Shown: piece by piece, positions 1-64,000 of the stretch | Layout: every line of letters begins with the position of its first letter | How positions within the stretch are numbered: position 1 is the first letter of the stretch | Source: Octopus sinensis | Taxonomy: Eukaryota | Assembly: GCF_006345805.1 (NCBI RefSeq) | Contig: NC_043013.1 | Span: 21,824,001 to 21,888,000, forward strand | Direction of reading: 5' to 3' | Length of the DNA: 64,000 nt | Made by a program: the position numbers and the translations under genes | The notes under the pieces: generated by a model | Told to the model about the DNA's origin: nothing | The model's input: only the letters and a program-made list of their open reading frames with translations | Database searches by the model: none

Positions 1-1810
1 TGGTGTAGAATGTTTTTGACTTGGAAAAGATAATAAATATAGATGTTTACTGAGTAGAAATCTATAGTGATAAACCAGTCACTTATAACTTAACTATAAG
101 TATTATCACTATACATAAATCTTAACTCAGGCTGCGTAAACACCGTGATGAATTATACACCAAGACGCTGAAACGTACATAATAACAGTTTCATGGATGC
201 AGAAATAAATAATAACAGTTTCATGGATACAGAAATAAATCTCATTAACAGGTTGAAGAAAATGAAGAAAGAGAAATTATTTACTAAATTAGTTTATTTA
301 CGTACATTTAATATTTACAGTACATTTAGAAGTCAAAGAAAATTGTCGTAGAGAGTTACGACATAAAATTTATATTAACTAATTCTTCCATACGAAACTG
401 CCAGACTTTTACACAACGATTCAAAATAGTCTTGTTGGATTTAAGTAATAGAGATGGCATAAAAATAGCCAATAACTCAATAGAGTGAGTGTCGTGGAAA
501 TGAGTGACAGCCAACGAACACTGAGGGTGAGTGTCGTAGAGTCTAGTAACAAGCAACGATCCCTGATTAATTTTGATCTCACTGGACAAGGGATAGGCCT
601 AGTTCAGAAGATTTAGGTCATGTTAATATTCACCCATTTTATATATATATAAGCATGTATGTATGCATGTATGTATGTATGTGTGTATGTGTGTATGTGT
701 GTATGTATGAATGTATGTATACATACATATATGTATATTCATTTGTAATATATATGTATACTCATGTGTATATATATGTGCATACATATAAAAACACACA
801 TACACATACATACATACATACATACATACATGTATAATTGCATAAGTTGGAGTAACAAGAAGGAATACGAAGGCACATTTATTGGTAAACCCTGCACTTG
901 TTTCCACGCATCGCAGTCTTTCATTTTGGCAGGAATTTGGTTATGCAAACGTCTCTCTTCATTGAGAAATCTTGTTGCGTCAACGGGTCGTCTGCATGTA
1001 ACATTATTAAGATATAGTCACATGACAATCGTTCCTTGTGATACTCAGTGGTGAATAAAATATTGATTAATTGGTATAAACTGGTATTAATAAAGGAGTA
1101 TTGAGGCAAAGGAACATGTTAATTATCTATTAAGAAAATTATAATCTAAGCAGTTTTTTAATAAGTAGTGAATATACCAGTATAGTATCAATTTATAGAG
1201 ATACAAAAGCTAGAATTAATTTTATAAATAAAGGCTAATTATAAAATAATAAAGAAATACAATAAAATGATCAGGTAGGGCAGAACACCATAGAAAAGGG
1301 AATAAAATAACTTAATTACCAATACTATGGTAAAGCATATGTTGCTTATTAACACCAATAGAGAAGATTTTTAGAAAAAGTATAATAATTCAAATTATAT
1401 TAGACTAAAAATTATATATTTACTTATTTAGCTAATATCAATAAAAGACTGATGTTTGATGTCAGCTAAAGGAATATTTAAGTTACGGAACAATCATATT
1501 TTACACTAATGTTTTTTTTTTAAATTAAGAGTCATATCAAAGATTTAAGAAGTTAATATTGTTACTCCCTACATGATATTTATAGTTTCTTAGTTGTACT
1601 TGTTTAGAAGGGTTATTTATATAAAGGCCCTTGTCAATACTAAGATCAGGAGGGTAGAGCCATTTAAGAAAGAGATAAATCAAGTAATTTCTTAAGATCT
1701 TTTCAAACAATATTGTCTAATTGTATAAAGTTAAAATTTAGGGTAATCAAGAAGATTATTAAGAATGAAATTTTAACATAAGGATAAAACTTCTTTGAAT
1801 ATTTGGAGTA

Positions 1811-2148
1811 CCGTAAATCCTCGACTATAGTCCACCCTTGAGTATACCACGCAGGGGATTTTTTTTTGGGGGGGGGGCTGTACCTCTGAAAAACCTAAAC
1901 CATGTGTATAATATGCACTCCTTCTTATGGATGATTCTTTTATGACTTCATTGCTTCCAGGTTTAGCTTAAGGTATTTTCACGCCCGACATCACAAAATA
2001 CGCCTGAATAAACATAACCAGACAGCAAATAGAGACTCGGGCATAGCTTAGAAAATAATTTTCATTTTTAACCTCGTATATAGTACGCACTGGGTATTTT
2101 GACCTTTAGATTTTAGGAAAAAATCGGATTATACTCGAGGATTTACAG
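1811..2148. mobile_element. Non-autonomous pogo-type MITE (TA-flanked)
   Basis: TA|CCGTAAATCCTCGACTATA ... TATACTCGAGGATTTACAG|TA: ~19 bp TIRs with TA on both sides and no ORF. Confidence 0.85.
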
Positions 2149-2690
2149 TATATACCAAAGTTTTACCACAATAGAGGAAGGAAAAGAAAATTGCATACTT
2201 TTGAATAACCTTGTTGCTTATTTTGATTTTAATCAGCTTACTTTGAAATTGTATGGATAATAACCGTACTAAATTCTGGTCCCTCAACTTAAATACCGTA
2301 TTCATCTGCATCTAATTTTTTACTGAACTCATATATATATAAAGTGTGTTCTTGTAGGGTCTCAGTCGTGATGGCTAAACTCTTAAAAATTAAAAGCATT
2401 ATTTATTATACAATAAAACATTTACTTACAAATAATTTGAAGATAATTCCTCCTCAACATCCTGTCTGGTTTCTAGGTAGAAATGGCTTTCAAGAACGAG
2501 ATGTTACTTGTTTGAATTTATCCTCTTAATGAAGGATAATCATTATATGAACTTCGTATCGATTTATCACTATTAGCTGGCATTGTATTCCACAACTGAA
2601 GTGTTTGTATCTATTCAATACACTTTATAAAGATACTCCTAGTGGAAAGGTGCTGACTTAACGATTGAGATGGCATAAGATCACCAGATG

Positions 2691-2735
<45 letters not shown>

Positions 2736-2959
2736 AGTGTGTGTATGTGTGCGTACCTGTCTGTGTGTATGTGTATGCATGTACGTGTATGTATGTGTGC
2801 TTTTGCATGTGTATGCGTATGCATGTTTATACTACTACACAAAAATACCAACAACTTCATCAAAAACAAATAAAGCAACCATTGATAAATTTCGTATCTA
2901 AAGACATTGCCGTTTCTCATTCTTTTAAAAATTCCAATAATTCTTAAATGTGACATTTC

Positions 2960-3865
2960 CTGCTGTGAGTTGAAACTAAAGGGTCGCACTCATTTATAAA
3001 GTATATTTCTACTTGCGTTATTAAAACGATGACAGCTATTTCATGCCAACATCTATCGTACAACATCAGCTGTTTTAAGATCGTCAAAACATGCGAGCTC
3101 CTTCAACAGGTAACAATTACAATCTCAGATAAAATATTTCTTCTTGCTTTGGACTTGGAAACTAAAGTCTTGAAATAATTCTCTCTTCTCATCTCTCGTG
3201 TAGTTTCCAAACAGTCATCCCTTTGTCACACACATAATGATAAGGAATATCAATATGCAACCGGCATCTTGTATTTCTGTATCATTTACTAAGGACAAAC
3301 CATGATGGTAGAGGCGTGTTACGACGGGCAGCTCTTCTCTCTCTCTAACGCTTCTTTCTCATTACTTTCTCTGTAAAAGAAAGATTCTTGCTGTTGCACT
3401 GGCAGCGAGTATAATAGCATGGGGTCTGTTATATATTTTCATCACGTACAACTTCAACGTCTATCTTCCTTTTACTTATATTAAAATTAATGTTTTTGTA
3501 GCATTTATATTTCATTGAGTTGGTAGTCGGACATATTTGCATATTTACATGCGCTTTGAAAGTACGACATTGGTCCTTTTCTATTGAGGACTACACACCT
3601 ATTATTAACTTTAATAACTTGTATTGTCCAACCTTGGCGTCACCTGTAGCATGGATAACCATAGGCATTTGCTCATGTTTCTTCAAGAAATTCGCTAGGA
3701 ATCTTCTTTGACAGTGTCCGTTCACCATGCAACATCCTCTCAGGTGTCTTTCACTCTCAGGTCCATGCTTCATGCGTGTTGTTTTAGAATATCATGAAAC
3801 AAATGCTCAGTTTCTACGACAGAAACTTCGCTGCTGCAAACAATCTGATCTATTTGCAACGAGTC
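2960..3865 (-). mobile_element. Degraded Helitron Rep/helicase fragment
   Basis: Frame-hopping translation gives MKHGP...CMVNGHCQRRF, YPCYR, NNRCVV, FKAHVNMQIC, DIPYHYV and EEIFYLRL...DDLKT. These match the ordered Helitron Rep motifs (HGPC..CM..G.C.K.F, GYP.YRRR, AHINVE.C, DIP.HYVW, FYLRLLL). Many stops and frameshifts. Confidence 0.75.
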
Positions 3866-4617
3866 ATCTGCATGTAATTTTATTTTATATATATATAATA
3901 TTATTTTATATATATAATTTAACAACTTCTCGCTATTATTACTATTACCTGAGATTCAACGCTCTCAATCACGGCTCACAGTGAACTGCTTACCAACTTG
4001 ACCTGCCAATCGCTCACAGTTCTTTATTTTATAACAATGAGTCAGTCCACCTTCAGTTACATTGTGGGTGGTCAGAATCTTTCCATAACATCTTCCCTTT
4101 TAAGAATTACTCTCCCTCACCTCTCTCCGATCAGTACACTGCCAATCGGTACACTCAATTAAGGACGTAATAATCTAATTTATTCGAGTACATATTTTAC
4201 GTGTTCTACGTGTTCATATCTAGATTTGTTTTTCTAATGAGTGTATTATCCAGATATGGAATTTCAAATTCACAATCCACTAATATTGCATCTAAAATCT
4301 GTTGAAAAATCGCTGGTGCGACTTTTAAGCCAAATTGTAACCTGTTGTATTTATACAGTCTTTCCTGTGTGTTAATTGTTATGCATTTAGAGCATTCATC
4401 GTCAACTCTAATTGTAGGTACGCGTCAGAGAGATCCAATTTAGAAAAAATCTTGACACCGTTTAATTTCGAAAAAATATCCTCTGTAGAAAGTAACGGAT
4501 TGTGGCACGTTTTAAAACATTCGTTTAAAACAGTGCAAAAATCAGCACACACCTTGATTTTATTATTCGTTTTCTTTTGTCGCGAAAGAGAATTCTAAAT
4601 AGAATGAATGTGGACAC

Positions 4618-4727
<110 letters not shown>

Positions 4728-5450
4728 CTAATGACCGTGAGGAATATTATTCTTTTTTCTATTAAGCTGACGTGATTTTAGAACTTATAAGGAAATCAAT
4801 AGGAGATCCGAACGAAGGGACACTATAAGCAGTGTAGAAAGGGATGTTCAACATTCTAACATATTGGTAATCAACGGTAAATGATGATATCAGCAATTTA
4901 AACAATTTCACGATCTCTTGCACACTCAGAAATTAACAAGGTTAATTACAAAGTAGAAATCTTACTAACATAGAACTGACGATAAGAATTTGAAATTAAA
5001 ACTACAAAATGTTCACTTTACGCGATGATTCAAGTAATATACAACTTATTTGGACGTGGATAAAGTTTGGAGAAGAATTATGAAAATACATTTGATATGA
5101 TGATTAAGTGGATCTCCGTTGATTTCGACGATGAATTCGATCGTCAGGACAACTTACTCATTGAATTAGTGTACAAGTCACAGAACATTCTATTGATAGG
5201 TGTACACTTAACGTAATTCTCAGATAGAACCAGACTGAGACAATGCGACACGGTCTCACCTTTATATTACAACTGTTATCAACTGGACGGGATTCTACAC
5301 AGTTTCTCCGTAATTTCACTTACAAAGCTTTGGTCGACTCGAGTCTGTTGAGCGCTGGGCCACTTACACATTAATTTCAGGAGTATGCTGTTCTTTTGAT
5401 TGGATCAACTGGAACCCTCCTCGTCGTAACCGACGGAGTGGCGTAGTAAG

Positions 5451-5452
<2 letters not shown>

Positions 5453-5523
<71 letters not shown>
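5453..5523. repeat. (TA)n microsatellite at the inner end of the IR1 left arm
   Basis: About 35 TA units, read directly. Confidence 0.95.
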
Positions 5524-5525
<2 letters not shown>

Positions 5526-5929
5526 TAAATTAGAGATAAAACCACTATTAGGCAAATCATACAATGAAAAACTTTCAAGGAATCCGGAGTGGAAATATGA
5601 AAGAAAGTGACTGAAATATGAGGAAGTTCGAAGGTTGTATCAGGCACGAGAATAGCAGCATACATTGCTTCCAGTAGAGGTGGAAGATGTCTCGATTTTT
5701 AACTAACTTGATCAAGGCTGAGCGGGCTGTCAAAGCAAGCAACAAGATCCGTCAAAACATGTTTGGGATTGAACAATAAAAATGATCAATCGCTGAAAAT
5801 ATTTTCTGACTCAGTGAATTTTAATGAAAGCAAAACCGAGGATGGTTAAATGTATACGTGTGTGTATGTATAGGTGTATATAAATATACATACATCCGCA
5901 CACTTAACTATTCGTTCATACAAGCATCC

Positions 5930-6121
5930 TTGCATACATACATGCATGCATACGTACAAACATACATGCATACATACATGCATACATACATACACTCATA
6001 CTTACATCATACATACATGCATGCATACATACATACATACATACATACGTACATACATACATGCATGCATACATACATACATACGTATATACGTATGTAC
6101 ATACATACATACATACATACA

Positions 6122-6187
<66 letters not shown>

Positions 6188-6855
6188 CATACATACATGC
6201 ATACATACATACATTCATACTTACATCATACATACATACATGCATGCATACATACATACATACATACGTACATACATACATACATGCATGCATACATACA
6301 TACATACATACGTATATACGTATGTACATACATACATACATACATACGTATATACGTATGTACTTACATACATGCATACATACATACATACATACATACA
6401 TACATACATACATACGTACAAAGATCCACAAACAGTTAAAAGAGAGTAGAAAGCCACTGCACAAATCAATTATTCAGGACTACAAAATGCGCAACATCAA
6501 ACCAGTTGCACACTAATGTTTGTGATCCCTTTCAAATGTGGTATATAAGTTTTATCGATACAAAATGAATAAAAATCGATCTACCAATCATTCGCATTTC
6601 CTACAAATTCCATTGACTGATATTTAACTTTGTTGATTCCGGGAGGATTGACCTCATCGCGATTTCAGTACAAACCGTAACGAAAAACCGTAACTAAGGA
6701 CTACATCAGAGGGCGATAACTAAAGGCCATAACAACGGATTATAACAAGGGACGGTAACTAAAGGCCGTAACTAAGGACAGTATAACTACTCCTTCGTAC
6801 ATGCATCTTTACATACATACATACATACATCATACATACATCATACATACATACA

Positions 6856-6889
<34 letters not shown>

Positions 6890-6907
6890 CATACATACAT
6901 ACATGCA

Positions 6908-6941
<34 letters not shown>

Positions 6942-6969
6942 CATACATACATCATACATACATCATACA

Positions 6970-7003
<34 letters not shown>

Positions 7004-7029
7004 CATACATACATACATCATACATACAT

Positions 7030-7061
<32 letters not shown>

Positions 7062-7255
7062 CATACATACATACATGCATACATACATACATACATATAT
7101 ACATACATACATACATACATGCATACATACATACATACATATATACATACATACATACATACATGCATACATACATACATACATACATACATACATACAT
7201 ACATACATACATACATACATACATACATACATACATACATACATACATACATACA

Positions 7256-7289
<34 letters not shown>

Positions 7290-7319
7290 CATACATACAT
7301 ATATACATACATACATATA

Positions 7320-7353
<34 letters not shown>

Positions 7354-7383
7354 CATACATACATACATACATGCATACATACA

Positions 7384-7417
<34 letters not shown>

Positions 7418-7589
7418 CATACATACATCACACAAACATACATACGTACTTACATACATGCATACATACATACATACATACATCATACATACATACATAT
7501 ATACATACATACATATATACATACATACATACATCACACAAACATACATACGTACTTACATACATGCATACATACATACATACATACAT

Positions 7590-7621
<32 letters not shown>

Positions 7622-7663
7622 CATACATACATACATACATGCATACATACATACATACATACA

Positions 7664-7697
<34 letters not shown>

Positions 7698-7818
7698 CAT
7701 ACATACATATATACATACATACATACATCACACAAACATACATACGTACTTACATACATGCATACATACATACATACATACATGCATACATACATACATA
7801 CATACATACATACATACA

Positions 7819-7852
<34 letters not shown>

Positions 7853-8290
7853 CATACATACATACATACGTACAAAGATCCACAAACAGTTAAAAGAGAG
7901 TAGAAAGCCACTGCACAAATCAATTATTCAGGACTACAAAAATGCGCAACATCAAACCAGTTGCACACTAATGTTTGTGATCCCTTTCAAATGTGGTATA
8001 TAAGTTTTATCCATACAAAATGAATAAAAATCGATCTACCAATCATTGCAGGAGCTACAGTTCTTATTCTTCGACTGCAATTTCATTCGCATTTCCTACA
8101 AATTCCATTGATTGATACTTAACTTGGTTGATTCCGGGAGGATTGACCTCATCGTGATTTCAGTACAAACTGTAACGAAAAACCGTAACTAAGGACTACA
8201 TCAGAGGACGATAACTAAGGGTCATAACAACGGACTATAACAAGGGACGGTAACTAAAGGCCGTAACTAAGGACAATAACAAAGAGTGGT
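5930..8290 (+). repeat. Tandem duplication of [(TACA)n compound satellite + ~380-420 bp unique block]
   Basis: TACA arrays at ~5930-6418 and ~6800-7870. Each is followed by TACGTACAAAGATCCACAAACAGTTAAAAGAGAG... (at ~6413 and ~7867) running to CCGTAACTAAGGAC. Confidence 0.93.
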
Positions 8291-8659
8291 AAATAAGATC
8301 CGCAACTAAGAGCCGTAAGTAATTAGAGCATAGCATTTTTGTGCGATCCTCAAACCGTTTTGCCAGAGGTTGGACCGAACCGACAGTAAGGTACAGATTA
8401 GATAACGTAGTCAATGATTCCTTGAAGGCAAATGAAAGGCAAGATGGCTGAGAAGGAGAAGCCCTTGTATCAGATGCCAGTTCATTCATGAACGGACATA
8501 GTTGAACAATAACAACGATCGTAGCCACAACGAATTTACCACACACTGATACGTCTATAACATTCACATTTGTACTTATACATAGATATACATACATTTA
8601 TATCATTCTTTGCAACAAATATTATAAATACAACATACTATAGTTTGTTGTTTTTCTGA

Positions 8660-8840
8660 AATTTTAGCAGAAGGCTAGCAATTTCGGGGGAAGGGTATGT
8701 CAATTACAACGAGCCCCAGTGCTCAGTTGGCGCTTCTTTTATCGACCCCCGGAGAAAGGAAATGCAAAGTCGAGATAGACGGATATTGAAACACAGAGCG
8801 TAATGACAGACCAAATGCCACTCACCATTTTCACCGATGT
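8660..8840 (-). mobile_element. Decayed SINE fragment
   Basis: TTTTATCGACCCC...GAAAGG...CAAAGTCGA resembles the intact SINE body at 25575-25808. Confidence 0.5.
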
Positions 8841-9082
8841 CCAAATTATTCTGCCAGCTGATTCAAATTATTTATCTATTTCATCTTTAGACTGCGACCA
8901 AGCTGGTGCATCGCCTTGAAGAATTTCCGGTTAAGTGCACTTATTTTAAGCCTGGTACTCTTTATATCTGTCTGTTTTATCGAACACACCAACAGCGGCT
9001 GTCAAGCGGTGGTTAGGGACAAACACACATACACACTCTCACACAAACACACGCAGACACACACACACATATACATATAAAT

Positions 9083-9121
<39 letters not shown>

Positions 9122-10904
9122 CATGCAGAGAGAGAAAGAGGAGAGAGAGGATATAGAGGAGAGAAAGAGAGAGTCAATTATGCAGATAAACAATTTTGAT
9201 ATATTGAATATAACAGATTGGTTATGAAATATGTATATAAAGTTCAAGGGTTGTTTATTGACAGATTTACTTCATGACAAAATGCGGCCGTAATGGAAAC
9301 AATCAACATTGGACAAATCGAACCTCCGTCGTTAGGGTAGAGAAGATCTTACATTTCAGATGATAATGCAGAGAAATTCAAAGATGGAATGATTAAATGT
9401 GGAGAACAATCCGTAATGAAGAAAGGAAGTAGGAGGGTCGGTGGGGTTATGAGAAATATTAAGACAGGAAATGGTGAGAGGAAGTGGGTTAATAATGAGA
9501 GTATTGAGTTGGGTAGGGTAGTAGAAATGGAAAGTTGGGAGATGAGTGGGAGGGGTGGGATTGATAATGTGCGTTCAGTTGTCGTTGGTTTTGTGTAGAG
9601 ATGTCAAAGTTCAAAGGTAGAAGCTGTAGAATTATTGGAGGTTGAAAATACAGTTCACGTGTATTATTGCATCTCTCTACTCACTCTACAATAAGGATGT
9701 GGTGCATCGGGTATCTGGGTGATGTGATAGCTCTGACAGGGAACATGTGGTGCTGTTCGGAGTAATCCGTCCGCCTTTCTCACATATGGTTCCGCTCCAA
9801 CAACGGTGCCACCTCCTGAGAACAAAACAGTTTTCCATGGTCAGAAAGAAAACGCAAACTACGCAAGTCCTGAGCCAACAACTCCTTTCCTTCAGTCCCC
9901 AGCAGATCACCGGTGCCTGGCTTCTTGCGGCAGAGCCTTCTGGACACGCATCAGACTAATCGACCGCAACTAGACACAACTTGTATCTATTTCTGCCATC
10001 TGATCTCGTTAGTCATCGTCGACAACGACGGACGAACTAATAGCTAACACAACAACAATATCTGTCTAAACTTTTCTACATTATCACTGCTTGGTTATAG
10101 AATTCGATGTTTACACACCCTGATGTGTATATATATATATATATATATTACTTACTACGCCACTCCGTTGGTCACGACGACAAGTGTTCCACTTAATCCA
10201 ATCATAAGAACAGCCAACTCCTGAAATTAATGTGTAAGTGGCTCAGCGCTCAACAGACTCGAGTCGACCAAAGCTTTGTAAGTGAAATTACGGAGAAACT
10301 GTGTAGAATCCCGTCCAGTTGATAACAGTTCTAATTTAAAGGTGAAACCGTGTCGCATTGTCTCAGTCTGGTCTATCTGAGAATTACGTTAAGTGTACAC
10401 CTATCAATAGAATGTTCTGCGACTTGTACACTAATTCAATGAGTAAGTTGTCCTGAGGATCGAATTCATCGTCGAAATCAACGGAGATCCACTTAATCAT
10501 CATATCAAATGTATTTTCATAATTCTTCTCCAAACTTGATCCACGTCCAAATAAGTTGTATATTACTTGAATCATCGCGTAAAGTGAACATTTTGTAGTT
10601 TTAATTTCAAATCCTTATCGTCAGTTCTAAGTTAGTAAGATTTCTACTTTGTAATTAAACTTGATAATTTCTGAGTGTGCAAGAGATCGTGAAATTGTTT
10701 AAATTGCTGATATCATCATTTATCGTTGATTTATGCTAGAATGTTGAACATCCTTTGCTACACTGCTTATAGTGTCCCTTCGTCCGGATCTCCTATTAAT
10801 TTCTTTATAAGTTCTAAAATCTCGTCAGCTTAATAGGAATCTATCTGACTGATACAGCAACAGAAAAAGAATAATATTCCTCACGGTCATTAGACGTGTG
10901 TGTG

Positions 10905-11800
10905 TGCGCGCGAAGCTTCTGTCGTAGAAACTGAGCATTTGTTTCATGATATTTTAAAACAACTCGCGTGAAGCATGGACCTGAGAGTGAAAGACACCTG
11001 AGAGGATGTTTGCATGGTGAACGGACACTGTCAAAGAAGATTCCTAGCGAATTTCTTGAAGAAACATGAGCAAATGACACTGGTTATACATGCTACAGGT
11101 GGCGCCAAGGTGGGACAATACAAGTTTATAAAGTTAATAATAGGTGTGTAGTCCTCAATAAAAAAGGACCAATGTCGTACTTTCAAAGCGCATGTAAATA
11201 TGCAAATATGTCCGACTACCAAGTCAATGAAATAAATATTCAAGTAACTCTATAAAAGCTACAAAAACATTAAATTTAATATAAGTAAAAGGAAGATGGA
11301 CGTTGAAGTTGTATATGATGAAAATATATAACAGACCCCATACTGTTATACTCGCCGCCAGTGCAACAGCAAGAATCTGTCTTTTACAGAGAAAGTAATG
11401 AGAAAGAAGCGTTAGAGAGAGAGAAGAGCTGCCCGTCGTAACACGCCTCTACCATCATGGTTTGTCCTTAGTAAATGATATAGAAATACAAGACGCCGGT
11501 TGCATATTGATATTCCTTATCATTATGTGTGTGACAAAAGGATGACTGTTTAGAAACTACACGAGAGATGAGAAGAGAGAATTATTTCAAGACTTTAGTT
11601 TCTAAGTCCAAAGAAAGAAGAAATATTTTATCTGAGATTGTTATTGTTACATGTTGAAGGAGCTCGTATTTTTTGACGATCTTAAAATAGCTGATGGTGT
11701 ACGATAGAAGTTGGCATGAAATAACTGTCATTATTTTAATAACGCTAGTGGAAATATACTTTATAAATGAGTGCGACCTTTTAGTTTCAACTCACAGCAG
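10905..11800 (+). mobile_element. Mirror copy of the Helitron fragment
   Basis: Reverse complement of ~2960-3830; cut at ~10905 by a deletion into a (CA)n tract. Confidence 0.7.
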
Positions 11801-12403
11801 GAAATGTCACATTTAAGAATTATTGGAATTTTTAAAAGAATGAGAAACGGCAAAGTCTTTAGATACGAAATTTATCAATGGTTGCTTTATTTGTTTTTGA
11901 TAAAGTTGTTGGTATTTTTGTGTAGTAGTATAAACATGCATACGCATACACAGGCAAAAGCACACAGACATAGACACACGTACATGCACATGCATACACA
12001 CAGACCGGCACGCACACACACATACACATATATATATTTATATGTATCATCTGGTGATCTTATGCCCTCTCAATCGTTAAGTCAATACCTTTTCACCCGG
12101 AGTATCTTTATAAAGTGTATTGAATAGATGCAAACACATCAGTTGTGGAATACAATGCCAGCTAATAGTGATAAATCGATACGAAGTTCATCTAATGATT
12201 ATCTTTCATTAAAGAGGATAAATTCAAGCAAGTTACATCTCGTTCTTGACAGCCACTTCTACCTAGAAAACAGACAGGATGTTGAGGAGGAATTATCTTC
12301 GAATTATTTGTAAGTAAATGTTTTATTGTATAATTAATATGCTTTTAATTATTGAAGAATTTAGCCATCACGACTGAGACCCCACAAGAACACATTTTGT
12401 ATA

Positions 12404-12453
<50 letters not shown>

Positions 12454-12622
12454 TTCAGCAAAAATTTAGATTCACATGAATATGGTACTTAAGCTGAAGG
12501 ACCAGAATTTAGTACGGTATTATCCATACAATTTCAAAGTAAGGTGATTAAAAGCAACAAGGATTTTCAAAAGTAATGCAATTTTCTACTCTCTCTCTAT
12601 TGTGGTAAAACTTTGGTATATA

Positions 12623-13135
12623 ACGTAAATCCTCGAGTATAATCCGCATTTTTTCCTAAAATCTAAAGATCAACATACTATATACGAGGTTAAAAATGAA
12701 AATTATTTTCTAAGCTATGTCAGAGTCTCTATTTGCTCTCTGGCTATGTTTAATCAGACGCCTTTTATGATGTCGGGCGTGAAAATACCTTAAGCTAAAC
12801 CTGAAAGCAATGAAGTCATAAAAGAATCATCCATAACTTGCAGTAAGCAACATTTATTAAACGTTATTACTGTTATTTCTTTATTTTCTGCAAACAAAAT
12901 GCACAAAAATACTACACGTTCTCACTATGATATATAAACAATAATAATAAAGGACGTTACCGAATACATTTTTACAAACCAAGGACGTTATATAGACCTC
13001 CTTGACTCAAGTTAGAGAAGGAGTGCATATTATACACAAGGTTTAGGTTTTTCAGAGTTACAGCACCCCCCCCCACCACCACAAAAATCCCCTGCGTGTT
13101 ATACTCAATGACGGACTATACTCGAGGATTTACGG
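12623..13135. mobile_element. Mirror copy of the pogo-type MITE (longer allele)
   Basis: TA|ACGTAAATCCTCGAGTATA ... TATACTCGAGGATTTACGG|TA. It has ~180 bp (12836-13015) absent from the 1811-2148 copy. Confidence 0.85.
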
Positions 13136-13987
13136 TACTCCAAATATTCAAAGAATGTTTATCCTTATGTTAAAATTTCATTCTTAATAATCTTCTTGAT
13201 TACCCTAAATTTTAACTTAATACAATAAGACAATATTGTTTGAAAAGATCTTAAGAAATTACTTGATTTATCTCTTTCTTAAATGGCTCTACCCTACTGA
13301 TCTTAGTATTGACAAGGGCCTTTATATAAATAACCCTTCTAAACAAGTACAACTAAGAAACTATAAATATCATGTAGGGAGTAACAATATTAACTTCTTA
13401 AATCTATGATATAACGCTTAATTTAAAAAGAAAACATTAGTGTAAAATATGATTTTTTAGCTGATACCAGATATTTGTCTTTTATTGATATTAGCTAAAT
13501 AAGTAAATATATAATTTTTAGTCTAATATATTTTGAATTATTATACTTTTTCTAAAATTCTTCTCTATTGGTGTTAATAAGCTACATATGCTTTACCATA
13601 AGTTTTAGTAATTAAGTTATTTTATTTCCTTTTCTATGGTGTTCTGCCCTACTTGATCATTTATCGCATTTCTTTATTATTTTATAATTAGCCTTTATTT
13701 ATAAAATTAATTCTAATTTCTGTATCTCTATAAATTCATAATATACTGGTATATTCATTACTTATAAAAAAACCTGCTTAGATTATAATTTTCTTAATAT
13801 ATAATTAACAAGTTCCTTTGCCTCAATACTCCTTTATTAATACCAGTTTATACCAATTAATCAATATTTTATTTACCACTGAGTATCACAAGGAACGATT
13901 GCCATGTGACTATATTTTAATAACGTTACATGCAGACGACCCGTTGACACAACAAGATTTCTCAATGCAGAGAAACGTATGAATAAC

Positions 13988-15972
13988 TTAGAATAACTTG
14001 GAAATGTTTTGGCCAGTATTGGCCCAGGCCATATCTAACTTAATAGCACCACCTGGCGAAGCCTTTCAATTCAGGATTTGGGCACCGAGGCCCATTCGAG
14101 CAGAGAGTTATTGTTTGCGGAGACATATCCGGGTGTGGGTGGTTTGTCCGGGACTGTTTGAAGGAATTTGTCCAAAGACTTCTTGAATTTTGTGTGGTCA
14201 GTTTCTTTTTTGACGTGTCCTGGTGTAATGTTGAAGAGAGCGGGTCCAATTGAGATGAAATAATTGTGCCGTATTGTCGTTATGTGATGCGATTTAGATT
14301 TTTGTTGTGTACGGATGGCACGTGGTCGAAGCCTTGGATGTATTTTGAAGGTGATGCCAACATCATTCGGACAGTGCTGATGGAATATTTTCCACATCAT
14401 ACAGATAATGTAGCGTTCACGGCGTCGTTGGAGTGAATACAGTTTCAGCTTCTCTAGTGTACCCCAGTAGTCAAGGTCTGACATGCCATCTATCTTTTTT
14501 GTGATTGACCTTTGGGGAGCTTCAATTCTCATAATATTTTGTTTTGTGTAGGGAGACCACAGTGGACAGCAGTATTCAAGGTGGGGTCGGGCAAAAGTGG
14601 AGAACAGAAGGATAATAGTGTGGGAATCTCTTGACTGGAAGGTTCTGAGAATCCAGGAACACATTCTGCGGGCCATGTCAACTTTGCTGCTTATATGTGT
14701 AGCCCAGCTTATGTTGTTGTCCACTGTTACTCCCAAGTCTCTAATGTTGTTGGACGCCGTGAGAATTTCTCCAGAAGGAAGGTAGTATGGGAGTTTCAGA
14801 GCATCCTCCCTTCCAAAGTGGATCAGTTCGAATTTGTCTTCGTTTAGCAACATGTTATTCTTTTCCGCCCATTGGACAACACCCAGTAGGTCTGACTGAA
14901 GGTTTATTCGGTCATCCACGCCATTGATGACCTTCTGGAGCTTGGAATCATCAGCGAAGGTTCTGATGTTACTGTGTTTGATGGTGTCAGTAATATCATT
15001 TATGTAGATGATGAAGAGAAGTGGGCCCAACACAGTGCCTTGTGGGACACCACTGCTGACTTTGGCTGGGCTGGATTTGACTTCTTCGACTACAACATGT
15101 TGGGTTCTGTTAGACAGGAAGCACTTGATCCACTGCAGCAGCTTTCCAGTGACACCAATATTGGACAGCTTTCTCAGAAGGATCTTATGATCAACCCTGT
15201 GAAAGGCCTTGCTGAAATCAAGGTAGATGACATCAGTGTTGGAACCCTCTCCCAAGGCTCTCAAAATGTCATCAAAATGATGCAGTAGCTGCGTCAGGCA
15301 ATCTCTCCCATTACGGAATCCATGCTAGTTGGAGTTCAGCATATTATGACTCTCAAGGAAGTGAGTCATACGCGATCTCAGCACTCTCTCAAATACCTTA
15401 AGGATATGAGAGGTGAGTGAGATTGGACGGTAATTCACGGCAAGCGATTTGTTTCCTTTTTTGAAAACTGGGACAACAGACTGGGATAGAAGGTCTTCTG
15501 GTATATATCCAGCATCCAGCGAGTTCCGCCACAGATTGGCTAGAGCGGGTGCAAGTTGGTTTTGACACATCTTCAAGACACAAGCAGGGAACCTATCGTG
15601 ACCTACTGCTGAATTATGCTTCATTTCCTTTATTGCTGCTAAGACATCAGGAGCGCCAAATGTTATGCCCGATAAAGTGTACTGGGGATTAACATCACTG
15701 ATACATCCCAGATCAGTCATATCAGGATTGCTGAAAACAGAGCAATATTGTTTCTGCAATATCTCTCCCATGGTTTTGGCATTGTCTTGAAGAGTACCAT
15801 TTTCCTCAATCAGAGGGCCAACAATAGAACCAATGACTCTGTGTTGTTTTGCAAATGAAAAGAACACTTTGGGATTGAGTTTGATATTCTTAATGGCCCA
15901 GGCCTCTTCAGCTCTTCGCTGACTATTGATGATAGACATCATGTTGTTTTGGAGTCTATGTTTAACCAAATT
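13988..15972 (-). mobile_element. 5'-truncated CR1-clade LINE (RT), young, absent from the mirror arm
   Basis: ORFs 15325..16038 and 14071..15264 are one frame broken by a single TAG at 15325-15327 (NSN*HGFR, expected Q). Motifs NYRPISLTS, VIYLDFSKAF, GVPQGTVLGPLLF, FADD, RPHLEYC. Tandem 3' tail (AAGTTATTCT)x2. The mirror position ~940-950 is an empty site. TATG(A/C)ATAAC at 13978-13987 and ~15972-15981 is a possible TSD. Confidence 0.93.
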
Positions 15973-16319
15973 ATGCATAACCAAATTCCTGCCAAAATGA
16001 AAGACTGCGGTGCGTGGAAACAATTGTAGGGTTTCCAAATAAATGTGCCTTCGTATTCCTTCTTATTACTCCAACTTATGCAATTATACATGTATGTATG
16101 TATATGTGTATGTGTGTTTTTATATGTATGCACATATATATACACATGATTATACATATATATTACAAATGAATATACATATATGTATGTATACATATAT
16201 TCATACATACACAAATACACATACACATACATACATACATACATACATACATGCATACATACATGCTTATATATCTATATATATATATATACATATATAT
16301 AAATGTATATATATATATA

Positions 16320-16920
16320 TATTTAAAAAAGGAGATGTGGAACACGAGTTGTGATATATAAAGAAAGGAAATGAAGAAAATTTTCTTCATTTCCTTTATA
16401 TATATATATTTTTTTTTTTTACTGTTTATATTTTTGTACTGTCGTTACTGTCTCGTTTTTTTTACCGTTTTTTTACCATTTTTTACCCCTCTGCGAAAAG
16501 CTCTCAGAATTTTAATTGATTTGCTTTTCGCAGGAAGGAAACTTTCTTGTCGAAGATACGTCTCGCTTTTATCCTTCGAAACGTAGGGTAGATGAAACCT
16601 TAGCGACTGAAGAAGGGGTTTTTTCATTGTGTTAACTGTCCTGTACTCCATTTTTTGTTGTTTTTAAAAAAATGTCCTGTTCCTTTGGTTTGTGTCTATG
16701 TTTCCGTTTCTCTATGTGTTCGACGTCCCTTTGGTGTCCTGTACTCATATATGCGTGTATATGTACATGTAGAGGTAGGTACGTACATATATGTTTATAT
16801 ATATGCATATGTTTTATTTCTTTTATTAATATATTATACGACTAAACGCACGCACCCTCTTAAGTAAGATTGTTCTGTATATCAAGTTCGCCTTGATATT
16901 AACTCTCACGCGCACTCTGC

Positions 16921-16951
<31 letters not shown>

Positions 16952-17741
16952 ATCCCATCCCCTTTTCGTCTTTTTTCCCTCATTTAACTTGTCTCCTCCT
17001 CTCTCTCATTCTTCATTCTCTCTCTCCCCCTCACCATTCTTCATGGTCTCCTCGCACCATTCCCTTTCTTCTCTCCCTTCCTCTTGCTCCTCCTCCCCCA
17101 TTCCCGTCGTCCATCTGCGACGATACTTCCGCCGTAACTGCTAACGGTCTTTCTCGCCCGCCTTTTAAGGCTACTGGACGACTTTTCCTGCTCTCTCGTC
17201 GTTCACAAAAAATTAGCGTTTGCAATACTTTTTTCGTTCGGCGTCAACAGCCCTTCTTATCTTGTTCTCCCTGTCCTGTCTTTTTACTGTTATATATAAT
17301 TTTTTTTTTTTTTACAGTTTATATATATATTTTTTTACTGTTTATATTTTTGTACTGTCGTTACTGTCTCGTTTTTTTTACCGTTTTTTAAACATTTTTT
17401 ACCCCTCTGCGAAAGGATCTCAGAATTTTAATTGATTTGCTTTTCGCAGGAAGGAAAGTTTCTTGTCGAAGATACGTCTCACTTTTATCCTTCGAAACGT
17501 AGAGTAGATGAAACCTTAGCGACTGAAGAAGGGGTTTTTTCGTTGTGTTAACTGTCCTGTACTCCATTTTTTGTTGTTTTTAAAAAAATGTCCTGTTCCT
17601 TTGGTTTGTGTCTATGTTTTCGTTTCTCTATGTGTTCGACGTCCCTTTGGTGTCCTGTACTCATATATGCGTGTATATGTACATGTAGAGGTAGGTACGT
17701 ACATATATGTTTATATATATGCATATGTTTTATTTCTTTTA

Positions 17742-17778
<37 letters not shown>

Positions 17779-17780
17779 GT
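16320..17780. mobile_element. ~1.45 kb insertion in a (TA)n tract with ~430 bp direct repeats (pseudo-LTR/TRIM-like, class unresolved)
   Basis: ~16400-16833 recurs at ~17320-17750 (period ~916). The mirror site at ~640-651 has only (TA)n. No coding motifs seen. Confidence 0.7.
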
Positions 17781-18972
17781 ACATATATATATAAAATGGG
17801 TGAATATTAACATGACCTAAATCTTCTGAACTAGGCCTATCCCTTGTCCAGTGAGATAAAAATTAATCAGGGAGCGTTGGTTGTCACTAGATTCCACGAC
17901 ACTCACCCTCAGTGTTCGTTGGTTGTCCTTCATTTCCACGACACTCCCGCTCTTGAGATATTGGCTATTTTTATGCCATCTCTATTACTTAAATCCAACA
18001 GGACTATTTTGAATCGTTGTGTAAAACTCTGCTAGTTTCGTATGGAAGAATTAGTTAATATAAATTTTATGTCGTAACTCTCTACGACAATTTTCTTTGA
18101 CTTCTAAATGTACTGTAAATATTAAATGTAAATAAATAAACTAATTTAGTAAATAGTTTCTCTTTCTTCATTTTCTTCAACCTTTTAATGAGATTTATTT
18201 CTGTATCCATGAAACTGTTATTATAGCGGTGACCTTTCAACATGTACCTTTCAGCGTCTTGGTGTATAATTCATCACGGTGTTTACGCAGCCTGAGTTAA
18301 GATTTATGTATAGTGATAACACTTATAGTTAAGTTATAAGTGACCGGTATATCACTATAGATTTCTACTCAGTAAACATCTATATTTATTATCTTTTCCA
18401 AGTCAAAAACATTCTACACCAGATTATCCAACACAACCTTATATATTGGTGGAAAGCCGACGTGGACTTAGAAAAGTCTACTCAGGACAATAATCACTCT
18501 GTAAATAAGATAGAATCAACCCGTTATAAAAGTGGTGACTCGCCTTTATAAAAAGTGGTTAATTCTACGAACAAGTTATACGTAATACTTTCACTAAAGT
18601 CTCTGAAGTGTCTAGAATGTTCTCTTCCAAGAAATACTGATGCTTCTGATCTCGTTTGAAACAAATAACATTTCTTTTTCTTTCTTCCTCTTTTTCTATT
18701 TTTGCTCCTCTCTCTTTTTATCTCACCCTCACTCCTCCTATCCCTCTCTCTTATGTTCCCTCTCTTTCTATCCCTCTCCAATTTGTCGCTCTCACTCATT
18801 ATTTCAACGGATAATTTTATGATGATGTAGTGGTGGTCATCGCCGTATTTGTTACTGAATTATGCTTGTAGCACTTTTCTTTCTTATTCCTTTCATCTTT
18901 ATTGTTTGTAAATTAATGCTAAACGTGAATATGAAATATGAAATTTTTTACCAAAATAAATTTTCATTGCAG

Positions 18973-19008
18973 TTCTCTTCTACATCTCACTGACATTTGG
19001 AAATGGAC
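18973..19008 (+). CDS. Probable signal-peptide exon of the PAN/apple-domain gene (xLFYISLTFGNG)
   Basis: Acceptor TTTTCATTGCAG and donor GAC|GTAAGT. It is 36 nt, phase 1-1, and hydrophobic, ending in GNG; splicing to 19566 gives GNG-LEYLKY. The start-codon exon is unresolved (candidate 18862-18907, MLVALFFLIPFIFIV). Confidence 0.5.
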
Positions 19009-19565
19009 GTAAGTAAATTTATATCAATATATAGACATATATCTATGAAAATTATGAAAATCACTACTCAAAACATTAATTTATAAGTTCAGTGGAGGAA
19101 AATATTTTCCTTCTCTAAGTAAATTAGATGAAAAGAAGAATCAAGATAAATCTCGTATTATGAAGAATTCGATTCTTAACATAATTTCCATTGGTGATAA
19201 TTCAGTTTTACGTCAGTTTGTAAGCATTTTGTTAAATAAAACAAAGGGCTGGTATTAGGGGACATTCTTTACAACAGACAACCGTTAAACATTATAGTAT
19301 ATAACTTGTGAATCATTTAAATAATAGAATTAATTAAACAACATTAAAGACTCATTCGCAGTAATTTTCATTAAACAGATTATATATCCCAAGATGCTTT
19401 GTACCTACACTATGGTAGTAACAACTCTGTCACTTCTTCCTGGTAAAAATATCAATGCTGATCCTCAAACATTTAATATTTTCTATCTTTATTATTATCT
19501 ATTTTCACAATGTTTTATTTTCGTCTTCGTATTTTGGTTGTTTAATTTGCCTGGCTTTGTTACAG

Positions 19566-19823
19566 TTGAATATCTGAAGTATTTTATGAAAGTACCAGAC
19601 GCCGGTCTGAAAGATGCCAAAACATTGATGACACTTGACGTGGATGCCTTCAACTGTTCGAAGAGTTGTTTTGAAACTTCTGCATGTAAATCCTTCGTGA
19701 ACAGAACGATAAGTCCAAGCTGTATTTTATACGAAGAAGACTCAACAGAGAGGATGCTAATAAGAGAATATAATACCCATTTTTATCAGTTGAGAAGATC
19801 TGTGCCGACCAAGTATGGAGACG
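19566..19823 (+). CDS. PAN/apple-like domain exon 1 of a secreted multi-PAN protein
   Basis: Acceptor CTTTGTTACAG and donor GACG|GTAAAC; 258 nt, phase 1-1. Peptide ...DAFNCSKSCFETSACKSFVNRTISPSCILY... shows the C-x3-C-x5-C-x-SF...C-x-L PAN pattern. Confidence 0.75.
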
Positions 19824-20399
19824 GTAAACAAATTTGAATCTTCTTGTGTTTATTTCATTCCTTGACTTATATTCTATGTTTTAGTCCAAAGAGAGACAAT
19901 ACGGTTAGCATTTGAAAATTGACTGCGATTTCTCTGGTCGATGTAGATTAGCGTGACTTGAAAAATATTTGTTTGTAGAGTTAAAATTCTAATAAAGTTT
20001 TGAGTGATGTGTTTAGCAGAAAATTTAGAAACGGATTGAGACACAAGATTACCGAAGAGGGAAGAGAAAATGTAAAGTTTTATAAGACCGTTTTGTCATG
20101 TGACTCTCAGAGAATATTCTCAATATATTTGATGAAGAAAATAATGCATGTCTGGAGTGTAATATTTGTGTATGGATGACATCAGTTTGTGAGGGAGACG
20201 AAAAGGGATCTTATAATAAAACAGAATATGATATGCGTTTTTAAAATTACGCACAATAATTACACAAGATGCTTAACTGAATGTGTAAATCAGATTTTGT
20301 TTTTAAATATAAATCAAAGAAAATGGGGAAAAAAGTAGGGTAACTTACTCACAAATGAATGAAAACCCTCAAACTGGATCAAATCAGAATTGCCCACAA

Positions 20400-21400
20400 T
20401 CCTGAGTAACTCTCTCTCTCTCTCTTTCTATACCTCTTCTTCTCTTTCTCTTTCTCTTGTTCATGTGTCTATTGTTTCGTTCGTCTAAAACTGTCTTACA
20501 AGCAAATATGGCGTCAAACGCAAAACATGACCAGATTGTCGCTTTGAGAGCAGCTAGAGTGAGCAACGATGACATAATAAAACGGTTGAATGTGCTTCGT
20601 AAACAGTGTTCAATACCTGGAAACAATATATGGAGTCCGCTACAACCTCTAGCAAGCCAATTCCTAGTAGGAAGCAAACAATTGAAATGTTGACGCTGTG
20701 AAGAAACGAATGAACGGAAATCCCCGCAGGATGCAAGAAAAGGATTTTTAAAGTGGATTTAAAACTTGCTGCAAAAAAGAAACAATCCAAGCGGTCAATT
20801 TCAGCAACATCCAAGAAGAAACGGCTCGACAGGGTTAAAACTATGTTAGTTGAGATGATGCGTGTTGATATGATCCGAATAGAAACTATTCACCGTGGAG
20901 GCAGTTCCCAATAGAATGACAGGCTTTATGCACATAATGCATAACAGGGTTCATATACGCCATCAGAAGACAGCTTCTCTCACACTGTGGGTTACAGATG
21001 CATCAGATGGGTCCAAGCCTCCATCGATCTTCATCGATTCTGGGCGTCAACGATAACAGTGAGGTTTATTTGGAAATGTTGGATGAGATAGTGTTACCCT
21101 GGATCACAGAAACCTTTGGTGACCGTTACACCTTCATTCTAGACAGGGCTCCGGCCCATACATTCAATTTGAGACAGAGGTGGTTTAAAGAGCATTTCAA
21201 CGGTTTTGGAGACAAGAAAATATGGCCTTTCCTAAGTCTAGATGTCAATCCCATGGACTTTGCAATTTGGGGTATCTGAGAGAGCAGTGTTTCTGCACGT
21301 TCCTATTCAAATGTGTCAGAACTCAAGAGAGCTCTTCTGCCATTATGGGTCAATTTCTTAATTGCTTTTTTTCCATTTCTGTACATATCATTATGTCTTC
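20400..21400 (+). mobile_element. Degraded Tc1/mariner-superfamily transposase (Tc1/maT-like)
   Basis: HDQIVALRAARVSNDDIIKRLNV (HTH region), YTFILDRAPAHT and WPFLSLDVNPMDFAIWG (SPDLNP.D motif). Frameshifted; TIRs not identified. Confidence 0.7.
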
Positions 21401-21429
21401 TTGGGCTTCTATATTTCTTAACGTATCTT

Positions 21430-21790
21430 GGATTTCATGCAGCCACTCCGCTTCACCACTGAATATTTACCTGATTATTATGGCCTTGCCAAGGAGGCAA
21501 ACATTTTGTTACAGTTCTACTGTGCCCTTTTTCCGATGTCTTTTATACCTCTCATGGTGCCTTCTGAAAATGTCCCCAAGGATCCAGCAATAATTGTGAC
21601 TATCTTCACCTTCTTCATTTCCCATAACCGAGCTTTTTCGTACTTAAGAGGGTTGTATATATTTATTTTATCGCCTTCCTTCTTGACTTCAAAAGAGTAT
21701 GCAGCATCAATGATATAGCATATGCGGCCCACCACAACTATGTCCGGTCTGTTAGCTCTAGCACTTGATCTGTTTGGATTAAGAAATCCC
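21430..21790 (-). mobile_element. 3' fragment of an RLE-type (R4/Dong-like) LINE
   Basis: ANRPDIVVVGRICYIID...KINIYNPLKYE..RLW...IIAGSLG (PD-(D/E)XK restriction-like endonuclease). Confidence 0.65.
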
Positions 21791-21799
21791 ACGTGATTT

Positions 21800-23185
21800 T
21801 GCTAATCTCCGACTCCACCACTCGAGCAAGGATAGCCAATCTCATCCAGAAATGGGTAGAGAAGAAATTGTCTCTGAAATGTTGAGTGGAGGTGGCGAAT
21901 GCGTACATAGTTTCCCTCATTTATTACCACCTGACAGTCGTCCATTCCCTTGCTTTGTAGCTGACCAAGCTAGAACGCTTAATATCCCGCCTTCTGTGGA
22001 AAGGACGTGTTCCCCTCGTCATACGGTTCATCTGCTATCAACAGCCACAGAGTGGAGGACCGGGCGTGCCGTGGCTAATGATGCACAGATGTGCGCTGAG
22101 GCTACAATATCTCCAGCATTTTCTTAACGGTGAACAGATGTGGTCACCGTGTGTCAAGTAGGATTGTCTGCAGCTCATATCGTTGACGGAGTTATAGTAC
22201 TCAATCATACGTAGACCCAGAAAGGACGCGTGGCACCTGGAGTGTCATCAAGCGCTCACAGCTTCCTGTCAGTCGGGCAACGCGGTCAGAGGGAATTCCA
22301 CTGCGGAGTTCTATAGGGGATTAGCAGCGGGTAAGAGTAACGTCGTCCTTGTGGAAACTCTGGGCGTCGGAAGGGATCAACTAACTGATCTTTTCCGGAG
22401 GACAATCAGGCCGAATCGTATGGATAACTTCCAAAGTTCTATGGCCTGGCTGTGTTATCGGGGAGTTCTGCCGGCTCCAAACGATCTCTGCAGACACAAA
22501 AGTGCTGTCAGTCTGGTTTGTTCGAGGTGTGCGCAGAACAACGACGAAACCGTCCTGCACGCACTCATTCAGTGTCCTAGCATTACTGACTTGTGCAGCT
22601 TTGTCAAACGGTTGTTATCGCGTGTAGAACAGATCCGGTTATCATGTGAGTCCATCGTGAAGATCGCCCCGATGCTGCCTTCCTTTGGCTAGGAAGAAAA
22701 GACAGTTTTCCTCTATCTGGTGGCTATGGTGAAGGCGGTGGACGAGACTGAGAGGACTGAAGACAGATGCTTTCCTCTTGGGCCAAACCCTCATCGACAT
22801 TTTCAAGTTCCACTTAAAAAGGTGAGGGTAGAGAGGGAAGTTCTGCTCCCCAGTAAATTTGATGGAAGGTGGGTGTATGTGGTGAGGATGGTCCGAGTAA
22901 ACGGGCCTGCTCTGAACTTTCGTTTGTAAACTGGAGGAGTTGAGGAGAGAGGCGCCTACTGAGTTGCCCTGGCGGTCGGAATAACCAGGTAGTGTGGGGT
23001 ATGCGTTTGTCTCTGTGAAGAGTTAACCCCATTTGGGGAATTTTTATTGTTCATTTTTTTTTGTTATTTATTTTCTGCTACTTATTGTATACACGGCATT
23101 GTTCAGCATCCCACTTGTCCCTTTGTGTTGTGTTGTCCCTTTTTTTTGTGTTCGGCCCTTAAAAGAAAGGTCAGATATAAGAGGG
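21800..23185 (+). mobile_element. 3' fragment of a Tx1/L1-clade LINE
   Basis: CSRCAQNNDETVLHALIQCP zinc motif, homologous to the 56000-56900(-) segment; T-rich 3' UTR. Confidence 0.7.
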
Positions 23186-23214
23186 TATTATTATTATTAT
23201 CATTGTCATTTACT

Positions 23215-23750
23215 CTTAATCTGCATGTTTGATACAATCACCTGCCGGGGCACACCCAGCGCCCTAGGGCAAGTGAAGGTTAAGAGTTGTTGAAATATAG
23301 CTGAAAGCTTGGGGAGATATATCTCCATGTAATGCAAACACAAACATTTACATTGATAGGGTTTTTCTAAGGATGTGGGCAGTACTTGTTAGCACAATCT
23401 TTTGGATTTCCTTGAGACATGGTTTTCCAGGGATATTGTCTAGGTGTTTCTGACATCCCTTTTTTTTTTTTTTTTTTTATCATACCTAGGGTACCTACAA
23501 TAACAGGAACAGTTTTTGTTTTAAGATTCCACATCCTCTGTATTTCGATTTCCAGGTCCTTATATTTACTAAGTTTGTCAAATTCCTTGACAGATACATT
23601 TTTATCAGTGGGGACGCTTACTTCTATTAGTCTGCAGGTATTTTTCTTCCCTGTCTTTAACAATTATGTCTGGTCGATTAGCCTTGATCGTTCTGTCAGT
23701 GTTGACTGGAAAATCCCAGAGGATGGTGACATCTTTACCTTCAACAACTA

Positions 23751-23816
<66 letters not shown>

Positions 23817-24108
23817 GTTGTTGTTGTTATATGAAAACTCACAGCTTATTTTGCTGGGTATGATGGTAAGTGTCAGCTTTTCACAAGCAGCGGACTAAGG
23901 TGACACTTCTTTACTGGTCATGCTTCAAGAACTCCGCGAAGAATTCTTGTAGTTCCAAGCAATGCTGATTTTAGTAGGCGTTCTAACTTCACACTTGCAC
24001 CGATCTTTTTCGGCCATGTTGCTAGTTGAGTGCTGATACTTCCATCTGTACTAATTACCCTGAGTATCACGTCTACTCTCCTCATTAACCACAACGTTAT
24101 TATTATTA

Positions 24109-24169
<61 letters not shown>

Positions 24170-24935
24170 GTTTTTCCTTCATTCTTCAAATTTTCTTCCG
24201 TTTCCATACACCTAGGGCAGAGAAGCTCATTGTATGCATTTCCGGATTACACACGCAAATTCACAGATAAGATGTGAATTTAAAAACTAATAATTGAATA
24301 AATTCATGGATGGATGTTGTTTTCGCAGCAATAATGCTCTTCTCAGTACATGAGCCGTTCCAGTTAATACGATTTTTTGCACTTCCTGTAGTGATGGTAA
24401 GCCTGGAATCATTTTTAAATAGGTTTCAGTACCTTTTTTTATCATTCCTAGAGATCCTACAATCACCGGTACTGTAGTCGTCTTGAGATGCCACATTTTT
24501 TCAATTCCTATTAGCAGGTCTTTATATTTACTAATCTTCTCAAATTCTTTCGCCGCTATATTGTGATCGCAAGGGATACTCATGTCAATTAATAAACACA
24601 TCTTTTTTGTCTGATCTTTTGTAATAATATCTAGTTTATTAGCTTTTATAGTCTTGTCAGTCTGTACGGGGAAGTCCCATAGAATCGACACAATTTCACC
24701 CTCAATCACAGCTTCAGGATAGTGTTTATACCATTTGTCAGCGGTTTTCATTTTATAATACTGACATATTGTCCAATGTAAATACTGGCCGACTCTGTCA
24801 TGTCTTGCTTTATATTCTGCAGGTGCTATGACTCTACAACGTGAGATTAGGTGGTCTATTGTTTCAATCTCACCGTTACAGAATCGGCATTTTGGGTCAG
24901 CTGCATTTTTTATCACATTGGCTTGGTAGATCCGG
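23215..24935 (-). mobile_element. Head-to-tail array of three 5'-truncated R4/Dong-like LINE 3' ends separated by (TAA)n
   Basis: ~24170-24935: CRFCNGEIETIDHLISRC...KANKLDII...LIDMSIP...QKIVLTGTAHVLRR. ~23850-24090: LKSALLGTTRILRGVLE. ~23215-23750: LIEVSVP...KLSKYKDLEIEIQRMW. (TTA)n tracts at ~23750-23820, ~24098-24168 and ~24938-25010. Confidence 0.85.
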
Positions 24936-24992
<57 letters not shown>

Positions 24993-25011
24993 TATTATTA
25001 TTATTATTATA

Positions 25012-25213
25012 CTCTTTTACTCTTTTACTTGTTTCAGTCACTTGACTGCGGCCATGCTGGAGCACCGCCTTTAGTCGAGCAAATCGACCCCGAGACTTAT
25101 TCTTTGTAAGCCCAGTACTTACTCTATCGTTCTCTTTTGCCGAACCGCTAGGTGACGGAGACGTAAACACACCAGCATCGGTTGTCAAGCAATGCTAGGG
25201 GGACAAACACACA

Positions 25214-25287
<74 letters not shown>

Positions 25288-25429
25288 TACGACAGGCTTC
25301 CGTCTACCAAATCCCCTCACAAGGCATTGGTCGGCCTGGGGCTATAGCAGTAGACACTTGCCTAAGATGCCACGCAGTGGGACTGAACCCGGAACCATGT
25401 GGTTGGTAAGCAAGCTACTTACCATACAG
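25012..25429 (-). mobile_element. tRNA-derived SINE (family 1) with internal (CA)/(TA) tract
   Basis: Minus-strand head TGGTAAGTAGCTTGCTTACC...GTTCCGGGTTCAGTCCC (box B-like); 3' end AAGTAAAAGAGTA runs into (TAA)n. Confidence 0.8.
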
Positions 25430-25572
25430 ATTGCTATTGTTGTTGTTGTTGTTGTCGTCGACGACGAGGTAAGATGCGTTTTGAACGCTCCGTAAGTTTG
25501 AATTTTTCTTGTGTATTTTTGAAGGTTGTTGACTGTTATGTAAGTGTTGACTGTTAAGAGTTCTGACGGTCA

Positions 25573-26053
25573 GTACCTATTTCTTTACTACTCACAAGTG
25601 GTTAAACACAGAGAGGAGAAACAAGGACAGACAAACGGATTAAGTCGATTATATCAACCCCAGTGCGTAACTGGTACATATTTAATCGACCCCGAAAGGA
25701 TGAAAGGCAAAGTCGACCTCGGCAGAATTTGAACTCAGAACGTAACCGCAGACGAAATACGGTTACGCATTTCGCCCAACGTGCTAACGCTTCTGCCAAC
25801 TCGCCGCCACGCAGATGAAATACCTATTTCTTTACTACCCACGAGGGGCTAAACACAGAGTGGACGAACAAGGACAGGCAAACAGATTAAGTCGATTACA
25901 TCGACCCCAGTGCGTAACTGGTTCTTAATTTATCGACTACGAAAGAATGAAAGGCAAGTCGACCTCGGCAGAATTTGAACTCAGAACGTAACGGCAGACG
26001 AACTACGCAAGGCATTTCGCCCGGCGCGCTAACGTTTCTGCCAGCTCGCTGCC
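25573..26053 (-). mobile_element. Two tandem tRNA-derived SINEs (family 2)
   Basis: Units ~25573-25808 and ~25820-26053. Head GGC(G/A)GCGAG(T/C)TGGCAGAA...GAGTTCAAATT; tail GGGTAGTAAAGAAATAGGTA. Mirrored at ~61132-61377. Confidence 0.85.
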
Positions 26054-26059
26054 ATTCTG

Positions 26060-29000
26060 ACGGTTAGTACCACGGCGATTTATCCTCTGAACAGCACAAA
26101 GAACAGTACCAACACCACGAACTGCACCGGCACCACCATTAACACTGAAAAAGAAAAAAGTCAAGAAAACACCGCCAAAGCCACCACCGCTATGAACAAG
26201 AAAAACAACGAAGAAAATACAAACACAAACGTAAATGACAAATCCAATAGACACGGTTTCGCTTCTGCGGCGAAACAAACAAGAGAAACGATAAACGTCA
26301 CATTAGCGGATTTAAAAAATGTCAAGGGGCTCTTAGTGAGACACGGTAATAATGTCTCACTAAATACCCCGAAAGAAATTGTTCTTAACACAAACAGAAG
26401 AAGCATTACGTACAAATGTATAAACAAACAAAAAAGTCATTGGAACGAGCAACACAAGAATAACTGGAACTAATTCTGAAACCAATTTGGAAGAAGAAAA
26501 CATAAGAGACACGTGGAAAATGGTTCGGGACTGAGGAAGTGCGCTACGCAACGGAAGAAGCAAGAAAATATTCCACAGTGCCACTATTTTCAGAAGACCT
26601 TATCGTCGTGCCGACATGTCTTGGTCGGCACGTTAACAAAATTAATATCGGCCGGGGGGGGGAGTACCCCTGAATTAAACATATGTTGGCTGATGGCCGC
26701 TGTCTTCTATGATATAGAGGATACGGCCGCGATACTAGAGGTGTTTAAGTTGCACCGACAAAATTGGACGGGTCAGGAGTTGGAACGCTTTGTCCAAATT
26801 GAACAAGAGGACCTAAAGTCTATCCCTGACTCCTTAAACTTACCGAAGAGCCCGAGGCTACGCGTGACTGTGGAGGGCAGGAGGCCGAGGTGCTACTTTT
26901 GTGGAAACAACCAGCACATCAACGTCGACTGCCAAAATACAAGGAGATGCGTCGAACGCTACAACCGACACCAGAAACAGGGACATCTCCAGTACAGCAG
27001 CAACAACAGCAGCAGCAGCAGCAACCGAGGTACCCCCACCATCGGCCGGGGTACCACTACCCCCAGTCGCAGTAACACCACCACCACCAACTACTGTAGC
27101 AGTAGCAGCAGTAACAAATGAACACCAACAAAACCAAAAGTCGGAGTCAATCCTCCTTCCCGACCAAAACAACTCGGACTGTTCGAGTAATGAAGTCGAG
27201 AGGGGAGGGGAGTGGCAAACAGTTTCCCCACCCCCACCAAAAGAAAAAAAAGAAAAATCTACTGAGACAGTAGAGGAAAAAAGTGGGGAGGCGCAAGGAC
27301 ACTGAACGTCCCAACAGCGGCAACACCCACACACAACAGCCGAGAACAACAACACCACCTCCACCAGCACTATCACCTAAAACTCCAACTCCACATCCAC
27401 CTGCACTATCACCTCAAACACCAACTCTACCTCCTCCAGCGCTATCACCTCAAACACCAACACCACCTCCTCCGGTGCTATCACCTCAAACACCAACTCC
27501 ACCTCCACCAGCACTGTCACCTCAAACACCAACTCCACCTACACCAGCGCTATCACCTCAAACACCAACTCCACCACAAACAGATTCTACTAGCACCACA
27601 AACCTCACAGCTGTTGATACAGGCAATAATAGATTTAATTACGTACTCAAGAGACAATACAAACACCACCATGAAAGAACTCAAACCACCACCACCACCA
27701 CCACCACCACGCATACAGATATATAAAAACCTCACAACAAAATGACACCATAAAAACAACATTTCCAGATGCTGTGGGGTAGCTCCAAAAGTCTTTTACA
27801 AAATGAATATATAAAAAGCTAGGGAAACACCCACATGAAGTGTACCATCATACCAGGAGACAGTGGTAAGTGGTGCTCTTCTCCATTCTAAATTTATTTT
27901 AACTTGGTGATGCTCAGGATAGTTTTATAGAGGCCAGGGGCCTCGGGTCACCTTGGAGACAACGTCACCTTTTAAATGACCTGAGGTCACTTACTGTAAA
28001 TGTTGCAGCCATTAGTGAATCCAGATTATCCGACCCACGGAGATTTTTCTATCTCCGTGTCTGAGTAGTGTAGTAGTAAAACTGTGGTGGTTTTCTTGAA
28101 GGGTCCATATTTGAATATAAGGGCAGTCTTCCTGGATTCAGAAGGTAAGTTGGTGGTCCTAGATGTCAACAGCAGTGACAGCTGGGCTTTCAGACTGGTG
28201 GCTGCCTATGCTTTGACAGGGGCAGGGTGGTCTGATTACTTCAAGCGTCTGGAGTACGTCTCGGACATTCGTACTAGTAGGGATTAGAACGCTGTCTTAA
28301 ATGGATGTTTCGATTGCATGGGAGTACCTTATAGGAGAGGTGGGTTGCAAAAACCTCAAAAATCTACTCAGACGTTTTCAATTGTCTGCCAGGTACCGAC
28401 TAGATTACCCGAATGTACCAATGTGGACTTGAACAAACCGCATCTGGTTATCTAGATCGTATCTAGATAAAGTATTGTGTAAGCCAGCGGACAATGATAT
28501 CATCGGGTGTCCACAATTTCACATGGTCAGCTACACAGACCACAAATTTGTGTTCTGTACAGTCGACTTGGATAGGCTTCATAGACACGGTCCCGGTTAC
28601 TGGAAGCCGAACACGGCGTGTCAAGCTTACAGAGACCGGATTAGCGAATTAGTTAAGCGGACGTTGTCGGGGGCAATCGTCAACAACTGTTGGTATGCTT
28701 TCAAAAGGGCAAATTAGAGAAGAATTAATTAGGTTTAGCAAGGTGTTGACGATAGGACGAAATAGAATAGAGGGAGATATAGTTAAAAAGTTAGATGAAG
28801 CACTTAGGACATGCATCGCAACCGACGTGTTGGCGGTGAGGTTGATCCTCGACCAATTTTTCGACGCCAAATACGAAAGCTGCGGAGAGGGAATGATAGC
28901 GAAATGATGGGCCCGCGTGATGGAAGTGAAAAGTGACAATAAAGCCACCATTCGGTCTTTGATGGACCAGAACGGATGCAAGGTGTTCGAACTGAAAGAG

Positions 29001-29815
29001 ACGATCACATTAATTTGCATTGCTCGGAGTTTGGTTTGGTCCAGACTTCCAGGTGGAGAAAAACTGGGACGGGGTGACGAGGAAGGTAGCCAACCTCACC
29101 CAGAAATGGGCCGATAGGGAGCTGCTTCAGAGCGGTCGAGGGGAGGTGGCGAATGTGTACATCGCATCTGTCATATATTACCACTTGACCGTTGTCCCTT
29201 GCCCCGTTTGCTGGTTGACCAACCTGGTGCGTTTACTCTTCCCTTTTCTGTGGAAGGGGCGCGTTCCACTGGTCAGGCGCTCCATCTAATGTCAACAGTC
29301 ACTGAATGGAGGTCGGGCATGCCGTGGTTACTAATGCGCAGGTATTCATTGAGTTTGCGGCATCTCCAGCGTTTCCTTGACGGTGAGCAGGTGTGGTCAC
29401 AGTTTGTCAGGCACATTTTTCCATAGACTGTCCCTTTGACTGAACTGCAAAACTGGATTAAGCGTAGACCGAAGAGGGGGTGTTTGGCACAGCCCACCGC
29501 CAGGCGAACGATGAGGTTGGTGTAGTTCCACTCTAGCGTTCTATAGAGGGCTAGTGGAAGGATATTGCGACGACGATATTGCCGTCGATGAAGATCAATG
29601 AATAGACTGTTTCGGAGAACTTTCTGGCCTAGGCCTATGAATAAGTTCGAGAAGTCCTTTGCCTTGCTGTGCCACCGAGGGGCGCTGCCTGTTTGAGATA
29701 TACTTTACAGGTACGGAAGTGCCGCCCTCCATTGGCTGAGAGGAGCAGGCAATTTTTATTTGTTTAGTGGCTGTAGCGAAATCGGTACTATGGTGGACTC
29801 GTCTGAAATGGCTAA
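26060..29815 (+). mobile_element. Degraded near-full-length Tx1/L1-clade LINE (ORF1 zinc knuckle, APE), RT core deleted
   Basis: LRVTVEGRRPRCYFCGNNQHINVDC (ORF1), FRLVAAYA, GPGYWK and FLWKGRVPLVRR. About 1 kb present in the mirror (57040-58080) is missing at ~29000. Confidence 0.85.
27352..27575 (+). repeat. 36-bp minisatellite (about 6 units) inside the Tx1 LINE
   Basis: Reads PPPPALSPQTPT x6 in ORF 27283..27726; the mirror (59354..59644-) has only about 2 units. Confidence 0.85.
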
Positions 29816-29856
29816 AGTCAGAGACTTTCCTCTTTGTTGTTGTTTTTGTTGTTGCC

Positions 29857-29894
<38 letters not shown>

Positions 29895-29916
29895 TATTAT
29901 TATTATTATTATTATA

Positions 29917-29960
<44 letters not shown>

Positions 29961-30142
29961 CCTCTCTTTTATCATCACAATATTATCACAATATTGATGT
30001 CTCTTAAAGAGTAGAAACTATATCTATTAAGTATTTCTCATTATTCAAAAATAAGAAAACCATTCACCGTGAAATGGTCCCACCACCATTACGAAACTCT
30101 ACAAAAGACAACATTGATTTATTTATTTTCTTCTTCTTACAG

Positions 30143-30373
30143 GAAGATGCCCTTTTGATTTGATTTACAGAACTGGTCTACTTAATAACTATGATTTGGG
30201 TGTCATTTCTGCCTTCAATTACACGCAGTGTCTGCTTGTTTGCGAAGCAAAACCAAATTGCCAATCGTTTGACTATAAATTTAATTACAAATCGTGCCAG
30301 CTGTCAACTAAAGATCATACAACTGTTGCGTTGTATTTTGACACGGGTTGGTCTTACACCAAAATAAACAGAG
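30143..30373 (+). CDS. PAN/apple-like domain exon 2
   Basis: Acceptor TTCTTCTTCTTACAG and donor AGAG|GTAAGA; 231 nt, phase 1-1. Peptide GRCPFDLIYRTGLLNNYDLGVISAFNYTQCLLVCEAKPNCQSFDYKFNYKSCQLSTKDHTTVALYFDTGWSYTKINR. Open frame and splice sites are conserved in the mirror copy. Confidence 0.85.
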
Positions 30374-30561
30374 GTAAGAGCTTCATTTTCTTGTTTTTAT
30401 TTATTTATTTTGTTGGAATTATACACAGTCAGTTGGGCAAGACTAAGGTACCACCTTCAAAAATGTGTTAGTCTGTTATATTGAGGCCAGGACTTTGATT
30501 TACTTGGCTCTATCTTTGGTTAAGTCTAATGTCATATATAGGTATGGACTCAATATCAGAT

Positions 30562-30651
<90 letters not shown>

Positions 30652-30859
30652 CATGATACATACATACATAAATACATTCATACATACATACTTGCATGCA
30701 TACATATATAGATGCACGCATGCATGCATACATACATACATACATACTTGCTTGCATAAATATATACATACATACATACATACATACATACATACATACA
30801 TACATACATACATACATACATACATACATACATGCACACACTCATACGTACAGATAACT

Positions 30860-32330
30860 ACTAAATAATCGATGAGCAATAGGGACAAAGATAGCATCAA
30901 ACCTCCATGCTGTGATGGAAATGTCGGCTCTGCTATACTAGTGTGAAAGATGTCACCCACATCATCAGTAGTTGCGACAAAATGCCTACGAGATTCTACC
31001 TTCCCCCTGAGGCATGATATAGTTGCAAAGACTATTTACGATGCAACCCATAGGAAGGACTGCTCGGACGTATACATCGAAGCCATGTTAGAACCAGCAA
31101 GTAATCAGACCTTTTGAAAGCAAGGAATACTGGTGGAACTCCCGCAAAAACAAACGTCAATTCGGTACAAATATAGCAGACCTGATATTGTTCTGTGGTA
31201 CAGGGGAAAAAGTCATGCATTGTTGTAGGGGTCAGCTGCCCAGCGGATGTGAATGTACAATCAAAAGTCTTAGGAAAATAGAACATTTAAGGCTCTTGTA
31301 CCCTGACCATAAAGTCTCGTTTGCACCTTTCATCAGAAGTGCATTAGATTATGTACCAACAAATTTGCACATTTGCAGAAAAACCTATAAATACTCGGTT
31401 TCACAGAGAAAGAGCAAAAGAAAAACTGACGCGGATTGTCCAAATCGATATCTTTTAGTGGCACAGTGAAGATTTGTAAAACATTTTCAAAATACTCCAT
31501 CTGTGATTCTTATGTGAATAGATGCACACGATTGAGTGTATGCATCGACAGTCCCACCAACTCAACCACATATTTGCAATCACCGGGAACTCACTCATCT
31601 CAAAAACACTTGTCGCTATCTTACCGACTGTATGCTTATTGCATTGAGATGGCGGGAAGTTTCTCCAAATGGCGTCTTGCATTGAAAGACAATTTGAAAC
31701 AGCGAAGTGTGTACAGACACAAAAGTATGCTTCAAACTGCTGACAGACCAATTCTTTCAATAGAACCTGCTTTGAAGTTCAAGAACCAAGTCAGATGTTG
31801 TGCCGGGGAGACGCTATTACCTTGACGACCCTGTCTCTTTGAATTATTATCAAAACCCAGCAGAAACCGGGGTTCATTATTGAGGAGTGGTGGAGTGAAA
31901 CGATCTTGTACCAGACTTTCCCAGAGAAAGGGAAATCATCACCTTTAAGGGACTGCATCAATCCCTCAACAGTGATGATGTTGGCTGCAAAGGAAGTCAT
32001 TTGGAAAGCAAAGTTACATTTACTGATGTAAACAATTTTTAGTGTCGATGATGCCTGCCTTTGTGTGTTTCATTTTGTTTTTGTATATTCCACCCTAGGC
32101 TGTTTTTCCCTGCTTCGATACAGTCCTGGCAACTGGAAATTGATGAAGCCACTCCCACGCTTTCTTCGGGACAAGTGTCATTCTTAGGAGGGAAAGCTCC
32201 GTGCACGGTCAAAATGTTTCTGGTCTTGGTATTCCTCATAGACAGACTAGGACCCCAAATTAACAACATGCTGCATATTTTCAGCCAGTATATAATTCAG
32301 CTACATCTGGATGTGTGTAAGTTCATTTCT
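30860..32330. mobile_element. Composite of old LINE fragments (R4/Dong-like and probably Tx1-like) in both orientations; mirrored at ~53480-55020
   Basis: KCRLCYTSVKDVTHIISSCDKM..YLPLRHD.VAK on one strand and LRYGVGIIKW...KTRNILTVH.AFPPKSD on the other. Confidence 0.6.
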
Positions 32331-33064
32331 GGTAACATGCTCAGGTATTATAAAAAATACTGCACGTACAATAATACATGACTTAGAAGCAGCGCTGCGG
32401 ATATGCCAACACACCCGAGCTCGAGGCAGGGCCGCCCTCACGCATTTCTCATGAGGAATTCCAGCAGGGGCTTCGTAAGACCACTGCAGAGATGCTTGCG
32501 AAAAATAAATTCAGTAACCGATTATAGCAGTAACTCGATCAATTCCTAGTAATAACTGAAGAAGGAATTTTTATATTCCGAAATATTATTATATCAGACT
32601 ATGAGTAATTAATTTATAACAGTTATGATAGTCCATTCTGCATTGTTCTGCCGTTGAAGACACGCTATATTTCGCACTGTATATATTTGTAGGCCACTAA
32701 AATAGTCACACCAGATTGTTCGGTTATAAAATCATGTGACCGAAAAAAGGAGGAGAAAAACAGATAGAAAAAGGAAAAGATGTAAAATATAAAAGTAAAC
32801 AAAGAAAATAAGGGACAAAAACAGGAAAGAAAATTCACATCGACACTGCTCTTCTCAATACGTGTGACATGTCGGTTAATACAATCTGTTGATTTCCAGC
32901 ATGGATGGTAATCTAGGGATCATACTTAAAAAATCTTCAGTTCAAGTGCTCCTACAATCACTGGTATTGCAACCGTCTTGAGATGCCATCTTTGTTCCTA
33001 CTACTGTGTAGAATTATTAAATGTTGTTTAGTTTCCACTTTTGTCTTGTACATGATATCATCAT

Positions 33065-35765
33065 TACGGGGTACAACCTCTTCCGTAAGGACCGCACTAA
33101 CCGCCGTGGTGGTGGTGTGATGGTCTACGTTCGTTCAAATTTTTTGGTAATTCCTTGTGCCGATTTGAACGAATCACAAGAAGAAGTTTTTTTCTGTGAC
33201 GTGCGTATGACCATGTCAACACTCCTGCTTGGCGTTGTTTATCGTCCCCCAAGTTACCATCGGGACACACAGATTTGCAATGTCCTCCGAGCTGCTGCCA
33301 GGAAAGCAGCCACTTATGTGTTTATTGCAGGCGATTTCAATCATCCTGAGATCGATTGGGAGACCTTCCATTGGCCACAGAGTGCAAACGATTTTGTTGA
33401 GCTTGTGCTGGACTCAAACTGGTCACAAGTAGTCACCTCTCCAACAAGAGGCGACAACACTTGGACCTGCTCTTCACCACAACTCCTGAAGCGGTTATCA
33501 ATTGCACTACGGAGGAACCTCTAGGTGACTCTGATCATGCTATGATCATCGCCAATCTGGCTCTTGCGGGCAACAAAAACCTGAACCATCTCCAATCTGC
33601 TTCCTTCGATTGGAAGAGAGCAGATTGGAACTGTACCACACTGAACTACAGCACCCAAACTGGCGTGAATTCTACAACTCTGGAGATGTGAATACTATAC
33701 TCCAGAGTATCCTGGACTCAATATGGGCAGCATGTGCAGCATCAGTGCCACGTAAACAAAAAAAGAAGAACCGCCCCAAAAGGGCAATTTGGGAAACTTC
33801 AGCGGTCCGACTTGCCAGGAGGGAACGTCGGACTGCTGAACGGGAATACAGGTTGCATAAATCAGACACCAACAGGAAGAAGCGGAATAAATCCTCCAAC
33901 CATCTCAAGCAAGTGACAAAAAAAGCAGTGCTTGAATTTGAACAGTGCATAGCAGCCAATCCTGACAGCAAGGTTTTCTGGAAATATGTGCACTCAAAGC
34001 AGAGACCTCACTCTCCAGTGGGCCCTCTTCGCAACCCTCACACAAACCAGATCACTGACGACCCCAAGGAATGCGCAGAACTCATTGCCGAGTGCTATGC
34101 AAACATATTCACTGTTGAAAGTCAAAATGTACCATCTTCACCATCACTAACAGCAAACTCCATAACAACTATGGAATTTACACCTGCAATGCTGCGACGT
34201 CACCTTCAAAATAAGCGCAACTATGCCTCCCCTGGTCTCGATGGAGTTACATACCTGCTTCTCAAACGTGGCAGGCACTTCCTTTTACACCAGCTTTCTA
34301 TTTTCTTCCAGTACTGTCTCAACAATGGTGCTACTCCGGAGCAGTGGAAAACTGCCAGTGTCATTCCTCTGTTCAAAAAGGGCGACCGCACATCACCTGT
34401 CAACTATCGCCCAGTCAGTCTCACTAGCTGTATTGCAAAACTGATGGAATCGTGTGTCAGAGAAACACTCTGGAACTTCTGGAGCTCTCACAGTCTCATC
34501 CGACCCTCACAATATGGATTTGTCCCTAACTCCAGCTGCAGTGACCAGCTTGTCGAGTTCCTTGAGGACATTACTCAGATTACTGACAGTGGCTCATGGG
34601 TGGATGTTGTCTACCTTGACTTTGCTAAGGCTTTCAACTCTGTGCCACACAAAAGGCTTATGGTGAAACTCTCTGCAATGGGTGTGGGGGATGACCTTTT
34701 TAACTGGTTGAAATCCTTCATCCTCAGCCGAAAGGAGGTAGTCACAGTTCTAGGACAGCACTCTACACCATATGAGATGTCATCGGGTGTACCACAGGGA
34801 TCTGTCCTTGGTCCCCTCTTGTTTGTGGCATACATTAACGACATAGATGCCAATTTAAAGAATGCCACAGTATTGAAATATGCAGACGACATCAAGCTGT
34901 ACCTTGAAATCAAGAGGACAGATCCTGATGTCTACAACTCTTTCCTGCAATCAGACCTAGACACAATGCAGCAATGGATCACAGACTGGCAACTGAAACT
35001 GGCTGTGGACAAGTGTACCACCATGCATTTTGGGAGAAAAAAACCCTGCGTTCACATACTCCCTCCACAACACTGATATCAAGAAATCCTCTTGCGAGCG
35101 TGACCTAGGCATCACTGTCAGCAGTGATTTGCGTTGGTCAAAGCATATCTCTAAGATTGTCAGGAAGGCCGAGGGTGTCTTGGCATCACTCAGCAGGTCT
35201 TTTGTTAGCCGCTCTCCAGCCATCTATTTAAAACTGTATACAGCTATGGTACGACCACACTTGGAATTCGCATCATCAGTTTGGAACCCCTATCTTGCAC
35301 AGAACATTGACCTCCTGGAATCTGTCCAGAGACGTGCAACCAAACGCATACCCTCCATCAGACACCTACCATATTCTGAGCGCCTTGTTTCCCTGGGCAT
35401 GGATTCACTGAAGCTCCGGCGTTTGGCGACGGACTTGGTAAACACCCACAAAGTTATCAACCACCTCACCAACAACAACACTGAACACCTTTTTGATCTC
35501 CATGTGTCTAACACACGTGGACATGCCTACAAAGTCAGAAAACAATACAGCTCCCATGACTTTCGGAAACATTTTTTCACGCTCAGAGTTGCTGAAGCAT
35601 GGAATAAACTGCCTGCGTCAGTTGTTGACTGCCATGACACTGCATCTTTTAAGGCCCTCATGCTTTCCGAAATCCGCCGAAACTACACCTGATTATATAT
35701 ACACTTTAGATGAGTTGTAGTGCACCTGAGCACTGTACACAATTATTATTATTATTATTATTATT
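33065..35765 (+). mobile_element. 5'-truncated CR1-clade LINE (APE + RT), young, absent from the mirror arm
   Basis: GYNLFRKDRTNRRGGGVMVYVR, GDFNHPEIDW, SDHAMI, SPGLDG, YRPVSL, LDFAKAF, GVPQGSVLGPLLF, YADD, RPHLEFA. About three frameshifts and an (ATT)n tail. The empty site is at ~50612-50620; no clear TSD. Confidence 0.93.
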
Positions 35766-36415
35766 ATATGTGAGGGATGGAGGCGATAGTAGGAGAAAGA
35801 TGAGCAGCTTGGTGGGGTGGGGGGCGGGCGTGGATGTTTTTGAATTTTCCTTTTCTTTCTGTAGGTTTTTCTGTGTTTTATAGTTTTCGTAATTGTGCAG
35901 TTTGCATATATTGGCAGGTGCTTATCTCCTTAATTTTTTTCGTGCGTTTAATTTGTGGCTATAAAAAGAACGTTTACATATTTGAGTAGTCAGGGTGAAA
36001 AGAAGGGTAAAAGTTTCACAGAAAATTGTAGATATTAAAGTTTTTAATTTTCTCAAGATGACCGTTTGTATGTCCAGCCAGAGCAAACTGTAGTGTTCTT
36101 ACAATAAAAAGGGTGTTTATATTTTTGAATATTCAGGGAGAAAGGAGAGAGTTAGTATTCACAGAAGTTGTAAATATTTTTTAACGTTTTTTAAAGATTT
36201 TAAAGATGATCGTTTGTGTGTTCGCCCACAGAAAATTGAAGATGTGTAAGTTTCTAGCCTTATGGGGTGGTGGTGAGATTTTAAAATACTCACAGGAGAT
36301 TGTAGATGTTCCAATTACCAAAAGTTATATTTCAGTTGGTCTGCCGGGTTGTGTTAGTGTTTCTGTGTCTTTGGCTACTGACTGGTCAGTGCAGCCGCTG
36401 TCAAGGCTAGCACTC

Positions 36416-36480
<65 letters not shown>

Positions 36481-37120
36481 CACCATTATAATTATTGTTA
36501 TCATTATTATTGATTTTGATATTTTAGAAGGATTGACGAACCTCTTCACAAAGGTAAATAGACAATACGAAAAGCATTTCGTCCGGCGTGCTAACGATTC
36601 GGCCAGTCCGCCGCTTTAGCATTGCAGACAACATATTAAAATTAATTCCGATCTATTCTACACGCTTCTCTGAGCTGTTCCAGAAAAAAAATCATTTTTT
36701 GCCAACTCCAATGCGGATTAATTATATTTGTAAGATATATACACCGGACTCCTTAACCAAGAATCGAAACCTCGGTCTTCACGCTTGTTTATATTGTTCT
36801 CGCCATTTGTGTTTAGAATTCATTCGTTTTACCTATTTAAATCGCCACCATTTTAGATGAGACAGAGTGTAATCTTGTTGACCCATTCCGGTCTATTGTC
36901 AATGGTCTGACTTGACTTTAGTACTGCAATAAATTCGAGATACCAAGAGAAAAATGTTCTCTTTCCTCTGCAACTTCCAAACAGTTAACTATAGGCACCT
37001 TCTCGGGAGCTTTGCCCCATTTACCCTACTCAAGTTAGGGTTCACTATTAACAACTACCATTGTAATAGATTATCCATCAAAACTTACTAAATTTTGTGT
37101 TTACTTCCCACTCGTCGCAG

Positions 37121-37132
37121 TTGCAGAACCGC
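37121..37132 (+). CDS. Candidate 12-nt micro-exon (linker VAEP)
   Basis: TACTAA branch-like motif, pyrimidine tract, CGCAG|TTGCAGAACCGC|GTAAGT. The signals are conserved at 44530-44541(-). Confidence 0.45.
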
Positions 37133-38187
37133 GTAAGTAAAATCTACAGTAATTGTGAAATACCTTTCAGCAGTTCTTTGCAGTGCATCCAGAAATGTTA
37201 TCTAAGCAATGCACAGTCTTTCGCCAACTTGTCACATCTCTATGTGTTACAAACAACTTGCTACATCGTGCCTGTTACGCCTTTCCTGTTACAATTATAC
37301 CGTTATACATACAAAGACATGTGTGAAGTACATTTCGAAAGAAGCTAGAATCTTTATAAACGTCTGCCCCTTCATATCTGAAGCCTTGTGTTATTACTAG
37401 AAATAACTGATAGTAAATAAATCTCAACATATATTAAAGAAGTAATGATTTCTTATATAAAATCGTCTTATATATAAATAGGGAAGTCGATTGTATTAAG
37501 GAGATTAGGTTTTCTTGATTAATATTAAAGAAATCACGAAAGATATTAAGACCATCAGAAGAATAAGAAACTATTTTTATTCCATTTCAGAACTTTGGAA
37601 CGATTTCAAACAGACAAATACACTGGACAAGATTAACTCTGTCGGATGTGGTATAAGAGTTTTCGACTCTTATTATTTCGTTAACAGTAAGACCCTATTT
37701 TTGCTAATTTTTTGTGTCCTTTTTTCTTTTTCTTGTTTCTCATCTTTAATTCATTGATCTTCTGTCTCCAGTTCTTGTCGAAAAAATAAGAGAAATTAAT
37801 GTCGCTCTCTTCTTCATCGCATTATTTCTTCTACTTAGAGTCCTAATTCTTAGTTAAATATATTAGCAGTAAATTTATAATTCCTCTCCCCGAGATACCC
37901 AGCCACATGCCCCTTCTTCTCCCGTCATACATGCTATTACACCAACCAGATCACATTCCGCATCAATTATTATCCCAAATCCTTCATTTCTAGATTATAC
38001 AACAAAAAGGATCTCACTCCATACTCGCACTACTCTAAAGATGTCCAAACGGAACATTAATAAAATCGATCTATCGAATCAATAGTCCATATCCATTCGT
38101 TTCCCTTGTACCTTCCAATGAAGTGAAATAGCTTCATTTATGTTGTTATATTTCTTGTGTTTTCTCTTGCTTTTTTCACTATTGCAG

Positions 38188-38378
38188 AAAAAGAAATTAA
38201 TGATTTGACAACTTATTCAACTTTTTCCTTCAAAAAAAATCCATATCACAACCTTATTACCGAGGCCCAAATGCATGCTCACTCGGTTCTGGATTGTTCC
38301 CGTTTATGTTTGATATCTTCTACATGTACCGCCTTTTCATATACTAACACTAAGTGCCTACTAAAGAAACTGATCTGA
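38188..38378 (+). CDS. Terminal PAN/apple-like exon 3
   Basis: Phase-1 acceptor TTTTCACTATTGCAG. Peptide EKEINDLTTYSTFSFKKNPYHNLITEAQMHAHSVLDCSRLCLISSTCTAFSYTNTKCLLKKLI* shows the PAN Cys pattern. Confidence 0.82.
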
Positions 38379-38489
38379 ACTTTAATGGAATTCACCCAAA
38401 AATTACTTCTCCATGAAATGTGAGCAAGTCTTCAACGGATCACGTTTGCTAATAATAATTATATAAGTTAAAATGTGTGTTTCTTTGTG

Positions 38490-38495
38490 AATAAA
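38490..38495 (+). terminator. Poly(A) signal of the + strand PAN gene
   Basis: AATAAA ~110 nt after the stop, conserved as TTTATT at 42986-42991 in the mirror gene. Confidence 0.5.
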
Positions 38496-39419
38496 ATCAA
38501 TTTAATTCAGTTATTTCCTTTGTTGATTAATTTTAATTGCTAACGTTTTTCGTTCTAAATTAGTCTTCTCTTAGAACATGATTGCTAATTTGAGTTTTAG
38601 CTCTGGTCTCTCGGAAGCTATTTAAGCTGGCTGATCTAAACTGCTTTTATTAAGGATTATAAAGCGAAATTAAAATAAGAATCTTTTCTTTTTCTCTTTG
38701 GACGAAATTTTGTGTTTCAGCAACTTATACGTACAGGTTAAACGAAGAATAGGTTAAACCAAAATACGAAATCAATTATACGGGAAAACGAAATCTAATA
38801 GAAATTTGATCGTAAACTCAGAAGCCCCACGATTTCTTTCAGGTTATCGAAAAGTTAAAATAGTTTTTTGCTGTGAAAAACATAAATTGCAATGCTGACC
38901 ATACATGTCGTAAAACGTTCCTTTTGTTTTCATTTGTTTAGTTTTAGATTAATATTGGATTCTTTGTTTATAGTTTCTTGAAGAGGAGAGGTGGCGGTGG
39001 ACATTGTGTTTGCAAGTCTTTATGGATTGGTGAGATCGATACGGTTAATGCTTAGTTTAAAGATTTGTGTGTTGACATCTGTTGGGAAAATCGGATCAAG
39101 GATTGCATTTCTGGCGATTAAAGTTCTGGAGCAGTGGAGACCCAATCACTGTGTTGTAGCCCAGTCAGCATTAGTTTTTAAAAAGCACGGGCAAAAATTT
39201 AAAATAAATTATAATTTGACTTTTGATTTAATAAATGAAATTTGAAGTCAACTTCTCAACGTGATTGAAAATCACAAATAAATAAAACGTTAGCACCGTC
39301 TATTATAAGTCATGAGAATAGGAACACCTCGAAAGTGATTCTCTTTTCGTTGTTGTGTCGCAAAATGAAAGAAGACGTCTTTAAAATTCAGGTTTTCATC
39401 ACACCATTTATTCATTATA

Positions 39420-39870
39420 CTTGGGCATGAATTGTCCGGTTTATTGTCTACGACGGAAATCGCCTGATAAGACTTTATACTCTACAGCTTGAGAAAGTAT
39501 TCATTCATAGACTGCCGTGTGCTTACAGGCAGTGTTACGTCTTCTTGCAGCAATTCGATCAGTTCAATCGAGGAATCCATAGAGAGATTCAAAATCTCAA
39601 GCAAATCGGTCAAATAGATCAAGATGTGTCACTTCCACCCGATGAGTCGCTTTGCAGAGTGACATTCAGACCACACCAGGGCGTCTAAATTCAGTTGAAA
39701 TGTATCTGCTATGAATTTGAGACAAACAATGTTCAGAAACTGGAGCATTTACGGATTGAGATAAGAGAGGTTTATCATGATATCATTTTATGCCGAAAAT
39801 TGGTGTCGGAACTCTAAGCAACTCTGGTTCAATATAGGGATGACGGTCTCACGGTGAAAATTGATGAAAG
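39420..39870 (+). mobile_element. Possible Merlin/ISXO2-like transposase relic
   Basis: Only DDGLTVKIDER (resembling GG.G..VEIDES) and a weak upstream FYAENWC motif; highly decayed. Confidence 0.3.
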
Positions 39871-40597
39871 GTGCTCTATTAATTTTCAGCCGACTTTCAA
39901 CATTCTCACTGACCGATGAGACCCTCCTGCTGTGGAGATTTTCCCCGTAGATTAGGCATCTACCGAGTCAGTGGGTTGATGTTAATAACTTCACTGATGT
40001 GTTACTCAATCGGAGGCTACAAAACTTTCTTTTCGTTTGATATGAAGATGTTTAACTGGATAGCATTGCCGTTGCTGTAGTCACAGCAGTAAAGATTTGT
40101 AATATTTTTGCTAAAGACTTGATTCCTATTAAAACTTGTTTAGAGGAGACGAAAGCGTAAACCTTCATAGACAAACGTAAAAGAAGCACTTGTCTTTAAT
40201 TTGCCTCTCCCATGACTTGATAACCTCACTGAAATGAGGGACGATGTCCATAATGAAGGAAAGCTCATAAGGAACAACATAGCACGGTCTCTGCTGACAG
40301 AACCATCGTGTATAGGAGAAGATTTTCTTCTCTGCTGGTTGGCCTCGTTTTTCTTCTTGTAAGCACTTGTAACTGAGGCAGTCTGAATCGATCCATAAAC
40401 AGGTAAAGTCCTTTTGTATAGAGAAAAATTCACCGATAGCCTTTACATTTTTGTTAAGAAGTTTTCTACATCTAGGTTCGGTTGGTGGAAGCTGACACAA
40501 GTTGCAGATGGGGCTGCGACAAGCAATTTCGCTTGAACACCGGCGATACCCCCGCTCATGACAGTGGCACCATTATAACTATTTATAAACATCAATA

Positions 40598-41760
40598 CGA
40601 AGGGTACCCAAAAGTAAATGGAAACGTTGTCTGTGGGACATACCCGCTATAGTTTAGGCTTCTACGGCTAGAAGCCACTTGATGCGCCCCTCGGGCATCC
40701 TCCTGCCGACTGGCGCCGTTGTCAAGAGTCGTACTGTCACGTGGTGCGTCTTTGTCTTGCAGTACTTCTCCCTTGTTCGTCGATTATTGCGATGGATGAA
40801 ACGAGGGGACAGCGTGCTTCCTAGACATTCTGTTTTTTGCTGGGGGAAACCGGCGGCCGAAACAGTTGCCATGCTTCGAACAGCTTACAAGGACGCTGCC
40901 ATGAGCAACACACAATTTTACGAGTAGGTTTTCACGCTTTAGGAACGGTCACTTGTCGCATGAAGACCAACATCTTGGCCACCGTCGTGAACTGGTCTTG
41001 GAAGACCGTTGCCGAACAATTGATGAACGTGTTGATAAAACTGATGTGTTCTGGAGTTTCTGTCAATGAGTTTTTAGCGAGGAATTGTGAATGAAAGAGT
41101 TGCAGCAAAATCTGTGACTCACTTGCTCACAGAAGATCAAAATCAGTCGTGACTAAGTGCGTGTCGTAAAGTGAAAGAACAGTTGGAAGTTGATCTGAAA
41201 ATTTTTTAAGAAGGCCATCACTAGCGACGAAGGCTGGTGCTATATCTACAACCCGGAAACGATAGGACACTCAAGTCAATGGAAGCACTAAATATCACCA
41301 CGCCCTACAAAAGGGCGTCAAGTGAAGGCCAACTTCAAGACGATGCTGATTTGTTTCATTTATGTTAAATGAATTGTCCGCACAGTATTTGTTCCTCCTG
41401 GTCACACTGTTCACCAGACGTTTTGCTTGGCAGTTCCGATGCATTTGCGAGACACGGCGAGACGAAACGTCCCGACCAGTGGCAGAGTGGAGGGTTGTGG
41501 TTTCATCACGACAAAGAAATTTCGTACACCGCCTTCAGTGTGAGACAGTTTTTTACCTACCCTCCATATTCACCCGATCTTGCTCCCTGTAATAATTTTG
41601 TTACCCCGAAAGAAAAAATGGCCTAAAAGAAAAATGTTTTGCAAATGTGAAGGATTTGAAGAAAAAAAAAAACGACGGAGACGATAAAAGACATCACGAA
41701 TTGCAGGAATAGTGGAAAACGCGTCTGGACCGGTGCATTAAATTCAGAAGTTATTCAATA
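40598..41760 (+). mobile_element. Degraded mariner (DD34D-type) element in the IR2 spacer
   Basis: TA|CGAAGGGTACCCAAAAGT candidate left TIR; AAETVAMLRTAYKDAAMSNTQFYE, PPYSPDLAPC. Stops and frameshifts; right TIR not found. Confidence 0.8.
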
Positions 41761-43111
41761 TCCAAAGAGTTCTTCACAGATAATATTCTCAAATACTCGG
41801 TGTAGAAGGCCTTAGAGCAGTTTAATTTTCGAAATGACTATTATTTCATGCAAAATAATTTCTTTTATTAAATCAAAACTCAAATTATTATTTATTTAAA
41901 AACTAATGCTGACTGGGCTAAAACAGAGCGATTGGGTCTCCACTGCTCCAGAACATTAATCGCCTGAAATGCAATCCCTGATCCAATTTTCCCAACAGAT
42001 GTCAACACACAAATCTTCAAACTAAGCATTAACAGTATCGATCTCACCAATCCATAAAGACTTGCAAACACAATGTCCACCGCCACCTCTCCTCTTCAAG
42101 AAACTATAAACAAAGAATCCAATATTAATCTAAAACTAAACAAATGAAAACAAAAGGAACGTTTTACGACATATATGGTCAGCATTGCAATTTATGTTTT
42201 TCACAGCAAAAAACTATTTTAACTTTTCGATAACCTGAAAGAAATCGTGGGGCTTCTGAGTTTACGATCAAATTTCTATTAGATTTCGTTTTCCCGTATA
42301 ATTGATTTCGTATTTTGGTTTAACCTATTCTTCGTTTAACCTGTACGTATAAGTTGCTGAAACACAAAATTTTGTCCAAAGAGAAAAAGAAAAGATTCTT
42401 ATTTTAATTTCGCTTTATAATCCTTGATAAAGACAGTTTAGATCAGCCGGCTTAAATAGTTCCTGACACCCCAGGCTAAAACTCAAATTAACAATCATGT
42501 TACCTAAGATTTTTGGTGCATTCTTACATTGGAATTGACGTACAATAATTCTCGTAAAATGTTTACCATATTCTTCAGAAAGGATTTCAATGTTACTTTC
42601 CTCAATTTGCTTTTTCTTTCGTTTTTTTTTCAGTTTGAATAACAAATCATTTCACATTTTAAGTGAAATCAATCAACTGCAATTATTTTATCTCATATAT
42701 TATTTAGATGATGGGTAAGAAGCGTTAAGGATTCGGTTGACTGCTTCTGGTATTTAGTTAAGATCCGTTATGTTTTGAAACAAAATGCTGTCCAGAGTAA
42801 CTTAGTGTCCCATTCTTTGATGGTCGATAAAATAACACCCAATTGCTTCATTGGTACTCGGGTAAATTTAATGATCTTATAAAGCTTCAAATGTGTGAAT
42901 GGATTTCTAAGAGAATTCTAATTTGAAAGGAAAAACGTTAGCAATAAAAATATATTAACAAAAGAAATAACTGAATTAAATTGATTTTATTCACGAAGAA
43001 ACACACATTTTATCTTATATAATTATTATTATTATTAGCAAACGTGATCCGTTGAAGTCTTGCTCACATTTCAAGGAGGGTAAGTAATTTTGTGGTGAAT
43101 TCTATTAAAGT

Positions 43112-43302
43112 TCAGATCAGTTTCTTTAGTAGACACTTAGTGTTAGTATATGAAAAGGCGGTACATGTAGAAGATATCATACATAAACGCGAACAATCCA
43201 AGACCGAGCGGGCATCCATTTGGGCCTCGGTTATAAGGTTGCGATATGGATTTTGTTTGAAGGAAAATGTTGAATAAGATGTCTGGCCATTAATTTCCTT
43301 TT
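43112..43302 (-). CDS. Terminal PAN exon of the inverted paralog
   Basis: EKEINGQTSYSTFSFKQNPYRNLITEAQMDARSVLDCSRLCMISSTCTAFSYTNTKCLLKKLI*; same 191 nt length and same acceptor. Confidence 0.82.
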
Positions 43303-45216
43303 CTGCAATAGAAAAAATAGAAAGAGGAAACACAATAAATATAAGAGCATAAATTAAATTATTGCTCTAGTCTGACAAAGTACAAGGGAAACGAATAGAT
43401 GTGGCCTATTGATTCGATAGATCGATTTTATTCATGTTCCGTATAGACATCTTTAGAGTAGTGAGAGTAGGGAGTGAGTTCGTGAGTGTTGCATTGCTTA
43501 ATCTAGAAAGGAAGGATTGAGGATAATAATTGATGTGGGATCTGGCTGGTGAAATAGCATGTATGACGGGAGAATGAGAAGGGGTATGTTGCTGGGTGTC
43601 TCGGAGGGAGAGTGGTTCTCGTATAACCGGCGAGATGTATTGAGGTATTTCTGCGCGGTTTAAAAAGGAAGCGTGTTGAGATTTTTAATGACAACGGAGA
43701 TTAATATTAATCCATCTGCCAGATTTTAAATGAACATTAGGATTAGTTTTACGACATCTTTTTGCAAGTCTATTAATTATTAATTTACTGCTAATATATT
43801 TAACTGAGAATTAGGATTCTAAGTAGAACAAATAATGCAATGAAGAAGAAAGAGATATTTTAAAAATTTCTGTTATTTTTTCGACAAGAACTGGAGACAG
43901 ATGATCAATGAATTAAAGATGAGAAACAAGAAAAAGAAAGAAAGAACACAAAAAAAAACAAAAATAGGGTCTTACTGTTAACGAAATAATAAGAGTCGAA
44001 AAGTCTTATACCACATCCGACAGAGTTAATCTTGTCCAGTGTATTTGACTGATTGAAATCGTTCCAAAGTTCTGAAATGGAATAAAAATAGTTTCTTATT
44101 CTTCTGATGGTCTTAATATCTTTCGTGATTTCTTTAATATTAATCAAGAAATCCTAATCTCCTTAATACAATCGACTTCCCTATTTATATATAAGACAAT
44201 TTTATATAAGAAGTCATTACTTCTTTAATAGATGTTGAGTTTTATTTACTATCCTTTATTTCTAGTAATAACACAAGGCCTCAGATATGATGGCACAGAC
44301 GTTTATAAAGATTCTAGCTACTTTCGAAATGTACTTCAAACATGTCTTTATATGTATAACGGTATAATTGTAACGGGAAAGGCGTAACAGGCACGATGTA
44401 GCAAGTTGTTTGTAACACGTAGAGATGTGACAAGTTGGTGAAAGACTGTGCATTGCTTAGATAATATATCTGGATGCACTGCAAAGAACTGCTGAAAGGT
44501 ATTTCGCACTTACTGTAGATTTTACTTACGCGGTTATGCAACTGCGACGAGTGGGAAGTAAACACAAAATTTAGTTAGTTTTGATGGATAATCTATTACA
44601 ATGGTAGTTGTTAATAGTGAACCCTAACTTGAGTAGGGTAAATGGGGCAAAGCTCGCGAGAAGGTGCCATAGTTAACTGTTTGGAAGTTGCAGAGGAAAG
44701 AGAGCATTTTTCTCTTGGTATCTCGAATTTATTGCAGTACTAAAGTCTAGTTAGACCATTGACAATAGATCGGAATGGATTAACAAGATTAAACTCTGTC
44801 TCATCTAAAATGGTGGCGAATTAAATAGGTAAAACGAATGGATTCTAAACACAAATGGCGAGACCAATATAAAAAAGCGTGAAGACCGAGGTTTCGATTC
44901 CAGGTAAGGAGTCCGGTGTATATGTCTTACAAATATAATTAGTCCGCATTGGAGTTGGCAAAAAATGATTTTTTTTCTGGAACAGCTCAGAGAAGCGTGT
45001 AGAATAGTTCGGAATCAATTTTAATATGTTTTCTGCAATGCTAAAGCGGCAGACTGGCCGAATCGTTAGCTCGCTGAACGAAATGCTTTTCGTATTGTCT
45101 ATTTTCTTTTGTGAAGACGTTCGTCAATCCTTTTAAAATATCAAAATCAATAATAATGATAACAATAATAATGATGGTGTATAATAATGGTGTATAATAA
45201 TAATGGTAATACTACA

Positions 45217-45281
<65 letters not shown>

Positions 45282-45303
45282 GACTACTACTACTACTACT
45301 ACG

Positions 45304-45340
<37 letters not shown>

Positions 45341-45387
45341 ATAATAATAATAATATTAACAACAACAATAATAATAATAATAATAAT

Positions 45388-48300
45388 ACACCGAGGTCGT
45401 TTAAGATGTGATAACGATAAAACAGAGCTCCGAAATCTATCCACAAACATCGAAAACAAAGACATCGTATGGAGCCAAACATTTACTAACAAAGGACTGG
45501 ACTATATCCGAGTAAGTAATACTCATTGAAATTTATTACTATTTTCGAAACGAAATGATGTATTTTAACTCGATATCATCTCTACCTCTAGCACAACACA
45601 TGTAACCATGCGTGAAACATTACGATCCATCAACACCAGATCATCCCCGACCCCAAACACCATGTACAAAAAAACCACGAAGAAATTAAATAACACCGGT
45701 ATTATTCAACTCAAGAATAACATTCGGGAAGTACGTACTTTAAACTTACAAAAAAAATGTACGAAAAACTACACGTGCAAAACAATGTGACAACAGAAAT
45801 CAACGGACCGGTACCCTACGAAAATGACGACCGTCAAAATAATGGGCCGAACGTTGTTCCTCATGTCCCGCAAATAAAACCCAAAAGACATAAATGGATA
45901 TGTGAGGAATACATTTCTATCCTACACGCTTACTTCACAGCAGTGCTCTACAAAAAAATGAAAACACAACAACACATACATATAAAATATGGAAGGAAAA
46001 TAACATAAATATAGACTTGGATACAGCAATGAACCCTAATAAACTAGCAAACGTACGAAGATACATTCTCAACGCAAAAAAATATCAGAAATAGAAATAG
46101 CACATCTAAAAGAAAAAATACATCAGGAAAATGTAGATAGAAGCCACACAACAATGCCCAATAATATAAACACTGAAACAGTAAAACATGAAGACAAACG
46201 TAACATTCCCAACAAACACGATGTAAACAAAAAGCAACAAACCCAGACCGTAAGGATGCATGATAATACACGACAAACAGCAAGTCAAAACACGGCAAAC
46301 AAACATATAAATTAGAAAGAATACGACACAAATCTAAAACCTGGAAACAACGAAGGGGAGCCTAATGATTATGATAATATAAAAAGTAAAATAATTAAAG
46401 AACTGAAAACCACAGAGCTCAAAATGGACCACCGACCATACATCCCAAAAATCAAAATAGACGAAACAACAACACCAATTATAAACAGCATAAACCTAGC
46501 CGTCATGGAAGAACTAGCCACTGAAACAAAAAGCGATATCACTGAGCTAAATGACTTAGTATACGCAGCAGCCACTGCAGCCAGAAAAGAAGCTGGATAC
46601 TCACTCAAACCCATCGAAACAGGAGTACCACCACCCAAACAAACCTGTGGATAAATAACATCCAAAACAAAAGACAAAAAAATGAGAAAAGTTCAGTCGA
46701 TTCTTAATGAAATCAGTAGACAACCAACGCTACTGAGCAACAAAAAGAAAACAAAAATACTCCGAAAATATAACATCACAGAAAAAGATTTACCTGAGAT
46801 AAAAGAAAAGCTGAAGCAAGATATCCTTGCCAAAGCACAAAGGATCCGCCGGTACGAGAAACGCCAGCGCTTCTTTGAACAAAACAAAAAGTTCAACTCC
46901 AACCCCAAAAGTTCTACCAAGAACTTGGCAAAAATAAAATAGAAATCACTGCAGCACCAACGGCAGAAGAAGTGGAAGAATTCTGGAGAGAAATATGGTC
47001 GGCGAACGAACAACTAAAAAGAAAGGAGTATTAAAACAACAAACTCAGCATCTGAGCAACTTTGGACCCCCATAACAACTGAAGAGGTCACCCAGGCACT
47101 GCAGAGACTAAGCAACTGGAAGGCACCTGGGCATGACATGGTTGAAATATCTAAAAGGAATGCACAAAAAGCAGGCTGAAAACTTTAACAACATACTCGT
47201 AGAGCCAGATACAATGCCTGAATGGCTAACGAAGGGGAAAACCATCTTAATTCCCAAATCAAATGAGACAGCAAAACCAGAAAACTACAGACAAATAACC
47301 TGTCTCCCTACAATGTACAAGGCATTTACTGCAGTGATATCGCAAAGGTTGAACAAGCTACTGGACGAAAACAACCTGTTTCCAGAAGAGCAGGAAGGAT
47401 GCCGCAAAGGCTCATATGGTTGTAAAGATCAACTAATGATTAATAAAGCCATAACTGAAGACAGCCACAGAAAGAAGAAAAGCCTCAGTATGGCCTGGAT
47501 CGACTACAAAAAGGCGTTTGATATTTTTGAAACACTAGCCATTAACAAAGTAGCACCAACAATTATAAAATTCATAGGACACTCTATGAATAAATGGCAA
47601 ACAGTCCTACACCTCCAAACAAAAAAGGGACTCATGAAAACCAAAGCCATCCCTATTAGAAGAGGAATATTCCAGGGAGACACAGCTCTCTCCACTCCTT
47701 TTGCTTGCACTGTCCCTCTATCTGATATGCTAAATAGAACTGGATGCGGATATAAATGTTACGGCCAAACGATCAGCCACCTTTTATATATGGATGACCT
47801 AAAACTACAAGCCGCAAATGACAAAACAGCTGGAAAAAACATATAGACAGTTCATGGAATTACCAAAGAAATAGATATGAAATTTGGATTAGAAAAATGC
47901 GCCAAAGTAACCCTGAAAAAGAGGAAAACAAGTTAAGAGTAGCAACATCACACTAGATAAAACCAATGAATAAAAGAATTAGACCAAAGCCAAACTTACA
48001 AAATACTTAGGAATCCATGAACTAGATAAGACCAAAAAACACCAATGAAAGAGAAAATAAAAAAAGAATATTAAGACGAGTTAGATCATACTAAAAATAG
48101 AGCTCAATGCTAAAGACTAGATAATAGATATTAACAATTTAGGTCCAGTTATAAGTTACAGCGACAATATCCTTAACTGGACCCTAAATGAACTGACCAA
48201 AATAGATAGGAAAACAAGAAAAATTAAGACGTTAGATCAATACTAAAGTAGAGCTCACATGCTAAAACCAGATAAATAGATATTAACAATTGAGCTGTGC

Positions 48301-49565
48301 CCAGTTTATACTTACAGCGACAATATCCTTAACTGGACCCTAAATGAACTGACCAAATAGATAGGAAAACAAGAAAATAATGACAGGATCTAGGATGCAT
48401 CACCCAAAATCTGACATAGAAAGACTATATATACAACGTATAGAAGGTGGTAGAGGCCTTATACAGCTGGAAAACTACTATAAAATAACCACCATAGGAC
48501 TGCAAAAATATCTACTTCAGAAGGAAGAAAACTGATACGAATAGCGGCAAAACACGAGCAAAACAAAAAACTGTTTCTCAGTATTTAAGAAGCTGACAAA
48601 TACAAACAAGAAATCATGCCACCTAATAAATATGAAGAAGAAAGAAGACGAAGAACAACAACACTATAAACAAATGAAATCCAAATAAACTAGAACAGCA
48701 AACAACCATGATAAAATGATGGTAAAAAAGCCCCTTCATGGTAAATACTGGACTAAACTAAATGCAAAAGAAATAGACAAAGAAAATCCCAGCAATGGTT
48801 GAGAAGCTCAGGACTCAAAGCAGACAGAGGGATTTTTAATTGCAGCACAAGACCAAGCCTCCCCACCAGAAATTACCAAAACATGTAATGAAAAGAAATA
48901 TAACAAGTAACTGCAGAATATGTGGAGATGGACAAGAAACAATAAATCATATTATCTCTGGCTGCCCAGTCCTGGCTAAGAAGGATTATATTCACAGACA
49001 TGACAGAGTTGGAACCTACATACAATGGAAGCTATGCCAACATTATGGAATAACAACAGAAAAAGATGGTATAGGCAGACACCAGAAAAGGTCACAGAAA
49101 ACGAGAAAGCAACCGTACTCTGGGATATGCCGATACACACAGATAGAGAAATTAAGGCCAACAAACCAGATATAGTTGTCAGAGATCATGAAGAAAAAGA
49201 ATGCTTTCTAATTGATGTATCAATACCGGCAGATGACAACATTTCTCTGATAGAAATGGAGAAACTTTCAAAATACAAAGACATAGAAATGGAGCTAACC
49301 AGAATGTGGAATCTAAAAACAGAAACAATTCCTATCATTGTAGGTGCATTAGGCATGATAAAAAAATATTCAGACAAATACATAACAAAACCACCAGGAC
49401 TTACAAACACTTATAACATACAGAAAATTGCACTACTAGGCACTGCACACATCCTACGCAGAACACTTTCCATACAATAACCATCAGAGCATCACAGCAC
49501 ATACCCAAGTCACAGAGTTGCGTTCGGTAGTGAAGTGAAATCACGCTATAAAATTAAAACTACTG
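45388..49565 (+). mobile_element. Full-length but disrupted R4/Dong-clade LINE (RT + RLE) inserted in (TAA)n
   Basis: KRHKW..EEY, ENYRQITCLPT, QEGCRKG, RGIFQGD, LLYMDDL, CRICG..ETINHIISGC, KANKPDIVV...LIDVSIP, QKIALLGTAHILRR. Flanked by TAA-rich arrays at ~45140-45387 and 49566-49990. The mirror site 36417-36510 is an uninterrupted (ATT)n tract. Confidence 0.93.
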
Positions 49566-49593
49566 AATAATAATAATAATAATAATAATAATG

Positions 49594-49632
<39 letters not shown>

Positions 49633-49704
49633 GTAATAATAATAGTAATAGTAATAATAATAGAAATTATAATAGTAATAATAATAATAATAATAATGAT
49701 AATA

Positions 49705-49765
<61 letters not shown>

Positions 49766-49928
49766 CGGTGATGATGATGATGATGATGATGATAATAATA
49801 ATAATAATAGTAATAGTAATAATAATAATAATAATAATAGTAATAGTAATAATGATAATAATAAAATAAGAAGAAGAAGAAGAAGAAGAAGAAGAATAGT
49901 AATAGTAATAATAATAATAATAATGATG

Positions 49929-49982
<54 letters not shown>

Positions 49983-49990
49983 TTAATAAT
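49566..49990 (+). repeat. Compound (TAA)/(TGA)/(GAA) microsatellite
   Basis: Direct reading. Similar arrays lie at 29860-29960, 30560-30835 (GATA/TACA), 45140-45387 and 61550-61831. Confidence 0.95.
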
Positions 49991-51074
49991 AAAGAGTGCT
50001 AGCCTTTGCAGCGGCTGCACTGACCAGTCAGTAGCCGAAGACACAGAAACACTAACACAACCCGGCAGACCAACTGAAATATAACTTTTGGTAATTGGAA
50101 CATCTACAATCTCCTGTGAGTATTTTAAAATCTCCCCCACCACCCCATAAAGCTAGAAACTTACACATCTTCAATTTTCTCTGGGTGAACACACAAACGA
50201 TCATCTTTAAAATCTATAAAATATTTACAACTTCTGTGAATACTAACTTTCTCCTTTCTCCTTGAATATTCAAAAATATAAACACCCTTTTTATTGTAAG
50301 AACACTACAGTTTGCTCTGGCCGGACATACAAACGGTCATTTTGAGAAAATTTAAAACTTTAATGTCTACAATTTTCTGTAAACATTTTACTCTTCTTTT
50401 CACCCTGACTACTCAAATATGTAAACGTTCTTTTTATAGCAACAAATTAAACGCACGAAAAAAATTAAAGAGATAAGCACCTGCCAATATATACAAACTG
50501 CCCAATTACAAAAACTATAAACCACAGAAAGAAAAGGAAAATTCAAAAATATCCACGCCCCCCCCCACCATGCTGCTCCTCTTTCTCCTACTATCGCCTC
50601 CAGCCCTCACATATTTATGATGATATCATGTACAAGACAAAAGTGGAACTAAACAACATTTAATAATTCCACTCAGTAGTAGGAGCAAAGATGGCATCTC
50701 AAGACAGTTACAATACCAGTGATTGTAGGAGCACTTGAACTGAAGATTTTTTAAGTATGATCCCTAGATTACCATCCATGCTGTAAATCAACAGATTGTA
50801 TTAACCGACATGTCACACGTATTGAGAAGAGCAGAGTTGCTGTGAATTTTCTTTCCTGTTTTTGTCCCTTATTTTCTTTGTTCACTTTTATATTTTACAT
50901 CTTTTCCTTTTTTTATCTGTTTTTCTCCTCCTTTTTTCCGTCACATGATTTTATAACCGAACAATCTGGTGTGACTATTTTAGTGGCCTACAAATGTATA
51001 CAGTGCAAAATATAACGTGTCTTCAATGGCAGAACAATGCAGAGTGGACTATCATAACTGTTATAACTTAATTA

Positions 51075-51277
51075 CCGTATTTGACGGCATATAGAACGCA
51101 TTGTTATCCAAAAAATTTGGCTCCAAAAATCGCCCTGCGTCTAATATGCGAAGTCAAGACCCTCCCGTAGGCTAATCTTCTCCCAGACGCTCACTAACCT
51201 AGCTTACGATAAGTATTTCTACCTACGCTAACACCTTAATGATATTTTCCGTACTCATGCATCATTATTTTATTGCT

Positions 51278-51332
<55 letters not shown>

Positions 51333-53069
51333 GTATTATTACTTTAAAATACGAATTATCGTAAAAATCAAAGCAATCTACCGTAAATTGTCAGGCTGCG
51401 ATCCATGACACACGTTTACTAATATCAGCTGATCGGAACCCTAACTCGATGCCATCTGATGGTGAGGAGTAAAACTACGGAATGCACATGATCGTTGCGA
51501 GTTCGTGTATATACGGAGGTTGGTTGGATATCTGGGTACAACAAAGTTTATGATCATAACAAAACACACTACAACAGTACAAGCACCCTCACGGCAATGG
51601 CAGCAAAAAGATCAAGCTACAAAATCTCCTACAAACTACAAGTGGTAGATTATGCCAAGGAGCATGGAAATAGAGCAGCAGCAAGGGTTTTTGGGCCACC
51701 ACCTACAGAAAAAATGATACGTGTCTGGCGACAGCAAGAAGAGCAGCTGATGAGAGCCCAGAAAGGTAAACATAACCTTCGTTGCCCAGCCCCACATTGG
51801 CCAGAACTTGAGGATGATATAAAAACGTGGGTGCTTGATGAGAGAAACTCAGGGAGAAGTGTATCTACCAAAATGATAATTCTTGAGGCCATGAGAGTAG
51901 CAGAACAACGAGGGATACAGAACTTTGCAGGAACAGAAGGTTGGTGTTACAGGTTTATGAAACGGAAGGGTTTATCAATGCGTACAAAAACATCCATTGC
52001 ACAAAAAATGCCTGCTGATTATGAAGAAAAAATATTAGATTTTCATAGTTTTGTTATAAATGCAAGAAAGAAAACTTGTTTTGAACTGGGTCAAATAGGG
52101 AATATGGACGAAGTTCCACTCACATTTGATGTACCATCCAACAGGACTGTGAGTGTCAAAGGATCTAAAACGGTTTCGATAAAAACCACTGGCCACGGAA
52201 AGACCCACTATACAGTAGCTCTGACCTGTTGTGCTGATGGCATAAAACTGTCACCTCTTTTGATATTTAAGAGAAAAACTCAGCCTAAAGAAAAAATTCC
52301 AAGAGGTGTACTAGTTCATGTTCACGAAAAAGGCTGGATGGACGAAAATGGAATGAAACTGTGGTTACAAAATATATGGTCAAGGCGTCCTGGTGGACTA
52401 TTAAGAAAACCTTCTCTTCTGGTTTGGGATCAGTTTAGAGCACATAGAGCTGAAGCCATTAAAAAAAGGGCGGGAGAATTGAAAACGCAGTTAGCTGTCA
52501 TTCCTGGTGGACTGACGAGCCAATTGCAGCCTTTAGATGTGTCTGTGAATAAGCCATTTAAGCAGAACATGCGTGGACATTGGAACAAGTGGATGGCAGA
52601 GCCACATCATGCCCTCACACCCACAGGAAGAATGAAGCGGCCCACCATTGCTGAAGTGTGTGAGTGGGTGAAGAAATCTTGGGATGATGTTAGGCCTGAA
52701 ATCCTTGTGAAGACTTTTAAGAAGTGTGGCATTAGCAATGCCCTTGATGGCACAGAAGATGATGCATTATTTGAAGACAGTGATTTCAGCAGTAGTGATG
52801 AAGATGTTCCTTGTTTTGAAGATGATGAAGACTTTTCTGGTGTAGAAGATGATGAAGAGTTTTCTGGTTAAAAAGATGATTAAAGATGATTACTATTGTA
52901 ATTTGTATGCTTTCCTTTTGTATGCTTGCTTTTATACAGCAATGTTTTCTGCTTTTGTAATGTGCTGCTAGACTGCTTTCAACAATATCTGCTTAAATAC
53001 ACTTAAAACTTTTTTTCCTGAATTTGACCTGCTGAAATGAGGGTGCGTCTAATATGCCGTCAAATACGG
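51075..53069 (+). mobile_element. Intact pogo-superfamily DNA transposon (Passer/POGK-like, DD35D)
   Basis: TA|CCGTATTTGACGGCATAT...ATATGCCGTCAAATACGG|TA, with 18 bp perfect TIRs within ~26 bp. The empty site is a single TA at 32606-32607 in the mirror arm. Confidence 0.96.
51597..52871 (+). CDS. Pogo-family transposase, 424 aa from ATG 51597 (Brinker-like DBD, CENP-B HTH, DDE_1)
   Basis: Uninterrupted ORF: KRSSYKISYKLQVVDYAKEHGNRAAAR, GWCYRFMKR, NMDEVPL, LLVWDQFRAH, QLQPLDVSVNKPFK. There are 35 residues between the 2nd and 3rd catalytic Asp, plus an acidic tail. Confidence 0.93.
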   Translation: MAAKRSSYKISYKLQVVDYAKEHGNRAAARVFGPPPTEKMIRVWRQQEEQLMRAQKGKHNLRCPAPHWPELEDDIKTWVLDERNSGRSVSTKMIILEAMRVAEQRGIQNFAGTEGWCYRFMKRKGLSMRTKTSIAQKMPADYEEKILDFHSFVINARKKTCFELGQIGNMDEVPLTFDVPSNRTVSVKGSKTVSIKTTGHGKTHYTVALTCCADGIKLSPLLIFKRKTQPKEKIPRGVLVHVHEKGWMDENGMKLWLQNIWSRRPGGLLRKPSLLVWDQFRAHRAEAIKKRAGELKTQLAVIPGGLTSQLQPLDVSVNKPFKQNMRGHWNKWMAEPHHALTPTGRMKRPTIAEVCEWVKKSWDDVRPEILVKTFKKCGISNALDGTEDDALFEDSDFSSSDEDVPCFEDDEDFSGVEDDEEFSG

Positions 53070-55168
53070 TACTCATAGTCTGATATAATAATATTTCGGA
53101 ATATAAAAATTACCTATTCAGATATTGCTACGAATTGATCGAGTTACTGCTGTAATCGTTTTTTCTCAACGGTTACTGAATTTATTTTTCGGAAGCGTCT
53201 CTGCAGTGGTGTTACGAAGCCTCTGCTGGAATTCCTCATGAGAAGTGCGTGAGGGCGGCCCTGTCTCGAGCTCGGGTGTGTTGGCATATCCGCAGCGCTG
53301 CTTCTAAGTTATGTATTGTACGTGTTGTTTTTTTATAATACCTGAGCATGTTACCAGAAATGAACTTACACACATCCAGATGTAGCTGAATTATATACTG
53401 GCTGAAAATATGCAGCATGTTGTTAATTTGGAGTCCTAGTCTGTCTATGAGGAAGCTATCTTCATGGACAGACTAGGGCCCTAATATTTCAGAAGACTGA
53501 GGTTGGTGTTGCGCTCAAAATTGACTGGATATAAGAAAATCCAAGCAGTCGATACGTGGGTGATAGCATCACTTCGGTATGGAGTGGGAATTATAAAATG
53601 GCAAAAGAGAGAAATGAAGAATACCAAGACCAGAAACATTTTGACAGTGCACAGAGCTTTCCCTCCTAAGAGTGACACTTGTCCCGAAGAAAGTGTGGGA
53701 GTGGCTTCATCAATTTCCAGTTGCCAGGACTGTAGCGAAACAGAGAAAAACAACCCAGAGTGGAATATACAAAAACAAAATGAAACACACAAAGGCAGGC
53801 ATCATCGACACTGAAAATTGTTACATCAGTAAATATAAAATTGCTTTCCAAATGACTTCCTTTGCAGTCAACATCATCACTGTTGAGGGATTGATGCAGT
53901 CCCTTAAAGGTGATGAATTCCCTTTCTCTACGAAAGTCTGGTACCAGATCGTTTCATTCCACAACTCCTCAATAATGAACCCCGGTTGCTGCTGGGTTTT
54001 GATGATAATTCAAAGAGACAGGGTCATAAAGGTAATAGCGTCTCCCCAGGCACAACATCTGACTTGGTTCTTGGACTTCAAGACAGGTTCTATTAAAAGA
54101 ATTGGTCTGTCAGCAGTTTGAAGCATACTTTTGTGTCTGTACACACTTCGCTGTTTCAAATTGTCTTTCAACGCAAGAAGCGAATGGAGAAAATTCCCGC
54201 CATCTGAATGCAATAATCATACAGTCGGTAAGAAAGCGACAAGAGTTTTTGAGATGAGTGAGTTCCCGGTGATTGCAAATATGTGGTTGAGTTGGTGGGA
54301 CTGTCGATGCATACACTCAATCGTGTGCATCTATTCACATAAGAATCACAGATGGAGTAGTTTGGGAATGTTTTACAAATCTTCACTGTGCCACTAAAAG
54401 ATTCGATTTGGACAATCCGCGTCAGTTTTTCTTTTGCTCATTCTCTGTGAAACCGAGTATTTATAGGTTTTTCTGCAAATGTGCAAATTTTTTGTTACAT
54501 AATCTAATGCACTTCTGATGAAAGGTGCAAACGAGACTTTATGGTCAGGGTACAAGAGCTGTAAGTTTGCCATAAATGTTCTATTTTCCTAAGACTTTTG
54601 ATTGTATATTCACATCCGTTGGGCAGCTGACCCCTACAACAATGCATGACATTTTTCCCCTGTACCACAGAACAATATCAGGTCTGCTATATTTGCACCG
54701 AATTGACGTTTGTTTTTGCGGGGAGTTCCACCAGTATTCCTTGCTTTCAAAAGGTCTGATTACTTGCTGGTTCTAACATGGCTTCGATGTATACGTCCGA
54801 GCAGTCCTTCCTATGGGTAGCATCGTAAATAGTCTTTGCAACTATATCATGCCTCAGGGGCAGGTAGAATCTCGTAGGCATTTTGTCGCAACTACTGATG
54901 ATGTGGGTGACATCTTTCACACTGGTATAGCAGAGCCGACATTTTCCATCACAGCATGGAGGTTTGATGCTATCTTTGTCCCTTTTGTTCATCGAGTATT
55001 TAGTAGTTATCTGTACGTATGAGTGTGCGTGTATGTATGTAAATCAAAGTCCTGGCCTCAATATAACAGACTAACACATTTTTGAAGGTGGTGCCTTAGT
55101 CTTGTCCAACTGACTGTGTATAATTCAAACAAAATAAATAAATAAAAACAAGAAAATTACGCCCTTAC

Positions 55169-55399
55169 CTCTGTTTATTTCGGTGTAAGACCAAACCGTG
55201 TCAAATCCTAACTGAACAGTTCCATGATCTTTAGTTGACAAGTGGCATTGTTTGTAATTATAGCTATAGTCAAATGATTGGCAATTTGGTTTTGCTCCGC
55301 AGTCAAGAAGACATTGCGTGTAATTGAAGGCAGAAAAGACACCCAAATCATTGTGTAAAGGTAGACCAGCTTGGTCAATAAAATCAAAAGGACATCTTC
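55169..55399 (-). CDS. PAN exon 2 of the inverted paralog
   Basis: GRCPFDFIDQAGLPLHNDLGVFSAFNYTQCLLDCGAKPNCQSFDYSYNYKQCHLSTKDHGTVQLGFDTVWSYTEINR; 231 nt, CTTGCAG acceptor, GTAAGG donor, all five Cys kept. Confidence 0.85.
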
Positions 55400-55579
55400 C
55401 TGCAAGAAGAAGAAAATAAATAAATCAATGTTGTCTTTTATAGTTTTTCGTAATGGTGGTGGGACTATTTCCGGTGAATGGTTTTATTATTTTTGAATAA
55501 TGAGAAATAATTAATAGATAATTTTTCTACTTTTAATAGACATCAATATTATGATAATATTGTGATGATAAAAGAGAGG

Positions 55580-55610
<31 letters not shown>

Positions 55611-55634
55611 TAATGATAATAATAATTATAATAA

Positions 55635-58600
55635 ATTATTTTATTAGCCATGATCGCTCACATAAAATAACATTGAATGACATGCAACAACATAACAGAT
55701 AAAAACGGGATGATACAATGGGTTTTACTGCGTGTAAACAATAAATAACAAGTAAATCAAACAAACAAACAAATCTCCCAATAGGGGAGGCGTTTTAAGG
55801 TCCTCATGGAAAACCCCAGAAAATCCACGGATGCCTGATCAACAGGGCAAGAGCGCTTCTTTAACACCCTTTTATTGTTTACAGGCGCGCGCTCAGAAAT
55901 GGTCATTTTGCACTGGACACTTTTCCAGCATTCACCCTCCTTTCAACACACTTACTACAAGGCAACACTTCCCTCTCCACCCCTAACTTCCATTTCAAAT
56001 GAAACTTGAAAAAGTTGGTGAGGGCTTGGCCAAAGAGGAAAGTCTCTGACTTTAGCCCTTTCAGACGAGTCCACCATACTACCGATTTCGTTACAGCCAC
56101 TAAACAAATAAAAATTGCCTGCTCCTCCCAGCCAAAGGAAAGCGGTGGGGTAATACTCAATATGGATTCAGCTGATTGCCGGATCCGTCCAACACGTGAC
56201 AGCAGGTGTTCGACATAAACCCACAGAGGTCAGCAATATTCGGTCACTGGACGAGGGCGTGTAGAACGGTTTCATCGTTCCGGGCACACCTTGGGCAGGC
56301 CTGGCTGACGTCACTTCCGTACCTGTAAAGTTTATCCCAATCAGTCAGCACCCCTCGGTGGCACTGCCAGGCAAGGGATTTCTCGAACTTATTCATAAGA
56401 CTAGGCCAGAAAGTTCTTCGAAGCAGATCATTTCGTTGATCTTCATCGACGCCTAGAGTTTCCCCGAGAACGTCGTCGCGATATCCTTCCACTAGCCCTC
56501 TATAGAACGCTTGAATGGAACTACACCGACCTCATTGTTCGCCTGGCGGAGGGCTGTGCCAAGCACCCCTTCTTCGGTCTACGCTTAATCCAGGTTTGCA
56601 GCTCAGTCAAAGGGACGGTCTGTGGAAAAATGTAGCTGACAAACAGTGACCACACCTGCTCACCGTCAAGGAAACGTTGCAGATGCCGCAAACTCAATGA
56701 ACGTCTGCGAATTAGTAACCACGGCATGCCCAGCCCTTCACTCAGCGACTGTTGACAGTAGTTGGAGCGCCTGACCAGTGGAACGTGCTTCTTCCACAGA
56801 AAAGGGAAGAGTAAACGCACCAGGTTGGTCAACCAGCAAACGCGGCAAGGGACGACGGCCAAGTGGTAATAGATGAGAGATGCGATGTACACATTCGTCA
56901 CCTCCCCTCGACCGCTCTGAAGCAGCTCCCTATCGGCCCATTTCTTGGTGAGGTTGGCTACCTTGCTCGTCACCTCGTCCCAGTTTTTCTCCACTTGGAA
57001 GTCTGGACCAAACCAGACTCAGAGCAATGCAATTTAATGGGCCCGTCTGTCCAGCACCCCACGACGCTGTTGGACGGCATGGACTTGCCACTCCAGGTGT
57101 CGAGTTGCAAGCCACTGACTTTTCCGCGTTAATTTTTGCTCCTGCCACCGCTTCATATTCTCATATTCTTGTAGTGTGTCGCCAATCAGGTCTATATGCC
57201 TGTTGCTGGAAACTATTACGGTGACACCGTCAACGTAAGCAGACACACTTCTCCCACAACCTAGATCACGCGGGACAGCCCTCAAAGCATCCAACTTCTG
57301 CAGTAATGGCTCAAGAATCACTACATACAAAAGGAAGGAGAGAGGAAACTCTCGACGGAACGAACGGAACATGCTGAATGGATCCGACAAGTGACCATCA
57401 TCCGAACAAATCAACGATCAAACTCCGGAAAACTGGACCGAAACCGGCTGCCCTGAGGACAGCTGCCAAGTATTGATGGTCGACCCTATCAAAGACTTTA
57501 GATTGATCAAAATTAATCAGAGCCCCACCCATGCCAGCTTCGTTACCCACCCTCACTATGATGTAACGCATAAGACGGAGATTGTCTTAAATAGTCTTGG
57601 TTGGGATGGTGCATATTAGCGCCTCGTCAACCAGCTTGTCCATGAGAGGCGCTAACCTCTTGGTTAACACCTTGATCAAAATCTTCAACTCTGCATTGAA
57701 CAGAGTGATGGGCCTGAAATTTTCTACACTGTACCCCTTGTTTGGGTCCCTTTCACAGCGATTTCACCTCCCCATTGACAGACAAAAGTGGGAATTCTCT
57801 CATTCTGCTGCCAGTTTCACTAGACGTTTGCTAAGAGGCCCGCAAACAAGTCTGGCATCGAAGTATAAAACTCGTACGGCAGACCATCCAAACCTGGTGC
57901 TCTACCTCTCGTGCAACACTTCATCGCTTCCTGTAAGTCCGTGGCTGTTATTGGCCATTCGCAGCACTCTACCCCACTCACCGAGAGTCGTGGTAAGCCG
58001 TCCAGGCACTCACCAATGTCCGCCTTGTTATCCGTCCTACCATTCGTCCCGAACAGTCGAACCAAGTGCTGATGAAAAACCGCACACATCTCTTTCGAAC
58101 ACCTTGCATCCGTTCTGGTCCACCAAAGACCGAATGGTAGCTTTATTTCCACTTTTCACCTCTGTCACGCGGGCCCATCTTGACGTGTTCGTTCCCTCTC
58201 TGCAGCTTTCGTGTTTGGCGTCGAAAAATTGGTCGAGTTTCAACCTCACCGCCAACACGTCGGTTGCGATGCATGTCCTAAGTGCTTCATCTAACTTTTT
58301 AACTATATCTCCCTCTATTCTATTTCATCCTATCGTCAACGCCTTGCTAAACCAAATTAATTTTTCTCTAATTTGCCCTTTTAAGAGCAAACCAACAGTT
58401 GTTGACGATTGCCCCCCGACAATGTCCGCTTAACTAATTCGCTAATCTGGTCTCCGTAAGCTTGACACGCCGTGTTCGGCTTCCAGTAACCGGGACCGTG
58501 TCCACGAAGCCCATCGAAGTCGACTATACAGATCACAACTTTGTGGTCTGTGTAGATGACCATGTGAAATTGTGGACACCCGATGTTATCTTTGTCCGCT

Positions 58601-61130
58601 GGCTAACACAATATTCTATCTAGATACGATCTAGATAACCAGATGCGGTTTGTTCTACATTGACGCATTCGGGTAATCTAGTCGGTACCTGGCAGACAAT
58701 TAAAAACGCCTGAGTAGATTTTTGAGGTTTTTGCAACCCATCTCTCCTATAAGATACACCCACGCAATCGAAACATCCATCTAAGACAGCATTCTAATCC
58801 CCTACTAGTACGAATGTCCGAGACGTACTCCAGACGCTTGAAGTAATCAGACCACCCTGCCCCTGTCAAAGCATAGGCAGCCACCAGTCTGAAAGCCCTG
58901 CTGTCACTGCTGTTCACATCTAAGACCACCTACTTACATTCTGAATCCAGGAAGGCTGCCCTTATTTTTAAATCCGGACCCTTCCAGAAAAGCACCACAG
59001 TTTTACTACTACAACACCCTGGCCGACACGGAGATAGAAAAATGTTCGTGGGTCGGATAATCTGGATTCACTAATGGCTGCAACATTTACAGTAAATGAC
59101 CTCAGCTCATTTAAAAGGTGACGTTATTTCGAAGGTGGCCCGAGGCGACTGGCCTTTATAAAACTATAACCAAGTTATAATAAATTTAGAATGGAGAAGA
59201 GCACCACTTACTACTGTCTCCTGGTATGATGGTACACTTCGTGTGGGTGTTTCCCTAGCTTTTTCTATATTCTTTTTGTAAAAGACTTTTGGAGCCACCC
59301 CACAGCATCTGGAAATGATGTTTTTATGGTGTTGTAATTTTGTTGTGTGGTTTTTAATATCTGTATGCGTGCTGGTGGTGGTGGTGGTGACTTCTGTCAT
59401 GGTGGTGTTTGTATTGTCTCTTGAGCACGTAATTAAATGTATTATTGCCTGTATCAAAAGCTGTGAGGTTTGTGGTGCTAGTAGAATCTGTTTGTGGTGG
59501 TATTGATGTTTGAGGCGATAGCGCCGAAGGAGGTGGAGTTGGTACTTGAGGTGATAGTGCTGGTGGAGGTGGTGTTGTTGTTATCGGCTGTTGTGTGGGG
59601 GTGTTGCCGCTGTTGGGACGTTCAATGTCCTTGCGCCTCCCCACTTTTTTCTTCTACTGTCTTAGTAGATTTTTTTTTCTTGGGGTGGGGAAAATGTTTG
59701 CCACTCCCCCCACCTCTCGACTTCATTATTCGAACAGTCCAAGTTGTTTTGGTCGGGAAGGAGGATTGACTCCGACTTTTAGTTTTGTTGGTGTTCATTT
59801 GTTGCTGCTGCTACCTCTACAGAAGTTGTTGGTGGTGGTGTTACTGCTACTGGGGGTAGTGGTACTCAGACCGGTGCTGGGGGTACTCCGGCTGCTGCTG
59901 CTGTTAGGAGATGTCCCTGTTTCTGGTGTCGGTTGTAGCGTTCGACGCATCTCCCTGTATTTTGGCAGTCGACGTTGATGTGCTGGTTGTTTCCACAAAA
60001 GTAGCACCTCGGCCTCCTGCCCTCCACAGCCACGCGTAGTCTCGTGCTCTTCGGTAAGTTTAAGGAGTCAGGGATAGACTTTAGGTCTTCTTGTTCAATT
60101 TGGACAAAGCGTTCCAACTCATGACCCGTCCAATTTTGTCGGTGCAACTTATGCACCTCCAGGATCGCGCCGGATCCTCTATATCATAGAAGACAGAATA
60201 GAATAGAAATTCTGTCTCCATGATACTGGAACAGTGAATGAACAGATCTGTCTTCAAAAAAATAATAAATAACTAAAGGAATAAGTCTCAAAAGTTTGTG
60301 CATTTAAGGCGGCGAGCTGGGCGAAACGTTAGCACGCCGGGCGAAATGTGTAGCCGTATTTCGTCTGTCGTTACGTTCTGAGTTCAAATTCTGCCGAGGT
60401 CGACTTAGCCTTTCATCCTTTCGGGGTCGATAAATTAAATACCAGTTACGCACTGGGGTCGATGTAATCGACTTAATCCCTCTGTCTGTCCTTGTTTGTC
60501 CCTTCTGTGTTTAGCCCATTGTGGGTAGTAAAGAAATATATATCATAGAAGACAGAGGCCATCAGCCAACATATGATTATTTCAGGGGTACCCCCCTACC
60601 CGAGAATATTAATTTTGGTAACGTGCCGACCAAGACATGTCGGCACGACGATAAGGTCTTCTGAAAATAGTGGCACTGTGGAATGTTTTCTTGCTTCTTC
60701 CGTTGCGTAGCACACTTCCACAGTACCGAACCATTTTCCACGTGTCACTTATGTTTTCTTCTTCCAAATTGGTTTCAGAATTAGTTCCAGTTATTCTTGT
60801 GTTGCTCGTTCCAATGACTTTGTTGTTTGTTTATACATTTGTACGTAATGCTTCTTCTGTTTGTGTCCAGAACAATTTCTTTTGGGGTATTTAGTGAGAC
60901 ATTATTACCTTGTCCCACTAATAGCCCCTTGAAATTTTTTAAAAGCTCTAACGTGAAGTTTAACGTTTCTCGTGTGTGTTTCGCTGCAGAAGCGAAACCG
61001 TGTCTATTGGATTGTCATTTGCGTTTGTGTTTGTATTTTCTTCGTTGTTTCTCTTGTTCATAGCGGTGGTGGCTTTGGCGGCGTTTAATTGACTTTTTTC
61101 TTTTTCAGTGTTAATGGTGGTGCCGGTGGT
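55635..61130 (-). mobile_element. Mirror Tx1/L1-clade LINE retaining RT and 3' end (pseudogenised)
   Basis: GRAPGLDGLPYEFY, SAYVDGVTV (YADD equivalent), AKINAEKS, CPRCARNDETVLHAL. Many stops. Confidence 0.87.
60198..60538 (+). mobile_element. Family-2 SINE plus ~110 bp of extra 5' sequence, within an 18-bp TSD
   Basis: TATATCATAGAAGACAGA at 60180-60197 and 60539-60556; SINE body ~60308-60538. A single copy of the target sits at ~26700-26718 in the mirror. Confidence 0.88.
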
Positions 61131-61798
61131 GTCTGTCGTTGTTTGTCCACTCTATGTTTAGCCCCTTGTGGGTAGTAAAGAAATAGGTATTTCGTTTGCG
61201 GTTACGTTCTGAGTTCAAATTCTGCCGAGGTCGACTTTGCCATTCATCCTTTCGGAGTCGATTATTTAAGTAGCAGTTATGCACTGGGGTCGATATAATC
61301 GACTTAATCCGTTTGTATGTCCTTGTTTGTCCCTTCTGTGTTTAGCCCCTTGAGGGTAGTAAAGAAATAGGTAGTGACCTTCAGAACTCTTAACGGAAAA
61401 GAATCCCTTCTGTACACCAATAGCGGTTTAGAAAACAAAAACACTTACGTAACAGTCAACAACCTTCAAAAATACACAAGAAAAATTCAAATATACGCAG
61501 CGTTCAAAACACGTCTTACCTCGACGACGACGACAAGAACAACAACAACAACGACAACAACAACAATAACAATTGCAATAATAATAATAATAATAATAAT
61601 AACAATAATAATGATAATAATAACAATGATAATAATAATAATAATATTAATAGCAATAATAATAATAATAATAATAATATTAATAGCAATAATAATAATA
61701 ACAATAATAATAACAATGATAATAAGAATAATAATAATAATAATAACAATAATGATAATAATACTAATAATGATAATAATAATAATAATAACAACAAC

Positions 61799-61829
<31 letters not shown>

Positions 61830-61831
61830 TT

Positions 61832-64000
61832 AATACACCGGGGGACGATGAGAATACACCGGGGGACGTAAGAGAATACACCGGGGGACGTTTAAGATGT
61901 AAGAACGATAAAACATAGCTCCGAAATCTATCCACAAACTTCGAAGACAAGGACATCGTATGGAGCCAAAGATTTACTAACAAAGGATTGGACTGTATCC
62001 GAGTAAGTAATACTCACTGAAATTTATTACTATTTTCGAAACGAAATGATGTTTTCTGACTCGATATCATCTCCACCTCTAACACAACACATGAAAACAC
62101 TCGCGGTACATTACGATCTATCAACACCAGATCATCCCCGACCCCAAACACCATGTACAAAGGAACTACTAAGAAATAAAATAACACCGATATTATTCAA
62201 CTCAAGAATAACAATCAGGAGGTACGTACTTTAAACTTACAACACAAAATGTACGAAAAACTACACGTGCAAAACAATGTGACAACAGAAATCAACGGAC
62301 CGGTACCCTACGAAAATGACGACCGTCAAAATAATGGGCCGAACGTTGTTCCTCATGTCTCGCAAATAAAACCCAAAAGACATAAATGGACACGTGAGGA
62401 ATACATTTCTATCCTACACGCTTACTTCACAGCAGTGCTCTACCCAAAAATGAAAACACAACAACACATACATATAAAATATGGAAGGAAAATAACATAA
62501 ATATAGACTTGGATACAGCAATGAACCCTAATAAACTAGCAAACGTACGAAGATACATTCTCAACGCAAAAAAATATCAGAAATAGAAATAGCACATCTA
62601 AAAGAAAAAATATATCAGGAAAATGTAGATAGAAGCCACACAACAATGCCCAATAATATAAACACTGAAACAGTAAAACATGAAGACAAACGTAACATTC
62701 CCAACAAACACGATGTAAACAAAAAACAACAAACCCAGACCGTAAGGATGCATGATAAAACACGACAAAAAGCAAGCCAAAACACGGCAAACAAACATAT
62801 AAATTAGAAAGAAAGCGACACAAATCTAAAACCTGGAAACAACGAAGGGGAGCCTAAAGATTATGATAATATAAAAAGTAAAATAATCAAAGAACTGAAA
62901 ACCACAGAGCTTAAAATGGACCACCGACCATACCTCCCGAAAATCAAAATAGACGAAATAACAACACCAATTATAAACAGCATAAACCTAGCCGTCACGG
63001 AACTAATAGCCACTGAAACAAAAAGCGATATCACTGAGCTAAATGACTTAGTATACGCAGCAGCCACTGCAGCCACAAAAGAAGCTGGATACTCACTCAA
63101 ACCCATCCAAACAGGAGTACCACCACCCGAGAAAACCCTGTGGATAAATAACATTCAAAACAAAATACCAAAATTGAGAAAAGATCTGTCGATTCTTTAT
63201 CAAATCAGCAGACAATCAACGCTACTGAGCAACAAAAAGAAACCAAAAATACTCCGCAAATATAACATCACAGAAAAAGATTTACCTGAGATAAAAGAAA
63301 AGCTGAAGCAAGATATCCTTGCCACAAAGGATCCGCCGGTACGAGAAACGCCAGCGCTTCTTTGAACAAAACAAAAGGTCAACTCCAATCCCGAAAATTT
63401 CTACCAAGAACTTGGCAAAAATAAAATAGAAATCAATGCAGCACCAACGGCAGAAGAAGTGGAAGAATTCTGGAGAGAAATATGGTCGGCGAACGAACAA
63501 CCAAAACGAAAGGAGTATTAAAACAACAAACTCAGCATCTGAGCAACTTTAGGCCCCCATAACAACTGAAGAGGTCACCCAGGCACTGCAAAGACTAAGC
63601 AACTGGAAGGCACCTGGGCATGACAAGATCCCCAACTTGTTGAAATATCTAACAGGAATGCACAAAAAGCAGGCTGAAAACTTTAACAACATACTAGCAG
63701 AGCCAGAGACGATGCCTGAATGGCTCACGAAGGGGAAAACCATCTTAATTCCCAAATCAAATGAGACAGCAAAACCAGAAAACTACAGACAAATAACCTG
63801 TCTCCCTACAATGTACAAGGCATTTACTGCAGTGATATCGCAAAGGTTGAACAAGCACCTGGAAGAAAACTACCTGTTTCCAGAAGAGCAGAAAGGATGC
63901 CGCAAAGGCTCATATGGCTGTAAAGATCAACTAATGATTAATAAAGCCATAACTGAAGACAGCCACAGAAAGAAGAAAGGCCTCAGTATGGCCTGGATCG
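61832..64000 (+). mobile_element. 5' half of a second R4/Dong-clade LINE (continues beyond the window)
   Basis: Closely similar to 45388-47510 and preceded by a compound (TAA)n tract at ~61550-61831. Confidence 0.92.

What the first reader, a model, noticed from the sequence alone, without database searches (positions are those of the whole stretch)
18862..38495. Small secreted triple-PAN protein gene built from phase 1-1 exons inside TE-filled introns
Three PAN-like exons join in frame (…YGDG-RCPF…; …KINR-EKEIN…) into a ~240-255 aa protein with no other domain. The CDS is under 0.8 kb spread over ~19.5 kb, and the ORF track shows it only as unrelated fragments. One module per symmetric exon favours exon shuffling and domain-number change. 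The 5' end is ambiguous. Model A is 18862-18907 + 18973-19008. Model B is 19394-19442 (MLCTYTMVVTTLSLLP). A 19379-19414 exon is also possible.
Basis: partly seen in the sequence, partly recalled or inferred. Interest (0 to 1): 0.7.

Follow-up and report, generated by a model that had tools for sequence, protein, structure and literature searches.

The report
Octopus secreted three-PAN-domain protein gene

Summary
The three PAN exons are real. Each scores above Pfam's PAN_1 cut-off alone, all are phase 1-1, and 11 Octopus proteins (53-71% identical) show the same YGDG|RCPF join.

- It misses a 96-nt phase 1-1 exon (37591-37686). Seven family proteins, including Argonauta, have this exon. It supplies the first Cys of PAN3.
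- The start is neither model A's first exon nor model B. Homology places it at 12279-12309 (MLRRNYLRII), spliced to 18973-19008, which is model A's second exon.

The corrected gene has six coding exons, an 843-nt CDS over 26.1 kb, and a 280-aa product: a signal peptide plus PAN1, PAN2, a linker and PAN3. It aligns without gaps to O. sinensis and O. bimaculoides proteins of 276-282 aa.

The family was found only in octopods and no paper on it was found. A structure model of a 69%-identical relative matches apple/PAN structures.

The window also carries a second copy on the minus strand (55399-43112) and the first exon of a third (2460-2430). These lie in two large inverted duplications. Between copies 1 and 2 the PAN2 exon differs by 16%, against about 6% in non-coding DNA.

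Verdict: a new member of a known kind, of modest interest.

The parts
12109..12114 (+). TATAAA motif 165 nt upstream of the start codon; possible core promoter
   Evidence: Read directly from the sequence. The same motif is in the inverted copy near 2630. Its role as a promoter is inferred; there is no transcript data.
12279..12309 (+). Coding exon 1 (31 nt, ends in phase 1): MLRRNYLRII, the n-region of the signal peptide
   Evidence: A regex scan found ATG...T|GTAAGT here. It matches the N-termini of 8 homologues. It aligns at 95% DNA identity to the annotated start of O. sinensis LOC118766702 in L001.
18862..18907 (+).
   Evidence: No homologue begins MLVALFF.... The ORF and donor are kept in L001, but the surrounding non-coding DNA is equally conserved. 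An alternative first exon cannot be excluded without transcripts.
18973..19008 (+). Coding exon 2 (36 nt, phase 1-1): (F)LFYISLTFGNG, the h- and c-regions of the signal peptide
Evidence: Nearly identical in 8 homologues. Identical in L001 at 0/36 differences.
19394..19442 (+).
   Evidence: In the O. sinensis paralogue locus the ATG is ATA and a 1-nt indel follows it. It is absent from all homologous proteins.
19566..19823 (+). Coding exon 3 (258 nt, phase 1-1): the PAN1 module
   Evidence: PAN_1 27.9 bits alone. tblastn to homologues gives E 1e-30 to 1e-48.
30143..30373 (+). Coding exon 4 (231 nt, phase 1-1): the PAN2 module, the most variable part of the family
   Evidence: PAN_1 33.3 bits alone. 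Mean family identity is 47%, against 66-81% for the other parts. It differs from copy 2 at 37 of 231 nt, against about 6% in the flanking introns.
33021..35692 (+). LINE-type retroelement (endonuclease plus reverse transcriptase ORFs) in intron 4
   Evidence: RVT_1 126 bits and Exo_endo_phos 32 bits. Segment 33064-35766 has no counterpart in the mirrored copy, so the element inserted after the duplication.
37591..37686 (+).
   Evidence: Bounded by ...ttccatttcag| and |gtaaga. Present in 6 Octopus homologues and Argonauta hians P0014. Also intact in copy 2 and at two places in L001.
38188..38378 (+). Coding exon 6 (191 nt including the TGA stop): the core of PAN3
   Evidence: PAN_1 24.3 bits alone. 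Homologues P0003 and P0011 end at the same residue...CLLKKLI or ...CVLKKLV.
38490..38495 (+). AATAAA polyadenylation signal 112 nt after the stop
   Evidence: Read directly. The same gtgaataaaatc motif is conserved after the stop of copy 2.
43112..55399 (-). Second paralogue (partial in the window): PAN2 at 55399-55169, linker at 44071-43976, PAN3 plus stop at 43302-43112. Its PAN1 and 5' exons lie beyond the window end
   Evidence: Found by tblastn. Splice sites and the reading frame are intact. The shared part is 82% identical in amino acids to gene 1.
2430..2460 (-). Exon 1 of a third paralogue (MLRRNYLQII + T|GTAAGT) pointing out of the window's left edge
   Evidence: It lies in the left arm of the inverted duplication 1-5473 / 10128-18421.
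25553..61394 (.). Inverted segmental duplication B: arms 25553-39182 and 61394-41895, spacer about 2.7 kb. Genes 1 and 2 sit tail to tail
   Evidence: the repeat finder and a self-blastn give blocks of 86-96% identity.
1..18421 (.). Inverted segmental duplication A: arms 1-5473 and 18421-10128, spacer about 4.7 kb. The promoters and first exons sit head to head
   Evidence: Self-blastn gives blocks of 88-95% identity.

Best explanation
This is an intact protein-coding gene of an octopus (genus Octopus or a close relative). It belongs to a family found only in octopods, whose members are small secreted proteins built only of PAN/apple modules.

Six coding exons are spliced into an 843-nt CDS: 12279-12309, 18973-19008, 19566-19823, 30143-30373, 37591-37686 and 38188-38378. 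The 280-aa product has a signal peptide of about 22 residues (MLRRNYLRIIFLFYISLTFGNG, inferred cleavage before LEY). It continues with PAN1, PAN2, a short helical linker and a PAN3 that lacks the usual C-terminal strand. The mature protein has 14 Cys, 3 N-glycosylation sequons and no membrane segment.

Inferred mechanism: after secretion it acts as a disulfide-stabilised, multivalent extracellular binding protein that binds carbohydrate or protein, as other PAN-only proteins do. PAN2 is the variable module and probably sets specificity.

The family grows by local segmental duplication, here in inverted orientation. After duplication the PAN2 exon diverges faster than the surrounding introns.
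For: Shown:
- Each of the three exons passes the PAN_1 cut-off alone. The corrected protein scores 62.7 bits.
- All exon boundaries are canonical AG/GT, and all internal exons are phase 1-1.
- The 280-aa product aligns without gaps to P0002 (282 aa) and P0004 (280 aa), and with two small gaps to P0003 (276 aa), at 65-69% identity.
- Argonauta hians P0014 has the same PAN1-PAN2-linker-PAN3 order.
- Exon 1 and its upstream DNA align at 95% to the annotated start of O. sinensis LOC118766702.
- An AlphaFold model of P0002 has pLDDT 74 and pTM 0.65. Its Foldseek hits are prekallikrein/factor XI apple domains (E 1e-7), SML-2, MIC4, plasminogen PAN (rmsd 2.4 A over 80 residues) and the HGF N domain.
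- By sequence, the nearest solved structure is the SML-2 galactose lectin (E 6.5e-5).
- No hydrophobic stretch follows residue 25: the maximum 19-residue Kyte-Doolittle mean is 0.99.
- All named strong hits are octopod. The next named hits are octopus multi-PAN proteins and generic PAN-repeat proteins of an annelid and an oomycete, and three had no name.
- Between copies 1 and 2, PAN2 differs at 37/231 nt against 5.8-6.1% over 9-10 kb of non-coding DNA. Fisher p is 2.5e-5 against all non-coding DNA and 0.005 against local flanks (from the gapped blastn count of 31/229). The excess stops at the exon edges, and Cys and framework codons are kept.
- For linker plus PAN3, dN/dS is 0.27, which indicates constraint.
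Against: - No transcript data could be consulted. Splicing, the start site and expression therefore rest on homology to proteins that are themselves computational predictions, and several of those are visibly mis-built (P0005, P0006, P0009).
- The spliced window protein could not be submitted for structure prediction, so the fold evidence comes from a 69%-identical relative.
- The linker and the N-terminal part of PAN3 are modelled at low confidence (pLDDT about 48-61).
- No ligand, tissue or phenotype is known for any family member, and no paper was found.
- For PAN2, dN/dS is 0.73, not above 1, and dS (0.23) is also above the intron divergence. Positive selection is therefore not proven.
Confidence: 0.8

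Rival explanations
1. Transcription would start just upstream of 18862 (model A), and the mRNA would skip the 37591-37686 exon, giving a protein of about 253 aa.
For: The 18862-18907 ORF and its GT donor are retained in an O. sinensis paralogue locus. Because the 96-nt exon is phase 1-1, skipping it keeps the frame. One Gnomon model (P0001) skips it, although the exon is intact in that gene.
Against: All 8 homologues with an N-terminus use the distal ML(R/Q)xN..II exon. That region is no better conserved than the neighbouring intron. Seven family proteins, including Argonauta, contain the linker exon. Without it, PAN3 loses its first Cys. Model A's N-terminus has no charged n-region and about 24 hydrophobic residues.
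Confidence: 0.08
2. Gene 1 is a recently duplicated, silent or decaying copy (an unprocessed pseudogene in the making). Its intact frame would simply reflect its youth.
For: Its exact product is not among the annotated proteins of three Octopus species. The locus is a young inverted duplication at about 94% identity. The O. sinensis gene that lies upstream of LOC118766702 in L001 and best matches gene 1's 3' half carries a 1-nt insertion in its PAN3 exon.
Against: The 843-nt frame is open across six exons. All ten splice sites, the AATAAA signal and all Cys codons are kept. For linker plus PAN3, dN/dS between the copies is 0.27. The O. sinensis insertion is in a T-run and may be an assembly error.
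Confidence: 0.1
3. The excess divergence of the PAN2 exon comes from gene conversion or recombination with a more distant paralogue, or from relaxed constraint. On this reading it does not come from diversifying selection.
For: Synonymous divergence in PAN2 (dS 0.23) is also well above the intron divergence of 0.064. The paralogues are mosaics. Against the O. sinensis LOC118766702 gene, gene 1's 5' part is 95% identical, the middle does not align, and the 3' end is 86-88% identical.
Against: The excess ends at the exon boundaries. It sits in clusters of loop codons, while Cys and framework codons are unchanged. PAN2 is the most variable module across the whole family, at 47% mean identity.
Confidence: 0.3
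4. The exons are part of a much larger multi-PAN gene, like the 1730-aa and 2643-aa octopus proteins.
For: Octopus proteins with 7 and 13 repeats of the PAN1-PAN2 pair exist.
Against: A signal-peptide exon pair precedes PAN1. A conserved stop and AATAAA follow PAN3, and homologues P0003 and P0011 end at the same residue. The neighbouring copies are on the opposite strand.
Confidence: 0.02

Closest known systems
Octopus 'uncharacterized / Apple domain-containing' proteins: O. sinensis LOC118766713, LOC118761179 and LOC118766702; O. bimaculoides LOC106868906; Argonauta hians Ahia01_000849900
   Same: Same length class (276-282 aa) and the same signal peptide. Same PAN1-PAN2-linker-PAN3 order and, for P0003 and P0011, the same C-terminal end. 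Identity is 65-70%. DNA is colinear with an O. sinensis cluster on CM016875.1.
   Different: No annotated protein is more than 71% identical, so this copy is unannotated or comes from another species. At this junction the copies are inverted, whereas the compared O. sinensis locus is tandem.
Apicomplexan microneme PAN/apple lectins: Sarcocystis muris SML-2 (2YIL) and Toxoplasma gondii MIC4
   Same: Secreted proteins made only of PAN/apple modules. SML-2 is the best solved match by sequence (E 6.5e-5) and among the top matches by fold.
   Different: They have 2 or 6 modules rather than 3, and identity is about 15%. They come from an unrelated lineage. Their galactose-binding residues were not compared, so the lectin function is only an analogy.
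Factor XI / plasma prekallikrein apple-domain disc
   Same: Best Foldseek matches (E 1e-7 to 3e-6), with consecutive PAN modules aligned over about 270-340 columns.
   Different: Those have four apple domains fused to a serine protease, each with a third (C1-C6) disulfide. The octopus protein has no protease domain. Its modules have the 4-Cys core plus at most one extra N-terminal Cys.
N-terminal PAN domain of plasminogen and hepatocyte growth factor
   Same: The single-module fold matches at rmsd 2.2-2.8 A over about 80 residues, with TM 0.67 relative to the HGF N domain. The 4-Cys core is the same.
   Different: There the PAN domain is one module in front of kringles and a protease-like domain. 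Here PAN is the only domain type.
Leech antiplatelet protein (LAPP), a small secreted salivary single-PAN collagen binder (recalled from memory, not tested)
   Same: A small secreted invertebrate protein made only of PAN.
   Different: It has one module. No sequence comparison was run here, and no expression data link the octopus family to salivary glands.

Membership tests
PAN/apple domain superfamily (Pfam PF00024 PAN_1) | Profile match above the curated gathering score | tested here: met
   Exon translations taken alone score 27.9, 33.3 and 24.3 bits against a cut-off of 21.4. The whole protein scores 62.7 bits in three stretches.
PAN/apple domain superfamily (Pfam PF00024 PAN_1) | Core of four Cys (C-x3-C ... 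C ... C) in each module | tested here: met
   Cys are at 53/57/63/75 in PAN1, 138/142/148/160 in PAN2 and 254/258/264/274 in PAN3. They are conserved in the family alignment.
PAN/apple domain superfamily (Pfam PF00024 PAN_1) | Fold: an alpha-helix packed on an antiparallel beta-sheet | tested here: met
   Tested on relative P0002 (69% identical), not on the window protein. The model has pLDDT 74 and strand-strand-helix-strand-strand-strand order in PAN1 and PAN2. All top PDB matches are PAN/apple structures. PAN3 lacks the last long strand and its N-terminal part is modelled at low confidence.
Apple subtype (factor XI / prekallikrein) | A third disulfide joining the N- and C-termini of each module (six Cys per module) | tested here: not met
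   PAN2 and PAN3 have one extra N-terminal Cys (111 and 205) but no C-terminal partner, and PAN1 has none. The modules are therefore the generic PAN type, not the apple subtype.
Octopod small secreted three-PAN family | Colinear full-length alignment: signal peptide, PAN1, PAN2, linker, PAN3 and a shared stop position | tested here: met
   Alignment to P0002 and P0004 is gapless, and to P0003 nearly so. Profile E-values within the family are 1e-90 to 1e-157. Argonauta P0014 covers profile positions 47-279.
Octopod small secreted three-PAN family | Location in the paralogue cluster (shared non-coding DNA) | tested here: met
   Non-coding DNA is 94-96% identical to O. sinensis CM016875.1 at 22.01-22.06 Mb, including the promoter and exon 1 and the 3' flank.
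Galactose-binding PAN lectins (SML-2, MIC4) | Conserved sugar-binding residues and measurable glycan binding | not tested
   The SML-2 structure paper is not in the searchable library. No residue-level comparison was made and binding cannot be assayed here.
Secreted protein (classical signal peptide) | Charged n-region, hydrophobic h-region, small residues at -3 and -1, and no later membrane segment | tested here: inconclusive
   The sequence MLRRN / YLRIIFLFYISLTF / GNG fits by inspection. The maximum 11-residue Kyte-Doolittle mean is 2.43, and no later hydrophobic stretch exists. Residues 1-26 are unstructured in the model. No SignalP-type predictor was available.

The most novel reading that the evidence does not exclude
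The family is an octopod-specific set of secreted recognition molecules with a conserved signal peptide, a stable PAN1/PAN3 scaffold and a PAN2 module under diversifying selection. It would be generated and reshuffled in palindromic segmental duplications. That pattern resembles venom, immune or gamete-recognition gene families, and would point to a role in immunity, prey or pathogen binding, or chemical self/non-self cues.
Probability: 0.15. Interest if true: 0.55.

Novelty: new member of a known kind. Interest (0 to 1): 0.3.

Why it matters
- **Annotation.** This is a good test case. A 0.84-kb CDS is scattered over 26 kb of repeat-rich octopus DNA, with 31-nt and 36-nt signal-peptide exons, and an ORF-based view cannot see it. 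The exact product is missing from the public protein sets that were searched.
- **Biology.** The gene adds an unannotated copy to a small, uncharacterised, octopod-restricted family of secreted PAN-only proteins.
- **Evolution.** The locus shows how the family grows. It has mirror-image duplications of about 94% identity, a LINE that inserted after the duplication, and a PAN2 exon that has changed about 2.5 times faster than its own introns.
- **If confirmed.** If PAN2 is confirmed as a selected specificity module, the family would be a candidate for lineage-specific recognition functions in cephalopods. As it stands it is an ordinary gene of unknown ligand.

Tried and rejected
- I used homologues plus per-exon window translations instead (A3, A4).
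- **First structure model.** The AlphaFold model of P0004 from 14 sequences was poor (pLDDT 49). It was replaced by a model of P0002 from 25 sequences (pLDDT 74).
- **Literature.** Searches found nothing for octopus or cephalopod with PAN domain, apple domain, PAN_1, 'Apple domain-containing' or six LOC identifiers. The SML-2 structure paper is not held, so the sugar-binding residues were not compared.
- **Model B.** Rejected: the ATG is not conserved and a frameshift follows it in the O. sinensis paralogue locus.
- **Exon at 19379-19414.** No homologue shows it.
- **Model A first exon.** Not supported by any homologue, but it cannot be formally excluded.
- **Larger multi-PAN gene.** Rejected on the conserved stop, the polyA signal and the opposite-strand neighbours.
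- **Assembly artefact.** An artefact as the cause of the inverted repeats is unlikely. The arms differ by about 6% and by kilobase-scale insertions.
- **Mariner-like ORF.** The ORF at 20998-21279 gave no Pfam hit.
- **Source species.** It could not be fixed. Non-coding DNA is 94-96% identical to an O. sinensis locus, which fits either a paralogue in that species or a close relative.

Full report
**What the window is.** Base composition of 29-50% GC, abundant microsatellites and retroelement ORFs indicate an animal genome. Protein homology places it in the genus Octopus or a close relative. Every close match of the predicted protein is from O. sinensis, O. bimaculoides or O. vulgaris. Non-coding DNA is 94-96% identical to O. 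sinensis chromosome CM016875.1 at 22.01-22.06 Mb.

**Checking the observation.**
- Each follows a polypyrimidine tract and AG. The first two end before GTAA, and the third ends in TGA.
- All are phase 1-1.
- Translated alone they score 27.9, 33.3 and 24.3 bits against Pfam PAN_1, whose gathering score is 21.4. This is far beyond chance.
- A search of 5.8 billion proteins returned 11 Octopus proteins at E 1e-55 to 1e-98, annotated as 'uncharacterized' or 'Apple domain-containing'.
- Their alignment confirms the YGDG|RCPF join in every member.

There are two corrections.
- *Linker exon.* Most homologues carry 32 extra residues between PAN2 and PAN3 (ELWNDF.Q..TLE.INSVGC....DSYYFV.K).
  - The window encodes them at 37591-37686 as a 96-nt phase 1-1 exon bounded by ...ttccatttcag and gtaaga.
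  - Only the Gnomon model P0001 lacks this exon, yet the exon is intact in that gene's own DNA.
  - Argonauta hians P0014 also has it, so it predates the split between Argonauta and Octopus.
- *True start.* All eight homologues with an N-terminus begin ML(R/Q)xN..II-FLFYISLTFGNG-LEYLKYF.
  - The first part is not at 18862. A pattern scan found ATG TTG AGG AGG AAT TAT CTT CGA ATT ATT T|GTAAGT at 12279-12309.
  - This region aligns at 95% to the annotated start of O. sinensis LOC118766702.
  - Model B fails. In that O. sinensis locus its ATG is ATA and a 1-nt indel follows.
  - Model A's first exon is retained there as an ORF, but no better than the neighbouring intron, and no protein uses it.

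**Corrected gene.** The six coding exons are 31, 36, 258, 231, 96 and 191 nt long. The introns are 6663, 557, 10319, 7217 and 501 nt. The CDS is 843 nt spread over 26.1 kb, and AATAAA lies at 38490-38495.
- The 280-aa product aligns without gaps to P0002 (282 aa) and P0004 (280 aa), and with two small gaps to P0003 (276 aa), at 65-69% identity.
- It has a typical signal peptide: MLRRN, a hydrophobic core, then GNG.
- It has no later hydrophobic segment, 14 Cys and three N-x-S/T sequons.
- Pfam finds only PAN-type domains.
- PAN1 and PAN2 each occupy one symmetric exon. PAN3 is split: the linker exon provides Cys205, and in the model of relative P0002 it also provides part of the first strand.

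**Fold.** The spliced protein was not accepted for modelling.
- A model of P0004 from 14 sequences was poor (pLDDT 49).
- A model of P0002, which is 69% identical to the window protein, from 25 sequences reached pLDDT 74 and pTM 0.65.
- In that model PAN1 scores 76-91, PAN2 85-94, the PAN3 core 72-87, and the linker and N-terminal part of PAN3 48-61.
- Foldseek against the PDB returned only PAN/apple structures at the top:
  - prekallikrein and factor XI apple discs, E 1e-7 to 3e-6
  - SML-2 and MIC4, about E 4e-5
  - plasminogen PAN, rmsd 2.4 A over 80 residues
  - the HGF N domain, TM 0.67
- By sequence, the nearest solved protein is the galactose lectin SML-2 (E 6.5e-5).
- The modules have the four-Cys PAN core but not the apple-type third disulfide.

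**Family breadth.** A profile search of 1.84 billion representative proteins gave 215 hits at E<=1e-3 and only 8 at E<=1e-30.
- Look-ups of 20 of these showed that every named strong hit is octopod: O. sinensis, O. bimaculoides, O. vulgaris or Argonauta hians.
- The non-octopod named hits were generic PAN-repeat proteins of an annelid and an oomycete. Three hits carried no name.
- The core family has about 15 annotated members.
- Larger octopus proteins of 1730 and 2643 aa contain 7 and 13 repeats of the PAN1-PAN2 pair. This fits module duplication, although they could be fused gene models.
- No paper on these proteins was found.

**Surroundings: three mirror-image copies.**
- tblastn found a second copy on the minus strand, with intact splice sites and a conserved AATAAA. 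Its PAN2 is at 55399-55169, its linker at 44071-43976 and its PAN3 at 43302-43112.
- It also found a second exon 1 at 2460-2430 on the minus strand.
- A self-comparison shows two large inverted duplications:
  - 1-5473 against 18421-10128, where the promoters and first exons sit head to head
  - 25553-39182 against 61394-41895, where genes 1 and 2 sit tail to tail
- The arms differ by about 6% and by kilobase-scale insertions, so they are diverged duplicates rather than an assembly echo.
- The LINE with endonuclease and reverse transcriptase at 33021-35692 (RVT_1 126 bits) is present only in gene 1. It therefore inserted after the duplication.
- In the compared O. sinensis locus the equivalent junction is tandem, not inverted.

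**Uneven divergence.** Non-coding divergence between copies 1 and 2 is 5.8-6.1% over 9-10 kb.
- The PAN2 exon differs at 37 of 231 positions (16%), and 20 of its 76 residues differ.
- Using the gapped blastn count (31/229), Fisher p is 2.5e-5 against all non-coding DNA and 0.005 against the local flanks.
- The excess stops at the exon edges. It is clustered in a few codon groups, while Cys and framework codons are unchanged.
- Nei-Gojobori estimates for PAN2 are dN 0.168, dS 0.230 and ratio 0.73. For linker plus PAN3 they are dN 0.051, dS 0.186 and ratio 0.27.
- Across the family, mean identity is 81% in the signal peptide, 73% in PAN1, 67% in the linker, 66% in PAN3 and 47% in PAN2.
- This fits PAN2 as a diversifying specificity module. 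Because dS is also raised, gene conversion from distant paralogues remains a live alternative. The paralogues are mosaics: against O. sinensis LOC118766702 the 5' part is 95% identical, the middle does not align and the 3' end is 86-88% identical.

**Most likely function.**
- *Shown:* an intact gene for a PAN-only protein with a signal-peptide-like N-terminus.
- *Inferred from the PAN superfamily, whose modules mediate protein-protein or protein-carbohydrate binding:* the protein is secreted and works as a multivalent extracellular binder. PAN1 and PAN3 would be conserved scaffold or partner-binding modules, and PAN2 the variable recognition surface. Its ligand and tissue are unknown.

**Verdict.** The coordinates, exon count, protein length and 5' model need correcting. 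The gene is a new, apparently unannotated member of a known but uncharacterised octopod family. Interest is modest (0.3). The palindromic duplications and the fast-evolving PAN2 exon are the only features that go beyond routine annotation.

Noticed in passing
window 43112-55399 (-): A second, convergent paralogue with intact PAN2, linker and PAN3 exons and a conserved AATAAA. Its PAN1 and 5' exons lie beyond the right edge of the window.
   Followed up: yes
window 2430-2460 (-): A mirror copy of exon 1 (MLRRNYLQII + T|GTAAGT) with its upstream region. It is the start of a third paralogue that runs off the left edge.
   Followed up: partly
window 1-18421 and 25553-61394: Two large inverted segmental duplications of about 94% identity, with spacers of about 4.7 and 2.7 kb. 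They place the three copies head to head and tail to tail. The compared O. sinensis locus (L001) is tandem at the equivalent junction.
   Followed up: partly
window 30143-30373 vs 55399-55169: The PAN2 exon is 16% diverged between the copies, against about 6% in its own introns. The excess is bounded by the exon edges and clustered in loop codons. This indicates either diversifying selection or gene conversion.
   Followed up: partly
window 33021-35692 (+): A LINE-type element (endonuclease plus a 488-aa reverse transcriptase ORF) is present in gene 1's intron 4 and absent from the mirrored copy, so it inserted after the duplication.
   Followed up: yes
window 39272-39427 (+) and 42538-42612 (-): These stretches match the C-terminal tails of the O. 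sinensis models P0009 (85% identity) and P0001 (72%). They may be alternative 3' exons downstream of the normal stops, or artefacts of those gene models.
   Followed up: no
L001 about 2660-2680 (O. sinensis CM016875.1): The O. sinensis copy closest to gene 1's 3' half has one extra T in a T-run inside its PAN3 exon. It is either a real frameshift or a long-read assembly error. It probably explains frameshifted models of the P0009 type.
   Followed up: partly
family alignment A2: The signal peptide is the most conserved part of the family (81% mean identity), while the mature PAN2 is the least conserved (47%). This contrast is known from toxin and defence peptide families.
   Followed up: partly
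window 26513-27726 (+), mirrored at 59503-61128: ORFs here include a Cys/His knuckle-like motif and a 36-nt tandem repeat (6.4 copies, 27345-27575) that encodes a proline-rich PPPALSPQTPTP repeat. They are probably a retroelement gag remnant inside the duplicated intron.
   Followed up: no
window 20998-21279 (+): An ORF resembling the C-terminal part of a Tc1/mariner transposase (…DRAPAHT…DVNPMDF…). It gave no Pfam hit.
   Followed up: partly
proteins P0012 and P0013 (O. sinensis LOC118764742, O. bimaculoides LOC106869390): Very large octopus proteins with 13 and 7 repeats of the PAN1-PAN2 di-module; P0012 lies on a different chromosome record. They are either real multi-PAN proteins or fused models of tandem paralogues.
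   Followed up: partly
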